Shown here piece after piece: positions 1-64,000 of a DNA stretch of 64,000 nt. Numbering within the stretch: the stretch's first letter is position 1; the number at the start of each line of letters is the position of its first letter. The DNA comes from Promethearchaeota archaeon. GTDB lineage: Archaea > Asgardarchaeota > Lokiarchaeia > Sigyniarchaeales > SOKP01. The notes below the pieces were generated by a model. The model saw only the letters and a program-made list of their open reading frames with translations. It was not told where the DNA came from and did not search any database. The position numbers were made by a program, and so were the translations under genes. The stretch is from contig JBHLNF010000002.1 of the NCBI GenBank assembly GCA_048937405.1, positions 128,001 to 192,000 on the forward strand. Reading direction: 5' to 3'.

Positions 1-70
1 AATAAAAATTAAATTAAGTAAAGTGATATAAATTTCCTTCGATGAATTAAGCAAAAAATTAGCTAAATTT

Positions 71-1225
71 ATGAAAGATACTGAGGAAATTGAACTTCAA
101 GATGTTGATTTAATAGCTGAATATCTTGAATTTCAAATGCTTCCAAGTATTGTACAAGCGGCTGCTCAAGCAGTTTTACCGGGTGTCCCAGGAAAAGCTG
201 AATGGACACCTGCTAAGTTCTCGCTTGACTTAAATTTCCCGGGAAAAATTGAGACTATTGAATTTGTTCGGTCAAATGGTAAAAAAGCCATAATTGGTGG
301 AGAAATTGTTCCTCCTTTTTATAACTTTTTAGGACTTGAAAAAAGAAATCCTAATCCTCCACTTGTTACCTATGATGTTTTCGACATGGGCTCAAAGATG
401 ATGCTCCCAAAACCTATTAAACAAGAATATGGAGAAGTATTAGCCCACCCTGCTGAATGGGCTAAATTCGCTGTCGATAAATTTGGTGCTGAATGTATAA
501 CTTTTCACTCACTAGAAATCGATCCTGCTATGGGAGATGCTCCTATTTCGCAATCAGTTAAATTTTTAGAAGACATCCTTCAAACCGTTGATGTACCTGT
601 AATTATTGGATGTTCTGGTAATAAAGAAAAGGATAAGCAACTCTTTGAAGCAACTGCCCCTATTACTGAAAGTGAGGTCTTGATGCTTTCTGCAGCAGAT
701 AAAGCTACTTGGGAAGATGTTATTCCCCTTGCGGTGAAATATGACCATAATTGCTTACTCTGGACAAGTTTGGATTTGAATAATCAGATTAAAATGAATA
801 AAGATGCTCTAGAGCTTGGACTCCCCCGTAATAGGATTGTAATGGACCCAACATGTGCAACTTTAGGTTATGGGATGGAGTATTCATTCAGTATCTATCA
901 GAGAATGCGTGTAGCTGGATTATTGGGTGAAACAGATTTAGCGTATCCCATTAGTGGGGGAACCACAAATGCATGGGGTGCTAGAGAAGCCTGGATGAGT
1001 GAAGAGAAAGCTCCTGAATGGGGTTTACGTCAATATCGAGGTCCAATCTGGGAAATAATAAATGCCCTTAGTCTGAGTCTTGTAGGACTAGATTTGGCTA
1101 TGATGTTCCATCCAGTAGCGGCAAAACATGTAAAAGAAATCACATCTCAGTTTTTCGCTGATGTTCCTAAAGTTTTAGAGGATAAAGGCTATTACGATTG
1201 GGTTTCAGCAAATTTGAAAAGATAA
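71..1225 (+). CDS. cdhD: Acetyl-CoA decarbonylase/synthase complex delta subunit (corrinoid Fe-S protein small subunit)
   Basis: Motifs IGGE..PPFY, PAEWAK, VDVPVIIGCSG, IVMDPT..LGYGMEY, NAWGAREAW typical of CdhD/AcsD; frame is open upstream to position 32. Confidence 0.93.
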   Translation: MKDTEEIELQDVDLIAEYLEFQMLPSIVQAAAQAVLPGVPGKAEWTPAKFSLDLNFPGKIETIEFVRSNGKKAIIGGEIVPPFYNFLGLEKRNPNPPLVTYDVFDMGSKMMLPKPIKQEYGEVLAHPAEWAKFAVDKFGAECITFHSLEIDPAMGDAPISQSVKFLEDILQTVDVPVIIGCSGNKEKDKQLFEATAPITESEVLMLSAADKATWEDVIPLAVKYDHNCLLWTSLDLNNQIKMNKDALELGLPRNRIVMDPTCATLGYGMEYSFSIYQRMRVAGLLGETDLAYPISGGTTNAWGAREAWMSEEKAPEWGLRQYRGPIWEIINALSLSLVGLDLAMMFHPVAAKHVKEITSQFFADVPKVLEDKGYYDWVSANLKR

Positions 1226-1354
1226 TTTTCATTTTTTTTTTTCTCTTAATTTTTAGCAAAACGAATTCATAAATTAATTAGTATACTTATTGAAATTTGC
1301 TAATAAAAAAACAAATTTCTTATATTCTAATAATTAATTTATTTTATATCTCAA

Positions 1355-1558
1355 TTAGGGAGGCTTTTCATCTGGAAGAGCTTCTGTAGCTGGTTTGCCT
1401 TCAATACCCCAATGAGTTTTTGGAATTTCATGGACAATAACTTCTACTGCTCGTGCGGGAATGCCCATATCGACAAACACATTAGTTATTCCAGCAATTA
1501 TCTGCTTAACACTCTCTTCAGAAATTCCTTTCCACATATTTACATGAACTACTGGCAC
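1355..1558 (-). CDS. 4-oxalocrotonate tautomerase family protein
   Basis: 67 aa, Pro after Met (MPVVHVNMWKG), VEVIVHEIPKTHWGIEG signature. Confidence 0.9.
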   Translation of the reverse strand: MPVVHVNMWKGISEESVKQIIAGITNVFVDMGIPARAVEVIVHEIPKTHWGIEGKPATEALPDEKPP

Positions 1559-1685
1559 ATTATAACACCTTTATATATATATTATATTAATTAAAAAAAA
1601 AATAAATAATTAATTCTCTATAATTGAATGCTTTTTTCAAACTTTCAAATTATAAAATGTGTTAACAAAACAGAGCTAATTACAT

Positions 1686-3080
1686 ATGGTAAATTTCAAT
1701 GAAATCTTTTATACCGATTCAATTGCTGTTGTTGGAGCTTCTAAGAATCCTACGAAAGCAGCTCATCAGATAATTAAAACTCTACTTAAAGAGAATTATC
1801 AGGGAACTGTTTTTCCAGTGAATCCTAATGAAAAAGAAATTTTAGGCTTAAAATGTTATCATTCAATTTTAGAAATAGAATCAAAACTCGACTTATTAGT
1901 AATTGGAGTACCAGCTAAGAAGGTATATGATACTATTAAAGAAGCAGCTATTCGAAAAGATATTAAAGCTGCAGTAATTATATCAGCAGGATTTAGTGAA
2001 ACAGCAATACCAGAATTAATAAAATTAGAAAAAAATATCTTAAAAACTGCAAGAAAAGCAGGAATAAGAATATTTGGCCCTAATTGTATTGGGATAATCA
2101 ATTCGGATAATAATCTTAGTACTAGTTTTGCCCCTATTTCAAAAATTGTAAATGGAAATCTTGCTTTTATTACCCAAAGTGGATCTTTTGGAGGTTCTCT
2201 TTTAATGGCTGCTCATGATTCACCAAAACCTTTAGGATTTAATAAATGGGCACATTTAGGAAATATGTCGGATATCACAAATGTAGAAATATTGGATTAT
2301 TTTGGTAATGATCCCAAAATTGCTTCGATAGGAATGTACTTAGAAGGAGTATCCCATGGTAAACAACTTATAAGGGTAGCTAAAAAGATCACTAAAAAAA
2401 AGCCTATTTTTTTGTTGAAAGTAGGAAAAACCAAATTAAGTTCCAGAGCTACTTTCTCTCATACTGGTATTATTGCAGGTTCAGATAAAATTTATGATGC
2501 TGTATTCAAACAATCTGGAATTATTAGAGTAGAAACGATGGAAGAATTAATTGATTCTCTTAAGGCATCTTCAATGCTCTTAAAACCTAAAGGAAAAAGA
2601 ATTTGTATATTAACGGAGGCAGGAGGACCAGGAATTATTTCTGTTGACGAAATTACGAAAGATAATTATTTACAATTGGCACCAATTACAGATTATACAA
2701 AAGCAAACTTAAAAAAGATCTTGCCTCAAATGGCAACAATATGTAAACCAGATGGTTATATAGATATCACAGCAGCAGCATTAGAAAAAGAACATGCTGA
2801 ATCATTAAGATTTGTATTGGAAGATCCTAATGTTGATTGTGTAATTTTAATCTCTTTGCCTCCAACTTTTCTTCCTGCCATAAATGTTGCAAAAAGTATT
2901 GCTAAAGTCATCAATAAGTATCATAAACCTGTAGCAGTTTGTTTTATGAAGGGTGAATCCATGATAGAATCTCGAAAATTCTTAGAAAATGAAAATATTC
3001 CTACATTTGATACACCTGAAAGAGCAGCTAGAGCATTAATTAATTTAACGAAAGCTTCAAGATATATTCAAAACGAATAG
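1686..3080 (+). CDS. ADP-forming acyl-CoA synthetase (acetate-CoA ligase) alpha subunit
   Basis: SIAVVGAS, PVNP, GPNCIG, ITQSG, LGN, YLEG, phospho-His SHTG, GGPG motifs. Confidence 0.9.
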   Translation: MVNFNEIFYTDSIAVVGASKNPTKAAHQIIKTLLKENYQGTVFPVNPNEKEILGLKCYHSILEIESKLDLLVIGVPAKKVYDTIKEAAIRKDIKAAVIISAGFSETAIPELIKLEKNILKTARKAGIRIFGPNCIGIINSDNNLSTSFAPISKIVNGNLAFITQSGSFGGSLLMAAHDSPKPLGFNKWAHLGNMSDITNVEILDYFGNDPKIASIGMYLEGVSHGKQLIRVAKKITKKKPIFLLKVGKTKLSSRATFSHTGIIAGSDKIYDAVFKQSGIIRVETMEELIDSLKASSMLLKPKGKRICILTEAGGPGIISVDEITKDNYLQLAPITDYTKANLKKILPQMATICKPDGYIDITAAALEKEHAESLRFVLEDPNVDCVILISLPPTFLPAINVAKSIAKVINKYHKPVAVCFMKGESMIESRKFLENENIPTFDTPERAARALINLTKASRYIQNE

Positions 3081-3183
3081 TAAAATTCCCAAATTACCAA
3101 TTTTTAGATGTAAATATACGTTTTTGCTCTTCTTAAGGTTTAATTTTTAATGTGGTTCTTTTCTTTTATATATTTGATTGAAT

Positions 3184-3912
3184 CTAATTACTGAATTTTT
3201 GATTAAATTTGTTATAATAAACAAAATCTTCTATTTCTCTACGTACTCTCAAATATTTGCTGGAAGTAGATAAAGCATAATATAATCTGACACCAAAAGC
3301 AATTTTTAACTGATTGGGAATGTTAAGAAGCGTTTTTATCTCTTTTTCCACAACATCCATATTGAGAGAACTTATTATATGAAAAGCAATTCCTATGGAA
3401 TGAGCCATTAACCACATGTTCTCTATAACACACCCCAAACCTATTATACCTAAAAAATCTCCAGGTGATGCAGGTGCTCTCTTAAGTGGATTATATATTA
3501 TAATGAGAAGGATTGAGGTCGATTGTATAGATCTACCCATGAATGAAGCTAATTCAGTACGAGTAGAATTATCAAGTTTCAAATCAGGATTTCTTAAAAC
3601 AGGAGGAAAACGTGTTCCCAAAATTCCAACTTTTTTTTTTAGAAATTCTTCTTTTGAAAAAGATGCTAATTGATAATTTTCTTTGATAAAATCATCAGAT
3701 ATTGTATATTTAAGATTCGAAATAACTTCTAAGATCTGTTTATCATCAATTACTATTATTTCAAAATTCTGCATATTATGGGGAGTAGGAGCCCAACGAG
3801 CAGCTTCCAAAATATTATTTAAACTTTCTTTTGATATAGGACGACTTTGATCGAAATTAGTTCTCGTTGATTTCCTACTTTTAATCAACTCTAACATTTC
3901 TTTAGAATTCAT
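3184..3912 (-). CDS. Nitroreductase family protein
   Basis: IKSRKSTR, ILEAARWAPTPHNMQ, ENMWLMAHSIG. Confidence 0.9.
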   Translation of the reverse strand: MNSKEMLELIKSRKSTRTNFDQSRPISKESLNNILEAARWAPTPHNMQNFEIIVIDDKQILEVISNLKYTISDDFIKENYQLASFSKEEFLKKKVGILGTRFPPVLRNPDLKLDNSTRTELASFMGRSIQSTSILLIIIYNPLKRAPASPGDFLGIIGLGCVIENMWLMAHSIGIAFHIISSLNMDVVEKEIKTLLNIPNQLKIAFGVRLYYALSTSSKYLRVRREIEDFVYYNKFNQKFSN

Positions 3913-4009
3913 AAAAAATAAAACACTGTATATTATTTTTAATATTCAATTTTCTTTTATAATAACATTTAAACGATATTAAAATCTTCTTTTTTCTAAG
4001 ATTTTTAAT

Positions 4010-4330
4010 TTATAGGCATTTCCAAGAATCTACAAGTAATTGATATTCAAAATATTCATCATATATTTTAGATCTTGGATTTTTTCTTTTTCCCTCCACT
4101 TTAATCAATTTCCCTACTATTTCAATTTTTTCGGTACAGGACAGGGAATCCTTGCTGTATATTACAATTTGGTATCCATCGTCTAGATTAAAGTAGTTAA
4201 TAAATGGATGAGATTCTATTAATTTTGTAAGGTGTTGCCATATTTCCTTAGCAATTTTGCCAATAATCTTAACTCGTTTTCCCACACTCTCTTTAAAATC
4301 CGAATATTTTGTTAAAATAATCATTATCAT
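4010..4330 (-). CDS. Hypothetical protein, possible OB fold (start probably near 4330, not the TTG at 4369)
   Basis: VGKRVKIIGKI...IEIVGKL beta pattern; region upstream of 4330 is low-complexity A/T. Confidence 0.55.
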   Translation of the reverse strand: MIMIILTKYSDFKESVGKRVKIIGKIAKEIWQHLTKLIESHPFINYFNLDDGYQIVIYSKDSLSCTEKIEIVGKLIKVEGKRKNPRSKIYDEYFEYQLLVDSWKCL

Positions 4331-4641
4331 TTTTTTAAATAAATTTTTTTTATAATTTCTACTGTGCAAGACCAGTATAAAAACTTTCTTCTATAAGAAA
4401 ATGAGTATTTTATTATTTTAATTATTTTCTAAGTATTGTAGGATGCAAGTATGGTCTATTATATTTGTTGCACCATGATAGAATGATAATAGTTTAAAAT
4501 ATGCATATTTTATTTTGTCATAGAATAAGAGAAGGAATCCCTAAAGTATGTTTTATTAAGGTTTTTATTTTTAAATTTCTCAGATCATAAAATATGAGAA
4601 GAAGGTCTCTACTCCTCAAATTTAAAAATCATTCCTACTTG

Positions 4642-4926
4642 CTATATAAAAATTCTTCCAAAATCTTGAGTTTGTCCATTATTTTCTTCAGAACTTTCTT
4701 CTATATATAATTCTCCTTTCTTAGTAGATTCTTCAATTTCTATTATTTTTCCAACTTTCTCAAATATAAAATCAAATTTCTTCCAAAGATCTTTAAAAGT
4801 TCCTAATAAATCAATTAGAATCATTTTAGCGTCCTCTAAAGTAAACTCTTTGCTTAAAAGGATAGATCGAATGTTCTTTTCTATTCCTTCAATAACTTCT
4901 TTAATCTCCGCACTCATTAGAACCAT
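4642..4926 (-). CDS. Provirus hypothetical protein (helical)
   Basis: Last ORF of the co-oriented late operon; tight spacing. Confidence 0.55.
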   Translation of the reverse strand: MVLMSAEIKEVIEGIEKNIRSILLSKEFTLEDAKMILIDLLGTFKDLWKKFDFIFEKVGKIIEIEESTKKGELYIEESSEENNGQTQDFGRIFI

Positions 4927-4946
4927 CTTCAGTTTCTCTTCGAATA

Positions 4947-5129
4947 CTATACAAAAATTTCAAATTGTTCAAAAGACTTAATTTTACCAATAGTAATTTC
5001 ACTTTTTATTTCTGTCGATTCATAAACATCAATTCTTTGTTTTGAATTATCTGCTGTGATGTATATATAAGGACCAAATGATTTTATTAAACTATCTTCG
5101 TTATTAGATTTATAAATATTTTTTTCCAT
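4947..5129 (-). CDS. Provirus hypothetical protein
   Basis: Co-oriented, 17-20 bp gaps to neighbours. Confidence 0.5.
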   Translation of the reverse strand: MEKNIYKSNNEDSLIKSFGPYIYITADNSKQRIDVYESTEIKSEITIGKIKSFEQFEIFV

Positions 5130-5146
5130 AATTTCATCTCTTTAAA

Positions 5147-5272
5147 TTAATCTTTTATTACTCTAATAATATTAACCCAATTAAATATTTCAATTACACA
5201 GATAATAGATATGATTAATGCTGCTATTGAAAACAAACTAAACAATATGGTAAAAAACTTTATCTTATTCAC
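5147..5272 (-). CDS. 41-aa single-TM membrane protein, holin-like candidate (not in ORF track)
   Basis: GTG start after SD-like GAGGTGA; MNKIKFFTILFSLFSIAALIISIICVIEIFNWVNIIRVIKD; fills the gap after the tail gene. Confidence 0.65.
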   Translation of the reverse strand: MNKIKFFTILFSLFSIAALIISIICVIEIFNWVNIIRVIKD

Positions 5273-5289
5273 TCTTTATCACCTCTTCA

Positions 5290-8200
5290 TTATAAACTTT
5301 TCTTAACATAATATTCTACTTGAATACCAACCAAATAAATATCATTCGCCCCATCATCATTAACCCATCCTACTAAATAAGAAGCATCGGTCAATATATC
5401 TGCAGCAACCCATGTATAAGATGCATCAATATAGGTATCGGCAACTGCAAATGTAATATCCATATTTAGTCCAGCTTCAATGTTATTTGCAGGGGTAGTG
5501 CCATCACATTTATATTCGACTAATGAAAATTGTCCATCAATGGTAAGGTCATCTCCTTCACTAAAAATAAGCGTTATGGTAATGTTCTTTGAACTATCTA
5601 CAGTATTAGAAATATAAAAGTTTCCCCATGCTGATTGAGTTGGCTCTAAATACCATCCTTTTGTAGATATAGTCCCCGTATTGGAATATAAAGGAACATT
5701 AACAACCACTAAATCTGTTAAAGGGTCTACAATATAATTAGACCCATCCGAATTATCTGAAATATCTGTATTATTACCATTAAATACATTAGTAACACAC
5801 ATGTTATATTGGGCATCCGCATTTAATTCAAGTCCAATGTCATTCGATAATAACTGATTTCCAATAATAGTATTATAGTCACCGTCATCAATCCTTATGC
5901 CCTCAGATGTATTTGAATAACATTTGTTTGAAGTTACAAAATTAAAATCTGAATCTGCAGCAATTAAAATTCCAATCCCATTATCATCCAATCTATTATC
6001 TGAAACGGTATTATAACATGCATCATAAAGATATATCCCCGTTGTAGCGTTATCATGACAATCATTATCAAAAATAGAATGGTTATCATGTGCAGAAATT
6101 ATGCCGCTATGCCCATTATGATGTAGATGATTCTCATAAACCTTACATTTACCGCCTTGAGGATAAACCCCAATATATAGATAGGATATTTCACAGTTTC
6201 TTACAATACAATCAGAAAGTCCTATAATACCATAGCCTTTTTTATCAGCATCTCCAGTTATTGTGAGATTCTCGCAAATGACTAAATTATCATTCGCTTC
6301 ATTAATATCTATTATTATTTTTGCTTGAGTTGAAACATCTGAAGCATCAATAGAAAAATTCATTAATATACAAGATGCAGCATTATCAATATCAAATGCA
6401 CTTCTATCACCCGCACAGTCTATTGTCGCACCAATACCATCGATAATTATATTAACATTAGCATTATCTATTGTTAAAGTTGCAGTTAAAGTATGAGTTC
6501 CAGGTAAGAGTTTTATTACACCTCTTCCTATACTTTCTACTTCATCAATAGCAACTTGAATATCATCACCAGGATTCACAGCAATTACATTATCTCCCAT
6601 TGAATTCTTTAGGGTATCCCACATAGAAGTTGTATTATTCCAAACAATCCAATCCCCTAATTCATACCATCGTGCGGGTGTATTATCTGCTCCGCCTGGT
6701 GCTGCTTTATATCCGTCATCATCACATATATAAAAATCCCCATTCTCAGGTGCTGCGGGATACGCATCACCCGGTGTATATGTTCCCTTATAAACTACGG
6801 CTTCTGCTAATGTTACAACAACATCTCGAACTGCATTTTTACTTGGTGCAATTGTAGTGACACCATTCCAGTTATCAGCATCATAGACAGCATCACTAAC
6901 TTTCGCATCTGCATAAGCCTTAATTGATTGTTGAGTTGCTAATTTGGTTGCACTATTAGAGCCCATATTATCTTCATCTAAACAATCAGATATATTTGGA
7001 GTTGATGGAAAATCAATATTATGTTCATTAAGGTCTAAATCGCCCCCTAACTGTGGCGTCACATCTTCCACTAAATTCTCAAATACTTCATGGTGAGCAT
7101 TATCATCTGCAGTATGAGTTGCAATTAGCGCATCAATCGCAGCATCAATCGCTTCACCATCTACAATCTCGGCATCTATGATGTCTCTTACACCTGTTCC
7201 AAACCCAACAATATCACCATAGGTTATAATGGCGCCTGCTGCCCAAGGTGTAGAGACCAACCTATCAGAAAGATTTTTCCTGGCAACACTATTCACTCTT
7301 CTAATTGCCATACCAAGCTTCTCATCCCATTCTGTTTCTCCTAATCCAGCATGAATAATTGTCTGAATACCATCAATACCACGTGGTTTTCTTTCAATCA
7401 TCCGAATTGGATATGTTGCTTTCGCTATGGTTGGTCGTGCAAAAGTAATATCGACAGTTGTACCTAATTGGATTGCGGTCCGCGTACCATTCAGCGACAA
7501 GCGCATTGAGGGTCTTTTATCTTTATAATAGTCTAACTGAGTGTTGGCAACCTCTTGAGCATCAGATTTAGTCATAATAGTATTATCAATTATAATTTTG
7601 GTAATGTTTCCCGAAACTGTGAAGTCTTCAGCTGGTGAAAAAATATTATAGGCTGCATTTCCCCATACTTCTACTCTTTTAACTTGATTGCATGCGTCCT
7701 CTAAATCCCAGTCCCAATCAGCATCACTTACCGTAAGGTCTACACCAGAATCTACAAAATCATCAGGCTTGACAATTTTAATTCGCCTCGTTGCATGGTC
7801 TTCGCACCAAATTGCACCCTCAACCTGACATACAGAGGTAAGTGCGGATATACAATATAAACCCTTAAAATGTCGTGCGATATACTTAGAAAGGGTACTT
7901 ACAATATTGAGAGGCACACCTGCTTGACTTGCAATATCTGAAAGAATGGTATTAGTATTTTGTCCAATTTTAAAAGAATCATTTACAGCTACACCTGTAT
8001 TGGTCCAGGTAACACCTGCACAGGTAAGAGAATTAGCAGCAGAATCGGTTATAGATTCCATAATAGGTGATATATTCAGAGTATTATGATAAACGGTAAC
8101 CTTGATATAATCACATTCCATATCGATTTCAGCATAACCACCCATTGTAATATATTGACCTCTTGTATAGATACGCAATCCTTTTAATTCTGTGAAATTA

Positions 8201-9117
8201 CCTCCTGCAGTATTGAAATACTTAGCCATTTCCGTAGCACTTTCTTCAATAGTAATAAGAGGTGAATCTGTCCAAATCTTAGTAGGTCCTTTTCCCGAAT
8301 ACTCAAGAGTTTTTAAAGTGATCCAATCCGCATCTTTTTTTATTTGTAAATAACCTCTAAGATACCAAAAAGAATAGGGATCACAATCTGGAATATCAAA
8401 TCCATATTGATAATCAATTTCAATTTTTTGAATACTATGCGTGTCTGGAATTACTGTTCCATCAATCGTAAATGATGTAGAAGTCGCATATGTTTGATTA
8501 TTATCACCATCAACAGTAACAACTAATTCATCATCATCATCTTTGGTAATAGTGGAAGCAGCATTACCCGCAGAAGAGTCTTCCCCTGAAATATCCACAG
8601 CAGATGCATCCCATTCCTTAGAGATAGTACTCGTAGTATTATCCACTATGAGTAAGCCTTTATCTTGCTGTCCACTTACCCATTGGTCATCATCCCAATC
8701 AAAATCCTCATCTCCTCCCGCATCATATTCGTTGTTTTCATTCTCATCATAATAAACGTGCAATTCTGCATCTGCATCAACTTGTTGGACTTTTCCTTCA
8801 GCCAGGATATAATTACTATTAAATGATGCCCATTCTAATCTTACGCCAAATCCTACCAAATGAAGCATAAGATACTTAGCTGTAAAATTTTTTTTGGCTA
8901 AATAACCATCAAAAATAACATTTTCATCATCATCCTCAACTCTCATAGGACAGAAATCTCTTGAATACCATGTACTATATAAGGCTCCTTCAAAATCTCT
9001 TAGTTTAACATCACATAATCCATACATATTATTTCGGGTAGTAATAGTGGGATACTCTACAACATCCCCAACTTCTGTCCAAGAATCATCTTCATCAGCA
9101 TCATGATAAAGTTTCAT
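5290..9117 (-). CDS. Large tail protein: baseplate-hub-like N-terminal half, fibre motifs and right-handed beta-helix (tailspike-like)
   Basis: Hub-like VKRVEVWG...IDNTIMTKSDAQEVA...IQLGTTVDI; fibre-type TPQLGGDLDLN and ATQQSIKAY; DIQVAIDE...IKLLPGTH followed by N..S.N..GI parallel beta-helix repeats. Confidence 0.75.
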   Translation of the reverse strand: MKLYHDADEDDSWTEVGDVVEYPTITTRNNMYGLCDVKLRDFEGALYSTWYSRDFCPMRVEDDDENVIFDGYLAKKNFTAKYLMLHLVGFGVRLEWASFNSNYILAEGKVQQVDADAELHVYYDENENNEYDAGGDEDFDWDDDQWVSGQQDKGLLIVDNTTSTISKEWDASAVDISGEDSSAGNAASTITKDDDDELVVTVDGDNNQTYATSTSFTIDGTVIPDTHSIQKIEIDYQYGFDIPDCDPYSFWYLRGYLQIKKDADWITLKTLEYSGKGPTKIWTDSPLITIEESATEMAKYFNTAGGNFTELKGLRIYTRGQYITMGGYAEIDMECDYIKVTVYHNTLNISPIMESITDSAANSLTCAGVTWTNTGVAVNDSFKIGQNTNTILSDIASQAGVPLNIVSTLSKYIARHFKGLYCISALTSVCQVEGAIWCEDHATRRIKIVKPDDFVDSGVDLTVSDADWDWDLEDACNQVKRVEVWGNAAYNIFSPAEDFTVSGNITKIIIDNTIMTKSDAQEVANTQLDYYKDKRPSMRLSLNGTRTAIQLGTTVDITFARPTIAKATYPIRMIERKPRGIDGIQTIIHAGLGETEWDEKLGMAIRRVNSVARKNLSDRLVSTPWAAGAIITYGDIVGFGTGVRDIIDAEIVDGEAIDAAIDALIATHTADDNAHHEVFENLVEDVTPQLGGDLDLNEHNIDFPSTPNISDCLDEDNMGSNSATKLATQQSIKAYADAKVSDAVYDADNWNGVTTIAPSKNAVRDVVVTLAEAVVYKGTYTPGDAYPAAPENGDFYICDDDGYKAAPGGADNTPARWYELGDWIVWNNTTSMWDTLKNSMGDNVIAVNPGDDIQVAIDEVESIGRGVIKLLPGTHTLTATLTIDNANVNIIIDGIGATIDCAGDRSAFDIDNAASCILMNFSIDASDVSTQAKIIIDINEANDNLVICENLTITGDADKKGYGIIGLSDCIVRNCEISYLYIGVYPQGGKCKVYENHLHHNGHSGIISAHDNHSIFDNDCHDNATTGIYLYDACYNTVSDNRLDDNGIGILIAADSDFNFVTSNKCYSNTSEGIRIDDGDYNTIIGNQLLSNDIGLELNADAQYNMCVTNVFNGNNTDISDNSDGSNYIVDPLTDLVVVNVPLYSNTGTISTKGWYLEPTQSAWGNFYISNTVDSSKNITITLIFSEGDDLTIDGQFSLVEYKCDGTTPANNIEAGLNMDITFAVADTYIDASYTWVAADILTDASYLVGWVNDDGANDIYLVGIQVEYYVKKSL

Positions 9118-9121
9118 AAAA

Positions 9122-9592
9122 TCACCATAAAGATGGGATATAACTTATTATTGTTTGAATATTATGTAATCCTTCATTTGCACTTGCTAATTGTTGAGCT
9201 ATTTTTGATTGTTCTAATTGAGCTGCTATTAACGCTGTAGTTGCAATTCCAATATTTAAAAATCCTATAGCCGCTTGTATTTGCATCCCAGGTGTTACAG
9301 CTTCTGCTGTTAATATTGGTGTTAATAAAGAGATTGCAGAAATTCCTGCACTTATTAATGATGTAAAGAAGTAGCTTACAGAAGTTCCAGTAGCTCTTAC
9401 AAAAGCTGCTCCTGCTAAATAAGAAGACCTTGCCATACTTAAAACTTTCTGATAAGCATAAGTAGTTTTTTCCTCTACTTCTTGAACAGTTTTATTAGTA
9501 GCAGTTTCTACTTGCTGTCTTTTATTTTCTACTTCGTCTAATTTTTGTTTTGCTACAGTAGTATCTACATCAAGATTAACCTTCTCAGACAT
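9122..9592 (-). CDS. Putative minimal tape-measure / ejection protein
   Basis: Position between tail tube and hub; N-terminal coiled coil and Ala/Gly/Ile-rich hydrophobic helices. Confidence 0.45.
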   Translation of the reverse strand: MSEKVNLDVDTTVAKQKLDEVENKRQQVETATNKTVQEVEEKTTYAYQKVLSMARSSYLAGAAFVRATGTSVSYFFTSLISAGISAISLLTPILTAEAVTPGMQIQAAIGFLNIGIATTALIAAQLEQSKIAQQLASANEGLHNIQTIISYIPSLW

Positions 9593-9600
9593 AATATCAC

Positions 9601-10833
9601 CTAAGAAACGTGTTTATAATGAGTAGACCAATTTGTTTGATCTTCTATAGTAAAATCTACATCTATTGATTCTGCTTTTAAGAAAATTCGAGCATTATAA
9701 AAACCTTCAAATTGATGACCTGTTTCTTGAACATCTACAACATAGCAATTATAAAATTCATGAGTTACATAGTAATTCTCATCTGGTTTATATACAGTAA
9801 TATTAATTTGACGAGCTTCTCTATCTATATAATCTGTCCAAATTTTCTTCCGTTCTAATACTGCTTCTAATGTTAATTGTATAGTTTTATGCTTGTAGAG
9901 ATATACTGTTCCGTATTTGGAGTTATTATCCAAAACTACTTTATATTCTTGCTCTTGATACCATTGAGCCTTCCAACATTCTAGAAAGTGAATATTTTGA
10001 TCTGCTACATCCCAGTAAACATCAGGTTTTCCATTATAACAATTTTCTGCATTATAACCTGGGTTTGAAGGATCTGTTGTTAATCTTGGTCTTTCTTTAT
10101 CAAATAGCTTTATTGTATCTCCTGCTAAATTTGCATTAGGAGTAGAATCTAATGTTAATACTGGCGGATCTGATGCATCAGAATCCTCTACATTAAAAGT
10201 CTCGTCTTCATTATCTCCTCCACTTACAAATACTAACCAACCATTATAATAATCTACTGCTCTCTGTGGCTCATCTGTTAAAGTAATATCATTTCCAACA
10301 ACACTTGCTACAGTATCGTCAGCTTTCCATTGTCCTCTATCATCTTCTAACCTGCCAAAAATCCATTCACTCTCAACTAAGAAAGGAGCACCTTCCATAG
10401 CTGTACATCCTAATTTAATCATATAACAATCTACAGCTTGAGCTAATCTATCAACACTACCGTCATTTAACTCATCTCTAATCGTAATAGGTAAAGGTAA
10501 ACCTGTATCTAATACTTCTGCATTATGAATATTAGCTCCTCCGCCATCTTTAGTAACTTGTTTTAAAAACCAACAAATATACTGAGGAGTTATAGGTAGA
10601 AAATTGATTTTAAAAGGTTTATATTTTGGTCTAATAGGGGTTATATTAGATTCTCTCGAATCATAAGAATAATATTCTTCTACGTCATTTACTATTGATG
10701 GTAGAGTCCAATCACCACAAGACTCATCAAATTCTCCAAAAAAATAAGTTGTATCATCGGCATCATCAATAGCTTCTACACCTACACCCGATTGATATGC
10801 CCATACTAATCTACTTGATTTATTTCCTGTCAT
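9601..10833 (-). CDS. Putative major tail (tube) protein with inserted acidic beta domain
   Basis: Synteny after the terminator-like gene; beta-rich; insert DYYNGWLVFVSGG...TLDSTP..AGDTIKL. Confidence 0.5.
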   Translation of the reverse strand: MTGNKSSRLVWAYQSGVGVEAIDDADDTTYFFGEFDESCGDWTLPSIVNDVEEYYSYDSRESNITPIRPKYKPFKINFLPITPQYICWFLKQVTKDGGGANIHNAEVLDTGLPLPITIRDELNDGSVDRLAQAVDCYMIKLGCTAMEGAPFLVESEWIFGRLEDDRGQWKADDTVASVVGNDITLTDEPQRAVDYYNGWLVFVSGGDNEDETFNVEDSDASDPPVLTLDSTPNANLAGDTIKLFDKERPRLTTDPSNPGYNAENCYNGKPDVYWDVADQNIHFLECWKAQWYQEQEYKVVLDNNSKYGTVYLYKHKTIQLTLEAVLERKKIWTDYIDREARQINITVYKPDENYYVTHEFYNCYVVDVQETGHQFEGFYNARIFLKAESIDVDFTIEDQTNWSTHYKHVS

Positions 10834-10877
10834 TTTTTTACCTTTTTAGTTAATTATTTAATTTTCAATTTAATCTT

Positions 10878-11297
10878 TTAACTTGTTGACCAAGTTATAT
10901 CTAAAAATATATCTTCATACCATCTTCCGTCATCCTGTTCATAAGCTTTATTACTATATGCTAATTTAATATAATTCATAACACTAGGACGAGTATAATC
11001 AGTTATAGTTTCTCTTCTATTAAATTTTAATATCCCTTCTAAGATATTATTAAAAGCACTCATTAAATTAGCTTCATTAGTTTCTGATAATTTTATTTTA
11101 TATCTTTTAACATAACGATAATTATCTGCTGATAATACTTCTCCTGGTTCTACAAGCATTCTATGTGTTTTTCCTGCCCCATATTTATCACTATAAATAC
11201 TTTTTGATTCAGAAATATGCTTAACTGTTGCTGATGTGTGTACTTTCCCTAAGAAAGTTCTAATATAATCTAATTCACTATCATCTGCCATTTTCAC
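10878..11297 (-). CDS. Putative tail terminator / neck protein
   Basis: Size and position in head-tail junction block. Confidence 0.4.
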   Translation of the reverse strand: MKMADDSELDYIRTFLGKVHTSATVKHISESKSIYSDKYGAGKTHRMLVEPGEVLSADNYRYVKRYKIKLSETNEANLMSAFNNILEGILKFNRRETITDYTRPSVMNYIKLAYSNKAYEQDDGRWYEDIFLDITWSTS

Positions 11298-11756
11298 TCA
11301 CTTTCTTCCAAAATAATTTTCTTTTTCTCTCGCTAATACAGTCATCATTCTTTCCTTTGCAAATTCTACCATTTTATCAAAGAAATACCCTACTGCATTA
11401 GGATCATCTAATATTTTCCTTCCTCTTCTTTCACCACTATGCCGTACTCTCATTGTTGGCATATTATTTACATATATAGCATAATCCACGTCTGTTGCTA
11501 ATACTAATCTTAATATCTCATTTTGTATATATGAAGTATGTAACTTCTGTAATAAATCATTTCTTAGATTTCCTGTATCTTTTGGTACTTTTTGTTTAAT
11601 CCATTGTTCTAATAAGAAAATCATCTCTTTTAAAACAGCTCGTAGAAATTTCTGTATGTTTTGTTTAACTTGTTCATATGTAAATTTATTTCCACGTACT
11701 ATATAGCTGATTTCTGCCTTTGATAATTCTCCTATAACTGTTTGTTTTAAACTCAT
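11298..11756 (-). CDS. HK97 gp10-like / minor capsid (tail completion) protein
   Basis: VPKDTGNLRND ... VDYAIYVN ... YFF signature. Confidence 0.7.
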   Translation of the reverse strand: MSLKQTVIGELSKAEISYIVRGNKFTYEQVKQNIQKFLRAVLKEMIFLLEQWIKQKVPKDTGNLRNDLLQKLHTSYIQNEILRLVLATDVDYAIYVNNMPTMRVRHSGERRGRKILDDPNAVGYFFDKMVEFAKERMMTVLAREKENYFGRK

Positions 11757-12124
11757 GTGTAATCTGGGTACATTTCAAAACTTTGGATAGTAAAATTACT
11801 ATTTTTCTTTAAAATGGTTTTAATAATATAATCCATAAATTCTTCGACAGATTTCTTAATCTCTATAGTATGTCCGTCTTTAATCATTTGAAGAATCATC
11901 ATTCTTTCCGCAAGTAATGTAGTTGCTGTAATAATACGATCTGGAATAGTTCCACTAAAACTCTTTCCTTCAATCGAGTTTATTATTCTTTCTGCCATAC
12001 TAATTTTTGCTACTACTTGTGCTTCTGAATACGACGGGATCAAATTTGCATAAGTTTTACAGGCATAATCTTCTAATTGGTCTCCTGTAATATATTCATA
12101 TTCGCTTGTTTCTGTATAAGCCAT
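11753..12124 (-). CDS. Putative head-tail adaptor protein
   Basis: YIT..QL, AERIINS, IPDRIITATTLLA pattern; directly after capsid gene. Confidence 0.6.
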   Translation of the reverse strand: MAYTETSEYEYITGDQLEDYACKTYANLIPSYSEAQVVAKISMAERIINSIEGKSFSGTIPDRIITATTLLAERMMILQMIKDGHTIEIKKSVEEFMDYIIKTILKKNSNFTIQSFEMYPDYT

Positions 12125-12160
12125 GTTTTTTTAACCTTTATATAATTAAATAAAAAATAT

Positions 12161-12176
12161 AGGAGTAGAAACTCCT
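12161..12176 (-). terminator. Hairpin followed by T-rich tract downstream of capsid gene
   Basis: AGGAGT-agaa-ACTCCT (plus strand); minus strand continues ATATTTTTTATTT. Confidence 0.45.
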
Positions 12177-12208
12177 TTTAATACTTCAAAATTCGGATTT
12201 AAATTACT

Positions 12209-13156
12209 TTATTCAGTTGTTCCTACGTCACCACTATAAATCAAATAAAACCCTTTGGTTTCTTTTATTATAGGAGTGCCTCCCCAACAATCAAGATAAG
12301 CAATATCCTCTTCAAATTTCTTCTCAGGAATACCTTTTCTTGTTCCTACTTGTTCAGTTTCAGCTATATAAAAGATCCTTGGATCATTTTTGAACAGTAA
12401 GAAACATTGGGTATCATCTGCAGGAGTTTCTGAATTTCCTAAACCATCTGTGCAGATTTTATCAGTAAAATAGACTTTATCAATTATAGCAGGACTTTGG
12501 ACATTACCACTGAAATTCATATAGACATCTAAGAATTCTTTCCAAGCATTATTACCACTTGTAGACATTTGAGATTTTCTTAAAAGTGCGGCAGTTTTAT
12601 GCATTAAGACCAAAGTATAAGGAGGTTCGATGTAATCATCCTTTAATCCAGCAATTGCTGTTTCAAGGTCAGTAAAGAAATTTGCTATTGCATCTCCCCA
12701 TTTGTCAGTTGCTCCTGAGGATTGAATTCCTGTGTAATTTAACAAGCCTTCAGAACCTGGAACTTCTTCCATACCAAAAAGAATATCTTCGATAATCCAG
12801 TCAAATAATTGCTTTCTAGCTTCTAATTCCTCTTGAACTAAGAGACTTATAACTCCTTCTGTTGCAGAAAGGTCATTGTCCTGATGGTCAATAAGAATAG
12901 GAACACTTTCACGCATAACTGGTTTTTCATTAAATTTTCGATTAGGCATGTTTTGAATATCGTAGTCAAATTTACTTCCTCTCCTATGAATTTGAACTTC
13001 TAGAGCTTTTCCGTATTTAATTACTTTGATCCCTTCTGGAAAAGGTCTATGAGGTAGTGCAGGAAGTATATCTAATACTTCATGTTTAACTTCAGATATT
13101 TGGGTATCTACTTTACTCCATTGATTTTCTGTTACGTGTTTTATTTCGTCAGCCAT
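12209..13156 (-). CDS. Major capsid protein, HK97 fold, encapsulin/Linocin-M18-like
   Basis: 315 aa; EDILFG...GSEGLLN and AIAGL.DD.I.PPYTLVL motifs; position after decoration and protease genes. Confidence 0.8.
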   Translation of the reverse strand: MADEIKHVTENQWSKVDTQISEVKHEVLDILPALPHRPFPEGIKVIKYGKALEVQIHRRGSKFDYDIQNMPNRKFNEKPVMRESVPILIDHQDNDLSATEGVISLLVQEELEARKQLFDWIIEDILFGMEEVPGSEGLLNYTGIQSSGATDKWGDAIANFFTDLETAIAGLKDDYIEPPYTLVLMHKTAALLRKSQMSTSGNNAWKEFLDVYMNFSGNVQSPAIIDKVYFTDKICTDGLGNSETPADDTQCFLLFKNDPRIFYIAETEQVGTRKGIPEKKFEEDIAYLDCWGGTPIIKETKGFYLIYSGDVGTTE

Positions 13157-13161
13157 GATAA

Positions 13162-13593
13162 TTAACCTCTATCTATTCTGGCTCTGCATACTGAATCACC
13201 GTTAGGAACTCTATAAACTATTCTTGCAAAAGTTTGACCTGTTGCACTACCAGCAGACCAAGGTGCAATTCCTGCATTTGCTGGTTTATCGTAGATAGGT
13301 TCACTTATCTCTTTATCTTCTCCTGGATCATCACAGAACATATTTACATAACCTTCTGTGATTATGTTTCCTTGGTAGCCACTTGAAATAGCTGTGTCAA
13401 GATCTACATTGTAGTGTTTATTTAAAACACCTGCTGCTCTATAAGAGGTTGATGCTTTTCTGATATTTTTAGAACTATCAATATGAACTAAAGATCCTGC
13501 TTTGATATCTTGTATAAGAGTACCAAATAGAGGAGCTTTATTATCTCCTACTTCAATACTATTTCCTATATCACTTATTTCGTCATTTGCCAT
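13162..13593 (-). CDS. Capsid decoration/cement protein
   Basis: 143 aa, IKAGSLV...AAGV...IITEGYV pattern, immediately upstream of capsid gene. Confidence 0.6.
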   Translation of the reverse strand: MANDEISDIGNSIEVGDNKAPLFGTLIQDIKAGSLVHIDSSKNIRKASTSYRAAGVLNKHYNVDLDTAISSGYQGNIITEGYVNMFCDDPGEDKEISEPIYDKPANAGIAPWSAGSATGQTFARIVYRVPNGDSVCRARIDRG

Positions 13594-13647
13594 ATGCTAA
13601 ACCTTTTTATTTTTAATTTACAGGTATCCTCACTTAAGAGTCCTTTG

Positions 13648-14421
13648 TTAACCTGTTTTATGTTGTTTTACAAACTTCCATTCTGTGAAAACTTTTGAAG
13701 TTTCTTTATCAGTAGGAAGATCATGCTTCATTTTATCTTGAAAACCTAACTTGATTTTCTGCTTCTCTTTTTCTTCTTCGTCTCCTTCTTCTTCTGGTTT
13801 AGGTTCAGGCTTATCCTTAGCCTTAGACAATTCTTCTAGTTGTTTTTTTAAGAGATTAATCTCTTCTAAGAGAATTTTACTTGTAATTTCTTGTTCCTCG
13901 TTATTCTCTTCTGAGTTATCCTCTTTATTATTTTCTTCTGATTCTTGAGGATCTTCTGGCTCCTCATTATTATCTGTATTTTGTCCATCTACTATATCAG
14001 GACCAGCAGATGGCTCATCTCCTCTATCTCGTTTTGTAATATTACACACCTTTAAAGGACATTTTTGATCAAAATTACCAACAGCTATATGGTTGATTCC
14101 TATAATTTTATTATCTTGAATTTCATATTCTATTGAAACATTAAAATCTCCATCTTTATTACTATGAAGTTTAATTCCTTCATCTAAATCTTCTTGATTC
14201 CATCCTACATACAAAAGCTTGTTTCTTTTATCTAAATCCCAGTATTTAATAGAACCTACTTGTTCTCTTACATCACCATGACTTCTCTTAATAGGAATTG
14301 GTGTATTTCCTCTACTTTTTAGAGCTACTTCAATTTCTTCCCATTTATCATAGAAATCATCTGGTTTATAATCTCCTAGAGCAGCAACACCACTATAATC
14401 GAACTTTCTACTTTTTATCAT
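13648..14421 (-). CDS. Prohead maturation protease fused to acidic scaffold (DUF2213-like)
   Basis: SHGD..QVG, VSIEY, INHIAVG..C in N-terminal half; acidic linker and coiled-coil C-terminus. Confidence 0.65.
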   Translation of the reverse strand: MIKSRKFDYSGVAALGDYKPDDFYDKWEEIEVALKSRGNTPIPIKRSHGDVREQVGSIKYWDLDKRNKLLYVGWNQEDLDEGIKLHSNKDGDFNVSIEYEIQDNKIIGINHIAVGNFDQKCPLKVCNITKRDRGDEPSAGPDIVDGQNTDNNEEPEDPQESEENNKEDNSEENNEEQEITSKILLEEINLLKKQLEELSKAKDKPEPKPEEEGDEEEKEKQKIKLGFQDKMKHDLPTDKETSKVFTEWKFVKQHKTG

Positions 14422-14614
14422 ATTTTTCCTCTAATCTTTTCATATAAGGTATTAAATCCTTATTACAATAGGGGCATACAGTCACGTTTTTTGAATCTTC
14501 AATAAATTTCTTTCTTGTTGGAAGAAAATCAAAATCTCCACTCCATAACAATTCTGCTAACTTTTTACAGCAAAAGAAAGCTTGAAAATTCTGATAGTTT
14601 TCTTCTTCACTCAT
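14408..14614 (-). CDS. Small putative Zn-binding protein
   Basis: CC...CPYC; overlaps neighbours on both sides. Confidence 0.6.
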   Translation of the reverse strand: MSEEENYQNFQAFFCCKKLAELLWSGDFDFLPTRKKFIEDSKNVTVCPYCNKDLIPYMKRLEEKYDKK

Positions 14615-14739
14615 TTTCCATTCTTGTGTTTTTTTACTAAATATGCTCTATAGGCTCGTTCTGCATCTCCTTGAGTTTTATAGATACATTGTCCTTCGCC
14701 AATTCTCCACTTTCCATTACTGCATTTCTTCACTGGCAT
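14611..14739 (-). CDS. 42-aa basic protein (not in ORF track)
   Basis: MPVKKCSNGKWRIGEGQCIYKTQGDAERAYRAYLVKKHKNGK; ATG directly after portal stop, ATGA overlap with next gene. Confidence 0.75.
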   Translation of the reverse strand: MPVKKCSNGKWRIGEGQCIYKTQGDAERAYRAYLVKKHKNGK

Positions 14740-15942
14740 TTAATCATATTTCTCTACATAGTTCTTTTCTTTTTTAAGATAATCAGCATCTTTTTCTTCA
14801 GGTTCTTCTACAGGTTCTAATTCTTGCTTTTCTTCATTTACAGCTTTATTATAGTCTTCTGAATCTACTAAATTTCCTCCATCATCAAATACTATCTCTT
14901 TAACACTTTCATTCAAAGCTTCACCATCTTCCTGCTTTAAAAGTAGTTTTCTAATAAATGGTATATATTCTTGAAAGATTTGTTTTAATGTAGTCCATAT
15001 TGCTATTCTATCTTCTTTTGCTGCAGATTGAGCTCCTTTAGGATCTCCTATAAACCATCTCACTGGAAATCCAGATGATCCAGAAATTATCTTCATTAAC
15101 TCTTCTAAATCTGCTGTCCAGTTTACTTTATTACCAGAACCTTCCCAAGTAATCGTAGGTGCTTGTCCTGTCATAGTAGAACTTTTCAGCAATAAAACAC
15201 TTCTGGTATTTGTCTTCTTAATAGCTGTAATTAAATTTGACTGCTGATCACTGTACTCGTTTGGATCAAGAGATAAAATCATCATCCCATTTCCTATTCT
15301 TGCATCATATTCTGCCATAGCTGAAACTATCTCATTATATCTCACAGAAGAATCCCATACAGCTTTAATTGGAGCAACTCCTTGTCTATTTAATTTAGAC
15401 TTCCCTACTGAGAAGTGAATCACATCTTCTGGAAATAAATCATAATCACTTACAGCTTCACTTTGTTCTATATTCTCTCCTTCTTCTAACTCAGGTTTGA
15501 CCTTATATTTCTCAATCTTTAATTTCTTGAATTTAATCTTCTGAATATCTGTAGAATCATGAACAAGCCAATCTCTGTCTTCTAAAACATCATCTTTTAG
15601 TGGTTCTACAACACAGTACCCATGTGTTCTAGTAGCTTGAATAACATCATTTAAGAGATTATTATAAGAGAGTTTTTCCCACTGCTCTTTTAAGTCTTCC
15701 ATTTCATTTCCTACTTTATCTAAGAAAATAGGAGTTCTTTCTGTGATTAAATTAGCTACCCTTTGAACAAGAGCATTAATAATAGGATCGTTTTCTACTC
15801 TAATTTCCCTATGTTTTGGATTACTCCATTTTTTAGCTTTTAGCACTTCTAATTTATCTGCATAAATTGAGGAGTGAATCCATTCATTTGCTCTTTGTAC
15901 TTTTCCTACAACCCATTCCTTTGCTCTTCGTAATACTCCCAT
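14740..15942 (-). CDS. Portal protein (DUF1073-like)
   Basis: 400 aa after terminase; RTHGYC, VIHF...RQGVAP, ISGSSGFPVRWFIG.PKG motifs. Confidence 0.8.
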   Translation of the reverse strand: MGVLRRAKEWVVGKVQRANEWIHSSIYADKLEVLKAKKWSNPKHREIRVENDPIINALVQRVANLITERTPIFLDKVGNEMEDLKEQWEKLSYNNLLNDVIQATRTHGYCVVEPLKDDVLEDRDWLVHDSTDIQKIKFKKLKIEKYKVKPELEEGENIEQSEAVSDYDLFPEDVIHFSVGKSKLNRQGVAPIKAVWDSSVRYNEIVSAMAEYDARIGNGMMILSLDPNEYSDQQSNLITAIKKTNTRSVLLLKSSTMTGQAPTITWEGSGNKVNWTADLEELMKIISGSSGFPVRWFIGDPKGAQSAAKEDRIAIWTTLKQIFQEYIPFIRKLLLKQEDGEALNESVKEIVFDDGGNLVDSEDYNKAVNEEKQELEPVEEPEEKDADYLKKEKNYVEKYD

Positions 15943-15943
15943 A

Positions 15944-16138
15944 TTATTTTACCATTAGCAATTGTTTTAAATTATCTATATATTTTCCATATCCTTCCTT
16001 CCTCAGAAATGCTTCAATAGATCCATAGTTCCTTTCAATTTCTTGTACTACTACTCTTCTTAACGTTCCTTCATAACCAATCTGGCAAATTAAGTAGGTA
16101 TCTAAATCTGCATAACCAATATCTATATCATTAAACAT
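15944..16138 (-). CDS. Provirus hypothetical protein (probable start MFNDID at 16138)
   Basis: ATG overlaps the end of the KTSC gene; the longer ORF call overlaps KTSC by 128 bp. Confidence 0.5.
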   Translation of the reverse strand: MFNDIDIGYADLDTYLICQIGYEGTLRRVVVQEIERNYGSIEAFLRKEGYGKYIDNLKQLLMVK

Positions 16139-16499
16139 AGTTCCATCTATATCCTCCTTTCCTAATATTGTAGTAGAAAAACGTACCTTTAGAATGAGCA
16201 TAATAAAACTCTTCAAAAATACTAAACGGTACATCATAGTATTTTGCCATTTTTCCACTAAGAAACTGTACTTTTAATTCTCCTGCTTCTATCGTCTTTC
16301 CTTTTATATATTCAAATCCTGCTATATTAGTAGAGCTTACTGGCATCATAGGATAATCCTTCCATACAAGTCTCCCTACTCTCATAGGACCTATTGCAGG
16401 AGGTTGCTCTTTTCTTGTAGTTGGTGTTAGTAATCTGCTAGGTACAAACCTGCCACTTTCATCTCTCATGTAGGGCTTTGGTCTTCTTCTTCTTACCAT
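16131..16499 (-). CDS. KTSC-domain protein with Arg-rich N-terminus
   Basis: PVSSTNIAGFEY...LKVQF.SG...YYDVP...F..AHSKGTFF..NIR is the KTSC pattern. Confidence 0.85.
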   Translation of the reverse strand: MVRRRRPKPYMRDESGRFVPSRLLTPTTRKEQPPAIGPMRVGRLVWKDYPMMPVSSTNIAGFEYIKGKTIEAGELKVQFLSGKMAKYYDVPFSIFEEFYYAHSKGTFFYYNIRKGGYRWNYV

Positions 16500-16502
16500 A
16501 TT

Positions 16503-17837
16503 TTATCCTCCATAATTCCAATTACTATACATTTCCCAAAGATACTTCCTAAAGTAGTAATACACTCCATGCATAAGAGAGTCTACATAATCATCATCTT
16601 TCTTATCTCCGCAGTAATGTAATAACTGTTGTTTTAAAGTAGGATTTTTCACTATAAGCCTATTCTCATCCAGTACATATCTTAATCCTTCTATATACCA
16701 TTCTTTCTGGTTTCCAAAGAACGAGAATTTAGTACTGTAATTACTTTTCTTCATTTTTGAATTTACAACACTTGCTATCGTCTGCGATCCTTCTAAGATA
16801 AACAGTGGATGATATTTCTGCTGAAACTCCCTACATTTAACTAATATCTCTTCATAGGTAGCATTTTGTTTTCCCCACGATTCAAGCTCGTAAATAATAT
16901 TATTCTTAATTGCAAGAACAAACATCGTGCATTCATGTCCCCATCCCCAATCAATAGGACATACAATCTCTCCGTAATTTCCTATCTCATTATAATCAAC
17001 AAATGCTTCTTCGATTTTCTTTGCTTTAAAGTATGCTCCTTCTTCTTCTACCCATTCCATCAGCACTTCCTGTCTCCACATCCTCTCTGTCATTCCTGCT
17101 TTTATCTGCTTCCATGTATCTTCTGAAACCCATATAGCATCCTCTTTTCTTAGAGTAAATTTACTGCATTGTAAATCTTTATCAAACCAAAATGTATGGA
17201 ATCTACTACCTGCTTTTGCAGTTCCTGTAATCCATATATGCATTTCTCTTCCTGTTGCCAACATAGGAAAGATTTTACTCCATACTTCTGGCTCTACTTC
17301 CTGTGCTTCGTCTATAATAACTATATCCGCTTCGTACGTTCCTGTATCTGCTATTGTATTACTATGAGCCATCACAGTAGTGCCATTTTTCAATGTAGTA
17401 TGTGTTTTAGCATCTTGTTTACCCAACAAATCAAGTTTATACTCTAAATCAATTTCTCGTATTGAACTAATTACATAAGAAGCAGTTTCTTTCTTAGAAG
17501 ATAAAATGTGGACTCTGAGTTTCCTTCTTGTTCCTAATAAAATAATTCCTAAAGCGTCAAGGTAGGTTTTACCTGTTTTTCTACATCCAAAAACCATTGT
17601 CATTCCTGGTTGTAGAAAACTTTGTAAAATTTCCTTCTGTTTTGGAACTAACTTTTTAGTTATCTTTTTATAATTAACTGCAAATTTCTTATCTTCAGTA
17701 GTGAGGTAGGGTTCTACATATAGTCTCGCATACAAAGGAAAAATATTAATATAGCTTCTTGCCTTTGCAGGATCTTTACTCGCTTCTGAAATCATTTTTT
17801 CTAAAATTTTCTTATAGTTAAATTCTTCTTCGTTCAA
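16503..17837 (-). CDS. terL: Terminase large subunit
   Basis: Walker A GCRKTGKT, Walker B IVIIDEAQ, coupling motif TGT, nuclease PIDWG and DDYVDS. Confidence 0.92.
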   Translation of the reverse strand: MNEEEFNYKKILEKMISEASKDPAKARSYINIFPLYARLYVEPYLTTEDKKFAVNYKKITKKLVPKQKEILQSFLQPGMTMVFGCRKTGKTYLDALGIILLGTRRKLRVHILSSKKETASYVISSIREIDLEYKLDLLGKQDAKTHTTLKNGTTVMAHSNTIADTGTYEADIVIIDEAQEVEPEVWSKIFPMLATGREMHIWITGTAKAGSRFHTFWFDKDLQCSKFTLRKEDAIWVSEDTWKQIKAGMTERMWRQEVLMEWVEEEGAYFKAKKIEEAFVDYNEIGNYGEIVCPIDWGWGHECTMFVLAIKNNIIYELESWGKQNATYEEILVKCREFQQKYHPLFILEGSQTIASVVNSKMKKSNYSTKFSFFGNQKEWYIEGLRYVLDENRLIVKNPTLKQQLLHYCGDKKDDDYVDSLMHGVYYYFRKYLWEMYSNWNYGG

Positions 17838-18030
17838 TGGGTAGGGGTGTCTCTTCGTTTTTTATACAGAGTTCACTTCCTTTATTCTCATATTATAATT
17901 AAGGGAGGGATAAGCTATCCCTACCCTTTATGCATGAAGGAAGTGAAGAATATATGCGGAAGCAACAGAGCAGTTATCCTGACCTTTGAGGTTTGATCTG
18001 ATTGTTACTTCCTTTCTATATCCTATAGGA
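17838..18030 (-). ncRNA. Candidate structured RNA leader (or DNA packaging-site structure) upstream of terL
   Basis: Nested inverted repeats 17872-17882/17937-17947, 17901-17912/17916-17928, 17958-17967/18003-18012; extra complementarity 17839-17846/17919-17926. Confidence 0.55.
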
Positions 18031-18059
18031 GTTTTAACATTTGTAATACGATTTATTAT

Positions 18060-18089
18060 TTTGATAATTATCAAACTAATACATTTAAA
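18060..18089 (-). promoter_or_regulatory. Putative late promoter (TTTAAA at 18084-18089) with a perfect 16-bp palindrome over the expected start site
   Basis: TTTGATAATTATCAAA at 18060-18075 is a perfect palindrome. Confidence 0.5.
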
Positions 18090-18114
18090 TTTCAAAAATT
18101 AGACAATTTTGTAG

Positions 18115-18363
18115 TCATAGCAGAAAAAACAGCGATTTTCAGTTACCTTTTTTTAGTAGAAAAAAAATAAGTATATATATATATATTATATTTTATAAGT
18201 TTTTATTTATATTTTATAATATAATAGTATATTTTATATATTTTATATACCTAGATCGTAAGAAAAAATATATATATAAAAATAGAAATAAATATATAAA
18301 TATATATACATTTTTCTCCATATAAAAAAGGTTGGAAAAATTTCCATGTTTTTTCTGCTATGA
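18115..18363. repeat. 17-bp perfect inverted repeat flanking a very A/T-rich core; candidate replication origin
   Basis: TCATAGCAGAAAAAACA (18115-18131) / TGTTTTTTCTGCTATGA (18347-18363); imperfect inward extension ACCTTTTTT...AGAAAAA...GTATATATA on both arms. Confidence 0.75.
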
Positions 18364-18591
18364 GAATTTATTCGTTCTTCTATCACGCACAACTTTTATA
18401 ATTTTAACAAAAATGTATTATTTTGAAAATTAGAAAACCATCTAATATAATACTTACTCGTCCACATCCTTAGCCAAAATCTAATTTTAATAGTTATCTA
18501 ATCTTTAAACCAATACAATTTTCAAATATTTATAAGTAAGTGGAATTATAGTAGGATGAGAAAAAACTATTTTAAAAAATAATATAAAAAA

Positions 18592-19146
18592 GTGAAAATT
18601 AAAATGACTAAACTATTATTTGAACTCAACGATGTAATTCATAGAAAATTTAAGACCTTCTGCATTAATAAAGGAACAACCATGAAAAAGGAATTAAACA
18701 AATATATCGAGATTCTCCTTAAGGAAAATGACTCTGATCTAAATACAGAAGATCTTACAAAAGCTATTACTGAAAAAGAACGTAAAGAAAAATGGGAATT
18801 AGCTTTAAAACAATATAAAAAGAAAAAAGAATCAAAGAAGGAAAAAAAGAAATATAAACAAAAACAAAGACGTATACAATATGAAGAAGCAGAAAAACTT
18901 TATCATCAGAATAAAATCGTTAAATTACAAGAAAAGAGAGAAGATCTTATTAGAGAATTAGTTAGAAAGAATCCTTTTCTCGATCCCTGGGGGTATGAAT
19001 TTGATAAAGAAATTATACCAGAAATCGAAGAATTTAATAGTAGATATACTCTGAGAGGTCTAATAGCTTTACCTGATCAGACTTTAATAAACATTTGGTA
19101 TAAATTCCAACAAGAAGAAGTAAATAAATTAGAAGGTGATTTTTAA
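18592..19146 (+). CDS. Ribbon-helix-helix (ParG-like) domain protein with basic coiled coil
   Basis: KLLFELNDVIHRKFKTFC...TTMKKELNKYIE RHH pattern. Confidence 0.6.
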   Translation: MKIKMTKLLFELNDVIHRKFKTFCINKGTTMKKELNKYIEILLKENDSDLNTEDLTKAITEKERKEKWELALKQYKKKKESKKEKKKYKQKQRRIQYEEAEKLYHQNKIVKLQEKREDLIRELVRKNPFLDPWGYEFDKEIIPEIEEFNSRYTLRGLIALPDQTLINIWYKFQQEEVNKLEGDF

Positions 19147-19324
19147 AATGTGTACAAAAGAAGAAGCTATGAGAAAACTTGTAGAATTTATGACTCCTGA
19201 AGAATTTACTGAATCTCTTCAGGAGACTGAATCATCTTATAATTATCTTAAAGAAGTATGCTCAGATTTGCAATTACAGTTAAAAATCCTGCGTGAAACT
19301 ATTGCCGAAAAACGAAGCAATTGA
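19136..19324 (+). CDS. Small coiled-coil protein
   Basis: Overlaps neighbours; SD-like AGGTGA before MCTKEE. Confidence 0.55.
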   Translation: MIFKMCTKEEAMRKLVEFMTPEEFTESLQETESSYNYLKEVCSDLQLQLKILRETIAEKRSN

Positions 19325-19760
19325 AAAAACTCTTTACAAATATCGAAAATTAGGAAAACAGCATCCAGATATTCCCAAGTGTGAGTTATGTGGTTGTCTT
19401 CTTAAAAAAGATCGTGAATGGGTTTGTCCTAACTGTGGTTTAGTTCACGACAAAATCTTAAATGGAGGAACTGAACGACCTGGTGATTTATCCTTCCAAT
19501 CTGAAGCAGATTTTTCTAAGTTCATGCGTGAAAGTTTAAACGATCGAGCTATTCATAAGAAGCTTCGAAAAAAAGTCTACTTTGAGGAGTATCACAAGGA
19601 TTATTATCAAGGATTTAAAACCGTTAATTTATACGTAGAAGTTCACGAAAAACTCAAAAAATTCTGCATCAGACATAAAATTAAACAATACGTGCTTATT
19701 TCGCAAGTTTTAGATATAATCCTACCAATTTTAGAAGAAAACGTGAATAAAAATGGTTAA
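19293..19760 (+). CDS. Zn-ribbon plus C-terminal RHH-like protein
   Basis: CELCG...WVCPNCGLV; KTVNLYVEVHEKLKKFC. Confidence 0.65.
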   Translation: MKLLPKNEAIEKTLYKYRKLGKQHPDIPKCELCGCLLKKDREWVCPNCGLVHDKILNGGTERPGDLSFQSEADFSKFMRESLNDRAIHKKLRKKVYFEEYHKDYYQGFKTVNLYVEVHEKLKKFCIRHKIKQYVLISQVLDIILPILEENVNKNG

Positions 19761-19965
19761 TAAGGAGAGATTTTGTACTAGCATTGAACTCAAGGGAGAT
19801 TACGCTGTTTATGTAAGAAAATTGAAAAATATGGGTTTTAATATCTCCAGATTTATACGAGAAGCAATTCAAAACTATGTGAAAATACATTCAAAAAATC
19901 TACAAAAATTAATCATGTTTGCGGATTCTATGAATAAACCTACTAAATTTATAAACGAAGAATAA
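19753..19965 (+). CDS. Ribbon-helix-helix DNA-binding protein
   Basis: TSIEL...NISRFIREAI. Confidence 0.7.
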   Translation: MVNKERFCTSIELKGDYAVYVRKLKNMGFNISRFIREAIQNYVKIHSKNLQKLIMFADSMNKPTKFINEE

Positions 19966-19976
19966 AAAAGAAGAAT

Positions 19977-21152
19977 TTAGTCAGAAGGTTTTATAACTTT
20001 ACCTTCTTTCTTTTGTTTTTCAATATATTTTTCAAACTTATCTTTATCGATCATAGGAAAAAAAGTATTAACCATCTCTTTCATTAAACTAAACTCTTTC
20101 TTCATGTTACTTATATCTCCTCTTAATTCGAAGTTTTCTTGTTTTAATTTCTTGACTTCTTCTGAAGTTCTATCGTACACTTCACAGTCAATGCAAATAT
20201 TTGGTTCTATTTTTAACCACTGCTTATAAAACCACTCAATATCGAGCAGGTTTTGATTATAACTTCTGCTTAAATTTGTAGCTTTATGACCTAGTAAATG
20301 CTCTCTAAATTCTGCATCAATTTCCCTTGATCTTCTTACCTGACTTGAGAAATATTTCCTAAACGTGTGAGTTTTAATATTTCCTTCTATACCCATTTCT
20401 TTACAAATTGCTTTTAATCTTCTAAGATAATTATTCTTATTAATCTTATTTCCCATTTTAGTTTCAAAGATAAATCCTCCTACAGATTCTATTAAATTTG
20501 ATAGTTCAGTAGGAAAAAACACATAATTAATTTTAACTCCTTCTTTCATTGTTTTAAAGTTTCTAATAAATGAATGATTTTTATACTTTTCAATCTTATA
20601 TTTAGGAGTACATTCAAGAATATCACTAATTCTAAATCCAGTTAATGCTTGGAATTTTAAGATTAATCTATATTCTGGTCTGTGTAAATTGACAAGAATC
20701 TTTTGAATAGTATTTCTATCCAAGATAATTTCATTAACATTTGAACCTGCAGAAACAGTTTGTAATCCATCACTTAAAGGAGATCCTCTATCAGAGTAAA
20801 AAGATTTAATTCTTGATTGAATCATATTCTTCACAGAACCTTCATTAACTCCATCTCGTAATAAACTGCTTAAATATGTGAGTAACCTTTTATTTCTTTC
20901 GTCAATTTCTTCCTCTAAGAATTCAGTAGGATTTTCACACTCGTAAAATCTACAGTAATCATTCAGAGGTTTTAAATAACCTGTGGTGTTAAATCTTGAA
21001 GGTATTTTTCCACTTCGTGCATATTTCTCTACTTTATGGACTATCCAGAGTTTTACATCATTATTCCTAAAGATTGGATATTTTTTCTCCCATTTCTCAA
21101 TTTTCTTCTGTCCAAATACTTCAGTTAAATTTAAATTTTTTAATTCTATCAT
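19977..21152 (-). CDS. Tyrosine recombinase/integrase
   Basis: TGFRISD (R), KTMK (K), HTFRK (H..R), LLGH, SYN (Y) catalytic set; TTTATAAA about 23 nt upstream suggests a leaderless transcript. Confidence 0.93.
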   Translation of the reverse strand: MIELKNLNLTEVFGQKKIEKWEKKYPIFRNNDVKLWIVHKVEKYARSGKIPSRFNTTGYLKPLNDYCRFYECENPTEFLEEEIDERNKRLLTYLSSLLRDGVNEGSVKNMIQSRIKSFYSDRGSPLSDGLQTVSAGSNVNEIILDRNTIQKILVNLHRPEYRLILKFQALTGFRISDILECTPKYKIEKYKNHSFIRNFKTMKEGVKINYVFFPTELSNLIESVGGFIFETKMGNKINKNNYLRRLKAICKEMGIEGNIKTHTFRKYFSSQVRRSREIDAEFREHLLGHKATNLSRSYNQNLLDIEWFYKQWLKIEPNICIDCEVYDRTSEEVKKLKQENFELRGDISNMKKEFSLMKEMVNTFFPMIDKDKFEKYIEKQKKEGKVIKPSD

Positions 21153-21294
21153 AGGTTACAGAAGGAAGATTTTATTTATAAACTTTATGCTGTGTACGGT
21201 AGATTTTTTATATAAAATCTTTATCATTTTTTTTATTTTTTGTCTCTCTTTACTTTTAATAAACTTTTTAGCCCATATTGAATTTAGTAAAAGA

Positions 21295-22044
21295 ATGAAA
21301 AGAGCAAATCAATTTCTAGAGAAATTAACTCGAATTTATTATCGAGTGAGTAATCCAAAATTAACTAAAATATGTATATATTGTAGCCTATCTATTTTTA
21401 TTTTAGGATTATTAATTGGTGTTTTGATTGCTTCAATTTTTGGTTCACAAGGGTATCAAATATGGTATAATTATATAAGTGACCTAGGTTCAATCAGATA
21501 TACACCAGCACCATTCATTCTTGATTTAATAGCAATGATTACATCAGTTTTACTTATACCGATGTTTATTTATTTTGCAGATATATTAATACGAGGTTCA
21601 GTAGATATAATTTTAAATTCTAAAAATAAGATTCTTAAGAGAATTTATCATGGTATTTTGATAATAATCGCATTAATAGGTTTATTTTGGCTTATAGTCG
21701 GAGCTGTGGGTTTATTTGGAATTGGTTTATTTAGTGAAGACAGAACAACAGAATTAGGGCTTCATTTTTTTTTTTCTATTGTTGTCTTTTTGGGATTAGC
21801 TCTAGGAGCTTTTTTTAATGGTATAGTTCTTTTATTAAAAAAAACCACTTTTCCAATAATTTTAGGTATTTACATGATTTTAGTCCCTATCCCTATTGGA
21901 TTTCTGTTTTTATTTCCACCCTATCCATATACAGAACAGTTTCTTGAATGGATGATGTTCCTTACGGATTTGATATGGTTAATATATATCTCAGGTTTTT
22001 TACTGAAATATATTAAGAATAAAGAATTTCAAAGCGAAAAATAA
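21295..22044 (+). CDS. DUF998-like multi-pass membrane protein (start probably MKRANQ at 21295)
   Basis: NYISDLG, GIGLFSED...LHF, FLEW; about 6 TM segments. Confidence 0.75.
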   Translation: MKRANQFLEKLTRIYYRVSNPKLTKICIYCSLSIFILGLLIGVLIASIFGSQGYQIWYNYISDLGSIRYTPAPFILDLIAMITSVLLIPMFIYFADILIRGSVDIILNSKNKILKRIYHGILIIIALIGLFWLIVGAVGLFGIGLFSEDRTTELGLHFFFSIVVFLGLALGAFFNGIVLLLKKTTFPIILGIYMILVPIPIGFLFLFPPYPYTEQFLEWMMFLTDLIWLIYISGFLLKYIKNKEFQSEK

Positions 22045-22103
22045 GATTTTATTAGGTTTTTTTAGAAGAAATAAGAAAATTTTTCAAAAATATTACATAT
22101 TTG

Positions 22104-22830
22104 TTATTCTAAAATCTGTTTTCTGCGGAAAATTGATATTAGTGATGCAATTGCAATAATCGTTATTGGTATCATCAGAATAGTGGTATAACCAGAAACA
22201 GCACCAGGTGATGATGGTTTTTTGATTACTGTATATTCAAATGGATCTCCTGAGTCACTTTTTCGAATTGATTTGCCCCCATCATTATCCCATGCTACAA
22301 CATACCATAAAGATCTTGTATTATATTTTTGAGCGGGAATTTTTCCTTCCCAAACTCCAGACATTGGGGATTCATCAGAGAGAAAGCTATAATTTCAAAT
22401 AGCTCCATCATCTATAGAATACAAGATTAACGCTTCTTGTATTCCAACCTCAACAAAAATATCAACAGTCACTATTGGGGAATCATCTGGACATGGATAA
22501 TGATTATCATCATTTGAGTCTAAATCAACAACGGGAACTTTAATTACAGGAGGAATATAATCAAATGTATCATGTTCGAGAGGATTAGAATTAATATAGG
22601 TCAATGAATATTGTCTAAAAACAATGGTTTCAATTTCAACATACTGAACGAGATCAGAGCACGCTGACGTGAACTGAGTATAAGAAAAGATTGCGCCTGT
22701 ATAAAATGGATTTAGTGAGGTGGTGTACGTAGGGAGCTTTTGGGCGAATCATTTAACTCATCACTATCAATAGCACGAGTGTATGGTGTTGAAATAGGAA
22801 TCACAAAGATCAGGCTTAGAGTATGTGGGT
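22104..22830 (-). pseudogene. Decayed secreted protein with Loki-CTERM-like C-terminal anchor
   Basis: 22395..22604 and 22104..22364 are in the same frame, split by one TGA (YSIDDGAI*NY); C-terminus VSGY + TM + RRK; signal-peptide-like remnant near 22830 interrupted by a stop and a frame change. Confidence 0.6.
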
Positions 22831-22904
22831 AAAAGAAGCGTTTTTGGAAATAGAAAAATTGGATGATTTGAGATGAAGAGGATTAGATGGAGTATGTTCT
22901 TGAG

Positions 22905-25900
22905 TCAGATTTTTTTTAACAAATTTTGTAAGTTAAAATTAATTATTGATAATCTCCCAATTAAATAATTAGCTTCATCTTCAGAGATACTGCCTTTTTC
23001 TGAGAAATAATTTATCATCGAAATAGTTAGTTCTAAGTTATATAGTGTATATTCTAAAATCCATTCAATATTATAATCCATTGAAATCTTGAATAATGCT
23101 AACTCTAGAAACCCTATAGAATGAGAATTCATACATCTAACACAAATCCCAGCACAAGATTGAATTTCCTCTTCAATAAAATCCTGCAAATCAAGTAATT
23201 GAATTTCTATATATGCAATATCATAAGCCTGTTCTATACTGGTAGAGACGCCCTTTAAAATTACGATGTTATTCCTTATTTCATGGCAGGTATCAATTAT
23301 ATATTCAGTGTGATAGTCATTAATGCAATTGATCCTATTAAAAATCTTGATCTTATACTCAAAAATTTGTATATAATTATTTGCCATATAGCAATTATAG
23401 AGACCACATATAATCTCTCCACTCTCAAAAAAATCAAGTGCTTCGTTCAAACATTCTTGAGCTTGAGACAATTTCCAATTTAGAGATTTCTCTATTCCAT
23501 AGCATATATTCTCCCCTATGTATCTCTTTATTTCCTCTATTTGCCATTCTACATATTCATAGGTCTTTTCTAATGATATTTCAAAAGAAACAGAAATAAA
23601 AGATGATAATGAGTCACCTGGTAAGTCGTTGTCAGCATCAGTTACCTTTAATTCAATTTCATAAGTATTGGGATTCATTATCCATTGATTTTTTAGAATA
23701 AATGTATAAATGTCTACGGTTTGTATTTGGTCTATTGATTCTATTAAAGTTTTATTGATAAATATTTCAAATGACGCTATTCCACTCTCATCGAGTATTT
23801 TTAGAGAAACATTCACATAATGTATATCAACTGAAATTATTAAATCAGATAATTCTGGCGGAATTGTATCATCATCTAACACTTTAACTACTAAATCTTG
23901 AATAGCTGTAATAGTCTTTGTTTCTAAATTTTGTGTTATGTTTATCTTAAAATTAAAAGTAGAATTCTCATAAGGACTATTTTCCGGAATCTTAATAATT
24001 AGTTTAAGTAGTTTTTCTTCTTCACCTTTTAATCCTATAATATGTTTATTATCCATATTTTGAGTGAGTTTAGTGGAATTTACGAAAGTAATGTTGGTTA
24101 CGAAATCACTTGGTAGTCCTAATATTTCAATTTGAGGGGTAATTATATCATATACATCCTTCATTTTAATATTAACATCATTATACGCTTTAAAAAGAAA
24201 TTCTACTGTATCTCCATTTTTCACTTCTTTCTCCGATTCATCAAGTAATTCCAAGTTTATTTGATTATATTTCTCTGTTTTTGATTGTAATCTCATTCCA
24301 ATGGCATATAAAGTATAAAAATCAAAATATCGAGTGTTGGTAAAATTATTTAAACAATATGGTATGATTCTGTCCAATAATGTAAGACAAATCTGGAATT
24401 TACTATCATTAAACAGTTGCTTGGCTTGATTCATTTTATTCTCTAATTTATGAAGATTGTCAATAACCTCATCATTATCAATGATAGGCAAATTTAATCT
24501 ATTTATTTGTATCCAATAATGCTCCACAATAAACGAGTTTTCAATATTATTATATATTTGATTCATGTTATAAGAAAAGGGAACACTTTCAGTTGCTTTA
24601 GAAAAGACTCTACGAATATCTGAATCTGTATTACTTTGAATGATTACTTCCGTTAATTCCAAGGAATTATCATTGGAATCATCTTCTCTAAAATTAGCCT
24701 GCCTCTCTAGACATGTCAGATATCTTGAATCATATGCAAAATTATCACGTACTTGATCAATCATTTCATCTGAAAAGATATCAATCGATAGTTCATTAAC
24801 TTGGCTAAGAAGAGTTGTTATTATGAAAGCCAAGTCCTTACTATATTCTAAAGTCAATGTTTTAATGTTTTTTGAAAAATTCAAAGCATAATTGATTTGG
24901 TTTAATGCATGGGACCACTGATTTTCATTTACAGCTGTATGGTAACGATTCATACTAATATACATTCCAAATAAGTTCTTCTCACACTCATATGTCTTTT
25001 TTATAAAGGCGAGGGTTCTTCTTGCTAATGGATCTTCTTCTAAGAGTTCAGGAAAAAGATCAGTGGGTAAATCCATTATTTCAGGATTTGGTTTTTGGTC
25101 ATAATTTTGATCTATTGGATCCTTTCCATTTGCAATATCTATATAATCATATAACATAGAATTCATTCCCGACGCAAGTAGGGGTCCATAAATATAAGAC
25201 ATAAGTCCAACACCATCCATTATTTGACTAACATATTGAGCCATACTCATACTTAGGACTATTGAACCAATTTGTTTTAAAGCCCAAACTTGATCATCAG
25301 TTGGAATGAGTAGCATTTTCATAGAATAAAATCTATTATTTTCATTATAGTCAAACCCTAATGTTGCATTATCTTTAGTTGGAATATATAGAACATCCTT
25401 TAATTTATCGGGATTGTTTTCTTCATATTGAACATTCCAGAAAACTTTGTTTATTGTAGAATTATAATCTCTAGGATAATATAATTTCTCGATTCTAATA
25501 CCAAAATGAATAAGTGAGGTAATTTCCGAAAGAAGTGGGATGTTCTTAAATTGGAAATAATCATTAATTTTTTTATCTGTGTTTATCTTTGCTTCTTTAT
25601 ATTGATCCATAAATTTATCTGCAACTTCTGCGACTGCCTTGTACTTCCCCTTTGCAACCCTTGGTAAAAAAAAATCTAAAAATGTACTTACTCCTGATTC
25701 AAGAACCTCTCCTGCATTTGTTTCTCCTTTTTTATAATCAACCAACATACCTTTAATCAAATCTGAAAATATTGAAAGATTGTTTACTTTTAGCGTAAGA
25801 AAATTTTCAATTGTTATTATTTCCCCAGCATCAATCTCTATCCACAAATTACAGCTACCGATACCACCTGTTTGAATTGAAGAGGCAAAATCGTTATGAA

Positions 25901-27641
25901 AAAAAGTATCCTCAATAGTTTCTGGTGTTTGATCCCCGAATCCCTCATATAAATTTATTCTTCCTCCCTCAGTGTGTTTTATTATATTAAATGCAGTGGA
26001 ATTAATCTGCGTTGTTAATCTAGGACTATTTTCGAATTGTGTATAATTAAGTTGGAATCTTATCGGATAATTATTGGTGTTTATTAAAGTTAAGTTGAAA
26101 TATAGCTCAGTTGGTTCTGTAACCTGCTTAAAAGGTACAATACCATATTCTTCTTTTGTATAAGGATCATAATATCTAACATCAAAATCTGTATATATAT
26201 CATCAAAATTTGTAATAAGTTGTCCAATGTTTATCGTCTCTGGAGTAGGTAAAGGAGCAGCGGAAGATAATGTAAAGTTAAACTTCTCAGAATATAAAGT
26301 ATCATCCACTCTATCAGTATCGTTGTCGTCAGCTTGAACAGAAAAGTGTATATCTAATCCCTTCGGTAAATCTTTAAGTGAAAAAGCTACTCCAAATCTA
26401 TAGATTGGTATTGGAATAAAACCAAACCACCAAGAAGTTTCCCTTATCCTTGCTATAGGCCATGTTATAGAGAATTTGTTCGCATAATCATCTAACCATA
26501 TTTCTATATGTAGATTCCCTTGGTACATTATCTCATCATCAAAAGAATCATCCTCTACATATATAATTAAAGCATGATCATCATGGAAACCGTTTACCTG
26601 ATTCTCTTTTATTTTTCCGGGAAGATTCCACATTTTAGTTTCAAGTTCCAAATAGCCAAAGGCTGAATTCCAAGTAATGGTAGGATTCTCAGAATTATTT
26701 ACTACTGTAACTACATTGGATATTCGAGGTGGTGTAGTGTCATCGTCTATGATATTTATTGGGACCCATTCAATTTGTATGGGCAGAACTGGCCAATTAT
26801 CAGGATATTGCACCGAACTGACAACTTCATTAAATAAACTTACTTTAGCTTCAGCTTTATGCCAACCCCAAAAATCCCACCAATCCCATTCTATTTTGAA
26901 AAATATTTTTACACGAGAATCTAAGAAATGAGGATTCATAACGGCATCCAATCGAACTCCATAAACTCCCCATATACTACCTACCCAAGATTTTCCTGAT
27001 GGATGTCCAAAATGAAAATCGTCTTGATGTTCCTGAATATCTAATTGATGGACTTCATCAGGGTTTAGCAAATTTGGTAAAGGGACGTGCCATTCATCTA
27101 ACCATGCATCGACTCTTGTTATCCTTTCTCCAAGTGTACTCCCAGCTTTCACTTTAAATCTCATTCGAAACTCTTCATCATCATGTCTTATCAAACTCTC
27201 TAATGTAGGCAAACCATAATAACTACTCATCCCCAAATCATTAGCTGGAAATGTTAAGCTTGGACTATTATGCTTGACTAATTCTTGAGTTTCTTCTTTA
27301 GTCAAAGTACCGTTTTCATAACCCCATAATGCGAAGAGATAATTATTGAATAATAAGGTATCATTTTCAGACAAATAATAATAATCTGATAGTGTTAAAT
27401 TAAATTGTTCTAAAAGTCTATTCCTGTAATAGTTATATTGATCATTTGGATTATCTGGTACATTAGTCAAATTGCTAAAAAAATCTGATTCATCATTGAT
27501 ATTGAACCCTTTATTATCTTTTCGCTTATTTTCATTTATCATTAAGTTTGAATTTATTAATGTATATTTATTTATGGATAAATTAAATCCTAAGCAGACT
27601 ATTAATAATAACACTATTTTAGAAAAAATCTTGTTTTTCAT
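22905..27641 (-). CDS. Large secreted/surface protein of unknown function
   Basis: 1578 aa, signal peptide, two DDDT.PP..S / D.D.D..D.L Ig-like modules. Confidence 0.7.
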   Translation of the reverse strand: MKNKIFSKIVLLLIVCLGFNLSINKYTLINSNLMINENKRKDNKGFNINDESDFFSNLTNVPDNPNDQYNYYRNRLLEQFNLTLSDYYYLSENDTLLFNNYLFALWGYENGTLTKEETQELVKHNSPSLTFPANDLGMSSYYGLPTLESLIRHDDEEFRMRFKVKAGSTLGERITRVDAWLDEWHVPLPNLLNPDEVHQLDIQEHQDDFHFGHPSGKSWVGSIWGVYGVRLDAVMNPHFLDSRVKIFFKIEWDWWDFWGWHKAEAKVSLFNEVVSSVQYPDNWPVLPIQIEWVPINIIDDDTTPPRISNVVTVVNNSENPTITWNSAFGYLELETKMWNLPGKIKENQVNGFHDDHALIIYVEDDSFDDEIMYQGNLHIEIWLDDYANKFSITWPIARIRETSWWFGFIPIPIYRFGVAFSLKDLPKGLDIHFSVQADDNDTDRVDDTLYSEKFNFTLSSAAPLPTPETINIGQLITNFDDIYTDFDVRYYDPYTKEEYGIVPFKQVTEPTELYFNLTLINTNNYPIRFQLNYTQFENSPRLTTQINSTAFNIIKHTEGGRINLYEGFGDQTPETIEDTFFHNDFASSIQTGGIGSCNLWIEIDAGEIITIENFLTLKVNNLSIFSDLIKGMLVDYKKGETNAGEVLESGVSTFLDFFLPRVAKGKYKAVAEVADKFMDQYKEAKINTDKKINDYFQFKNIPLLSEITSLIHFGIRIEKLYYPRDYNSTINKVFWNVQYEENNPDKLKDVLYIPTKDNATLGFDYNENNRFYSMKMLLIPTDDQVWALKQIGSIVLSMSMAQYVSQIMDGVGLMSYIYGPLLASGMNSMLYDYIDIANGKDPIDQNYDQKPNPEIMDLPTDLFPELLEEDPLARRTLAFIKKTYECEKNLFGMYISMNRYHTAVNENQWSHALNQINYALNFSKNIKTLTLEYSKDLAFIITTLLSQVNELSIDIFSDEMIDQVRDNFAYDSRYLTCLERQANFREDDSNDNSLELTEVIIQSNTDSDIRRVFSKATESVPFSYNMNQIYNNIENSFIVEHYWIQINRLNLPIIDNDEVIDNLHKLENKMNQAKQLFNDSKFQICLTLLDRIIPYCLNNFTNTRYFDFYTLYAIGMRLQSKTEKYNQINLELLDESEKEVKNGDTVEFLFKAYNDVNIKMKDVYDIITPQIEILGLPSDFVTNITFVNSTKLTQNMDNKHIIGLKGEEEKLLKLIIKIPENSPYENSTFNFKINITQNLETKTITAIQDLVVKVLDDDTIPPELSDLIISVDIHYVNVSLKILDESGIASFEIFINKTLIESIDQIQTVDIYTFILKNQWIMNPNTYEIELKVTDADNDLPGDSLSSFISVSFEISLEKTYEYVEWQIEEIKRYIGENICYGIEKSLNWKLSQAQECLNEALDFFESGEIICGLYNCYMANNYIQIFEYKIKIFNRINCINDYHTEYIIDTCHEIRNNIVILKGVSTSIEQAYDIAYIEIQLLDLQDFIEEEIQSCAGICVRCMNSHSIGFLELALFKISMDYNIEWILEYTLYNLELTISMINYFSEKGSISEDEANYLIGRLSIINFNLQNLLKKI

Positions 27642-27964
27642 TCAATTTCACCCTAAAATTTTGGATTACCCTAAAATATAATAATTATATATTTAACATT
27701 TTTGTCTATTTTTTAAGAAACAATTTGATTAATATTCCTATTAAAAGTATTAAGAATATTTTTTCATATTCTTCTACTATTTTTTTTGTATTAAAATTGA
27801 ATTTCGATCTCATTTGCTCTAAATATAAGGCAAATTTAAGTTAATTCTTAAGGTAATTTTATTATTGTTTAATATATAAATATATCTATAGAAAAAATTT
27901 TTTATCTAGTCTTATTATTTGATAATAGAGACCAAAAACAGCAATCAAATACCTAATTATTCAT

Positions 27965-28279
27965 ATGCCAAAAAAAACACGTAGAGACTACGATTATTAC
28001 AATCTAAACATTCCAAATGAACTTCGGATACTTTTTGAAGCATATTTACTCCACCATCCTAATTTAGGATTTAAGAGTGTATCTCAGTATTTATTACATG
28101 TATTACAGAATAAAGCAGAGGATTTAATAAAAGAAAATCCAGAATTGAAAAAAATAGATAATATTCAGATTAGTAATGTCATTTATAAGCTCCAAGAAAA
28201 TGGGACTTACGAGAAAGTAGCTGATAAGGAGAAATTATTAGATAAAATTGATGAATTATGGTATGATGATAAAAAATAA
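27965..28279 (+). CDS. Putative RHH-type regulator
   Basis: YYNLNIPNEL...GFKSVSQYL pattern. Confidence 0.55.
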   Translation: MPKKTRRDYDYYNLNIPNELRILFEAYLLHHPNLGFKSVSQYLLHVLQNKAEDLIKENPELKKIDNIQISNVIYKLQENGTYEKVADKEKLLDKIDELWYDDKK

Positions 28280-28365
28280 AATAGAAAAAATGAAACTTTT
28301 TGTAAAAATATTTAAATTGCATTAATTTAAGTTTATATAAAATTTTTTACGAATCTAAATAACTT

Positions 28366-29238
28366 ATGAGTAGAACCTATTCTACGATATTTTATAAAAA
28401 GTTAATTATTTGTTTCATCCTAATTGCAGCAGTAATTTTTGATATTATAGTTAGTCTTTTAATTTTCATCCCAAATTGGCATATAATTACTGATTTATTT
28501 ATAGTTTATAATTTTATTCAAGTACTTACAATATTTATTATTTTAAGGATTTTTATTTCACTATATGGAACTAAAATATTGTGGCAACAATGGTTAAAAC
28601 AGAGAAGTTTTTCTCTCTTTAATATACCTTTCCTTTTTGGACTTTTTTTCGCTATCTTTCTTGTAACAAAAACATTAGATTTAATGATATATATCCTTTA
28701 CAGAATGTACCTTTCTTATTCTTATCCCTATGATACAGCATTATTTATTTCAAAAATACGATATTTTTTGGGTTTATTTTCTACTATTCCAATTTTTCTA
28801 ATAGGATTATATTTATATTTATACAAGAAAAACCTCTTTAAAGAAGAATTTGATATTAACACCAGAATTAAAAGGAATGCTACTTTATGTACAATTTTAT
28901 ATTCCTCTTTATTAGTAATAATGCTAAGTCTTATTAACAATATTCAACATATTTCATTTTTGATACTTATTTGTGTATGCTGTTCATTTTCGTTCTCTAT
29001 TTGGTTTTTCATAGTAATTCATAGAGCTAAACGTTTACCTGAAATAAATAGTTTGATTATCAGTGTAGGTCTCATCTGTTATTTAATCGTTCAGCTTGTA
29101 AATCCTTTAATAGTCAATTTAGTAATGGGTTCTTCATTTGAAGGCGACATTTTAGCAGGAATATACTATGAAATAAGTCCTTTAATACCATCATTAATTA
29201 TTGTAATAGGTTTTAGAATTAAAGCGAATTATAACTAA
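28366..29238 (+). CDS. Multi-pass membrane protein (7-9 TM)
   Basis: Repeated hydrophobic segments. Confidence 0.7.
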   Translation: MSRTYSTIFYKKLIICFILIAAVIFDIIVSLLIFIPNWHIITDLFIVYNFIQVLTIFIILRIFISLYGTKILWQQWLKQRSFSLFNIPFLFGLFFAIFLVTKTLDLMIYILYRMYLSYSYPYDTALFISKIRYFLGLFSTIPIFLIGLYLYLYKKNLFKEEFDINTRIKRNATLCTILYSSLLVIMLSLINNIQHISFLILICVCCSFSFSIWFFIVIHRAKRLPEINSLIISVGLICYLIVQLVNPLIVNLVMGSSFEGDILAGIYYEISPLIPSLIIVIGFRIKANYN

Positions 29239-29354
29239 TTCTTCTTACCTTCAAGTATAAAATAAGATTATGAATTATTTAGCAATTAATTAAAAATCTA
29301 AGAAGTATAAAATATAAAATATCTGTTAGTAGATCTTACTTTTTATCGATTAGT

Positions 29355-29870
29355 TTATTCCAAGATAACTTGGAATTCACACAAATTATCACCATCAGGT
29401 ATTCGCTTTACAGGAACTATTTTTGCATTAATCCCTAAAGCATTTATCCAACCTCTATGTCTAAAATTACAGGCACATTCATATTCATGTGCTTCTTTTG
29501 ATTTTTCTACTTCTTTCCAAATGTAGCATTTTTCAACTATTCCTGAACCTTCATTTTCAGAATTAATAATAAATTTAAATTTCATTACTTTAGGTACGAT
29601 AACATCCATAAAAGTATTCATAACTTTTATAAGTTCTGGTACTGTCTTCACCGTTCCTTTTTTGATTCCTAAAGCACTTAAAATATAGCGTGCTTCAATC
29701 TTCCCCATTGAGTAAAGCGCCTGTTGATTTAAATAATTAGCTTCTTTTATCCCATGCTTTTTTTTTGACTTTAAAAACCATTGCCCATCATGTTGGGTCC
29801 AACACATTTGTAAAATAAATTTTTGTGTTTCTAAAGGTATGTCATATTTTTCTTTTTGAACTAATTCCAT
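29355..29870 (-). CDS. DUF6125/V4R-like small-molecule-binding protein
   Basis: W.QHDGQWF, KC.IW, CAC, C.F pattern. Confidence 0.65.
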   Translation of the reverse strand: MELVQKEKYDIPLETQKFILQMCWTQHDGQWFLKSKKKHGIKEANYLNQQALYSMGKIEARYILSALGIKKGTVKTVPELIKVMNTFMDVIVPKVMKFKFIINSENEGSGIVEKCYIWKEVEKSKEAHEYECACNFRHRGWINALGINAKIVPVKRIPDGDNLCEFQVILE

Positions 29871-29981
29871 AAATTTATCATCTCAACTTCATACTTTACT
29901 TTTAATTTTTGGTATTTCTTTTTTGTTAATATTTTGACTTAAAAAGAATTCATTAAAACGTTTAAACCAAACAATCTAAAA

Positions 29982-30512
29982 TCATTGTTTATTATTCCAA
30001 TTTTTTACTTTAAGAACGATTTTACATTCATTATCACCGTCCTTAATACACGATAAGCATTCTTCCTGAATGTCTACTCCTAAAGCTTTATACCAACCTG
30101 AACGCATAGCAAAGCATCCACATTCATAGAACTCAGCAACCCCTAATTTTTGTACATTTTCAATTATTGGACATTTATCAACCATTCCCATAATTTCATT
30201 CTCAGAGACTTTTTCAAATCTGTAATAGGAATAAGGTGGGGGATAGTAAAAATTCATAGCAGCTGAAGCAATATTAAAAAATTCTTCCATATTTGTAACT
30301 TGTGTAATATTTAGAGCGTTCTTAAAGCGATACATCATCACCTTTCCGATTTCATGAATCACAGCCTTGTTGAGTTTATTACCCTTTTCCCAGCCAAATT
30401 CTTGTACTACCGCCATCTGGGCTTTAGCGTCATGTGAAATCCAATTTTTTCTTAGGATTTCAATTTTTTTTTCATTACTTATTAGCTTTATTAGATCAGT
30501 ATTTTGATTCAT
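29982..30512 (-). CDS. DUF6125/V4R-like protein, paralogue of neighbour
   Basis: WISHDA, KCP, ECGC, C..DGD.EC. Confidence 0.65.
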   Translation of the reverse strand: MNQNTDLIKLISNEKKIEILRKNWISHDAKAQMAVVQEFGWEKGNKLNKAVIHEIGKVMMYRFKNALNITQVTNMEEFFNIASAAMNFYYPPPYSYYRFEKVSENEIMGMVDKCPIIENVQKLGVAEFYECGCFAMRSGWYKALGVDIQEECLSCIKDGDNECKIVLKVKNWNNKQ

Positions 30513-30666
30513 ACATTCATATCTTTTACTATGATTTTTATTGTTTTTCGATCAAAAAAAACTTTTTTTAGGTTAAACAAATTATAATGCTTGTCAATTA
30601 TATTTCATTTTGAAAATTCCAAAATCACAACAACTTAAATTAAGTTGATACTATAGATGAAATAAA

Positions 30667-31551
30667 ATGTCTGATGAATTAATCCAAGAATTAAAAAAAT
30701 TCTTGAAAAATTCAGAACTTTCCAATTACGAGATTAATTCATATATAACGCTATTATTTTCTAATAATTTAACTGCTCGAGAGATTAGTGAGAAATCATA
30801 TGTACCTATAGGAAGGATCTATGAAATACTAGAAGATTTAAATGAAAAAGGAATGATTGAAATCCAAGATTCTCGACCAAAACTTTATCGAGCAAAACCC
30901 TTTAATATAGCAATTAAAAATCTAATTTCATATATAGACAATTTAACTAAAAGAAAAGTTAATTATCTAATTGATCAAGCTAAAGTTTTAGAGAAAGATT
31001 TATACGATTCATCTTTTTTTATCAAAAAAGATTCCTCAAGAACTTTTTGGCAAACGGCGTATGGTGTGACTTCTATCATATCAATGTATGTTAAACATCA
31101 AGATGAAATACAAGAGGAGTTATTAGTTAATAACTTTATAAATGAAAATACAATAAAAGTCCTTCCATTCGCTAAAGATTTGTTTGAAGGACTATATAAT
31201 GCTTTAAATCGTGGTGTTAATGTTAAAATTTTATGGAGTTTTGAATATGATAAAAGACCACTATTAGAAGAACAAAAAAAGAGTAATTTAGATCTTTATG
31301 ACAATTTATGTAATAAACTTGATGAACTCTATAGTTTATCAAATAATATTGAAGGATTAGAGATGAAATTTATAAATAAACGAATTCCTACCAATTACGA
31401 TATTTTTGATAAGAAAAGAATATTTATTAAACTACAGAACCCGTTAAATCCATCTCAGATTTTTGCTTGTATGAATGTATTCGATCCAAATTTGGCTGAA
31501 AAACTTAGAGATAAATTTATTCAAACATGGTTATTTGAATCGAATAAATAA
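30667..31551 (+). CDS. TrmB family transcriptional regulator
   Basis: LSNYE...TAREIS..S.VP.GRIYEIL..L..KG...SRPKLY. Confidence 0.9.
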   Translation: MSDELIQELKKFLKNSELSNYEINSYITLLFSNNLTAREISEKSYVPIGRIYEILEDLNEKGMIEIQDSRPKLYRAKPFNIAIKNLISYIDNLTKRKVNYLIDQAKVLEKDLYDSSFFIKKDSSRTFWQTAYGVTSIISMYVKHQDEIQEELLVNNFINENTIKVLPFAKDLFEGLYNALNRGVNVKILWSFEYDKRPLLEEQKKSNLDLYDNLCNKLDELYSLSNNIEGLEMKFINKRIPTNYDIFDKKRIFIKLQNPLNPSQIFACMNVFDPNLAEKLRDKFIQTWLFESNK

Positions 31552-31583
31552 AAAAAATGAGTTATTAACCAAATAAAACTATA

Positions 31584-31811
31584 TTATGCTTTTTCGATTT
31601 TTATATAGTAGTTTTCACCGTTAAGTTTAAATTCTAAAAGGTTATCATCATGTTTTTCTATATATCTTTTGATATTTTCTCCAGCTTCAGCATAATCACC
31701 GGTCACTTCTAATATATCGCCACTACTCATCTCAAGGAGTTGTCTTTTTGTCTTTGCTACAGGCATTGGGCAAACAAGATTAGAACAATCTAATTTATAT
31801 GATTCAGTCAT
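31584..31811 (-). CDS. tusA: TusA family sulfur carrier
   Basis: LDCSNLVCPMP, GDILEV. Confidence 0.88.
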   Translation of the reverse strand: MTESYKLDCSNLVCPMPVAKTKRQLLEMSSGDILEVTGDYAEAGENIKRYIEKHDDNLLEFKLNGENYYIKIEKA

Positions 31812-31832
31812 TTTACAGTCAAACCTCCTAAA

Positions 31833-32192
31833 TTAACTAAATAAAACATTATCTGCTTCTACACACATTTCAACAAATCCATTCATGGTGGTTTTTACAA
31901 TTCCTTCCATTAATTCATCTTCGACTAATCCACGTGCTTTCATGCATACTCCACAGGCTTTCACATTTGCTCCTTCAGAAATTACATCCATCATCCATTT
32001 TCCTATATTATCATAAGTACTAGGATCTTGATTTTTTTTACCTACAAAAATACCATCTTCAACAAGGAATATGTTAATCTTATGTCCTTCTAATAATGCC
32101 GTATAAGCAAATCTTAACATAGTGTATGGGCGTTCAACAGTATAACCCCCATTACCTATCACAATAGTAAAAGTCTTGTTCTTTTCCGTCAA
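31833..32192 (-). CDS. DsrE/DsrF-like protein
   Basis: IFLVEDG, ACGVCMKARG. Confidence 0.88.
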   Translation of the reverse strand: MTEKNKTFTIVIGNGGYTVERPYTMLRFAYTALLEGHKINIFLVEDGIFVGKKNQDPSTYDNIGKWMMDVISEGANVKACGVCMKARGLVEDELMEGIVKTTMNGFVEMCVEADNVLFS

Positions 32193-32282
32193 GTTAAATC
32201 ATTCTCTCATTCTTTATAATTTAAAGTTAATTATTTGGACAATTACCTTAAAAGTCGAATATTTATTAATTTTTTTATAGTA

Positions 32283-32329
32283 ATTTATCAAAAAATTCGA
32301 TAAATAAAAATATAAAAAATTCTATAAAT
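32283..32329. promoter_or_regulatory. Candidate LysR binding sites
   Basis: ATTTATC-N9-GATAAAT dyad (contains T-N11-A) at 32283-32305; AAAAAATTC[G/T]ATAAAT repeated 24 bp downstream. Confidence 0.5.
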
Positions 32330-32367
32330 TACAAAGAGAATATCAGTATTTTAATGAGTATTATTTT

Positions 32368-33264
32368 ATGAACATTGAATATATAAGAAATTTTATAAAA
32401 TTAACTCAATTTAAGAGCTTTTCTAAATTAGCAAAGGAATTATCTATTTCTCAGAGCACAATATCGCACCAAATTTCACAATTAGAAAAAAGTTTTGGTG
32501 GAATTGTATTAATTGATAGAACCACGAAGAAATTCGAATTAACTAACGCAGGTAATTTACTACTCAAATATGGGAAAAAAATAATAGATATCTATAATGA
32601 ATGTAAACTAGAAATCTATAAATTTAAAGATCATATTACCGAAAATATTATAATATCTGCTTCGACGATTCCAGGATCTCATATCTTACCTCGATATGTA
32701 GCAGACTTTAGAAATAAGAATCCAAATATTAATTTTAAGATTCTAATTAATAACTCGAAAAACTCTATTGAAAATTTAAAGAATGGTATGGCAGATTTTG
32801 CTGGAATTGGGAGTTTTATGGGTGCTAATGACAAAAATTTCGATTATATTAAAATTGGGGAAGACGAGCTAAAGTTTATTTGTTCACCTAATCACAAACT
32901 ATTAAAAGATGGCAATAATGTGAATTTTAATGAAGTTATCAAATATCCATTCGTATGGAGAGAAAAAGGTTCTGGAATGAGAAATACTTTTAGACAACAA
33001 TTTCCAGATTATAAAAAATTAAAAATTGAATTAGAAATTAATGACAATGATTCGATAATTTCTACGGTCAGTGAATCTAATTATATTAGTATAATGAGTG
33101 AAATTATGGCTGATAAAGCAGAATCTGCGGGTTTAGTTAAATTCTTGAAAATTAAAAGCTTTCCCATTATAGCTAAAAGAGATTTGTTTTTAATTAAATT
33201 AAAAGGGATACAAATGAGCAAGTTAAAATTGAAATTTTGGGATGATATAAAGTTAAAAGTTTAG
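32368..33264 (+). CDS. LysR family transcriptional regulator
   Basis: SFSK.AKEL.ISQSTISHQI..LE HTH; ASTIPG, REKGSG.R. Confidence 0.92.
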   Translation: MNIEYIRNFIKLTQFKSFSKLAKELSISQSTISHQISQLEKSFGGIVLIDRTTKKFELTNAGNLLLKYGKKIIDIYNECKLEIYKFKDHITENIIISASTIPGSHILPRYVADFRNKNPNINFKILINNSKNSIENLKNGMADFAGIGSFMGANDKNFDYIKIGEDELKFICSPNHKLLKDGNNVNFNEVIKYPFVWREKGSGMRNTFRQQFPDYKKLKIELEINDNDSIISTVSESNYISIMSEIMADKAESAGLVKFLKIKSFPIIAKRDLFLIKLKGIQMSKLKLKFWDDIKLKV

Positions 33265-33421
33265 GTAAATGATAAATTCTCCATATTCATTTTCCTCTTT
33301 CTTTATCTTTTGCAAATTTATACATAAATTGATTAAATATTTAACTTAAATGTCCAAATCTTAATAGGTTATTTAACAAAGAGGTTATTAGTTTTGATAT
33401 TTTTTTTAAACATAAGGAATA

Positions 33422-34549
33422 ATGCCTCGAAAAAAGAAAAATACTGGCTTAACAGTGAAAATGGGACCTTCCTTAGGTAGTCCCTTGAAAAATTGGCTCA
33501 AACTGATTTCTTCCAATGGATTTTTTGTCAAGTTGAAATATTATCCACGGCTTTATCTTATCTTAATAGTGAGTATTTTAGGTATTCCTTTTAGAATTTT
33601 TGAACATTGGAAATTTAGAAAGAAAATTGAATTGACAGACATAAAAGATCCTCCAATCTTCATTCTTGGACACTGGAGGAGTGGAACTACTCACTTACAT
33701 AACCTTTTAACTCAAGATCCTCAGTTTGGCTATATTTCAATGCTAGAAGCCAGCTTTCCAAAATCATTTTTAATTACAAATTTCTTTAAATTCTTCATGA
33801 ATCACTTCTTACCTAAGAAAAGACCAATGGATAATATGGAAATGGGACTTGATTTTCCCCAAGAAGAAGAAATGGCAATTAGTAATCTCATACCATTTTC
33901 ATTCTATAATGCTCTTTATTTTCCTGAAAAATTGATGGAAAATTACTATAAATACATCTGTCTTGACCAATTATCTAAGAAAGTTTTAGAAAAATGGAAA
34001 AATGCATATATCTACTTATTAAAAAAGACAACGTTAAACGTTCATGGTAAACAGCTAATTCTTAAAAATCCCGCAAATACTGCTCGTATAGGCTTATTAT
34101 TAAAATTGTTTCCAAATGCAAAATTCATTCATATTTATAGGAATCCATATGTAGTTTTCGTTTCAATGAAGAATTTCTATGAAACAACACTCAGACAATT
34201 TATGCTACAGGATATTCCAATGAGTGAAATTGAAAGATTTATACTAGTGATTTATAAAGAAATGATGGAAAAATTCTTCCAAGAAAAGCAATTAATACCA
34301 AACGAAAACCTTGTTGAAGTAAAGTTTGAAGATCTAGAAAAAGATCCACTAAATATATTGGAACGGATATATACGCATTTAAAATTAAAAGGTTTTAATA
34401 AAGTGAGAAATCGCTTTGAAAAATATCTCTTGTTATTGAAGAATTATAAAAAAAATATATATCGATTCACAACAGATAAGATAAACATTGTAAAAGAATA
34501 CTGGAATTTCACGATAAAACAATGGAATTACAAATCTCCAACTAATTAA
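33422..34549 (+). CDS. Sulfotransferase
   Basis: PIFILGHWRSGTT PAPS loop, LKNP, FIHIYRNP. Confidence 0.9.
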   Translation: MPRKKKNTGLTVKMGPSLGSPLKNWLKLISSNGFFVKLKYYPRLYLILIVSILGIPFRIFEHWKFRKKIELTDIKDPPIFILGHWRSGTTHLHNLLTQDPQFGYISMLEASFPKSFLITNFFKFFMNHFLPKKRPMDNMEMGLDFPQEEEMAISNLIPFSFYNALYFPEKLMENYYKYICLDQLSKKVLEKWKNAYIYLLKKTTLNVHGKQLILKNPANTARIGLLLKLFPNAKFIHIYRNPYVVFVSMKNFYETTLRQFMLQDIPMSEIERFILVIYKEMMEKFFQEKQLIPNENLVEVKFEDLEKDPLNILERIYTHLKLKGFNKVRNRFEKYLLLLKNYKKNIYRFTTDKINIVKEYWNFTIKQWNYKSPTN

Positions 34550-34625
34550 GTTGGTTTTTGAATTTAAATTGATATATGATTAAGGTTATTTTTAATTTCT
34601 TTTTACAAATTGATAGAAAAGAAAA

Positions 34626-36050
34626 TTATTTTATTAGAACTCCTGCTTGATCAAAGTTTAAAAAAGCACTAATTTTCTCTTTAAGTGGATAAATCCCCTC
34701 TTTGAGCAGAGTAATTAAGAAAATAGCTATGAACACAATCGATCCTAATCCTGGAGCAAAACCACTTAAAATGTCAAGAAATGTAGAGGAAGGATCCCAA
34801 GAGAACAATGTGTAAAATAACGAAATCCCCGCTATCAAAATTGGGATAAATGATATTATTGCAGCGGTTCTTTTACTAAGATTTAAATGGATTGGTCCAA
34901 GATCAAGTTTAAAATATTTTGGTTGTACCATAATAGATAAGACTGTATGGCTAATTACTTTTTCTTCAAATTCAATATAGACATTTAAAAATCTTCTCTC
35001 AGTTTCTTTTTTCTTCTTTTTTTCTTTCTTAGATTTCAAGGGCATAATGGAGAAAATCATTACTGGGGGATTAACTGCATCCTTTTTAACTTCGACCTTT
35101 CCAAATATCGGATGTACTTCAAATCCTTCACCTTGAATTTTAAGATCCAGAACAGGAGGTTCTTTCTTAGTTGTTACTATTGTAAAAGTTGTTTCATATA
35201 TTGTTTTTCCTTCTTCATCTACAATTTTTAGCTCTTTATGGGAAAAATATACATAAAACAAATAGCTCCTTTGTTCCATCATAACAGAATAATATTGAAG
35301 TCCCATATTAATTTCATATATAGTTGGTTGAGGTTCTTCGGAAACAACTGTAGTAGGTTCAGGCATTGGTTTTGGTGGAGGTGGTGGTCCTGCAAGAGTC
35401 TCCGAAGGAAGGGGTGGGGCTGGAGCAGCTGGGGGGGTTTCAGGGGGAGCAGCACCTCCCGAAGGTGGAGGCTTACTAGTAAAAAGTGCAGGTGATGGGG
35501 GAGCGCCCTCCTTTTTAATAGCTTTTGGGACTCCTTTTGACCTTCTTGATTCTTCTCTTTCTTTAACATCTCTTTTAAATAATTCTTCTGCTTCATCTAC
35601 TTCCTCTAAGTATTTTGCATCATCTACTTCTGAGGAAAGGATTTCGTATTCTTCATCATATGTTTCTTCATCTTCCATCTCAAAAACTCCATCTATCAGT
35701 TTTTCAGTAGCTTTTAATTTTTTTTTAGACTTTCCCTTCTTTTCTTCAGATTTTTCCTCTTTTTTTACTGACTTCTTTTTCTTTGATACTTTTAAATTTT
35801 TCAATTTTTTTATTTCAGGAATTCTCGTATTGGTAACAAAATCTATAAAATATATATCACTGCGATTCAGTTGAGTTTCTTTGAAAGATGAATAAATATC
35901 ATCTAGCACTTTAGCTATCCTTGTTGATTTTTTATATGTACCAACAAACATGAAATCTAGTATCTCTATAGATAGAATATTAGTTTTATAATCATAGAAT
36001 ATTCTATTGGTCGGAATTTCAAGACTAGAAACACTTTTCAATGATTCCAA
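34626..36050 (-). CDS. Membrane-anchored protein with basic, acidic and proline-rich low-complexity regions
   Basis: Lys-rich, Glu/Asp-rich and PPPPP segments; two C-terminal TM helices. Confidence 0.75.
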   Translation of the reverse strand: MESLKSVSSLEIPTNRIFYDYKTNILSIEILDFMFVGTYKKSTRIAKVLDDIYSSFKETQLNRSDIYFIDFVTNTRIPEIKKLKNLKVSKKKKSVKKEEKSEEKKGKSKKKLKATEKLIDGVFEMEDEETYDEEYEILSSEVDDAKYLEEVDEAEELFKRDVKEREESRRSKGVPKAIKKEGAPPSPALFTSKPPPSGGAAPPETPPAAPAPPLPSETLAGPPPPPKPMPEPTTVVSEEPQPTIYEINMGLQYYSVMMEQRSYLFYVYFSHKELKIVDEEGKTIYETTFTIVTTKKEPPVLDLKIQGEGFEVHPIFGKVEVKKDAVNPPVMIFSIMPLKSKKEKKKKKETERRFLNVYIEFEEKVISHTVLSIMVQPKYFKLDLGPIHLNLSKRTAAIISFIPILIAGISLFYTLFSWDPSSTFLDILSGFAPGLGSIVFIAIFLITLLKEGIYPLKEKISAFLNFDQAGVLIK

Positions 36051-36274
36051 TTTCTAACTAACCTCTTTTTCTTAATGGTATGTTATTTTATTTGTTATAA
36101 TAAAGAATAATCTTTTTATAAGTTTTTATTATGATATTATCCCTAATATAGTTTTCAAGTTTGTTATTATAAACCATATCATGAAGAATGAATTAATCGC
36201 ATTAAAATCCAAGTGATTTTTCTATAATTTATTAATAATCCAAATACAATACACATAAATAACAAAAAATAATT

Positions 36275-37846
36275 GTGATAAATTTGGAAAGAAAATATAT
36301 ATTAACTCATGATTTAGGAACATCTGGTAATAAGGCGGCTCTATTCGATGTAAATCTAAATTTAGTTGCTCAAACAAAGAAAGATTACCCGTTACTTTAC
36401 CCAAAAACAGGTTGGGCAGAACAAAAACCAGAAGATTATTGGAATGCAGTAAAGGATGCCACTACAACATTGATTCAAGATCAAAATATAGATGTTGGTG
36501 AAATATTAGCATTAACCTTTGATTGTCAAATGAATTGCACGATACCTATTGACGATAATGGAACAGCTTTAATGAATTCTATTAGCTGGTTAGATACACG
36601 CGCAGCTTCTATAACACGGAAATTTTCAAAAGGTTTAATAAAAATATCTGGTTACGGACTAAAAACTCTACTCATGTTTTTAAAAATCACAGGAGGAGCT
36701 CCAGGCTTTAATGGAAAAGATCCTATTTCTCATATTTTATGGTTAAAAGAAAACAATTCGGAATTATATGATAAAACTTACAAATACTTAAGTGTAAAAG
36801 ATTATATTATCTATAAATGTACCAGAAGAGCTGTAACCTCAAGAGATTTAGGTAATACGGCTTGGATGATGGATAGTACTCCTGACAAATTTGAGTGGTC
36901 TGATAAGATAATAAATAAATTTAAAATTGATAAAGAAAAACTCCCTGAGATAAGGAAGTCTACGGAAATTGCAGGAGAATTAACTATTGAAGCTTCTAAA
37001 GAACTAAATTTAAAAGCGGGAATTCCTGTTTTTGTAGGTTCTGGTGATTTGACTTCAGCAGCATTAGGTTCAGGTGCAATTAAAACTAATAAATTAATCA
37101 TATGTTTAGGGACAGCAGATTGGGTTGCAGCCCATACCTCAAAAAGAGTAAAAGACCTTTATCATTATACAGGTTGCATAAGTTCTGCTCAAGAAAATTA
37201 TTTATGTATATCAAAGCAAGAAACAGGTGCTAAATGTCTTGATTGGGCAATATTGCAGATTTTTAGAAGTGAGAGAGGTGAATTTATAGATAATTCTGAT
37301 TTTTTATATCCATATTTAGATTCACTTACTGAAAAAGCAGAAGTTGGTTCCAAAAATCTTATTTTTACACCTTGGATGTTTGGTGAAAGAAGTCCTATCA
37401 ATAATCCAAATATTAGAGGAGGTTTCTATAATTTGAGTCTTGAACATACAAGAGAAAATATTTTAAGATCAGTTTATGAGGGGGTCGCATTTAATATAAA
37501 ATGGGCTTTAATTTATATAGAGAAATTAGTAGGTAAATCAACTGAGATAAATTGTATTGGAGGGGGAGCAAAATCTGAAGTTTGGTGTCAAATTCTAGCA
37601 GATATACTTGAACGGAAGATTCTTCAAATGGAGACTCCAGATTTAGCTGCAGCAAAAGGCTCTGCAATAATATCAATGGTGGGGATGAAGGTTTTAAATG
37701 AGTTTTCGGATGCTGTACCACTGATTAAAGTTAAAAAAATATTTTACCCTAATATAGAAAACAAAAATATCTATGATAAATTATTTAATGAATATTGTAA
37801 AATATATGGAAGAAATAGAAAAATGTTTATGAAGCTAAATCCCTAA
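36275..37846 (+). CDS. FGGY-family carbohydrate kinase (xylulokinase-like)
   Basis: HDLGTSGNK, GWAEQ, SWLDTR, GERSP, GGGAKS. Confidence 0.9.
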   Translation: MINLERKYILTHDLGTSGNKAALFDVNLNLVAQTKKDYPLLYPKTGWAEQKPEDYWNAVKDATTTLIQDQNIDVGEILALTFDCQMNCTIPIDDNGTALMNSISWLDTRAASITRKFSKGLIKISGYGLKTLLMFLKITGGAPGFNGKDPISHILWLKENNSELYDKTYKYLSVKDYIIYKCTRRAVTSRDLGNTAWMMDSTPDKFEWSDKIINKFKIDKEKLPEIRKSTEIAGELTIEASKELNLKAGIPVFVGSGDLTSAALGSGAIKTNKLIICLGTADWVAAHTSKRVKDLYHYTGCISSAQENYLCISKQETGAKCLDWAILQIFRSERGEFIDNSDFLYPYLDSLTEKAEVGSKNLIFTPWMFGERSPINNPNIRGGFYNLSLEHTRENILRSVYEGVAFNIKWALIYIEKLVGKSTEINCIGGGAKSEVWCQILADILERKILQMETPDLAAAKGSAIISMVGMKVLNEFSDAVPLIKVKKIFYPNIENKNIYDKLFNEYCKIYGRNRKMFMKLNP

Positions 37847-38837
37847 AAAAGGATCTAAAGATTTGTATTTCTTCTTTAATATCCTTTGATTTTTCAATTT
37901 CCCTATTTTGTTTAATAATTTTAGTAATAGCATCTTTAATTATATCCATATCTTTATATGCCTTAGGATTCTCATAAGTTTGTTTTTCTATATCTCCTTC
38001 CCAAGGCTTTAATTTAGGAGAAGATTCAATATATCTGAGATTCCATTTAATTTTTGCTTTATATTCTTCAGTTAAAGGTTTTAAATTAATTTCATCCCAT
38101 CTTTGAATCACCCAAGGAGCATAGTTATGAAGTTTGTCAAAATCAAATTCCAGCTCATTTTTCCATTCATACTGATGTTCCCAATTTCCAGTAGCAATAT
38201 GGTTTTCAAATCCAAATTCTTCAAATGGGAAAAATTTCCAAGTACTTCGATTTATCTCTTGATCTTTAAAAGGACGATCCTCTGCATTTAAAAAAAAATA
38301 ACCTATCTTTTCTATGGTGATCTGATCTTCTCGGTTTATTTTAAGATAAATCTCAATTTGAGTTATATCTATTCTGCTATTCATAATTTCCTCCTGATAT
38401 AACTTATAAATTATATTTAAAGCTTCGTTTGGATGGCATTTTCCCGAAAAAATTGGATAATAAGTAAAACAATAATGATCGTATACCCCTTCGGATTTTC
38501 CTTTATAGATTTCAACCCAACACTCTAAAGGTTTAATATAAACATTAGATTTAATAACATTGAAAATTAATAGTACATCAGATACAATTAAGACTACTAT
38601 AACTATAACAAATAATGTTAAACTAAAATAAATTGATGCTAGGAAATACGTGAGTGCGATGAAGATTAATAAAAAACCAGCTATAAAAAAGAAAGCTATT
38701 AAAGAGTTATAAGCTTCATGCTCTTTATCTTTTTTAGAATACATAATATCTGGAGCATTATCAATTAAAATTTTATTCCCAAAATTGTTTATGAATTGTT
38801 TAAAATCAACTTTCCTCCACTCAGAACTAGTCATCAT
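37827..38837 (-). CDS. Hypothetical membrane protein (2 TM)
   Basis: Long ORF, two N-terminal hydrophobic helices. Confidence 0.65.
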   Translation of the reverse strand: MMTSSEWRKVDFKQFINNFGNKILIDNAPDIMYSKKDKEHEAYNSLIAFFFIAGFLLIFIALTYFLASIYFSLTLFVIVIVVLIVSDVLLIFNVIKSNVYIKPLECWVEIYKGKSEGVYDHYCFTYYPIFSGKCHPNEALNIIYKLYQEEIMNSRIDITQIEIYLKINREDQITIEKIGYFFLNAEDRPFKDQEINRSTWKFFPFEEFGFENHIATGNWEHQYEWKNELEFDFDKLHNYAPWVIQRWDEINLKPLTEEYKAKIKWNLRYIESSPKLKPWEGDIEKQTYENPKAYKDMDIIKDAITKIIKQNREIEKSKDIKEEIQIFRSFFRDLAS

Positions 38838-38979
38838 AAAAACGAATAAATTTCTATTTATATAAATTTGATTTAATCTGTTTAAAATATTAATATTTTT
38901 TAAATACTAGCAATTGAATAGATAAATAATTAATTTTATACTCCTTGAAATTTTTAATTGAGATAGTTCATTATAGATA

Positions 38980-41307
38980 ATGACACTATTTATGGTAAAT
39001 TTCGAAGAATTTTTACATTTTATAAAGAATCAAGATTATTATGATAACCAAGTCTTTCACATCGAGCATATTCCCGCACAAGAGGCTAGTTTTAGTACTT
39101 TACAAAAACCCCTTCGAAAACGTCTTCAGCGTTGGTTAGATACAAATAACATTAAATTATGGCGACATCAAGCAGAAGCGATTAATAAGATTCGAGAAGG
39201 ACAAAACACTGTAATTGTGACATCTACAGCCTCAGGGAAATCTCTTTGTTATAATTTACCAGTTTTACAATCGATACTGGAAAATCCTAAAACTACTGCA
39301 CTATATGTCTTCCCAACAAAGGCATTAGCTAGAGATCAATTTAATGTTATTTCAGAAATGCTTGAAGAAACCAATATAAAACAAAATAGAATAGGAGTAT
39401 ATGATGGAGACGTAGAACCTATTGAAAAAAGACAGGTTTTATCAGATGCAAATATTATCATTACCAATCCCTATGGATTACATTTTTATTTACCTTGGTT
39501 TAAACAAAAATGGAATCGAATTTGTAAAAATCTAAAATATATTGTCTTAGATGAGATTCATATTTATAGAGGGATTTTTGGCTCTAATTTCGCGTTTTTA
39601 CTTAGACGATTGAAAAGAATGCTTGAAACATATAATATTAAACCTTTATGGATTTTATCAAGTGCTACCATCTTTAATCCGAAAGAATTCGCTGAAAAAT
39701 TGGTAGGTGAAGAGTTCAAAGTAGTAGATAAAGATTCTTCTCCATCTGGAGCCAAAAATGTGATTTTATGGGACTTACCATACGATGAAATATCAAATAA
39801 ATATCGCTCCAGCCATCAAGAGACAAAAAATTTATTCATTAGCCATTTAAATCAAGGTATCCAAACTTTAACTTTTACACTTTCAAGAAAAATGGCAGAA
39901 TTACTGACTATATGGACTAGAAACGCTTTACCTTCGCTAAAAAATAAAATATTTAGTTATAGGGCTGGAATCAGTAAAAAAAAGAGGAGGGAAATTGAGA
40001 AAAACTTCAAAAAAAAGACTATCTTGGGAATTAGCTCAACTAATGCATTAGAACTAGGAATAGATATCGGTTCTTTAGATGCAACAATTAGTTCTGGCTT
40101 TCCAGGAACCATCTCAAGTTTCAAACAGCAAATTGGCCGTTCAGGCAGAGGAACTGATATATCTATCTCAACTCTTATTCCAATGCAAAATCCTTTAGAT
40201 CTTTTTTATATCCACAATCCTGACAAACTATTTGGTCCTATACAAGAAAAAGTTCTAATCACATTGAAAAATAAGTATATTGTTAAAAACCATATTTGCT
40301 GTGCAAGTAAGGAAAAATCAATAACAATAGAGGAGTATAATAAATTTGGAATTCAAGATAAGAGTACATTTGCTGATTATTTAGAAGAACTAACTTCAGA
40401 ATCATTATTAATGAAAAGAAGAGATCGCTATTATTGGAATAGTGATTTTTTTCCTAATGAAAAGTATGGCTTAAATGATCTTTCAAATCGTAGTTATAAA
40501 ATTTTATTAAGAACTAATGCTGGCAATGAATTTTTAACTGTTGAAGATGAAAGTTATGTTTTTCGAGATCTACACCAGGGAGCAGTCTATTTATATGAAT
40601 CAGAGTCTTATATCGTAGAAGAACTCGATTTAAATGAGAGATTAGTATATTTGAAAAGATCAAATGTCGATTTTTATACTCAATCCTTAAAACACACCGA
40701 TATCACTCCTCTCGAAATTATTTCAGAAAGTAAAATAGGTCGAAAAAATGAGATTGAAGCTTTTTTTGGAAAGGTAAAAGTAGAGCACGAATATTATTCC
40801 TATAAAGTTATCGATACATTAACTCAAGAAATAAAATCTAGACACCCTTTAGAAGATATTCCTCTCATCCAATTTGAAAGCCAAGCACTTTGGTACTTAA
40901 TCCCTTTTGAATACCAAAAAGAATTAGAGTTAGCCGGTTTTGATATTGGAGGTACAATTCATGCTATTGAACATGCTATGATTGCAGTAGCTCCAACCTT
41001 AGCCCAAATATCTCGGTGGGATCTAGGAGGAGTTTCAATCGACTTTGACCCTGTTAAACAACAACCTATAATTTACATTTATGACGCCTACAGAGGAGGT
41101 ATTGGCATAGCAGAAACATTATATCATAATTTACACAAATTAATGAAACTTACGTACAGTTTAATTGATTCTTGTAATTGTAATCCATCGATCACACCGG
41201 AAGGATGCCCATGCTGTACTCTATCACCAAAATGTGGCTCAAATAATGATCCACTTTCAAAAAAAGGCGCTCTTTTTCTATTACAACGACTCTTAGGAAT
41301 GGAATGA
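38980..41307 (+). CDS. DEAD/DEAH helicase with C-terminal Zn-binding DUF1998 domain (Hrq1/MrfA-like)
   Basis: TASGKS, PTKAL, DEIH, SAT, ALELGID, QQIGRSGR, HAIEH, C.C...GCPCC..SPKC. Confidence 0.92.
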   Translation: MTLFMVNFEEFLHFIKNQDYYDNQVFHIEHIPAQEASFSTLQKPLRKRLQRWLDTNNIKLWRHQAEAINKIREGQNTVIVTSTASGKSLCYNLPVLQSILENPKTTALYVFPTKALARDQFNVISEMLEETNIKQNRIGVYDGDVEPIEKRQVLSDANIIITNPYGLHFYLPWFKQKWNRICKNLKYIVLDEIHIYRGIFGSNFAFLLRRLKRMLETYNIKPLWILSSATIFNPKEFAEKLVGEEFKVVDKDSSPSGAKNVILWDLPYDEISNKYRSSHQETKNLFISHLNQGIQTLTFTLSRKMAELLTIWTRNALPSLKNKIFSYRAGISKKKRREIEKNFKKKTILGISSTNALELGIDIGSLDATISSGFPGTISSFKQQIGRSGRGTDISISTLIPMQNPLDLFYIHNPDKLFGPIQEKVLITLKNKYIVKNHICCASKEKSITIEEYNKFGIQDKSTFADYLEELTSESLLMKRRDRYYWNSDFFPNEKYGLNDLSNRSYKILLRTNAGNEFLTVEDESYVFRDLHQGAVYLYESESYIVEELDLNERLVYLKRSNVDFYTQSLKHTDITPLEIISESKIGRKNEIEAFFGKVKVEHEYYSYKVIDTLTQEIKSRHPLEDIPLIQFESQALWYLIPFEYQKELELAGFDIGGTIHAIEHAMIAVAPTLAQISRWDLGGVSIDFDPVKQQPIIYIYDAYRGGIGIAETLYHNLHKLMKLTYSLIDSCNCNPSITPEGCPCCTLSPKCGSNNDPLSKKGALFLLQRLLGME

Positions 41308-41521
41308 CTATTTATAGTAATAGGATAAATCATTGATTGATTTACTTCTTCAGTATTCACAGACTTCACCAACTCACTCGAATTCATTCTTCTAGATAAA
41401 TAATACGATCTTTTAAAAAAAAATAATATTCAATAATACTAATTATTAAGACAATTTTTACGTGATCAATTTTTTTAAAATGAAAAAAAAAAAATTTTGG
41501 ATTATAATTTAAGGATTTCTC

Positions 41522-44500
41522 TTACTTTTTATCATCAGTATGAATTACAATGTTTCCTCCTTGTAGTATGCCCAAGGGATCAAAACCAGCTCTATGATAT
41601 ATCTGTCCGATCTTGTCATAGACTTTTATCTGGAATACATCGTCTCCTTCATCGTTGTACTCATCCCAAACATCCACTCTCATCCTATAATTTCCCTCAC
41701 TCCAGGCAAGTTCTCCCGTTTTAGAGTTATATTTTTGAACAACGCATTTTGCTTCGAAAAAAGAGTGATTCCCTATAATAGCCATTCCCTCCCAAGCGTT
41801 TGACTTGATGATATACTCCCAATCACCTTCTCTATAGACATAAATCGCCTGACCTTTTGGGAGCCCATTCTTTTTATATTTTACATTGAACCCAAAGTTT
41901 CCTTTCCTTCCAGTTTCATCCCAAATCCATCCTCCACCTGTAACAAAATCACCTGTAGGTTCATAAATAGTGAGGGCAACCAAGTCCGAAGAATCTCCCT
42001 GATAGTAATCATTTAAACCAGGACTAAAGACGACTTTTATAAGATAACAGTTTTCTGGTAAATTAGGGACTTCAATTTCAAATACTCCTACTCCGTCAAC
42101 AAACGTAAATTCAACCATAAAGGGTCCATAAGATTCCTTTGGAACAAGTGAATCTGGCATAGGGCAATCGTAAATATAAAATGTAACATAAATTTTGTTG
42201 AGATCACCCCAGTAAAGATCAGCATCATCATAAACGGTCACTCTAAGTGTAATTGTATCTACAGTTGTAGGTATGACAGTAGAACCTGTATAGGTTAAAA
42301 CTACGAATTCTTTCTCTATGGTAAATCCAGCTGAATCAGAATCAGCTAGATACATACCATCCCCTTCAAACACCGCAGTAACAGTATAGAAATCGCCTGC
42401 TGGTTGGAGTAGTATGAGTTCAATGCTAGCAACACCAGAAGAATCTGTAACAACAGACACTGTTTGAGAACCTATGGTAAATATTATTGTTTTACCAGAG
42501 ATTGGGTCTCCTGTGACTACATCGAAGAGTTTAGCTTGAAGCTGGACAGGATCAGAGTAGAACCCACTAGTATCTCCTATATAGGTAAGGTCGCAGGTAT
42601 TTACAATCACATCCAATGATTTCATTCCTTCTGCATTACCAGCTTTATCGATACTATAATATTCAATCGTATGAAATCCTGCATCGGGTATTGTGAATGT
42701 GGTCATATCACCGTAGTGAGTAACCCAAGCACCATCATCTATGCGATATTTTATTGCAGCAACACCAAAACCATCACCATCCTGTGCTGTTATAACCAAT
42801 TCAGTAATAGCAGATATAAGATATGGTTCTTCTGTTCCTTGAAAAGGTGGGAGAATAGTAAGTGTAGATATTGGATCTGTTATATCCTTAACTGTAACCA
42901 TTAAGCTATCGATTCCTACCCCTCCATCATCATCAACTATCTTTAGATACACTGTATAGATACCAGGTACCTGATAAACATGAGTTGGTTTTAATGTATC
43001 TGATTTCACATAACCAGCTCCTTCCCCAAAATTCCAGTAATAGGTGTATTCATCTGCTCCAGGATCGGTGAAACTTCCACTGAAAAAAGTGGTATCTCCC
43101 TCGTTAATTTCCTGATCTGATCCTGCTATGGATGTAGGGGCTACATTGGAAACCGTAATATTTATTGGAGTAAGATAAACTACGTGTAGATCCTCAATAT
43201 TAACTGAACATCCAGGCATGAATGTAACAATATTAGTTCTTGATTGACCAACAATTCTAAACTGCATAGAACCATCGTCCCTATAATAGTCATCTGAACT
43301 ATTCGTCCAAGATACATCCCAAGATTTATCTGCCGCCTTAAGACCGGTTTTTTGCCAAATTAAAATCCAATTTTCTTGATCGTCTTGTACGTATAGCTTC
43401 ACATATCCACCATAATCAAATAAACTATTTGTATAATTTATCCTACATTCAACTCTATATGAATCTGGTGGCATAGTGTTGTCATAATATGGATTTATAA
43501 AACAGAAATTAAGGTTTGCTCTGGTAGTTGATGTATCTAAAATCGCGCATGGGAACCCTGTAATATCGAAATTTCCATTACCCCTATTGTTTCCACCATG
43601 ACTTGACAAAAAAACTTTAAACTCAGGTGTAAATGACTGATAGAAAGCATATTTTCTACCATCATCATCTTCTACTATTATGTTAATAATATAATCATCA
43701 TATGGTGTTCCACTAGGATTATCATCTGAGTATGTATGTGTCTCAGAAATTGAATTGGTACCTGCGGGATAGTTAAATTCCTCTAGTGGTGAACCATCGC
43801 CCCAGTCTATAGTTACTAGAAACGTATCTAATGTACTAGGATCTTTAATTGTCGCAGATAAAGTACACCTGCTTCCCTCATCAATAGACGTAGCACTCAA
43901 TCCATCAAGTATAGGATCGACATTAACTATAATAATACTAGCCAATGCTGTATCTGTGTGTAAAGAATTGGAAACCTCTACCATAACGGTTCCCGAATAA
44001 TCATCAGACCAGGTTCCCGAATAAGCATCAGACCAGATTGGATTATCGCTCCAAGGAGTATCCCATTTTCCATCATTTTCAAAATCCCATCTATATAGAA
44101 GTGGATCTCCATTAAGGTCAAAAGAATCGCTTGCATCTAAAGTTACATGTGATCCTTCATCACCATAATACGGACCACCAGCACTCGGTATAGGCTTATA
44201 ATTTACTTTTACGCGCAAATCCTTAATTTTAACATAACAGGTAGGCATGTCACCTGGAGTACCAGTATGAGATTCACCAACAATTTTAAATTGCATAGAA
44301 CCATCATATCTATAAAACTCATCTGTATTAAAAAACAGTTCTACAGGCCATGTTTTTTCTTCAGAGGGCAACCCCCCAGAACAGTAGATATTTCCCCTAC
44401 CCCATACCCCTTCCCATTCCCCATCATCCCGTTGTATGTATAGTGTTACATTTCCAAGATTGTCATTTCTCGATACCAACGGAGGAAATAATATATTATT

Positions 44501-46555
44501 ACTATAAGTAACAGTACAACTAATTGTATAGGAGTCTGGTGCGCCATAATCTCCAAAATAAGGATTATTAAAACCGAAATTAAGCCTAGCCTGGGTACCT
44601 GAGTAATATGCACCTCCCTGGTGGTATTTCCCTCTTATCGAGAGATTTCCATTACCCATGTTATCAAGCTGAGAATCTAGAACTTCAACTGTGTAGAAAA
44701 CAGGATACTGATTTATATAATCTAAAAATTCCTCGGTTTTACAATACTGACCAACAGTATACACTCCATCTTTAGGAAAGAGGTCATCAGAAGCATAATT
44801 TAAATGAACGCGTAGATTATATATCTCAACTCTTACAGTTGGTTTTCTTGAAACAAGGAGATCTGGAGAATCTATGGACTCACCGACAATTTTAAAATTC
44901 ATAGAACCATCGTCCCTATAGTACTCATCTGAAGTTTCTGTCCATGTTACATTAAACCATGTTTCATCTGTACTACTAAGACCGGTCTTTTCCCATATTG
45001 AAATCCAGTTTTCTTGATCGTCCTGTACATATAGCTTTACATATCCATTCTTATCATTTCCATTATCATAAGTAATAGTGCATTTAACTATATATGAATC
45101 TGGTGGGCCAGAATTTTCATAATAGGGATTAATAAAGCCGAAATTAAGCCTTGCTCTAGTAGTGGAGGTATCACCAAGGGCTGCTAGATACCCTTCAATA
45201 TGGAAATGTCCATTACCCATGTTATCAAGGTTCGTAGATACTATATTTTCAACTTTATACTCGGATGTATAATACTGACCAACAGTATACACTTCTTCTA
45301 TAGGAAATATGTCTTCTTGGGAGTAATCTATTTCTACGCGTAAATCTTCAATCGTAACCTCACATTTAGCGCTACCACCATCAATATCAGTAATAGATTG
45401 GCCGACAAGTTTAAAATTCATAGAACCATCGCCCCTTAAATATTCAAATGAATTATTAGTCCATGATCGATCTTGCCATTGCTTAAAGCCGAGACTAAGA
45501 CCATATTTCTCAAATATAGGAATCCACGCTCCATCATCTCGTAATATATATAGAACCACATTTCCATCAATACCCCAATTAAAAGATGTGATAGAAAATT
45601 TAACTGTATATGTGGGGCGACCATCATCGACATGAAGGGGATTATTCACTCCGAAAGTAAGACTTGCTTTGGGATTAATGTTTTTAATGAAAGGGGGTAT
45701 ATACAATCCTTCAATAATAAAATGCCCATTACCCATATTATCATTACCTTGAGATAATGTATTTACAAGATCTTCGGGGTTATATTTCTGCCCAATTGTA
45801 TACAACTCTTCTATAGGAAGTAAGTTATCAATATCATATTTTAGTTCAACACGTAGATTGGTAATCTTAACTCTAACAGAAGGGTATTGTGGAAGACCCG
45901 GGGAATAGGTTATAGACTCACCGACAATTTTAAAATTCATAGAACCATCGTCCCTATAGTACTCATCTGAAAGCATCCGTTCTACATGCCATTTTTCAGC
46001 TACCCCATCAAGATCATATTGTTCAAATATAGGAAACCATTCTCCATCATCTCGTACAATGGATAGAATTACGGATCCATTAATGTCATTCCAATTATTA
46101 TATGACACATCACATTTAACAGTATAAGAAGCTGGTATGCCAGAGTTTTTATAATAGGGATTATTAAAACCAAAATTAAGCCTTGCTCTGGTAGTGCAGG
46201 TATCAAAAGGAGCCGCCATGGGCCCACTAATATGGAAATGTCCATTACCCATATTATCAAGGCTCTGAGATAATATATCGGCTACTTTATTCTCGGATTT
46301 ATAATATTGACCGACAGCATATACCTCTTTATCAATATAGGTTGGATTAGATAGTGCTAAATTATTTTCTATATTTTCAGCTTTATTTTCATCTACGTCT
46401 TTATCAATGTAGGTTGGATTAGATAATGGTAAATTTTTTTCTTTATGTTTATCAGCATCGTATATAGGGCTTGTCCCTACCATTGTACCAATAAATATTA
46501 AAAGAGAAAAAATTATAATTAATCTTTTTTTTACAGAAGAAATCATTGATTTCAC
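41522..46555 (-). CDS. Large secreted protein with five copies of a ~175-aa repeat, PKD/Ig-like domains and C-terminal beta domain
   Basis: Signal peptide; five R.DGSM.F..VG.S repeats; PKD motifs YRWDF..DG, IDWGDG, YYWNFGEG; FVTGGGWI...FGFNVKY C-terminus. Confidence 0.85.
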   Translation of the reverse strand: MKSMISSVKKRLIIIFSLLIFIGTMVGTSPIYDADKHKEKNLPLSNPTYIDKDVDENKAENIENNLALSNPTYIDKEVYAVGQYYKSENKVADILSQSLDNMGNGHFHISGPMAAPFDTCTTRARLNFGFNNPYYKNSGIPASYTVKCDVSYNNWNDINGSVILSIVRDDGEWFPIFEQYDLDGVAEKWHVERMLSDEYYRDDGSMNFKIVGESITYSPGLPQYPSVRVKITNLRVELKYDIDNLLPIEELYTIGQKYNPEDLVNTLSQGNDNMGNGHFIIEGLYIPPFIKNINPKASLTFGVNNPLHVDDGRPTYTVKFSITSFNWGIDGNVVLYILRDDGAWIPIFEKYGLSLGFKQWQDRSWTNNSFEYLRGDGSMNFKLVGQSITDIDGGSAKCEVTIEDLRVEIDYSQEDIFPIEEVYTVGQYYTSEYKVENIVSTNLDNMGNGHFHIEGYLAALGDTSTTRARLNFGFINPYYENSGPPDSYIVKCTITYDNGNDKNGYVKLYVQDDQENWISIWEKTGLSSTDETWFNVTWTETSDEYYRDDGSMNFKIVGESIDSPDLLVSRKPTVRVEIYNLRVHLNYASDDLFPKDGVYTVGQYCKTEEFLDYINQYPVFYTVEVLDSQLDNMGNGNLSIRGKYHQGGAYYSGTQARLNFGFNNPYFGDYGAPDSYTISCTVTYSNNILFPPLVSRNDNLGNVTLYIQRDDGEWEGVWGRGNIYCSGGLPSEEKTWPVELFFNTDEFYRYDGSMQFKIVGESHTGTPGDMPTCYVKIKDLRVKVNYKPIPSAGGPYYGDEGSHVTLDASDSFDLNGDPLLYRWDFENDGKWDTPWSDNPIWSDAYSGTWSDDYSGTVMVEVSNSLHTDTALASIIIVNVDPILDGLSATSIDEGSRCTLSATIKDPSTLDTFLVTIDWGDGSPLEEFNYPAGTNSISETHTYSDDNPSGTPYDDYIINIIVEDDDGRKYAFYQSFTPEFKVFLSSHGGNNRGNGNFDITGFPCAILDTSTTRANLNFCFINPYYDNTMPPDSYRVECRINYTNSLFDYGGYVKLYVQDDQENWILIWQKTGLKAADKSWDVSWTNSSDDYYRDDGSMQFRIVGQSRTNIVTFMPGCSVNIEDLHVVYLTPINITVSNVAPTSIAGSDQEINEGDTTFFSGSFTDPGADEYTYYWNFGEGAGYVKSDTLKPTHVYQVPGIYTVYLKIVDDDGGVGIDSLMVTVKDITDPISTLTILPPFQGTEEPYLISAITELVITAQDGDGFGVAAIKYRIDDGAWVTHYGDMTTFTIPDAGFHTIEYYSIDKAGNAEGMKSLDVIVNTCDLTYIGDTSGFYSDPVQLQAKLFDVVTGDPISGKTIIFTIGSQTVSVVTDSSGVASIELILLQPAGDFYTVTAVFEGDGMYLADSDSAGFTIEKEFVVLTYTGSTVIPTTVDTITLRVTVYDDADLYWGDLNKIYVTFYIYDCPMPDSLVPKESYGPFMVEFTFVDGVGVFEIEVPNLPENCYLIKVVFSPGLNDYYQGDSSDLVALTIYEPTGDFVTGGGWIWDETGRKGNFGFNVKYKKNGLPKGQAIYVYREGDWEYIIKSNAWEGMAIIGNHSFFEAKCVVQKYNSKTGELAWSEGNYRMRVDVWDEYNDEGDDVFQIKVYDKIGQIYHRAGFDPLGILQGGNIVIHTDDKK

Positions 46556-46770
46556 ATTTTTAATTTTTAATTCGTAATTTCTAATTTAATTTTTAAGTAA
46601 ATGGATTTCAAGTAAAGTTATAAGAAGATATTGATTTTAAATATAACGACAAAATAGTCAAATTTCACTTTTACGATTTATCATGAAATAAGTTAAAATT
46701 GTTTTTGATTAAATAACTAATGACCTAATAATAGATTAGGCAAATACAAAATACTAAGAAGCTGAGAGAT

Positions 46771-47214
46771 TTAGAATTTCCTAACAACTGAAGTGGTTAA
46801 ACCTATTTTGTAATAAGTTCGATGAAAAGCATAGGCAGAGCAGTTGCATAAACTCCTAAGATTTGCTTGAATAAGTCGTGGCTTATTTTTATTGTTTTTA
46901 TCTAACAGATCCGTTACATATATAATAACTGCGATCTGAGATGTAAGAGAAGACCAAAAAAACAATGACTCTAATTTAGATTTTAATATTTGAGCATTGG
47001 TTTTTGCCCGTTTATAATCAAACAAAGGGGCTAACCTTTGTTTTAACTCTTGATATGTTAGGATAGGTTTTCTAAAATTTAGTAAAAATTTTATTTGCTC
47101 TTCATTTAGAATAGTTTTTAAGATTTTAAGTAAAGTTTCATTAGCTTGGAATAAAGGATTACCACTAGCTCTTACTATTATTTTGGCTGCTTTATACCAT
47201 ATCTTTTCTGACAT
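46771..47214 (-). CDS. Hypothetical protein, possibly chimeric
   Basis: 147-aa ORF with ATG start. Confidence 0.45.
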   Translation of the reverse strand: MSEKIWYKAAKIIVRASGNPLFQANETLLKILKTILNEEQIKFLLNFRKPILTYQELKQRLAPLFDYKRAKTNAQILKSKLESLFFWSSLTSQIAVIIYVTDLLDKNNKNKPRLIQANLRSLCNCSAYAFHRTYYKIGLTTSVVRKF

Positions 47215-47446
47215 CTTTAAAATAGCTTATTTGAAATTGATAAGCAACTTTCTTTCTTATTATATTATACTACTGGGATAAAACTTATCTATTAAGATTT
47301 GAGATCACTAAGATTCCAAATTGAAAATAGTTTTTAGACATTTGATTTTAATGTAAAATATTTAAAGACTAAAATTATATTTATACTTAACATCAAATAA
47401 AACCCATAGAATCGGGTATAAAGAATAAAATTCTTAGGTATTTGAG

Positions 47447-47974
47447 TTGTCATACACTTCGACATATAAAATAGTAATATTTGGAGATAGTCAAACGGGT
47501 AAAACCACATTAACTCATAGGTTTTTAACGAATTTATTTAAAGAAGACATTACAATGACACTCGGAGTAGATTTTCATCTTAAAACCATTGAATCAGATG
47601 GAGAGATGGTAAAACTTCAAATATGGGATTTTGCAGGGGAAGAACGATTTAGATTTTTATTTCCTTCTTATATAAAAGGTGCCAATGGTGCTGTTTTTAT
47701 GTATGACATTACTAATTATGGATCACTTGCTCATGTAGATGATTGGTTTGAAATCATAGAAAAAGAAATCGACTATGAATTACCTATAATTTTTGTTGGT
47801 GGAAAAACAGATTTAATTCATTTAAAAGAAGTTTCTACAAGAAAGGCAATGGATTTGGCTGGAAGCAAAGGAGCAAATGGATTTATAGAATGTAGTTCAA
47901 AAACTGGTGAAAATATTGCTAAGATTTTTGATTTATTAACAAAATTAATTCTTAGAAATAGAAATTCAATATAG
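47447..47974 (+). CDS. Rab-like small GTPase
   Basis: GDSQTGKT, TLGVDF, WDFAGEERF, GKTD, CSSK. Confidence 0.92.
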   Translation: MSYTSTYKIVIFGDSQTGKTTLTHRFLTNLFKEDITMTLGVDFHLKTIESDGEMVKLQIWDFAGEERFRFLFPSYIKGANGAVFMYDITNYGSLAHVDDWFEIIEKEIDYELPIIFVGGKTDLIHLKEVSTRKAMDLAGSKGANGFIECSSKTGENIAKIFDLLTKLILRNRNSI

Positions 47975-48091
47975 CTTTAACTTATTATGCTCTAATAATT
48001 TTTAATTTGCATTATTAAATCAGGAATTACATAGAAAAGGATTTTAGCAGTATTTAATTATATTTTTTACTAAAAGAAATCGTGATTTTAA

Positions 48092-48559
48092 ATTAAAATC
48101 TTTGAAGCTACAAAAAAAAATATCTATGAAATTGTTGAACTATGGAAAGAACTTGCTGATCGTCATTCAAAAATTGATTCCTTTTTTACCAGGAGTAAAA
48201 ATGGTCATGTAAACTTTAAATCATTTATCACATAATTAATTAATTCTGATGAGGCAAAAATATTCATAGCAATAGATAATACAAAAATAATTGGATATAC
48301 AATTGCTAAAATAGATCGATATCCTCCATTGTATTTATTAGAAAAACATGGGGCGATTTATGATATGCTCGTTACATCAAAGTATAGGAAAAGAGGTATT
48401 AGAAAAAAACTATGGCAAAATGCTCTTAACTGGTTCAGATCATTAGATATAGAAAGAGTAGAACTTAGTATTGTACCTTCTAATCCCGAGGCTTCCTCTT
48501 TCTGGAAGAAACAAGGATTTCAAGACTATATGCATAAGCTTTTTATCGAAATTAAATAA
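48092..48559 (+). pseudogene. GNAT acetyltransferase with premature stop
   Basis: Frame IKIFEATKK...FIT*LINSDE...PPLYLLE continuous with ORF 48329..48559; TAA at 48233-48235; motif A reads RKRGIRKKL. Confidence 0.75.
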
Positions 48560-48682
48560 GAATCAAATTCATATTTTTTAATTACTAGCTTTGTACTCAA
48601 GTTTTTCAAATCTAGAGTTAATAGGAAAAACTTTATGATTTGTTAAAACAATTTTTTAAACCAAACTAATCCAATATTAATT

Positions 48683-49189
48683 ATGAATGTGTCAAAAGAT
48701 CTTAAATGGAATGATATTACTTCACCAACAATGACTCCGGAAGAATTCCTGAATATTTATAAGGAGAAAATTGAAAAAGTCTATGAAATGTATGAACCTA
48801 AAGTAGACACTCTTGATAAAATAAAAGATGTTCTTAAGAATAAAAAAGGAAAACTTCATATAATTGCTCTAGGTGCTGATTGGTGTCCAGATTGTTCGAA
48901 AAATATACCTAGAATAATAAAAATAGTGAATTATGCTAAAACTCAAGATATTGATTTGAAGATTTTATATGGTATTATGGTGAATGCTCTTCATAAACCA
49001 GGAGAAACAATCTGGCATAAAAAATGTTCACCTCCAGAAGCAACAGATCCCAAGTTTAATTTGAAAGCTATACCAACTTTTTATTTCTTTAATGAAGCTG
49101 GTGAATACATTGGTGCTATAGTAGAAAATCCGAGGTTAAACTCAACACTTGAAGAGGATATTTTGGAAATTTTGGAGGGAAAATGGTAA
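48683..49189 (+). CDS. Thioredoxin family protein
   Basis: WCPDC active site, IPTF cis-Pro motif. Confidence 0.88.
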   Translation: MNVSKDLKWNDITSPTMTPEEFLNIYKEKIEKVYEMYEPKVDTLDKIKDVLKNKKGKLHIIALGADWCPDCSKNIPRIIKIVNYAKTQDIDLKILYGIMVNALHKPGETIWHKKCSPPEATDPKFNLKAIPTFYFFNEAGEYIGAIVENPRLNSTLEEDILEILEGKW

Positions 49190-49304
49190 AACTTCTCTAA
49201 AGCATTACTTTCTTTTTCCATATCTTTTTTTGTCATAATATTGTTATTTAAATAACACATCAAAAGCATCAAGATTTAAATTCTAAATAAGTTATAATAA
49301 TTTT

Positions 49305-51353
49305 ATGTCGAATTTAAAAGTTAAAAAAGTAATAATTTTCAAACATGGAGTCTCATATTACATTCTTGAAGGTATTTTAAAAGGATCTGGTAAATTCGAG
49401 CTTGAATTTAAGATTGATGAAATGAATGATATTTTAAAATCACTATTTGTAATGGATACAAGTAAAAAAGGATATATTTCATCAATATCTTATGATGCTG
49501 CATTAGAAACGAGTCAATTACTTAGATCAATTATGTTAAATATCCCTGATAGAGATTCTTTTTCTTCCCTAGTAACACAAATTAAAGGTGCTGATGTAGA
49601 TCTTACTATTGGAGGTGCTAAAAAAATATCAGGAAAGATAATGGGAATTGAATCTGTTGAAAAAATTAGTAAAAGTGAGAAAACTACTGAGAAATATTTA
49701 GTGCTTCTACAAGATAATGATGTGATTTCAGAATATAACTTCTCTGAAATTCGCTCTCTGGACATTAAGAATGAAGAGATAAAAAAGGATTTGAAATTTT
49801 TCCTAGATACTGTAATTGCAGGAAAAAAAAAAGACGCAAAAAAAATCATAATTAATTCTGAATCTGGTGGGGATGATGAAATTGAAAGAAATATCTTTGT
49901 ATCTTATATTCGTGAAAGTCCTATCTGGAAAACATCATATCGGTTAATAATGAGTAAACAACAAGCATTAGAGCAAAAATGTCTCCTTTCTGGTTGGAGT
50001 CTTATAGAAAATACCACAAATCAAGATTGGGAAGATATTGAGTTATCATTGGTTGCGGGAATGCCTGTTTCATTTGTGTATGATTTTTATAGACCGATTT
50101 TTATCCAGAGACCGATAATTCAACCTCCAAAAGTATTAAGTGCCCGTCCTACTGAAATTGAAGAAGGATTAGAAATGGATAAATTTACAGAGTATGCTAT
50201 GGAAAAGGAAGTAGCAATACCCGCTCGAGAAAGAAAAGCTAAAGCAAGAGTAGCTACGACAGGAGCACAAGCTCCTAAGAGAGCTGTATTTAAGAGTGAA
50301 TATAAGCCAACTCTGACGTCTGAAGATGTTTTTATGGATAAACTTACATCACAAACAAAAACTCAAACCAAAGACTTAGGAGAATTATTTGAATATAATA
50401 TTTCAAATCCAGTTACTATTAAAAGAAAACAATCTGCGCTTGTTCCAATTCTTACAGAATCAATTAAGGCAAAAAGAATTTTATTATATAATAAAAATGA
50501 GCATGATAAAAATCCTAATGCTTGTCTAGAAATAACGAATAATACTGATTTAACTCTTGAAAGTGGTCCAGTTACAATTATCTATGACGATAATCTAGCA
50601 GGAGAAGCAATAATTCCTTTCTTAAATAAAGAAGATACGAGGTTATTAAATTTTGCCGTAGAACAAGCAGTGATTATAACACATGAACAAAAATCTGAGA
50701 ATTTAAGTGTTCATAGAGTCACATTTGGTAGTGGTTATTCTTATGAATATTATTTCACGAATATGACTACTGAATATAAAATTAAAAATAAAACTGACGA
50801 AGAAAAGGAACTATACCTAGATCATCCAAAGACTCACGAGTTCAAATTCATAGAAAAACCTGTTGAACCCGAAGAAACGCCTAATTATTGGCGATTCAAA
50901 TTGGCACTAAAACCAAAAGATGCTGTAAGTTTTAAACTGAAAGAACAAAGAGAAAATTACTCCAGTAATTACTTGTGGAATTATAACAAAGATGATCTTC
51001 TAAAACGCGTCGGTTTTTATGTAAAACATAAGTTTATTGATCCAGATTTAGAAATTAAGTTAAAAGAAATCGCAGAATTAATTCAAACTTTAAACGGCTT
51101 AAGATCTAAAGAAGAAAAACTTAGAGAAGAACGAGATTTAATGACTGATGAACAAGTAAGGCTTAGAGAAAATATCGCGGTATTAGGAAAAGATAGTCAA
51201 TCTATTTCGTTAAAGGAAAGATATATACAAAAATTGAATATTCAAGAGAGTAGATTTGAAGAAATAAATAAAGAACTTAAAATTTTAGAAAAGAAAATTA
51301 AAGAACTGAATATAGATATAGAAAATAAAATGAATCTACTTTCAACTCCGTAA
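49305..51353 (+). CDS. DUF4139-like protein
   Basis: FKHGVSY, MNDILKSL, PIWKTSYRL, N.T.QDW..IELSLVAG.P, LGELFEY. Confidence 0.75.
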   Translation: MSNLKVKKVIIFKHGVSYYILEGILKGSGKFELEFKIDEMNDILKSLFVMDTSKKGYISSISYDAALETSQLLRSIMLNIPDRDSFSSLVTQIKGADVDLTIGGAKKISGKIMGIESVEKISKSEKTTEKYLVLLQDNDVISEYNFSEIRSLDIKNEEIKKDLKFFLDTVIAGKKKDAKKIIINSESGGDDEIERNIFVSYIRESPIWKTSYRLIMSKQQALEQKCLLSGWSLIENTTNQDWEDIELSLVAGMPVSFVYDFYRPIFIQRPIIQPPKVLSARPTEIEEGLEMDKFTEYAMEKEVAIPARERKAKARVATTGAQAPKRAVFKSEYKPTLTSEDVFMDKLTSQTKTQTKDLGELFEYNISNPVTIKRKQSALVPILTESIKAKRILLYNKNEHDKNPNACLEITNNTDLTLESGPVTIIYDDNLAGEAIIPFLNKEDTRLLNFAVEQAVIITHEQKSENLSVHRVTFGSGYSYEYYFTNMTTEYKIKNKTDEEKELYLDHPKTHEFKFIEKPVEPEETPNYWRFKLALKPKDAVSFKLKEQRENYSSNYLWNYNKDDLLKRVGFYVKHKFIDPDLEIKLKEIAELIQTLNGLRSKEEKLREERDLMTDEQVRLRENIAVLGKDSQSISLKERYIQKLNIQESRFEEINKELKILEKKIKELNIDIENKMNLLSTP

Positions 51354-51417
51354 AATCAAAAATTTTTCTTTTTTTTCTAATTAATTTAATATTTTAGTTA
51401 ATTTACAATCATTAGGG

Positions 51418-52146
51418 ATGGTTATAAAAACAGTAAATATTGGTTTTAGAAGTCTAATATACCGAAGTGGATGGATGTATAATGCAATAACCCGTAGATT
51501 ATATGATCAAGATAAAAAATTCTCTCTTATTGCAAAAATTATAGGTAAAGGGCCAAAAAGAGTTTTAGATTTACCTTGTGGTACAGGTTATTTATTAAGA
51601 TTTTTGGATCCTTCAATAGAATATGAAGGTGCGGATCTTAACTATAGATTTCTAAGAAGAATTAGAAGTAAAGAATTAAATAAAAGAAATATCAGATTAT
51701 CAAAAATAATTTTATATCAAAAGAATATTTTTGATTTTAAAAATTATTTGGGAAAGAAAAAGGATGTAATTGTGCTTTGCGATATTCTACATCATATATA
51801 CCCTAGACATATTGAATTAATCAATATAGCCAAGAGAATTGCTAATAAAATTGTTATATGCGAGCCTTATGTAATTCAACCAAGAGAAATTACTGCTCGT
51901 GATAAATTGCTCAAAATTGTGATATTGTTTGGTAAATATTTACCAAAACCTTTATTCAAGATAAGTGATTATTTATTTTTAGATAACGACGGAATTAACT
52001 CTTATCAAATGAGATTAAGATGGAATTTTAACAAGAAAAGTCTTAAATTTTTTCTAAAAACTATGGGATTTAATAATATATATGAAATATTAGATGAATA
52101 TATTGCTATTTGGGAAACAAAAGATATTATAGAGGTACAAGCATAA
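51418..52146 (+). CDS. Class I SAM-dependent methyltransferase
   Basis: VLDLPCGTG, GADLN, ILHH, EP. Confidence 0.85.
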   Translation: MVIKTVNIGFRSLIYRSGWMYNAITRRLYDQDKKFSLIAKIIGKGPKRVLDLPCGTGYLLRFLDPSIEYEGADLNYRFLRRIRSKELNKRNIRLSKIILYQKNIFDFKNYLGKKKDVIVLCDILHHIYPRHIELINIAKRIANKIVICEPYVIQPREITARDKLLKIVILFGKYLPKPLFKISDYLFLDNDGINSYQMRLRWNFNKKSLKFFLKTMGFNNIYEILDEYIAIWETKDIIEVQA

Positions 52147-52148
52147 GT

Positions 52149-52826
52149 ATGATAAAGATCACTCTTTCTCTATGGGATACAGGAGGACAAGAACGGTTTG
52201 ACTTTTTTAAAACCGATTTTTTCAAAGGTGTTGCTGTACTTGGTTTAGTCTTCGATTTAAGTCGTCCAGATACTTTTGATGAAATTAATTTGTATTTTAA
52301 AGAAATGCGAAAACAATCGGGTAATATCCCAATTTTTTTAATAGGAAATAAAAATGATCTAAAAAAAGACGTAGGAGAAGCCATCTCTAGAGACAAAATT
52401 ATCCAAACAGTAAATCGGTATTATTTATTTGAGTATATTGAAACTTCCGCTCTGGATAATGAGAATGTAGAACGGTTATTTCACCGACTAGCTATTACAG
52501 CTTTATTGGATTTAAGACCTCGTCTGGGTGAAATTATAGATCCTACTCATTTCAGATTCAAAGTTCTATTAGCGGGAGCTGCTGCTGTTGGGAAATCTTC
52601 CTTAATAAGAACCTTTGCCAAAAAAGAGTTTGAAGAAGATTATAAATTGACAGTTGGATTAGATTTCATGACCCAAACTCTTGAATTCGATGAAGATGAT
52701 ATCCCTGATGAAACACATGAATTAATCAAAAAATCCATTAAAGATTATAAAAAAATTGCAAAGAAATATCGCAAAAGAGAAGAAATATCTGAGATCATAG
52801 AAACTCTAAAGGAAATTGAACAATAA
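52149..52826 (+). CDS. Circularly permuted Rab-like GTPase (G3-G4-G5-G1-G2)
   Basis: Order WDTGGQERF, GNKND, ETSAL, then GAAAVGKSS, YKLTVGLDF; ATG 2 nt after upstream stop. Confidence 0.85.
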   Translation: MIKITLSLWDTGGQERFDFFKTDFFKGVAVLGLVFDLSRPDTFDEINLYFKEMRKQSGNIPIFLIGNKNDLKKDVGEAISRDKIIQTVNRYYLFEYIETSALDNENVERLFHRLAITALLDLRPRLGEIIDPTHFRFKVLLAGAAAVGKSSLIRTFAKKEFEEDYKLTVGLDFMTQTLEFDEDDIPDETHELIKKSIKDYKKIAKKYRKREEISEIIETLKEIEQ

Positions 52827-52868
52827 AAATAATATTCTCATAATTTTCAATATTATAGTATCTTAATT

Positions 52869-53864
52869 TTATATATAATGAGTTTGACTTGCTATCATGT
52901 CAGCTTTATGTATTAAAGTGCCGAGGTTATTCATTTCTATCGGTAAATATTTACTCCATTTACCATGATGAAATATTATAGCTTGATACATCTCATCATC
53001 AAAATATAAAATTTGACCTTTTCTCTTAATAACTGCTACAGTTTCTTCAACATGATAATCTCTTCCCTCAAAGTTAAATTTTCTTTTAACTTCTTCATGT
53101 ATTATCTCTAATTCTTCACGATTTACCTCAAACTTAGATATAAAGTTCTTTCTCTTGAAGGAATAATATGAAATTTTACCAAAATCATGATAAATAGCAG
53201 TTAAAACTGCCTTTTTAATGTTGACATCGTATTCTTTAGATTTACAGAGATTATAACTATAATTTGTTACTAATAAAATATGATCAAATAATCCTCCTGT
53301 ATACCCTCCATGAATACCTCTTAATGCAGCAGGTAATTTTTTGGCTTCTATCAAAATTTCTTCTAATAAATCTCTTTTAGAATCTTCCAAATCAACAAGA
53401 TCAAAGAAAAAGTCAAATCCCTTATAGTCAAACTCTAATTGGTTTTTAAGATCCCCATTAACGAACTGGTTAATGTCAAGAAGGTCAATTGTATTTTGTT
53501 GACTTTTCAATTTGATTTTAGAACTAATTTGTTTTAATAGATTAGTAGCAAAATCATGGTCTTGATTCTTCAAGACATAAAAAAATTTTACTATATGCTT
53601 ACAAAATTTATTGGTGTGTTTCTTTCGAGCCAAGTAATCAGGACAGTCATGCTCTATAAAATTAGAGGTATTTATCAGAGAAATATTTATATTAAGCTTA
53701 TATGGAATTAGTTTATTTCCTTGTATTTCAGCTTCGATTATACCGTTTTTTTTATCTATTCTAAGAATTCGAACATGTTTATCTGGAATAGATTTTACTC
53801 GATTTAGAGTATTTTTACTTGTTAAATTTTTAATATTTTTTTCAAAATCAATCTGTTCTACCAT
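52869..53864 (-). CDS. SWIM-like Zn finger fused to HD phosphohydrolase domain
   Basis: HDCPD...FCKHI; GGLFDH, YHDFGK, FHHG, HKAD. Confidence 0.8.
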   Translation of the reverse strand: MVEQIDFEKNIKNLTSKNTLNRVKSIPDKHVRILRIDKKNGIIEAEIQGNKLIPYKLNINISLINTSNFIEHDCPDYLARKKHTNKFCKHIVKFFYVLKNQDHDFATNLLKQISSKIKLKSQQNTIDLLDINQFVNGDLKNQLEFDYKGFDFFFDLVDLEDSKRDLLEEILIEAKKLPAALRGIHGGYTGGLFDHILLVTNYSYNLCKSKEYDVNIKKAVLTAIYHDFGKISYYSFKRKNFISKFEVNREELEIIHEEVKRKFNFEGRDYHVEETVAVIKRKGQILYFDDEMYQAIIFHHGKWSKYLPIEMNNLGTLIHKADMIASQTHYI

Positions 53865-53983
53865 TATTTCTAATACTAGTCTTGGAAATTATTTAAAACA
53901 TTAGTCCCTTATTAAATTAAATTTTTTAGAAATAAAAATAAATTAAGATATGTTTATTAAATTAAAAAATCAAGGTGTGAATT

Positions 53984-54190
53984 ATGAGTATTGATGAATT
54001 ACAAGAAGAGGTAGATAAGCTTTTAGAAGAAATGGATGAACTTCAAGAGGTATGTGATACTCTTCCTCAATGTGAAGAGGATGATGGATGCGCTACTTGT
54101 GAAACGAATAAAAAAATTGAAGAATTAGAACAAAAAATTGAAGATCTTGAAAATAAAATTGAAAAATTGATGGGAGAAGAAGAGGAATAA
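53984..54190 (+). CDS. Small acidic coiled-coil protein with four Cys
   Basis: CDTLPQC...CATC between two heptad helices. Confidence 0.7.
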   Translation: MSIDELQEEVDKLLEEMDELQEVCDTLPQCEEDDGCATCETNKKIEELEQKIEDLENKIEKLMGEEEE

Positions 54191-54280
54191 ATCCCACCTA
54201 ATCCCAATTAATTATATATTTTTTATTTTGTATTATTATATTTTTATTTATTTATTTATAATTCTTTTATAAACGATTTA

Positions 54281-55567
54281 TTACAAATTCTTAAATTGAT
54301 TTCTCAAGTTTCTTGACATAATTAATTGTTGGATTTGTCTCGCACCTCCGATAATTTCCTGAATTCGAGAAATGTTCACATAATCTTGCATCATTGTATT
54401 ATCACACAAACCTGCACCTCCCATAAGATTGGCCGCTTCATAACAAACTTTTCTAGAAAGCAAGGCACAATTGTATTTATATTCACTTCCAAAAGCTACA
54501 AATGCTCTTGAAATATTATCTGGTAATTGTGCATTATACTTTTCCATTTTTTCATCATATTTTTCAGCAAATTTTAAGATACCATGTGTAAGTGATGTCG
54601 TTTTAGCCCACAGATCGGTCAATGGAAAGCCTACCCCTTGATGGAGCAAGACCTCCTTATCAAATTGTTTTCTCAAGTTTGTATAAATTACTGCAATTGA
54701 AAGAGCGCCCCAACATTCACTTATACCTCTTGTTGAGATTGAAATTCTCTCAGGGACCAATCCCTCAAAAAGATGCTCCCTTCCTTTACCAATCCCACCT
54801 AGTATATATTCTTTTGGAACTCGTAAATTAACCAATGTTTCTTTGCCAAGATATAATTTTGGAACATAAGGAATAAATACCCTATCGCAATTCCATCCAT
54901 CCCAAGAGGTGTTTATGAGAAATTGTCCCATAACGTTTCCATTGTTTTGTTCAGCAGTAGCATAAGATACAGCCCATTTTGCTCTAGGTGCGTTTGTATT
55001 ATATACTTTTTCACCGTTTAATAGAAAACTGCCATCTTCCTGTTCTTGACAGGTAGTTAATTGGTGGACCGCATCAGAACCTCTCTCTGGTTCAGTAATT
55101 AATAGACATCCTGTATATTCTCCAGTTACTAACTCTTTTAATGCTTCAAGACGTACTGGAACATTTTCATGATGAAAATAAATAGGGTTTACACAAATAA
55201 CCGTAGCACCGCTTCCCATCGCAAATTGAGGATCAAATAAATCAAGAGCCAATATTCTCATAAAATCTATAGCCATTCCGTGTTCTTTATAATTTAAATC
55301 GATGCAATTATAGTCAAATTGACGAGTTATGTAACCTTGTTTTCCAAAAGCAGGATACCAATCATATATATCTTCATTTGGTCCATGTGTGAGTTTATTC
55401 TGCTCTTCAAATTGTAAACAAAAATCCTCAACTTCTTTAAGAAAGGCGAATTGACTTTCAGTAAGAATTGGAAATAAATTATCATTAAGATAGTTGTATC
55501 TATTTCTTAGATTTAATTTCCCTAATATTTCGTCATTAATAACCTGTGTTTCAAATCGTTTTTGCAT
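54281..55567 (-). CDS. Acyl-CoA dehydrogenase
   Basis: ITEPERGSD, LNGEK..NTN, RKQF, MGGAG, EI.GG. Confidence 0.92.
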   Translation of the reverse strand: MQKRFETQVINDEILGKLNLRNRYNYLNDNLFPILTESQFAFLKEVEDFCLQFEEQNKLTHGPNEDIYDWYPAFGKQGYITRQFDYNCIDLNYKEHGMAIDFMRILALDLFDPQFAMGSGATVICVNPIYFHHENVPVRLEALKELVTGEYTGCLLITEPERGSDAVHQLTTCQEQEDGSFLLNGEKVYNTNAPRAKWAVSYATAEQNNGNVMGQFLINTSWDGWNCDRVFIPYVPKLYLGKETLVNLRVPKEYILGGIGKGREHLFEGLVPERISISTRGISECWGALSIAVIYTNLRKQFDKEVLLHQGVGFPLTDLWAKTTSLTHGILKFAEKYDEKMEKYNAQLPDNISRAFVAFGSEYKYNCALLSRKVCYEAANLMGGAGLCDNTMMQDYVNISRIQEIIGGARQIQQLIMSRNLRNQFKNL

Positions 55568-55750
55568 TTTTCTATACTTCCATAATTTTTTTTATAATTT
55601 TGATAATATGGTATTTTGATATATTTTTTTTGAATTTCGTAAAAATAATATACTTTATAGAATTTGAACAACTTTTACTATCAATATTAAAAACTAAATT
55701 ATAAATTAATAAGTTCTAAATTTCTTAAATATTACAAGATATGAGTTAAA

Positions 55751-57049
55751 ATGACTGAAAATAAAAAGTTTGAAACCCAAGTAATTAATGACGCAATTTT
55801 AGAAAAGTTAAGTCTTAAATACCGCTATACTTTTTTGAATAGTAATTTAAGTTCGATATTATCAGAAGATCAATTTAAATTTATTCAGAAGGTTCAGCAG
55901 TTTTGCCTACAATTTGAAGAAAAGAATAAAATTACTCACGGGATGAATGAGGATATATATGATTGGATGGCACCATTTGGAGCAGAAGGATATGTCACAA
56001 GGGCTCATGATTTTAAATTCCTTGATGTAGATTTTCCTGAGTGGGGATTAGTAGCAGATCTTCTTCGATATATTGCTGTAGACAATTTTGATCCTCAATT
56101 TGCTATGGCTATTGGAGCTACAGTTTTGGCAATAAATCCTGTATATGAACACCATGAAAATATTCCTATACGGCTTGAGGCTTTAAAAGGTATGGTTACA
56201 GGTAAAGCAGTAGGGGGAATTCTTATTACTGAACCTGAACGAGGTTCTGATGCGGTCCATCAATTAACTACCTGTGAAGAACAGGAAGATGGCAGTTTTC
56301 TATTAAACGGTGAAAAAGTATTCAATACCAATGTCCCCAAATCACAATGGGTAGTTGCTTATGCTACTACTGAACAAAATAATGCAAATACAATGGCTCA
56401 ATTTTTGATAAATACATCATGGGATGGCTGGAGTTGTGAACGTGCAGGAATACCATGGACCCCTAAAGTATTTATAGGAAAAGAGAAATTAGAAAATCTC
56501 AGAGTTCCTAAAGAATGCGTCTTAGGCCCTGTTGGTAAAGGGAGAGAACATCTTTTTGAAGGTCTCGTACCTGAACGCATTGGAATTGCGGTTGGTGCTG
56601 TTGCACAATGTTGGGGTGCTTTAACACACGCCGCAATATATTCTAGTTTGAGAAAACAATTCAATCAAGAGATCTTAAAATTTCAGGGTGTTGGATTTCC
56701 ATTGACCGATCTCTGGGCCAGAACCTCAAATATAACATTTGGATTACTCAAATTCTGTGAAAGTTATGATGAGTTATTTAATAAATATGAAGGAAAAATC
56801 CCACCAAATGTAAGCCGAAATATGGTTCTAAATGCATCTCAATTTAAATATCAGGCTACAAACTTATCAAAAGAAGTTTGTTACGAAGCGGCTAATCTTA
56901 TGGGAGGAGCAGGCTTATCAGATAATACATTAATGCACGATTATGTTGGTATTTCTCGAATTCAGGAGATTGTTGGTGGAAGCAGACAAATTCAACAATA
57001 TATTATGAATGGACACCTTTTATCCTTAAATAAAAGGCTACTTGCATAG
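55751..57049 (+). CDS. Acyl-CoA dehydrogenase (paralogue)
   Basis: Same motifs. Confidence 0.92.
   Translation: MTENKKFETQVINDAILEKLSLKYRYTFLNSNLSSILSEDQFKFIQKVQQFCLQFEEKNKITHGMNEDIYDWMAPFGAEGYVTRAHDFKFLDVDFPEWGLVADLLRYIAVDNFDPQFAMAIGATVLAINPVYEHHENIPIRLEALKGMVTGKAVGGILITEPERGSDAVHQLTTCEEQEDGSFLLNGEKVFNTNVPKSQWVVAYATTEQNNANTMAQFLINTSWDGWSCERAGIPWTPKVFIGKEKLENLRVPKECVLGPVGKGREHLFEGLVPERIGIAVGAVAQCWGALTHAAIYSSLRKQFNQEILKFQGVGFPLTDLWARTSNITFGLLKFCESYDELFNKYEGKIPPNVSRNMVLNASQFKYQATNLSKEVCYEAANLMGGAGLSDNTLMHDYVGISRIQEIVGGSRQIQQYIMNGHLLSLNKRLLA
56231..56304. repeat. 74-bp tract identical (inverted) to 58095-58168 and near-identical to 55004-55083
   Basis: Direct base-by-base comparison. Confidence 0.85.
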
Positions 57050-57355
57050 AAAATTTAAAGAATAAATATTAATATATACTTAAATTTTCATTGATTTCTT
57101 TTTTTTTAAAAATTTTATAATAATTTGAAAAATTCTTCTAAGTTCTAAGTTAACTAAAATAATTTTTTAGAGGATTAAATAGAAAATATAAGTGAAGTTT
57201 ATCAATTTTTCTCTTAAATTATGTTATTTTTGATATTAAAATCAGTTTGATTAAATTTAGTTTCTTAATTTAAACTATTGCTCAAGAATTTTATTAATTA
57301 AATTTTATTCTTTATGGAAAATTGATATGATTTTATATAAAAAATATAAAAAAAA

Positions 57356-58639
57356 TTAGAGCATTTTAAAGATTTGTCTTAAAGCCATGCTCATAATATA
57401 TTGCTGGATTTGCCTACTCCCACCGACGATTTCTTGAATTCGAGAAATATTTACATAATCCTGCATTAATGTATTATCAGATAAGCCTGCTCCTCCCATA
57501 AGATTAGCAGCTTCGTAACAAATTTGTTTAGAAAGATTGGTGCAATGATACTTAAACTGAGAAGCGCTTGCAACCATAGCACGGCTTATATTAACAGGAA
57601 TATGACCCTCAAATTTTTCCATTTTTTCATCATATGATTCACAAAACTTGAGTATACCAAGAGTCAAATTTGTAGTTTTTGCCCATAAATCTGTTAAAAG
57701 AAAGCCAACTCCCTGGAATTTGAGGATCTCTTGATTGAATTGTTTTCTCAAATTAGCATATATAGCAGCGTGAGATACGGCACCCCAACATTGTGCTATA
57801 GCACCAACCGCGATTCCAATACGTTCAGGTACGAGCCCTTCAAAAAGATGTTCTCGACCTTTACCAACAGGTCCCAATATATATTCTTTAGGAACTTTAA
57901 GATTTTCTAAATGCTCATGACCAAGAAATAATTTATCTACATAAGGAATGTACACTCTATCACATTTCCATCCTTCCCATACGGTATTTACTAAGAATTG
58001 AGCCATTAAATTACCGTTATTTTGTTCTGCGGTAGCATATATTACAGCCCATTTTGATTTAGGAGCATTTGTGTTATATATTTTTTCACCATTCAATAGA
58101 AAACTGCCATCTTCCTGTTCTTCACAGGTAGTTAATTGATGGACCGCATCAGAACCTCGTTCAGGTTCTGTTATACATATACAACCAGATGATTTACCTG
58201 TAACCATGTCTTTTAATGCTTCAAGCCGTTCAGAAATATTTTCATGGTGCTCATACACAGGATTTATCGCTAAAACCGTAGCACCAATTCCCATTGCAAA
58301 TTGAGGATCAAAACTATCTACTGCAAGATATCGAAGGAAATCTGCTACAGCACCATAATATTCATATGTAATATCAATCATATCAAAATTGTGAGATCTT
58401 GTGATATAACCATCTGCTCCAAATGCTGGAGCCCAATCATATACGTCCTCCCCTGGTCCATGTGTGATTTCATTTTTTTTCTCAAATCTAAGACAAAATT
58501 TTTGAACTTTTTTTAGAAAATTAAATTGTTCAGGGGAAAGTATCGCAATTAAATTATTATTTACAAACGAATATCGATTTTTAAGGCTCAATTTCTCAAG
58601 TATTTCATCATTAATTGCTTGATTCATAAACTTTGCCAT
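57356..58639 (-). CDS. Acyl-CoA dehydrogenase (paralogue)
   Basis: Same motifs. Confidence 0.92.
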   Translation of the reverse strand: MAKFMNQAINDEILEKLSLKNRYSFVNNNLIAILSPEQFNFLKKVQKFCLRFEKKNEITHGPGEDVYDWAPAFGADGYITRSHNFDMIDITYEYYGAVADFLRYLAVDSFDPQFAMGIGATVLAINPVYEHHENISERLEALKDMVTGKSSGCICITEPERGSDAVHQLTTCEEQEDGSFLLNGEKIYNTNAPKSKWAVIYATAEQNNGNLMAQFLVNTVWEGWKCDRVYIPYVDKLFLGHEHLENLKVPKEYILGPVGKGREHLFEGLVPERIGIAVGAIAQCWGAVSHAAIYANLRKQFNQEILKFQGVGFLLTDLWAKTTNLTLGILKFCESYDEKMEKFEGHIPVNISRAMVASASQFKYHCTNLSKQICYEAANLMGGAGLSDNTLMQDYVNISRIQEIVGGSRQIQQYIMSMALRQIFKML

Positions 58640-58744
58640 AAAATTTACCCCACTTCTTAATGTTTTATGATTATTCGATAACTATTTTCACTAGGGTAAT
58701 AAAGTTTTGACTTTTTAATTTTTGTAAAAGCAAACTATCAAAAA

Positions 58745-59497
58745 TTAAAAAATTAATTTTTGAATTCTATTCGAAAATCTTTTAGAGATAACTAATCCCG
58801 TTTCAAATGGACAGTTACTCTTGAATTGAATAACAGATATAAAATGCTCATCTATCCCTGTTAATGACAGAACACCAAATTTTTCTAAGGAGATTAATTC
58901 ATTTACTCTAAAATTTCCTGATATAAATCTTCCTTCTAAGAGTCGAATGATTTCGGATAATATATTTGGCTCTAATGATGATACAATAACTCTGCCCGTT
59001 TGAGTTAGTAGAGCTGAAGAAACAACAAAAGAAGAAAATGTATGCAATTCATTAAAAATATCCAATAGGTCTTTTTTAATTTCATCTGAAACTATCTGAC
59101 CATGGTTTTCCATTATAGCATCTATATTCTTTTCAAATTCAAAAAATTTTGAAATTTCTCCATCAAAATTTTCATTTAGTAAGGTTAGATCATACTTATT
59201 GAGGAATTGATTCTTAATTTCCCTTAATTGATTTCTAATCTCAACAAGATTATCAGTTCTATCACTGAAAAGGGCAAATAATAACTCATCATTTCCTATT
59301 TTCTCAATCTCGAATATGAACCTAAATAGTCCAACCTCAATTTCAGATAATTCTTCAGTTTTTAGAGTTTGTTTAACAAATGAAAAAATTGCACTTAAAA
59401 AACTACTAGTTAATTTTATATTAAAAATATCTTCATAGGTTTTATAGAAGATCAATTCACCAGTGTTCCCTTTCATTATAAAGATATTTTTAATCAT
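58745..59497 (-). CDS. Longin-like plus roadblock/LC7-like two-domain protein
   Basis: IFIM..TGELIF...LTSSFLSAIFSF...IEVG longin pattern; C-terminal VVSSALLTQTGRVIVSSL roadblock pattern. Confidence 0.7.
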   Translation of the reverse strand: MIKNIFIMKGNTGELIFYKTYEDIFNIKLTSSFLSAIFSFVKQTLKTEELSEIEVGLFRFIFEIEKIGNDELLFALFSDRTDNLVEIRNQLREIKNQFLNKYDLTLLNENFDGEISKFFEFEKNIDAIMENHGQIVSDEIKKDLLDIFNELHTFSSFVVSSALLTQTGRVIVSSLEPNILSEIIRLLEGRFISGNFRVNELISLEKFGVLSLTGIDEHFISVIQFKSNCPFETGLVISKRFSNRIQKLIF

Positions 59498-59726
59498 TTT
59501 ACTGAAGTTATCTTGAATTGTATGTAATATATAACGATTTTATAACTTAAATAAAAATTAATCTATAAAAATGCATTTATTAATTTAGCTTTTTAAGAAG
59601 GAGCAACATTTAATTTCTAAATTCTACAAAAATTTAAAAATTCAAATTAACCTAAATTGATATTCAAGAAAATAAAGAATTTGATAAATTTACAGATAAA
59701 TTGTCTTGATTTCTGATAAATACAAT

Positions 59727-60494
59727 TTAAAATCCATCAAATTTTGCCCATTCATCTTCTTCTTCTATTTCTTCATCATCATCAATGTATTCTTCAATCT
59801 CATCACTTTTGTAACTCTCAGAAATTTCTTCTTCAAATTCCTCAAGTTCATCCTCAAAACTTATGGCTTTTTCTATATCAGTTGTTGTATCAACTGCAGC
59901 CTTAACCTTTGGAATTGGCTCCATCTCTTCAATGGGCTTTTTCTTTTCAACTAGCTTTAGATAATCCCCATGAATTTTTATTGTAATGGGAGTTTCTTCT
60001 TGTAAAAGCCTCACAACAACCTCTTCACTCGAGCTAGTATCATGAGGCATACGCATTACGATTGCTCGGGAACCTTCAAATACACCACTAATTATCTCTA
60101 CAGTATCACCTTCTTCTAAATATTCTGTTACACTTCTTGGTAGGAGTACATGTTTTAATTCTATAAGCTTAATATTTTGTACGATTCTTCCCTTAATATG
60201 AGGAATCCCTTGCACAGCTATTTGTACATCCCTCTTCTGTGGAGCTTCAAAAAATATATATCCTGGAAGCAAAGGAGATACAAGCATTGCTCTTATATCA
60301 GGAATTATATCTAAGATCTTAAATCTATAGAAAATCTGTTTCAAAATATTACTTTCTTGATTTATAGTTGTCCTAACTGCGAATAAGGTAGTTAGATCTT
60401 CTTTATCTTCAAATTCAGTCATGCTTAAAATTTGCTCTGATTTTAAATCTTCATCTTCAATTTTCTTTGTTTCTTCTTCTTCTTGCTCTACCAA
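59727..60494 (-). CDS. spt5: Transcription elongation factor Spt5 with acidic extensions
   Basis: FAVRTT.NQE, LPGYIFFEA NGN domain; GDTVEIISGVF KOW. Confidence 0.88.
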   Translation of the reverse strand: MVEQEEEETKKIEDEDLKSEQILSMTEFEDKEDLTTLFAVRTTINQESNILKQIFYRFKILDIIPDIRAMLVSPLLPGYIFFEAPQKRDVQIAVQGIPHIKGRIVQNIKLIELKHVLLPRSVTEYLEEGDTVEIISGVFEGSRAIVMRMPHDTSSSEEVVVRLLQEETPITIKIHGDYLKLVEKKKPIEEMEPIPKVKAAVDTTTDIEKAISFEDELEEFEEEISESYKSDEIEEYIDDDEEIEEEDEWAKFDGF

Positions 60495-60620
60495 TGTTTT
60501 TCACGATACCTATTTGAATTTGGGTTTTTTAAAATTTTTCTTAGGAAAATAAGTATATATTATTAATAGTATTCAAAATTAAAAAATTTTTCTATTTATT
60601 TGAATCCTAAATTATAATAA

Positions 60621-61004
60621 TTAGAGAGGGATATTATTAATATTTAAAATATCGGGGATTTTTTTGTTTCTTTCAAGCCAGGAAATCTCATGTTTCATAT
60701 ATCTCCAGGTAATTTCACATTTCCCCATCTTATCTGAAGATTCTGTCTCCCAATCCCATGGATTCACTATAACGAGATCCGCAATCCTTATCCACACTCT
60801 CTTTTTGATTTTTCCTCGTATACGACCTATTCTATGTTGACCATCTTCACAGAACACTTCCATGCGATCATTCCCAAGAACACTCACAACACGCCCGAAC
60901 ATTTCACCTAACTTTTTATTAGGAAATTTAACACGGGTTATTACGGGTTCTTCTTGAGGACTACCTCGCTTTTTTCCTTTTGCTTTTCCCTTTTTTTTTG
61001 CCAT
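60621..61004 (-). CDS. eif1a: Translation initiation factor 1A
   Basis: VLGNDRM.V.C.DG..R.GRIRGK.KKRVWI, KCEITWRY. Confidence 0.93.
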   Translation of the reverse strand: MAKKKGKAKGKKRGSPQEEPVITRVKFPNKKLGEMFGRVVSVLGNDRMEVFCEDGQHRIGRIRGKIKKRVWIRIADLVIVNPWDWETESSDKMGKCEITWRYMKHEISWLERNKKIPDILNINNIPL

Positions 61005-61060
61005 CTATAATTACTCTTTTTTCTAAATTTTCTATACTATAGAAATAAATACTCGGTACT

Positions 61061-61396
61061 TTATATCTTATCATCTGGTAAATATTTTCCTTTTATAAAC
61101 ACAACTTTAATAGCTTTATCAGAATCATTTCGAATATTGTGCATTTCTTTTGGTTCACAAAGAAAAACACTTCCTTCTGGTGCACTATATTCATTATCAT
61201 CAATGATCATAATACCATCTCCTTCCATAAAATAAAAAGTTTCATCTAATATCTTATGTCCATGCGCTTTTTCTCCCATCAATTCCCCAGGCTTAAGCAA
61301 GATGACACCCCAGTCTATCGAAGGCCCTCTCATAAGATATTTAACACCAGATTCTCCTCCTCTATATTCAAAATCTGTTTCATGAACTTTTTTCAT
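61061..61396 (-). CDS. Cupin domain protein
   Basis: H.H...ETFY..EG.G...P.EMH. Confidence 0.88.
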   Translation of the reverse strand: MKKVHETDFEYRGGESGVKYLMRGPSIDWGVILLKPGELMGEKAHGHKILDETFYFMEGDGIMIIDDNEYSAPEGSVFLCEPKEMHNIRNDSDKAIKVVFIKGKYLPDDKI

Positions 61397-61531
61397 TGTA
61401 AATCACGAATGGTATAATTATATTATAAAACTTAGTATCTAGAGTAAATTATAAATCTTACCTATTATAAAGAGATTCATAGAATATTATAGAATTTTCA
61501 CGACTTTAAGTAAATTTTATGAGTAAGAAAT

Positions 61532-62719
61532 ATGATTCCTTCTTTTAGTTTAGCTAGAATCCCATATATAATTTTTGGTGTAGGGAAATTAGATGAATTA
61601 TATAAAATTATTCCTAGATATGGAAAGAATGTTTTATTTGTAATTGGTGGAAGATCTCTTAAACAATCAGGAGTATGGGAAGAAATTACTTCAAATTTAA
61701 GGATAATTTCAACTAATTATTCATTGATTTCTATTTCAAATGAACCATCTCCAAATCTTATAGATGAAAATGCTGAAAAATTTAAAGATAAACCACTTAA
61801 TCTCGTTGTGGGTATTGGTGGAGGTAGTGTCATTGATGCAGGAAAAGCAATTTCTGCTATGCTAACAAAAAATGATTCTATTGAAAATTATCTTGAAGGA
61901 GTGGGAACAAAAATTTATGATGGAAAGAAGGTTCCCTATATCGCAATTCCGACTACATCTGGGACGGGAAGTGAAGCGACTAAAAATGCAGTAATTAGTA
62001 GAGTTGGACCTAACGGTTATAAAAAATCACTTCGTCATGATAATCTAGTACCTGATATTGCCATAATTGATCCTCAACTAATGATTTCTTGTCCCTCATC
62101 AATTTCAGCTGCTTGTGGAATGGACTCATTCACACAATTACTTGAGGCTTATGTATCCCCTAAGGGAAACCCAATTACAGACACTTTAGCATATAATGGT
62201 ATGAAGTATGTGAGTGAAAATATTTTTTTAGCATGTACTAGTGGATCATCAGATGTAAATGTAAGAGCAGCAATGGCTTATGGATCATTAATATCTGGAA
62301 TTGTTCTTGCAAATGCGGGACTAGGAATTATTCATGGTTTAGCATCTTCGATTGGAGGAATGTTTGAAATACCTCATGGGGTTGTATGCGGAACCCTTCT
62401 CGCTGACGCTACTAAAATTAATATTAAAGTGCTTCAAAAACAAGAATCTGAAGGAAAAGAATCCTTAAAGAAACACGCTCAAATAGGAGCTTTATTAGAA
62501 GGTAAATATCAAATAGAAGAAGGAATGATCGATCAATATTGCTTAAGATTAATTGAAAAACTTGAAGAATGGATATCTAAATTAAAAATTAATCGTTTAG
62601 GAAAATATGGAATTAAAAATAAAGATGTTGAGAAAATTATAGAAAAAACTGGATTAAAAAATAATCCTGTTTATTTAAATAAGGAAGATATTAAAAGCAT
62701 TATTTTAAATAGGTTGTAA
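61532..62719 (+). CDS. Iron-containing alcohol dehydrogenase
   Basis: GIGGGS.ID.GK, PTTSGTGSE, HGLA, IPHG. Confidence 0.93.
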   Translation: MIPSFSLARIPYIIFGVGKLDELYKIIPRYGKNVLFVIGGRSLKQSGVWEEITSNLRIISTNYSLISISNEPSPNLIDENAEKFKDKPLNLVVGIGGGSVIDAGKAISAMLTKNDSIENYLEGVGTKIYDGKKVPYIAIPTTSGTGSEATKNAVISRVGPNGYKKSLRHDNLVPDIAIIDPQLMISCPSSISAACGMDSFTQLLEAYVSPKGNPITDTLAYNGMKYVSENIFLACTSGSSDVNVRAAMAYGSLISGIVLANAGLGIIHGLASSIGGMFEIPHGVVCGTLLADATKINIKVLQKQESEGKESLKKHAQIGALLEGKYQIEEGMIDQYCLRLIEKLEEWISKLKINRLGKYGIKNKDVEKIIEKTGLKNNPVYLNKEDIKSIILNRL

Positions 62720-62743
62720 AAATCAATGTTTAACAAAAATTTT

Positions 62744-63274
62744 TCATAAGTTTTTGACTAGTTCTCTCGCTAATAACTCAAAAGCTAAATCGACATTTTC
62801 CCCTGTTTTAGAAGAAATTTTTATGAATTCTAATAAATTATACTCATCTTTATAATATGAGATGTACTCTTCATTTATCATAATTTCTTCTGTTAAATCT
62901 AGTTTCGTACCTATAAACATAATTGGAATTTTAATGTCATTTGGTTGACAAATATTAATCCATTCATCTATTCGCTCCAAACTTGAAATTCTGGTAAGAT
63001 CAAAAAGCAATAATGCCCCTCTAGCCCCTACTGCATATGTCTTTAACAAGGGTCTGAAATGATCTTGACCTCCAAAATCCCATATTTGAAGGAGAATTTT
63101 TTTTCCTTCGATCTCAATCTCTTTGAGAAAAAACTCTACTCCAATTGTAAGACGTGTGTCAGCAAGAAAAACACCTTCAACGTATCTATGTAGAAGAGTA
63201 GTTTTTCCAACACCCCCTTCCCCACATGTGATAACTTTTAATAGGATTGGCTTAGAGTTAGTCCTGTTTATCAT
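62744..63274 (-). CDS. Rab-like small GTPase
   Basis: GEGGVGKT, TIGVEF, WDFGGQ, TKLD, SSK. Confidence 0.92.
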   Translation of the reverse strand: MINRTNSKPILLKVITCGEGGVGKTTLLHRYVEGVFLADTRLTIGVEFFLKEIEIEGKKILLQIWDFGGQDHFRPLLKTYAVGARGALLLFDLTRISSLERIDEWINICQPNDIKIPIMFIGTKLDLTEEIMINEEYISYYKDEYNLLEFIKISSKTGENVDLAFELLARELVKNL

Positions 63275-63341
63275 TTTTATTCTTTGAATAAATGATTATC
63301 TTCTAAAATGTAATCAACATTTTATATTTTTATTAATTTCT

Positions 63342-63785
63342 TTAAGTCCTCTCTATAGTTAAATATTTTTTTTGTCTAAGAAAAATCGTATTTATATGAC
63401 AGTTTAGTGCCTTTTTACGTAATTCTGAATCGTTTGTTGCTAAATAAACGTTATGTCCTTGTTTGCTAAAAACAATAGCTTTTTTTAGTAAAAAATCATC
63501 AGTAGTTTCATGAATATTTTTTGTATCTTCCATGGTTTTAATTTGAAAATCATTCCTTTTCTTTTCTAAATATGATAAACCTGCTTGAAGAAAGCTTCTA
63601 AATTTAGTAGCTTCTGGATCTCTTCTTTTTTTTGCCTTTAACTCATCTAATATTTGTTTAAATATAATAAATTTTAATTCTCCTTCAAGAATTCCTCTAA
63701 TTTCAAGAAAATAATCTATTTTAAACTGAAAAGGAAGTAAAATGAAATTGGAATCAATAATCACTATATTGGTTTTAGATTTCAA
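63342..63785 (-). CDS. PIN-domain protein (Fcf1/Utp24-like)
   Basis: IIDSNF, LDEL, TDD, ATND.ELR. Confidence 0.85.
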   Translation of the reverse strand: MKSKTNIVIIDSNFILLPFQFKIDYFLEIRGILEGELKFIIFKQILDELKAKKRRDPEATKFRSFLQAGLSYLEKKRNDFQIKTMEDTKNIHETTDDFLLKKAIVFSKQGHNVYLATNDSELRKKALNCHINTIFLRQKKYLTIERT

Positions 63786-64000
63786 TAGGATTGGCGCTCT
63801 AATATATGTCTTGTTAAGATTTCAAAAACTTTATTTACATTTTCTCCTGTTTTTGAAGATATTTTGATAAAATCAATTAATTTAAATTCTTTCAAAAATG
63901 ATGTTGCATAGTCATCATCTACTTGGATATCATCTGCCAAATCTAATTTGGTGCCTATAAAAAGTACAGGAAGGTTTGGATCACCCTTTCTAACAATGTT
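63782..64000 (-). CDS. Rab-like small GTPase, C-terminal part (truncated by window; not in ORF track)
   Basis: ...PVLFIGTKLDL...IKISSKTGENVNKVFEIL...SY*; TGA overlaps the TTG of the PIN gene. Confidence 0.85.
   Translation of the reverse strand, partial: NIVRKGDPNLPVLFIGTKLDLADDIQVDDDYATSFLKEFKLIDFIKISSKTGENVNKVFEILTRHILERQSY

Follow-up and report, generated by a model that had tools for sequence, protein, structure and literature searches.

An apparently intact provirus with a verdandivirus-type head module in a Lokiarchaeia-type Asgard archaeon

Introduction

Viruses of Asgard archaea are mostly known through CRISPR-linked metagenomic contigs. The Verdandiviridae (VerdaV1-6; Medvedeva et al., 10.1101/2021.07.29.453957) include five complete circular genomes of ~20 kb and are predicted to lack replication proteins and to have short tape measures. 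The preprint's Table S5 contains no annotated integrase in its sheet for this group, and lysis is what the authors expect (10.1101/2021.07.29.453957). The sheet, 'Verdandiviruses', also holds contig GR-1629 (LAZR01001629), with a portal homologue annotated as portal (probability 99.95) and a major capsid protein (MCP) homologue annotated as HK97-like (HHsearch probability 100; Table S5, 10.1101/2021.07.29.453957). Integration in a Lokiarchaeon has been described for Fylgjavirus 1, a 16.1-kb active provirus of Ca. Lokiarchaeum ossiferum B36 (bioRxiv 10.64898/2026.02.13.705702).

Here we describe an element in a window of 64,000 nucleotides, the whole stretch of DNA that was analysed. An earlier note, made from the sequence alone, had read it as a compact, apparently intact tailed provirus in an Asgard-like archaeon. 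We compared its boundaries, gene content and predicted folds with these systems and with other relatives.

Results

The host genome encodes five eukaryote-type actin-family genes (best match 441 bits to PF00022) and an ESCRT-II match above the cut-off, a family with matches in 0 of 14 control genomes. These actins and ESCRT-II show that the host is an Asgard archaeon, as the earlier note had supposed; it is of Lokiarchaeia type. Element-specific DNA spans window positions 4355-21202 (16.85 kb). These ends follow from the empty site of the nearest relative, G058, which lacks the provirus and has both flanks joined directly. Contig C485 of G058, a short piece of a fragmented MAG, connects window ~4350 with 21203, and its right flank is 96% identical. 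The ends first proposed, 4362 and 21194, fall within 8 bases of these. Against this evidence, the left flank of C485 is rearranged relative to the provirus genome, with window 3300-4321 missing.

The provirus is flanked by AT-rich direct repeats of 10-12 bp (Table 1), a core so short and AT-rich that the repeat by itself would be weak evidence of integration. It sits in intergenic DNA directly upstream of a small host gene, with attL 13 nt upstream of the likely ATG of this 119-aa gene. Both provirus-host junctions are bridged by contigs from two sequencing runs (Logan contigs), and provirus depth is not above flank depth in the assembled Logan contigs. No attP joint (excised circle) or restored attB was found among assembled contigs, which cannot show absence. 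The att duplication and the empty site in the nearest relative support mobility of the element, and the insertion looks recent, the sister species being without it.

The MCP profile had no match in 53 other species of the genus and matched in 2 of 153 genomes of the archaeal order, and a search of 24 other genus genomes gave no relative of TerL. Conservation at the same locus in all relatives had been named as a sign of a domesticated GTA-like element; instead, the locus is empty in G058 and the MCP is absent from the 53 other species searched, a distribution that rules out a cluster of this type kept at one locus. No CRISPR spacer against the provirus was found; the host assembly is without a CRISPR array, and short matches in relatives lie outside arrays.

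Table 1. Window coordinates of the provirus genes, control region and attachment sites
Feature	Position	Strand	Sequence or remarks
attL core	4343-4354		ATTTTTTTTATA; compared with attR and empty site G058:C485
94-aa ORF	4642-4926	-	Last of late train; no assigned function
60-aa ORF	4947-5129	-	
Hydrophobic ORF, 41 aa	5147-5272	-	One predicted membrane span
Baseplate hub, 1275 aa	5290-9117	-	N-terminal ~600 aa hub, fused to right-handed beta-helix (~940-1130)
Tape-measure-like protein, 156 aa	9122-9592	-	Coiled coil and hydrophobic Ala/Gly-rich part; tape-measure position
Major tail-tube protein, 410 aa	9601-10833	-	Two fused tube domains (T5 pb6 / P74-26 type) and ~80-aa inserted domain
Neck or tail-terminator candidate, 139 aa	10878-11297	-	By position; 40% identical homologue in G115 provirus
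HK97 gp10-like neck / tail-completion protein, 152 aa	11298-11756	-	PF04883 1.4e-5; phrog_5 1.2e-4
Head-tail adaptor candidate, 123 aa	11753-12124	-	By position; 38% identical homologue in G115 provirus
HK97-type MCP, 315 aa	12209-13156	-	Verdandivirus family; phrog_264 2.9e-6
Decoration-like protein, 143 aa	13162-13593	-	Adjoins MCP, upstream
Scaffold-like protein, 257 aa	13648-14421	-	Conserved N-terminal domain and acidic coiled-coil tail
68-aa ORF	14408-14614	-	No assigned function
Portal, 400 aa	14740-15942	-	Weak PF06381 match
Small conserved ORF	15944-16258	-	Listed 104 aa; true start probably later (~65 aa)
KTSC-domain protein, 122 aa	16131-16499	-	PF13619 2.9e-12
Large terminase TerL, 444 aa	16503-17837	-	T4-type; phrog_2 1.9e-28; Walker A GCRKTGKT present
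AT-rich divergent control region	17838-18603		17-bp perfect inverted repeat around near-pure A/T core
RHH-like protein, 184 aa	18592-19146	+	ATG at 18604; N-terminal RHH-like domain; repressor candidate
62-aa ORF	19136-19324	+	No assigned function
Zn-ribbon protein, 155 aa	19293-19760	+	CxxC...CxxC; weak PF07282 zinc-ribbon match
RHH-like protein, 70 aa	19753-19965	+	CcdA, NikA and RHH_3 matches sub-threshold
Tyrosine integrase, 391 aa	19977-21152	-	PF00589 1.5e-13; phrog_1 3.9e-17
attR core	21203-21212		ATTTTTTATA

All 22 ORFs of the element are open. One minus-strand gene train, free of frameshifts and internal stops, runs from TerL through the hub to three small ORFs; the complete, uninterrupted morphogenesis operon that the earlier note described in an element of ~17 kb was recovered, with every claimed gene present. 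Protein lengths agree with those of homologues (TerL 444 versus 442-449 aa, MCP 315 versus 304-315, tube 410 versus 410, tape-measure-like 156 versus 152-156). Values of dN/dS were 0.14-0.16 for the tube, 156-aa protein (0.16) and hub when compared to an 83-85% identical relative. The element is apparently intact as judged from its reading frames, and excision and induction are predicted capacities only.

The head and packaging module (TerL, KTSC protein, small ORF, portal, scaffold-like protein, decoration-like protein and HK97 MCP) shows homology to that of the Verdandiviridae and the same gene order. VerdaV5 (IMG/VR 3300009488_000017; 20,002 bp, complete, with terminal repeats) was compared directly and matched five genes in the same order (TerL, KTSC, portal, the gene upstream of the MCP, and MCP), whereas GR-1629 matched seven, at about 44-65% identity for head genes. 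Expressed as shared ORFs, this is 5 of 22 with VerdaV5 and 7-9 of 22 with GR-1629 and contig L024. The nearest head modules are those of GR-1629 (Loki's Castle), L020, L022 and L024, with identities of 53-59% for TerL (GR-1629 55%), 57-65% for the portal (GR-1629 57%), 48-52% for the MCP and 48-62% for the KTSC protein. VerdaV5 is 43% identical in TerL (E 5e-105), 46% in the portal (E 7e-100) and 40% in the KTSC protein, which also lies between TerL and portal in verdandiviruses. In a small, unrooted tree of 10 TerL sequences, the provirus, VerdaV5 and the GR-1629 group meet in an open fork that also holds a well-supported G097/G115 pair, with L049/L051 outside. The small ORF is kept in L016, L020 and L024.

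The MCP is 48-57% identical to 12 metagenomic MCPs and 52% identical to that of GR-1629; its matches to PF09950 and PF04454 are below the cut-off. The MCP family profile recovers the VerdaV5 MCP with E 5.7e-66 (BLASTP 31-32% identity, E 7.6e-43). The 257-aa protein, 42-47% identical to relatives and without a PDB or Pfam match, may be a scaffold, possibly a protease-scaffold fusion. The 143-aa protein (52-57% identical to GR-1629 and L024, 30% to VerdaV5) is a candidate capsid-stabilising or decoration protein, by analogy with the role given in the preprint text to the gene upstream of the MCP (10.1101/2021.07.29.453957). Gene order and similarity place the head and packaging module in the verdandivirus lineage, and on this basis the provirus is not of a new kind.

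Tube and hub folds agree with a siphovirus-like tail architecture, and BLAST gave no similarity to the tail genes of VerdaV5 or GR-1629; the neck genes likewise lack BLAST similarity to VerdaV5, and the early and regulatory genes also differ. The 139-aa neck candidate had no family match. The tube model (AF2; pLDDT 88.6, pTM 0.86) retrieved 8xan_A (2.7e-11), 8ed0_A (TMq 0.59) and the T5 and DT57C tubes by Foldseek. Its predicted fold has two fused tube domains, as in the T5 (pb6), DT57C and P74-26 tubes, but identity to these is only 7-10%, and the extra ~80-aa domain and archaeal host set it apart. Most of its 55 relatives are ~330 aa long and lack residues ~165-247. The duplicated domain, if modelled correctly, implies trimeric rings with pseudo-sixfold symmetry.

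The 156-aa protein is probably a mini tape measure: its homologues are all 104-184 aa, and in L046, L048, L049, L051 and L052 the position is without exception between tube and hub. The VerdaV5 counterpart has 259 aa. The hub has 34 homologues, and its N-terminus is homologous to that of L052, another Loki's Castle contig. A model of residues 1-660 (AF2; pLDDT 72.7) matched lambda gpJ (8k35_A, 4.6e-10), T5 pb3 and Mu gp44, and the beta-helix (PF13229 1e-21; NosD 2.9e-19) is a predicted receptor-binding or depolymerase domain. Downstream, the 41-aa ORF is a holin-like candidate by its membrane span, and the 94-aa ORF has no family match. A 203-bp stretch at the 60-aa ORF (4952-5154) has a copy with 100% identity in a host defence island on contig C1. 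No distal-tail protein or tail chaperone was recognisable in the element. The tube, ~155-aa protein and hub also occur together in G115:C78, L048, L049, L051 and L052. By these similarities, the tail module is drawn from a different pool than the head, one that recurs in other sediment virus contigs and a second provirus (G115).

In the control region, the inverted-repeat arms lie at 18115-18131 and 18347-18363, and the layout suggests candidate promoters/operators and an origin or pac site. Divergent regulators had been proposed, and plus-strand small genes are indeed present at 18592-19965, as regulator candidates that rest on sub-threshold RHH matches (184-aa protein versus ParG, 6.4e-4, 20.3 bits; cut-off 21.4). 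The Zn-ribbon gene has homologues in the verdandivirus-like contigs L020 (38%) and L024 (27%), and the 70-aa gene is common to L024 (34% identity). Integrase residues R174, H262-x-x-R265, H289 and Y298, part of the full catalytic set noted earlier, are invariant in alignment with homologues from G115 and G069 (48-51% identical), with the catalytic Lys not pinpointed.

Searches of Pfam, PHROGs and NCBIfam gave no match in the element for TerS, polymerase, primase, helicase or lysin, the same functions that the earlier note had found missing. Verdandiviruses are already ~20 kb, with no replication genes predicted, so being 'minimal' is a family trait and not peculiar to the provirus. A helicase-like gene (481-531 aa, DUF5906 / AAA_lid_8) occurs in the head-module relatives L020, L022 and L024 and is absent from the provirus.

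The provirus resembles the Verdandiviridae in its small genome, absence of replication genes, siphovirus-type tail, short tape measure, large hub, Lokiarchaeia host and marine-sediment origin. It differs in its tyrosine integrase and integrated state and in size (16.85 kb versus 19.5-20.6 kb). In the GR-1629 group, whose contigs are incomplete, the tube has 346 aa and the tape measure 445-636 aa; two small ORFs of chaperone size are present, and a separate protein of ~150 aa precedes the hub. The helicase-like gene is found in several of these contigs, and none has an integrase in its assembled part. The G115:C78 provirus, from another genus of the same archaeal family, shares the overall plan in ~16 kb: its genes for the neck, tube, 156-aa protein and hub (31-45% identity) and its integrase gene (50%) are homologous to those described here and keep their order and orientation. 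Its head and packaging module is of another lineage (TerL without significant similarity; MCP hhalign probability only 68% over 74 columns), and it carries a DNA methylase. Fylgjavirus 1 is likewise ~16 kb with intergenic rather than tRNA-gene integration; it encodes a tyrosine recombinase, and no replication protein is recognisable, but it has a double jelly-roll capsid (Varidnaviria), no tail and no shared genes (bioRxiv 10.64898/2026.02.13.705702). Assignment to the Fylgjaviridae or Skuldviridae (double jelly-roll MCP, FtsK-type packaging ATPase) was rejected, given an MCP of HK97 type and a TerL as packaging enzyme.

The best protein identity to anything described is <=59%, short of the near-identity that would have removed novelty. 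The claim of novelty stands for the integrase, integrated state, smaller genome and tail from another pool, and falls for the head and packaging module, which is that of a described lineage. No integrase being annotated in Verdandiviridae, the provirus looks like their first integrated, integrase-carrying relative.

Discussion

We regard this locus as a true provirus, apparently intact and recently integrated, of an archaeal virus that is small, temperate and of siphovirus type, in a Lokiarchaeia-type host (probability roughly 0.75). The att duplication, empty site, absence from the other genus genomes searched and missing-function searches support the earlier reading of a minimal temperate virus. 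In the life cycle that we propose, the tyrosine integrase would recombine attP with an AT-rich attB, and RHH-type proteins of the plus-strand operon would repress a single ~12.8-kb late operon from the 770-bp AT-rich control region. Because no replication gene is present, the host replisome would do all the copying of the excised circle, probably starting at the inverted-repeat/AT core. TerL would package the DNA into a small capsid; by the relation of capsid size to genome length, a 17-kb genome would be expected to need ~T=4. The mini tape measure could support a tail about 20-25 nm long, and the beta-helix domain may bind or degrade a surface glycan.

An unlikely alternative is a recent cryptic provirus with intact frames that has lost its own replication or lysis, possibly via loss of a helicase-type gene. 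In L020, L022 and L024 this gene adjoins homologues of the 155-aa and 70-aa genes; its absence here means that the provirus might be replication-defective, and the want of a recognised lysis gene or TerS, and of a free or circular form among assembled contigs (which cannot show absence), points the same way. Verdandiviruses are predicted to lack replication proteins, however, so the absence may be normal (10.1101/2021.07.29.453957), and the 22 open ORFs, intact integrase motifs, purifying selection on tail genes across lineages and an insertion recent enough for the sister species to be without it all argue against decay.

Dependence on a helper, in which a satellite-like or 'mini' virus has its own virion genes and takes replication or lysis from a co-resident virus or plasmid, is very improbable. 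The missing replication and lysis functions, the modules exchanged with other elements (G115 tail and integrase) and the identical 203-bp stretch at another locus of the same genome would fit it, but known satellites are without structural genes, not replication genes, the provirus has a full head and tail set, and the assembly holds no second virus with TerL or MCP similarity. A domesticated GTA-like particle gene cluster is scarcely credible: small size (~17 kb), a short tape measure and large hub as in RcGTA, and no TerS recall one, but RcGTA-like clusters are inherited vertically at a conserved locus without an integrase, and here the locus is empty in the nearest relative, the 53 other genus genomes searched hold no MCP relative, an intact integrase, att repeats and regulators are present, and the genome size is what such a capsid would package.

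A stronger form of the temperate-provirus reading is tentative, with somewhat less than an even chance: that the verdandivirus lineage has here its first temperate member, still active and ~17 kb in size in Lokiarchaeia, with an AT-rich promoter-proximal attB, host-only replication starting at the inverted-repeat/AT core and a tail that the 156-aa tape measure would make very short.

The provirus reveals no new kind of virus and no link to eukaryotic viruses. Its integration ties the verdandivirus lineage to a host directly and unambiguously, and suggests that this lineage can include lysogens, though no integrase was annotated in it and lysis was expected. A head of one lineage joined to the tail and integrase of another indicates module exchange among small Lokiarchaeial proviruses, and the compact design of the tail, which combines a duplicated tube with a ~155-aa tape-measure-like protein and a hub fusion, is found again in sediment viruses. 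Genetic tools for Asgard archaea are lacking, and a defined integrase, attP and attB are raw material for an integrative vector. If the still-active temperate reading is true, the integrase and att pair could become an integrative genetic tool for Asgard archaea, and the provirus, with the G115 and G097 elements, would mark out, within this archaeal family, a pool of mosaic proviruses of ~16 kb.

Integration site and host

Searches of the genus with the DNA of both flanks identified G058 as the closest relative, with an empty site on contig C485. This contig is 90% identical to window 1612-3299 and, after a 22-base gap, 96% identical to 21203-21923; the 22 bases and the start of the right match are the DNA that flanks the insertion (~4319-4350 on the left, and on the right). 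The att positions were determined by comparing three sites, the two element ends and the empty site in G058. A core, ATTTTTTAT(A), occurs as a single copy in G058 and at both element ends in this genome, and its positions at the three sites therefore delimit the element-specific DNA to 4355-21202 (16.85 kb). The likely ATG of a 119-aa host gene is 13 nt downstream of attL, which makes the insertion promoter-proximal rather than tRNA-associated. The window as a whole has no tRNA genes, and 3900-21500 no Rfam families. In the reconstructed attP, an imperfect inverted repeat (8/10) surrounds the core; with arms 14-16 bp apart, it was given no weight. C485 is short, lacks window 3300-4321, and is rearranged on its left side.

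The flanks carry ordinary host genes, coding for CdhD, an ACS-like ligase, a nitroreductase, and the small 119-aa protein on the left and a DUF998 membrane protein on the right. The 119-aa gene directly follows CdhD in most genus members (window 1686-4369 compared with G008, G009, G006, and G058). The ligase and nitroreductase are inserted between the two in the host, and G058 has yet another order. Gene order here varies within the genus, placing the provirus on the margin of a variable region. The flank protein at 1686-3080 was dropped as a synteny marker, as its ACS-like family is highly paralogous. To the right of the provirus, two short minus-strand ORFs side by side (86 and 69 aa; 22104-22604) adjoin a 1,578-aa ORF (region 22905-27641) with no Pfam match. 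A stretch of ~270 bp around 22647-22918 is repeated in many genus genomes and on contig C25, and may be a gene end in copies or a small mobile sequence.

The window (C28:128001-192000) belongs to a host assembly of 4.47 Mb in 29 contigs, with a G+C content of 28.9% and no 16S rRNA gene; an atlas search with CdhD pointed to no informative taxon. Five actin-family genes (top score of 441 bits against Pfam Actin) and an ESCRT-II (Vps25-like) match above the cut-off, from a family found in 0 of 14 control genomes, identify the host as an Asgard archaeon. Low G+C, CODH/ACS genes, and Loki's Castle as a source of virus relatives are consistent with the class Lokiarchaeia.

Gene content

A nearly gapless train of minus-strand genes extends from 17837 down to 4642, followed by a 770-bp AT-rich gap and four small plus-strand genes at 18592-19965. 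Features are listed in the table.

Features of the provirus, in window positions
Feature	Position	Strand	Evidence or remark
attL	4343-4354		core copy with two extra T
41-aa hydrophobic ORF	5147-5272	-	just after hub gene; sequence only
1275-aa protein	minus-strand train	-	right-handed beta-helix, PF13229 1e-21
Neck protein	minus-strand train	-	HK97 gp10-like family match
HK97-type major head protein (MCP)	12209-13156	-	phrog_264, 2.9e-6
Portal	minus-strand train	-	weak family match
KTSC protein	minus-strand train	-	PF13619, 2.9e-12
TerL	minus-strand train	-	phrog_2, 1.9e-28
Perfect 17-bp inverted repeat	18115-18131 / 18347-18363		control region; encloses almost pure A/T core
184-aa protein	plus-strand early genes	+	N-terminus just below ParG (RHH) cut-off
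62-aa protein	plus-strand early genes	+	
155-aa Zn-ribbon protein	plus-strand early genes	+	
70-aa protein	plus-strand early genes	+	sub-threshold matches to three RHH-type families
Tyrosine integrase	19977-21152	-	PF00589, 1.5e-13
attR	21203-21212		core copy

The earlier note had described a compact, apparently intact tailed provirus, an observation confirmed here and a reading that our results support. The ends it proposed are within 8 bases of those set by the three-site comparison, and the integrase, to which it attributed a full catalytic set, retains R174, H262-x-x-R265, H289, and Y298. Like that note, we found no small terminase, polymerase, primase, helicase, or lysin in the element, here using Pfam, PHROGs, and NCBIfam. 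The 41-aa ORF is a holin-like candidate. An NCBIfam scan of ten small proteins yielded no match, and profiles built for the 257-aa and 143-aa proteins and for the MCP had no significant match among PDB sequences. Weak matches to the encapsulin family Linocin_M18 (PF04454) were obtained for the MCP and for three MCP homologues; the MCP of VerdaV2 has been singled out for bearing only encapsulin-type Pfam domains (2026 paper, PMC13669383).

Relationship to verdandiviruses

Metagenomic homologues of the MCP number 12, at 48-57% identity. One of them, LCGC14_0720430, is on JGI contig Ga0073582_101629, which carries TPR genes at one of its ends and shares the gene order of the Loki's Castle contig GR-1629 (LAZR01001629). 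GR-1629 is itemised by gene in the Table S5 sheet 'Verdandiviruses' (Medvedeva et al., 10.1101/2021.07.29.453957). It and three sister contigs (L020, L022, and L024) encode seven consecutive proteins with 44-65% identity to those of the element and in the same order: TerL, KTSC, a small ORF, portal, the 257-aa and 143-aa proteins, and MCP. For a direct comparison, VerdaV5, a bona fide complete verdandivirus, was traced in IMG/VR by a protospacer printed in the preprint supplement (10.1101/2021.07.29.453957), and is 20,002 bp with terminal repeats and a completeness rating of 100%. Identities between VerdaV5 and the element are 43% for TerL (E 5e-105), 46% for portal (E 7e-100), 40% for KTSC, 30% for the protein upstream of the MCP, and 31-32% for the MCP, and these five genes are collinear in the two. 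No BLAST similarity to VerdaV5 or GR-1629 was found from 12124 downstream.

The verdandivirus affinity rests on these protein identities and not on the TerL tree. In that small, unrooted tree, the element shares an open fork with VerdaV5, L022, and the group of GR-1629, L020, and L024; the same fork takes in the G097 and G115 proviruses, from outside the host genus, which pair on a branch that is long and well supported. The virus contigs L049 and L051 alone are outside. Against a phage collection without verdandiviruses, TerL produced only remote tblastn matches to bacterial phages (best 2e-8), and the MCP and portal had none. Fylgjavirus 1 and the NMV viruses were rejected as kin, being unrelated by the literature; Fylgjavirus 1, the one cultivated Lokiarchaeial provirus, is a double jelly-roll virus.

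Homologues of the 155-aa and 70-aa early proteins occur in L020 and L024 beside a 514-531-aa helicase-like gene that the element lacks. Helicase-like proteins of 481-531 aa (DUF5906 or weak AAA_lid_8) are encoded at L020:1024-2568, L022:106-1551, and L024:1071-2666, divergently from TerL, on the verdandivirus-like contigs that carry the closest head modules. Verdandiviruses have been described as without replication and transcription genes (10.1101/2021.07.29.453957).

Tail module and mosaicism

Among 1.84 billion representatives, 55 are related to the 410-aa protein, mostly about 330 aa in length and without the counterpart of its residues ~165-247. An AlphaFold model of the 410-aa protein (pLDDT 88.6) resembles major tail proteins of two fused tube domains, with structure matches to SH-Ab15497 (2.7e-11), T5, DT57C, and P74-26. 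The 156-aa protein consists of a coiled coil and, after it, hydrophobic segments rich in Ala and Gly; its homologues are all 104-184 aa, and its position is between tube and hub in every case. We infer that it is a miniature tape measure. At about 0.15 nm per residue, a rule quoted in 10.1101/2021.07.29.453957, the tail would be roughly 23 nm. Verdandivirus tape measures are short (median 259 aa), and the hub has an adhesin domain (10.1101/2021.07.29.453957). A model of residues 1-660 of the 1275-aa protein (pLDDT 72.7) resembles the hubs lambda gpJ, T5 pb3, and Mu gp44; the beta-helix forms the C-terminal part.

The triple of tube, ~155-aa protein, and hub also occurs in four virus contigs (L048, L049, L051, and L052, the last from Loki's Castle) and in the G115:C78 provirus. 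The L048 triple is 83-85% identical to that of the element, with dN/dS of 0.14-0.16 for tube, 156-aa protein, and hub. The G115:C78 provirus has 38-41% identity in three neck proteins and 50% in the integrase, and an unrelated head module. With a verdandivirus head and a tail and integrase common to another provirus pool, the element is thus mosaic.

The G115 provirus (L046; G115:C78:~785-16737) is a second integrase-bearing tailed provirus of ~16 kb, found in a different genus of the family to which the host belongs. It has homologues of the element's neck proteins, tube, 156-aa protein, hub, and integrase, and an unrelated head/packaging module; it carries an N6/N4 DNA methylase and is flanked by an AIR-synthase-related host gene. 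A third small provirus (L028/L029; G097:C6:~26000-42200) has its own integrase (28% identity), a portal and MCP with 40% and 30% identity to those of the element, an MCP with 37% identity to that of VerdaV5, a TerL from a different lineage, and no more than two ORFs (288 and 229 aa) beyond the neck genes.

Distribution, activity, and strain variants

TerL was absent from the 24 other genus genomes searched, and MCP-family profile matches were limited to two of 153 species genomes of the order, this genome and G097, the latter of another genus and with a distant provirus bearing its own integrase. A pattern scan of genome contigs with the MCP alignment found nothing. This rarity among the genomes searched rules out a GTA-like element conserved at one locus in all relatives, the alternative raised in the earlier note.

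The sequence is present, as contigs, in five sediment/metagenome runs from two studies, and no RNA run is among those listed. Of four runs compared as contigs, X1 and X2, perhaps the source samples, have contigs that span both junctions of the integrated form. The contigs listed for the four runs include no attP or attB joint, and contig depth of the provirus is not above that of the flanks. At 3990-4048, 4406, 4426, and 21226, contigs from these and other sediment runs part from the window sequence after matching it up to there, and in X1 the depth of the left flank exceeds that of the provirus (~50 vs ~30). These loose ends and the depth in X1 suggest that strains co-occur, or that variant elements occupy the same site or its vicinity.

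Spacer matches, which the earlier note had proposed as a check, were not found: a simple array finder identified no CRISPR array in the host assembly, and none of five inspected near-perfect DNA matches of 27-32 nt in relatives was within a repeat array. Most of the short matches map to the AT-rich control region, where base composition probably accounts for them. A 203-bp stretch over a 60-aa ORF (4952-5154) is 100% identical to G000:C1:12607-12809 (L045), elsewhere in the host genome. The C1 copy has a type I restriction-modification operon (HsdM/S/R) on one side and an SDH-type protease, an RNase H-like gene, and a NERD-UvrD helicase on the other. This identity suggests that the provirus and a host defence island exchanged DNA very recently, and the 60-aa gene may function in anti-defence or addiction.

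We conclude that the element is a true temperate provirus, integrated recently and apparently intact. Rather than a new kind of virus, it is a new, divergent, and mosaic member of the described verdandivirus lineage of Asgard Caudoviricetes. Verdandiviruses were called likely lytic in the abstract and closing remarks of 10.1101/2021.07.29.453957, which allowed for alternation of lysis and lysogeny in some such viruses, confined integrases in Table S5 to the sheet 'Other', and reported genome sizes of 19.5-20.6 kb. We found no description of an integrated verdandivirus in the literature searched. Within this lineage the element stands out for its integrated state, its integrase, and a size (16.85 kb) below that of the complete verdandivirus genomes of the preprint.

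Follow-up and report, generated by a model that had tools for sequence, protein, structure and literature searches.

Terminase loci of Asgard viruses have a non-coding element that is real and conserved and had not been described before; it lies directly upstream of terL, the terminase gene, in a provirus integrated in the genome of an Asgard archaeon. The element contains two stem-loops, hairpin 1 (hp1) and hairpin 2 (hp2), whose structure, judged from the comparison of related viruses, is under selection. The reading put first here, tentatively and as something short of a probability, is that the element would be a cis-acting structured RNA leader of the late operon. An earlier note on this DNA had claimed a structured leader in front of terL with a pseudoknot and several alternative states; the structured leader is confirmed as a structured, conserved non-coding element at that place, and the fate of the other parts of the claim is described below.

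The window, that is, the whole stretch of 64,000 nucleotides that was analysed, belongs to a 565-kb contig of a host assembly of 4.47 Mb (about 30% GC, 29 contigs, 100% complete by markers), and no SSU rRNA match was found in the 29 contigs of this assembly. A host protein has a cluster mate at 90% identity labelled Odinarchaeota and another match labelled Promethearchaeota. The carrier of the element is a verdandivirus-like provirus of about 17 kb, of which the following genes are referred to here:

16131–16499, minus strand: gene of a KTSC-domain protein, directly after terL (Pfam KTSC, 2.9e-12; Arg-rich N-terminus)
16503–17837, minus strand: terL, 444 aa, TTG start, short type without the N-terminal extension
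19977–21152: tyrosine integrase, beyond the divergent regulator cluster

On the 3′ side of terL, the KTSC-domain gene is followed by portal, capsid and tail genes, and on its 5′ side a spacer of 750 nt leads to a divergent cluster of small regulator-like genes. The best homologues of the terL product are metagenomic proteins with 51–61% identity; it shares 43–50% identity (E 1e-105 to 1e-110) with the TerL of VerdaV1 (a Lokiarchaeia virus), VerdaV2 (a Thorarchaeia virus) and VerdaV4, and its match to Pfam Terminase_6N scores slightly under the cut-off. This homology to described verdandiviruses would place the provirus in the Verdandiviridae, TerL being the protein compared. A 13-bp direct repeat, TTATCATTTTTTT, at 4324–4336 and 21221–21233 brackets the block from the integrase to the tail genes (about 16.9 kb), and its two copies are weak candidates for att sites. 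Since the locus combines an integrase, flanking 13-bp direct repeats and a verdandivirus-like TerL, it is taken as a provirus of verdandivirus type in an Asgard archaeon. A search of 399 genomes from the phylum found this TerL nowhere beyond the window itself; a scan of genome contigs for TerL gave one truncated contig labelled Bathyarchaeota, and blastn against phage records gave no match.

TerL-guided scans yielded 29 related loci, which are of two kinds. The TerL of long-type loci has 510–550 aa and an N-terminal extension with sub-threshold Pfam matches to HTH or zinc-ribbon domains, so that this extension is a plausible built-in DNA-recognition module and may be a TerS-like module fused to TerL; the 5′ parts of long-type genes were seen in L007–L011, L013, L014, L020, L024 and L025, and the short form has about 445 aa. 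The upstream DNA of the short type was compared between the window and three relatives, L016, L004 (=L033) and L019 (=L034), and the covariation tests accordingly rest on four loci. In L016, L004 and L019, 600–900 nt of non-coding DNA lie 5′ of terL and face the divergent module. As the earlier note had implied, a small-terminase gene (terS) is missing at the terL locus, and none was found in the whole provirus. A terS or other small ORF hidden in the spacer was rejected, as the 55-aa and 49-aa ORFs there are of low complexity and not conserved, and a tblastn search of the provirus for a separate copy of the long-type N-terminal domain gave nothing significant.

The KTSC gene directly follows terL in every one of the 11 loci examined except L014; it occupies 4496–4867 in L004, 3117–3485 in L016 and 2876–3235 in L019, and is also present in L007–L009, L011 and L020. 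The Arg-rich segment of its product is N-terminal in the four short-type loci that bear hp1 and weaker in L006, whereas the products of L007, L008 and L009 have it as a tail at the C-terminus. Further downstream, about 2.4 kb from the terL start, long-type loci have a conserved small hairpin of their own, AGAGGGG-aay-CCYCC, directly 5′ of AGATATGA (L007 2727, L008 3261, L011 5438, L020 4895, L024 3088, plus duplicates), which may be the gene-start signal of a structural gene.

From the 5′ to the 3′ side of the terL sense, the parts of the region upstream of the gene are arranged as follows:

18060–18075, no strand assigned: 16-bp perfect palindrome TTTGATAATTATCAAA, on the upstream side of hp1 and flanked by it and by an A/T-rich box
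17958–18012, minus strand: hp1 core, with a 10-bp outer stem, conserved internal loops and a small apical hairpin
17937–17947, minus strand: 5′ arm UUCACUUCCUU of an 11-bp stem that encloses hp2
17901–17928, minus strand: hp2, a hairpin in which a purine run pairs with a pyrimidine run (5 bp, then a bulged U, then 7 bp), with GCU as its loop
17872–17882, minus strand: 3′ arm AAGGAAGUGAA of the enclosing stem, which resembles an SD but lies at least 35 nt from the start codon
17858–17866, minus strand: TATA-like box TATAAAAAA, a putative promoter whose first nucleotide is at −29 from the TTG
17838–17850, minus strand: C-box ACACCCCUACCCA, abutting the start codon

All pairings that the earlier note had listed are found on the minus strand where it had placed them. 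When 17830–18040 (211 nt, minus strand) was folded with RNAfold, the MFE was −58 kcal/mol, compared with −38.3 ± 4.0 kcal/mol in shuffles (z −4.94), and 0 of 200 shuffles folded as well as the native sequence. The MFE fold is made up of two independent domains: an extended hp1 at 18024–17947 (−25.2 kcal/mol), and the 11-bp stem together with hp2 at 17947–17872 (−29.9 kcal/mol). In Rfam scans, a permissive one of 17000–19000 and another at gathering thresholds, no family reached the threshold, the best E values being 0.26–0.56, well under the gathering scores; the covariance model of the phi29 pRNA gave no match in the permissive scan.

The outer stem of hp1 is formed by GGAAGUAACA (18012–18003) and UGUUGCUUCC (17967–17958), and its single mismatch is, as had been noticed, a wobble on the minus strand (U18007–G17963). 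Inside it are the pairs CAG/CUG, AUC/GAU and ACCU/AGGU and the conserved internal loops, which in the window read ACAAUCAG ... CAGGAUAACUGCUCUGU; in the MFE fold eight more pairs (AGGAUAUA/UAUAUUCU) are added, and the span grows to 17947–18024. This structure is conserved: hp1 was found upstream of terL in three of three accessible relatives with a short TerL (L016, L004 and L019), so that it recurs with covarying stems in all four short-type loci. The covariance model R1 was built from three copies, and the fourth, that of L016, was then found with it at 19.4 bits (E 0.015). Elsewhere in 179 kb of related loci R1 has no match beyond the four short-type loci, and hp1 is single-copy in the 4.47-Mb host genome; a second, weak R1 match (contig 18, E 0.25) falls within an ORF of 751 aa and was put down to chance. 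Pattern scans of IMG/VR, with the hp1 core and with the stretch of TATA-like box and C-box as patterns, returned the known loci only, plus chance matches in unrelated GC-rich contigs. The motif is confined to the subgroup with a TerL that has no N-terminal extension.

In the structural alignment of the four hp1 sequences, 86% of the cells are paired, compared with 28–46% when the partners are slid, and 8 of the 20 pairs are compensatory with both sides changed, a number reached by 0 of 500 shuffles; these values are to be read with the sample of four sequences and with an alignment that was itself fitted to the model. The outer stem differs virus by virus (GGAAGUAACA, GGUAGAGGACUACA, GGUAGGGGACUACA and GAGUUUAU), while the internal loops ACAAYCAG and CAGGAUAAMUG are constant across the viruses. 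Sequence conservation is thus found in the loops and variation in the stems, and the pattern is that of a folded single strand and the opposite of what a double-stranded DNA operator would show. The alignment cells contain G-U and A-C combinations in a ratio of 5:2, and the sense strand folds better than the antisense strand in three of the four copies; this wobble ratio and these energies point weakly to an RNA of the terL sense. In stability hp1 is unexceptional (z −1.4 to −3.2). In L019 (LAZR01001629), an extra SD-led ORF of 75 aa lies at 1106–1333 between hp1 and terL, and no counterpart of it was found in the window, L004 or L016; because this ORF comes between the two, hp1 marks the 5′ end of the operon and not the start of terL.

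The arms of hp2 are AAGGGUAGGGAUA (17928–17916) and UAUCCCUCCCUU (17912–17901), with one bulged U. Among 32-nt hairpins in the 19 kb scanned around the provirus, hp2 ranks first in stability (z −7.06), and it is single-copy in the 4.47-Mb host genome. In L016, the closest relative, its architecture is kept (5 bp, bulged U, 6–7 bp), as are 11 of the 12 pairs, and between the window and L016 (n = 2) 4 of the 12 pairs are retained through compensatory double changes. Pairs maintained by compensatory changes, as in a conserved structured RNA motif, are present in both hairpins, the sequences being few (four for hp1 and two for hp2).

Comparable G-run/C-run hairpins occur inside the terL ORF, at the equivalent place, in five long-type lineages (L008, L009, L010, L011 and L013), where they sit in the coding linker that joins the N-terminal extension to the ATPase core and are followed, as hp2 is, by a CCCTTAAY motif. 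The hairpin is the most stable or the second most stable in each of seven loci. The five hairpins within the ORF are more stable in their native form than 98.2–99.9% of synonymous recodings (p 0.001–0.018), which means that selection acts on the nucleic acid and not only on the protein, and their sole mismatches are G-T on the sense strand. A frameshift-stimulating role of these hairpins was considered and dropped, as no slippery heptamer lies at the proper distance. The covariance model R2, built from hp2 of the window and of L016, matched only L011 among the long-type hairpins (E 1.2), and what links hp2 to the long-type hairpins is consequently their position and composition, their rank in stability and the test with synonymous recodings, and not a homology score. 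In coding and non-coding DNA alike, hp2 keeps its position relative to the ATPase core of TerL. Its distribution is patchy: a hairpin of this type is missing in about half of the lineages, namely in the short-type loci L004 and L019 and in L006, L007, L014, L020, L024 and L025.

Next to the start of terL the signals are of another kind. Between the TAA at 17864–17862 and the conserved N-terminus, no canonical in-frame start other than the TTG at 17837 exists, and in the alignment this codon falls on the Met of close homologues; all aligned homologues start with ATG. As the earlier note had pointed out, terL has no SD before it, and internal genes of the operon have SDs of the GGTGA/AGGT type; but the absence is nothing special in this host, in which only about 7% of crude gene calls have an SD-like word in front of them. 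According to a review (PMC12993045), Lokiarchaea rarely use SDs. In all four short-type loci, a C-rich box of the CCCCNACCCC type is located 0–16 nt before the terL start, and an A/T-rich box is located 45–60 nt upstream of hp1. These A/T-rich boxes could be the upstream late promoter, and no run of at least five T, the archaeal termination signal, was found between hp1 and terL, so that a transcript passing through hp1 would reach terL. The 16-bp palindrome is a candidate operator, and in L016 there is a stretch related to it, TGATAATTA...TGATCAAAT. Further upstream of hp1, the relatives share more conserved non-coding blocks, ATGGGTTAAWTAGATT and GTCAAAT..TTAACCGACATA (L004 2200–2850, L019 600–1000, L016 1000–1550), which are only faintly recognisable in the window.

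Four other explanations were weighed against the RNA leader. One of them, a close rival that is nevertheless considered rather unlikely, takes the element as a DNA packaging signal (pac/cos), in which the first cut of the terminase on concatemers would be made at hp2, with the C-box and hp1 perhaps forming part of the site, and this site would replace a pac embedded in terS. The place immediately upstream of the terminase gene, in a virus with no terS, is the canonical one for such a signal; hp1 and hp2 are both unique sites adjoining the terminase gene, and hp2 is in addition the strongest local inverted repeat of the scanned 19 kb, folds equally well on either strand, and keeps a constant position with respect to the ATPase core whether the DNA is coding or not, as is expected of a DNA signal. 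Moreover, the long-type hairpin in the linker after the HTH- or Zn-ribbon-like extension recalls the pac inside terS genes, and verdandivirus genomes assemble as circles, which their authors read as terminal redundancy (10.1101/2021.07.29.453957); the contig ends near terL in the relatives are uninformative on packaging termini. On the other hand, known pac/cos sites are read as duplex DNA, for which compensatory stem changes or a conserved bulge are needless, the covarying stems and conserved loops of hp1 fit a folded single strand, and the hairpin is missing in about half of the lineages, though every virus needs a packaging site. The constant position of hp2 also bears on the least credible of the four, namely that the upstream region is an evolutionary fossil, a decayed N-terminal extension of a long-type terL whose hairpins would have no present function. 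For it speak the position of hp2, which agrees with that in long-type genes in reading frame and roughly in the distance from the Walker A motif, and the in-frame read-through RVGIAYPSLN, which resembles GRVAITPLN of L008. With TerL at 61% identity, however, neutral DNA would not have retained 11 of 12 hp2 pairs, 4 of them by double changes, nor would decayed DNA remain the strongest hairpin in 19 kb; and the short-type start is common to more than 10 diverged proteins, from which it follows that the truncation is old.

A DNA promoter or operator is an improbable explanation, and it would have terL transcribed without a leader from the TATA-like box at 17866–17858, with the C-box in the initiation region and the inverted repeats bound by divergent RHH-type regulators that switch the late operon. 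In archaeal leaderless promoters, the centre of the TATA box is expected about 26–27 nt upstream of a TSS that coincides with or adjoins the start codon. TATA(C)AAAAAACG and the C-box form the best-conserved linear stretch between the window and L016, the box and the ACG that follows it being kept in L016 at the same 19–20 nt from the C-box; the region separates the divergent regulator module from the structural module; first genes such as the integrase have a TATA at about −30 and no SD; and the TATA hexamer at −29 coincides with the peak of TATA-like hexamers at −32 to −28 from ATG in the host genome. This peak, however, is only about 1.4-fold over background, the distance from box to start is different in L016 (−46), and L004 has no TATA at that distance. 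A leaderless terL mRNA from this box, which is possible, would leave out both hairpins, and the TTG would then be an unusual start. In haloarchaea, leaderless mRNAs are poorly translated when their start codon is not AUG. Conservation in an operator would lie in the arms, but hp1 has variable arms around a conserved interior.

The remaining explanation, very improbable on the present comparison, is the multi-state switch or pseudoknot of the earlier note, in which the G-box GGGUAGGG (17926–17919) would have two alternative partners, the local one and the C-box, and by its choice would occlude or expose the terL UUG. As sequence, the claimed complementarity is there: the G-box perfectly matches CCCUACCC (17846–17839) over 8 bp ending 1 nt before the TTG, the duplex has −17.7 kcal/mol, a value that none of 500 shuffled versions of the upstream 200 nt attains, and the C-box is kept next to the start in four loci. 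The repeat AAAGGAAGU does occur twice, at 18015–18007 and at 17883–17875, the second copy being within the 3′ arm of the enclosing stem. The functional part of the claim is not supported. In the relatives, the G-box:C-box duplex lies within the shuffle distributions (−6.5 kcal/mol in L016, −8.8 in L004, −12.1 in L019), so that the loop-to-downstream pairing of an H-type pseudoknot is not kept in any of the three. Nor do the energies favour several states: compared with the MFE of −58.0 kcal/mol, the fold with GGGUAGGG:CCCUACCC forced in its nested form has −48.7 kcal/mol and that with AAGGAAGU:ACUUCCUU forced has −40.0 kcal/mol, costs of 9.3 and 18 kcal/mol, respectively. The 11-bp enclosing stem, which the earlier note had listed, has no counterpart in L016, L004 or L019 when the sequences are inspected by eye and is specific to this provirus. 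Neither conserved mutually exclusive pairings, nor an aptamer-like conserved pocket, nor an Rfam aptamer of a described class was found. The structure is not a conformational switch, its pseudoknot features being lineage-specific and energetically unfavoured, and the riboswitch, IRES and packaging-RNA readings are speculation. The C-box is, as far as the four loci tell, a separately conserved sequence box, and its likeness to the 3′ arm of hp2 probably explains the complementarity in this one provirus.

The cis-acting RNA leader is favoured for three reasons, namely the pattern of conserved loops and covarying stems in hp1, the counterparts of hp2 inside mRNAs, and the wobbles of the sense strand. 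According to this model, two independently folding stem-loop domains before the terminase gene would be kept folded by selection. The late transcript, which serves packaging and morphogenesis, would start at a promoter upstream of hp1, so that hp1 and hp2 would become cis-acting RNA elements in its 5′ leader, and the hairpins may act there as protein-binding, stability or processing signals that set the expression of the late genes and of terL. What was observed directly is how hp1 and hp2 fold, that they are conserved and that each is unique in the genome; their transcription and their role are inferred. The conserved TATA-like box at −29, the slight strand preference of the folds, the unexceptional stability of hp1, its sample of four and the absence of hp2-type hairpins from about half of the lineages count against the RNA leader. 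A bolder extension, to which little credence is given, supposes that in the short-TerL subgroup the RNA leader (hp1, perhaps also hp2) takes over the job of the missing DNA-recognition module and, with the Arg-rich KTSC protein bound to it, would recruit or license the terminase; in a milder variant of this extension, hp2 and the C-box would guide SD-independent start selection in the Asgard host.

Hairpins that act in cis in phage operons include the lambda nut/boxB, bound by the Arg-rich N protein, and the put RNAs of HK022. The element resembles these operon leaders in having one or two stem-loops near the 5′ end of an operon, in stems kept by compensatory change and in an Arg-rich protein encoded nearby, here the KTSC protein. 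It differs from them in its archaeal host, in the absence of sequence or Rfam similarity, and in that its transcription is deduced; moreover, we know of no antitermination of the lambda or HK022 kind in archaea. The likeness is a lead and not a test. With the pac/cos sites of tailed phages (P22, SPP1 and lambda), which lie in or beside terS, the element shares a unique site directly upstream of the terminase, and the long-type hairpin shares with them a place after a DNA-binding-like N-terminal part, here the linker behind the TerL extension; those sites are duplex recognition sequences, whereas here there are covarying hairpins and no terS. In phi29, too, a structured RNA is linked to packaging in a virus without TerS, but the present locus gives no sign of protein-primed replication and no match to the pRNA model, and its TerL is full-length. 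The conserved C-terminal half of this TerL corresponds to the part in which terminases have their nuclease, and may carry one. As for the Verdandiviridae, the order terL–KTSC–portal is the same as in the described viruses, and L019 (LAZR01001629) is listed in the paper on them; in contrast, the present virus is integrated and has an integrase, and its TerL lacks the N-terminal extension, while the published viruses are predicted to be lytic (10.1101/2021.07.29.453957). The founding paper on these tailed viruses of Asgard archaea describes proteins and no non-coding elements (Medvedeva et al., 10.1101/2021.07.29.453957).

Almost nothing is known of gene regulation and genome packaging in the viruses of Asgard archaea, and hp1 and hp2 are the first candidate cis-acting elements for this virus family. 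The former is a subgroup-specific motif with covarying stems, and the latter holds its place beside the ATPase core of the terminase in coding and in non-coding form. The earlier reading is corrected in two respects: relatives do not share the pseudoknot or switch, and for this host it is ordinary that terL has no SD. Both hairpins can serve as handles for mapping late promoters or packaging sites, as well as for studying the choice of start codons in the SD-poor Lokiarchaea. If it were true that an RNA stands in for the recognition module, this would amount to RNA-assisted initiation of packaging in viruses of the archaeal relatives of eukaryotes.

Follow-up and report, generated by a model that had tools for sequence, protein, structure and literature searches.

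The window analyzed here is a stretch of 64,000 nucleotides from a Promethearchaeota archaeon (contig JBHLNF010000002.1, positions 128,001 to 192,000). On its forward strand lie a gene for a 682-amino-acid protein with a weak match to DUF4139 and a C-terminal coiled coil (49305 to 51353), a gene for a 242-amino-acid class I SAM methyltransferase (51418 to 52146), and the complete coding sequence of a RasL/Rab-like small GTPase of 225 amino acids (52149 to 52826), for which we found about 130 colinear homologs in independently assembled genomes. The GTPase reading frame runs from the ATG at 52149 to the TAA at 52824 to 52826. We assigned the start to this ATG and not to the TTG upstream at 52110 because homologs share that methionine, which stands two or three residues ahead of strand beta3 in the aligned homologs.

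The chain begins with strand beta3, followed by the G3 motif and switch II (WDTGGQ; 52149 to 52190), and continues through G4 (NKND, residues 67 to 70; 52347 to 52358) and G5 (ETSAL, residues 98 to 102; 52440 to 52454) to helix alpha5, with which a canonical G domain ends (residues 107 to 120; 52467 to 52508), as delimited by DSSP on the AlphaFold2 (AF2) model and by VIA alignment. A conserved linker (residues 121 to 135; 52509 to 52553) then joins alpha5 to strand beta1 and the P-loop, or G1 motif (GAAAVGKS, residues 143 to 150; 52554 to 52598), which were located by Pfam, phmmer, and alignment. Next come switch I with the G2 motif (YKLTVGLDF) and strand beta2 (residues 172 to 180), together at 52641 to 52688, as placed by phmmer, alignment, and AF2. 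The protein ends in a helix (residues 187 to 224; 52707 to 52820), seen in the AF2 model and in the sequence, with a basic amphipathic stretch at approximately residues 190 to 209. Each motif is present in one intact copy, including DTGGQ at residues 10 to 14 and T168 of G2, and their order is G3-G4-G5-G1-G2 instead of the canonical G1-G2-G3-G4-G5, with the break at the beta2/beta3 (interswitch) hairpin. Across 45 homologs, the Ras-superfamily motifs GxxxxGKS, T168, DxxGQ, NKxD, and ETSA are invariant or nearly so; D10, G13, Q14, K68, D70, S100, A101, G143, G148, K149, and T168 do not vary at all.

Profile and pairwise comparisons recover the same arrangement. The Pfam Ras profile (PF00071) matches the protein with an E value of 1.4e-35 and a score of 122.7 bits (cutoff, 21.6). 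The match is split into two stretches in swapped order, and residues 3 to 115 correspond to profile positions 47 to 157. When the protein was compared with the PDB by phmmer, residues 5 to 115 aligned with Rab11 residues 58 to 166 (beta3 to helix 5, containing G3, G4, and G5), and residues 135 to 183 aligned with Rab11 residues 6 to 54 (beta1/P-loop, helix 1, switch I, and beta2). The best sequence matches were Rab11 (E = 8e-25) and a Thorarchaeota Rab (PDB 7EZB; E = 5e-22), and the matches to the Pfam families RsgA and MMR_HSR1 were P-loop fragments below cutoff. An earlier reading of this DNA from its letters alone (the sequence-only reading) had described a Rab-like GTPase cut at the interswitch, with all five motifs intact and single, a linker of about 15 residues, and a charged final helix, and in each of these respects it agrees with the swapped Pfam and Rab11 alignments and with the features located above.

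Blocks resembling the RabF motifs of canonical Asgard RasL/Rab proteins and of Rab11/Ypt31 (VGLDF, LSLW, and LVFDLS) are visible by eye in the permuted GTPase. Whereas eukaryotic Rabs are prenylated at a C-terminus that follows helix 5, the C-terminus here follows beta2; moreover, the protein contains no cysteine, and the C-terminal cysteine prenylation motif of Rabs is absent. The P-loop has alanine at the positions of Ras G12 and G13, substitutions that might alter hydrolysis. The protein most likely binds and hydrolyzes GTP as a molecular switch. The 4.47-Mb source genome encodes this single permuted GTPase alongside approximately 55 canonical small GTPases, several of which are clustered on the same contig. 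Nearby canonical genes are at 47447 to 47974 (forward strand; a 175-amino-acid Ras-family protein, Pfam E = 3e-45), at 62744 to 63274 (reverse strand), and from about 63812 to the end of the window (reverse strand).

Two other kinds of permuted GTPase are relevant to this motif order. In the YlqF/YawG (YRG) family the order is G4-G5-G1-G2-G3, as the sequence-only reading had stated, with the cut between beta3 and helix 2 (PMC2430557). Like the Lokiarchaeal protein, these are permuted P-loop GTPases that fold into a normal G domain, but they belong to a different, non-Ras-like GTPase class and serve as ancient factors in ribosome assembly. Their order does not apply here, where G3 precedes G4 and is N-terminal. 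In eukaryotic cpRAS, the order is G3-G4-G5-G1-G2, broken in the turn between beta2 and beta3 (Elias and Novotny 2008, PMC2430557), and cpRAS was defined in that work to correct an earlier claim that such a permutation could not fold (PMC2430557). The sequence-only reading had attributed the YlqF/YawG order to cpRAS as well, which is incorrect, and had called the present arrangement "the other permutation." Because cpRAS has exactly the order found here, that description does not hold for the Lokiarchaeal protein.

Nor is this the first Lokiarchaeal example to be recorded. Table S3 of Vargova et al. 2024 (bioRxiv 10.1101/2024.02.28.582541) annotates Lokiarch_00500 (KKK41097.1) and Lokiarch_45850 (KKK43026.1), both from Lokiarchaeota archaeon GC14_75, as "RasL, circularly permuted sequence." Compared by eye, these proteins have the same motif order and nearly identical blocks at G3, G4, G5, the linker (GEIVD..H.RFKILLVG), the P-loop, G2, and the basic tail; they come from a different species of the shared lineage Lokiarchaeales, and their annotated N-termini are slightly longer. 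By sequence, they are plainly orthologs of the 225-amino-acid GTPase. The main text of Vargova et al. never mentions the permutation (the sequences were rotated for the trees) and does not cover its distribution, the transmembrane-anchored and long forms described below, structure, or selection. We found no other paper on circularly permuted Asgard GTPases in our literature search, and two further papers devoted to Asgard GTPases do not bring the permutation up. The novelty claimed by the sequence-only reading is thus lost to the cpRAS order known since 2008 and to the orthologs flagged in Table S3.

The rearranged chain is predicted to close in cis

The AF2 monomer prediction, made with an alignment of 45 sequences, reached a pLDDT of 82.8 and a pTM of 0.79, with all five models between 81 and 83. 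Its strands follow the chain in the order beta3, beta4, beta5, beta6, a short linker strand (residues 129 to 131), beta1 (134 to 143), and beta2 (172 to 180), after which comes the long helix of residues 187 to 224. Only in switch I (residues 160 to 170) does pLDDT fall below 50, and the switch II block (residues 11 to 20) averages 55; at beta1 and across the beta1-alpha1-beta2 segment it is about 89. Residues 1 to 123 superimpose on approximately residues 57 to 180 of Rab and Rho structures with an rmsd of 1.5 to 1.9 Å and Z scores of 12 to 13 in VIA, a sequential aligner. Both Foldseek and VIA align sequentially and so cover approximately residues 1 to 125, not the position of beta1-alpha1-beta2, and in an Atlas shape search the part of canonical GTPases that could be aligned reached at most 150 residues. 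For the beta1-alpha1-beta2 segment, it is the model's confidence there that points to its taking the canonical place in cis. The sequence-only reading had left the choice between folding in cis and in trans undecided; the confident monomer model favors the former.

We considered whether the G domain is instead completed in trans, with beta2 of one chain pairing with beta3 of the next to form domain-swapped dimers or head-to-tail oligomers, perhaps with a coiled coil contributed by the C-terminal helix. Both chain ends lie at the hairpin, a geometry that could favor strand swapping, and hydrophobic residues in the C-terminal helix recur in a heptad-like pattern. However, the monomer is closed and confident in all five models, including at beta1, and the conserved linker of 15 residues is long enough for closure in cis. 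In addition, cpRAS domains with the same cut lie inside large single-chain proteins (PMC2430557). Completion in trans therefore strikes us as improbable. A prediction of the two-copy complex, with a 45-row alignment, scored 0.00 and speaks neither for nor against it.

A single permuted clade confined to one Lokiarchaeal lineage

A word-index search recovered 438 relatives of the permuted GTPase, the best 120 of which share 67 to 88% identity over approximately 90 to 100% of its length and are 197 to 277 amino acids long. When longer fused forms were sought with the same index, it returned just canonical or multidomain GTPases covering half of the query; the long permuted forms surfaced in an exhaustive search of 1.8 billion representatives. 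That search gave 34 proteins with E values below 1e-30. Some of these are permuted and colinear with the query, with lengths of 271 to 284 and 316 to 755 amino acids; the others are tandem multi-GTPase proteins, 29 to 36% identical to the query, in which the query aligns across the junction between two domains.

We then compared 150 G domains in a phylogenetic tree, for which 25 permuted members were un-permuted and the tandem proteins were split into their domains. All 25 permuted domains group together in a clade with an SH-aLRT of 99, itself divided into two subclades with good support. This clade is placed in an unresolved group of canonical archaeal-type GTPases; of the 50 domains taken from tandem proteins, 45 group in the opposite half of the tree. 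The simplest reading of the tree is a single permutation event.

Two possible sources of the rearrangement were considered and set aside. Tandem GTPases as duplication intermediates were rejected given their low identity and their position in the tree, and no close tandem intermediate was found by the exhaustive search or in the tree. Separately, the nearest canonical relatives (P0165, P0171, P0183, P0192, and P0233) have a degenerate G-like domain (FRFLIxGNE..), lacking a P-loop, behind their genuine G domain, and in some of them the C-terminal regions look TIR-like by eye. The degenerate domain was dropped as a source of the G1-G2 half because blastp found no similarity between the two.

The permuted gene has a narrow distribution. 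Colinear matches with E values of 1e-35 or lower occur in 67 of 399 genomes of the phylum. The gene is present in 63 of 133 genomes of the source organism's own family (within its genus, in 49 of 53) and in 3 of 14 genomes of a sister family belonging to the same taxonomic order; none of the other 31 families in the 399-genome scan has it. Since the matching genomes fall in two families only, we conclude that the family is a Lokiarchaeal lineage-specific invention and is not pan-Asgard. Submitter labels on some metagenome-assembled genomes (Odin-, Thor-, Hod-, and Hermodarchaeota) suggest a wide Asgard distribution, which we rejected; the "Odinarchaeota" contig behind locus L004, for example, matches genome G198, which the GTDB-based set places in the source's own genus.

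The identity of motif order and cut site raises the possibility that the Lokiarchaeal GTPase and eukaryotic cpRAS descend from a shared permutation event or are connected by gene transfer. Both are Ras-superfamily G domains with beta1-alpha1-beta2 placed after helix 5. Yet cpRAS is a member of the RAS family in the strict sense and has TIE as its G2 motif, whereas the Lokiarchaeal protein has a Rab-like LTVGLDF and finds its best matches in Rab11/Ypt31. Their protein contexts differ as well: cpRAS is described as eukaryote-specific and occurs in large proteins of 840 to 3,900 amino acids with VWA/Sec23-24 trunk or macroglobulin domains, whereas the Lokiarchaeal GTPase is either a free-standing protein or joined to a membrane anchor, and neither a VWA or macroglobulin-type domain nor any further Pfam domain was found in the 225-amino-acid protein or in the long forms scanned. 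Also against common descent are the confinement of the family to one order-level lineage of Lokiarchaea and the nesting of the permuted clade among canonical archaeal-type GTPases, albeit in a tree lacking cpRAS. We regard common descent as quite improbable. An origin independent of cpRAS is the likely reading of these sequence comparisons, in which cpRAS is set apart partly by its published description.

The permuted gene is intact and under purifying selection

The permuted order is identical across aligned samples of 18 and 45 sequences. Within the linker, G127 is invariant over the 45 sequences, and R125 and E128 are conserved in at least 90% of them. The gene is present at 33 loci in distinct species-level genomes, two of these loci on complete chromosomes. 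A Logan contig from a second study spans G4, the linker, and G1 with zero differences, and other Logan contigs bridge the junction between the methyltransferase and GTPase genes. Among 158 pairs of loci with dS between 0.1 and 1.5, the median pairwise dN/dS over the G domain is 0.10; the permuted GTPase is under strong purifying selection.

These observations bear on two doubts voiced by the sequence-only reading, which had proposed a look for Asgard homologs with the same order and linker and for sequence spanning the linker. Such homologs exist in Lokiarchaeal genomes, and the linker is spanned unchanged in an independent contig. The first doubt was that the protein is what remains of the middle of a tandem double GTPase, a case that we treated together with other nonfunctional remnants. 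Tandem Rab-like proteins do exist (P0140, P0144, P0148, and others), and the query is colinear across their domain junctions. Nevertheless, the catalytic residues are invariant and dN/dS is low, members of the family all begin exactly at beta3 with one copy of each motif, the tandems are just 29 to 36% identical and fall largely in the other half of the tree, and no relic flanks the gene, whose neighbors abut the reading frame. Together with the contigs, the dN/dS ratio and the tree for practical purposes refute a decayed tandem. The second doubt was an assembly chimera, which we considered along with a gene-calling artifact. We found no point in favor of either, and the same order at 33 loci and in 67 genomes, the spanning contigs of a second study, and the dN/dS of 0.10 exclude both, as well as a pseudogene.

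The methyltransferase is an accessory neighbor

As previously noted from the sequence, the GTPase lies 2 nt downstream of the methyltransferase gene: the TAA of the latter ends 2 nt before the ATG. Because of this short gap, cotranscription of the two genes in this genome is plausible. However, the methyltransferase is present at only 23 of the 33 related loci, and where it is absent (10 of 33), the 682-amino-acid DUF4139-like gene directly precedes the GTPase. In contigs from two metagenome runs, likewise, the end of the 682-amino-acid gene is followed immediately by the GTPase start with no methyltransferase in between (51354 to 52148), so strains with and without it co-occur. We therefore consider the methyltransferase an accessory insert and not an obligate partner, and obligate functional coupling of the two proteins is unlikely. 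The most constant upstream neighbor is the 682-amino-acid gene, found at 28 of the 33 loci with 54 to 89% identity. Look-alike clusters of this gene occur in Chloroflexota and Myxococcota.

In close relatives the gene order is the DUF4139-like gene, the methyltransferase, the GTPase, an HD-domain protein on the opposite strand, a 68-amino-acid protein, and acyl-CoA dehydrogenase paralogs. A more distant genus retains the dehydrogenases only, and in the sister family none of these neighbors accompanies the long forms. Since synteny fades beyond close kin, the neighborhood gives no firm clue to function. The 68-amino-acid protein (53984 to 54190, forward strand) is a strongly acidic coiled-coil protein with cysteines at positions 24, 30, 36, and 39 (C24, C30, C36, and C39) and is conserved downstream of the GTPase at 31 of the 33 loci; it could in principle pair with the basic helix of the GTPase. 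The three acyl-CoA dehydrogenase-like paralogs (427 to 432 amino acids) are at 54281 to 55567 (reverse strand), 55751 to 57049 (forward strand), and 57356 to 58639 (reverse strand), and their arrangement is conserved in relatives, including the distant genus that lacks the other synteny. An open reading frame of 1,677 codons (1677 aa; 41522 to 46555, reverse strand) lies approximately 5.6 kb upstream of the permuted gene.

Many family members carry a membrane anchor after beta2

We sorted 133 permuted sequences by length and by the presence of a hydrophobic segment after beta2. The majority, 106 of 133, are short (245 amino acids or fewer) and have no such segment, like the 225-amino-acid GTPase. 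Among those of intermediate length (246 to 330 amino acids), 19 of 20 end in a hydrophobic stretch of 19 to 22 residues with Lys/Arg ahead of it, which is the hallmark of tail anchors. The long forms (428 to 755 amino acids) add an acidic, proline-rich linker, a shared domain of approximately 150 residues, and hydrophobic helices. Long forms P0127, P0130, P0131, P0136, P0138, G144:C536:67-714, and G132:C17:213426-214022 belong to the sister family. The shared domain contains the blocks KQMNP.T.NKLSV, FPGC, PLDARKD, and TPTKVVKQT; it has no match in Pfam, and an Atlas feature search with the C-terminal domain of the long forms returned hypothetical Promethearchaeota proteins only. Transmembrane-bearing members occur in both deep subclades of the permuted clade. 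Because of this distribution, parsimony suggests that the family's ancestor probably already had a membrane anchor beyond beta2 and that the short form is derived.

In the 225-amino-acid GTPase (P0001), no segment after beta2 has a Kyte-Doolittle mean of at least 1.9, and the protein is thus not classed as tail anchored. Its tail is nonetheless amphipathic and basic, with a hydrophobic moment (muH) of 0.6 to 0.68 in 18-residue windows starting at residues 188 to 193 and a net charge of +5 over residues 196 to 212. From this helix and from the anchored relatives, we infer a role in peripheral membrane or partner binding.

Discussion

Based on these observations, we propose that the locus encodes a functional, cis-folding, permuted Asgard RasL GTPase of single origin, with a tail attached at the interswitch end, an explanation to which we assign a probability of about three in four. 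The chain would run from beta3 through switch II, G4, and G5 to alpha5, then through the 15-residue linker to the beta1/P-loop, alpha1, switch I, and beta2, and would close in cis as one ordinary G domain. The permutation would have arisen once, in the ancestor of one order-level lineage of Lokiarchaea. It would place the new C-terminus at the interswitch tip, adjoining both switch regions, and it is on this C-terminus that many members carry their membrane anchor, which is a transmembrane tail in some and a long linker followed by a membrane domain in others. The 225-amino-acid version would have lost the transmembrane segment and kept the basic amphipathic helix. The order of the elements, their conservation, the single origin, purifying selection, the confident cis model, and the transmembrane tails of relatives come directly from the analyses above; GTPase activity, membrane association of this particular copy, and coupling between nucleotide state and tail are inferred elements of the proposal.

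The permuted GTPase is uncharacterized rather than new, as this type of permutation was known in 2008 and its Lokiarchaeal orthologs were flagged in a supplement. The extent of the family, its single origin, the strong constraint on it, the conservation of its linker, and most notably how often it is fused to a transmembrane anchor at the interswitch end appear to be undescribed. Small GTPases are the most expanded of the "eukaryotic signature" proteins of Asgard archaea, and a question that they pose is how they contact membranes without prenylation. Here the order G3-G4-G5-G1-G2, once argued to be structurally impossible, is fixed and strongly selected in a prokaryote, and the permutation is often joined to a transmembrane anchor at the interswitch. 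The family thus offers a test case for how far the Ras fold tolerates a broken interswitch hairpin and for whether the position of a tether affects switch output.

A more speculative extension, which we think unlikely to hold in full, is that Lokiarchaea invented the beta2/beta3 cut independently of cpRAS, that its ancestral purpose was to suspend a G domain at the membrane from the tip of the interswitch, by a transmembrane tail anchor or membrane domain following beta2 directly, and that movements of switch I, the interswitch, and switch II that depend on the bound nucleotide are passed mechanically to the tether. If true, this would amount to an Arf-like logic of membrane coupling built on a Rab-like scaffold, and it would give Asgard small GTPases a means of membrane attachment free of prenylation.
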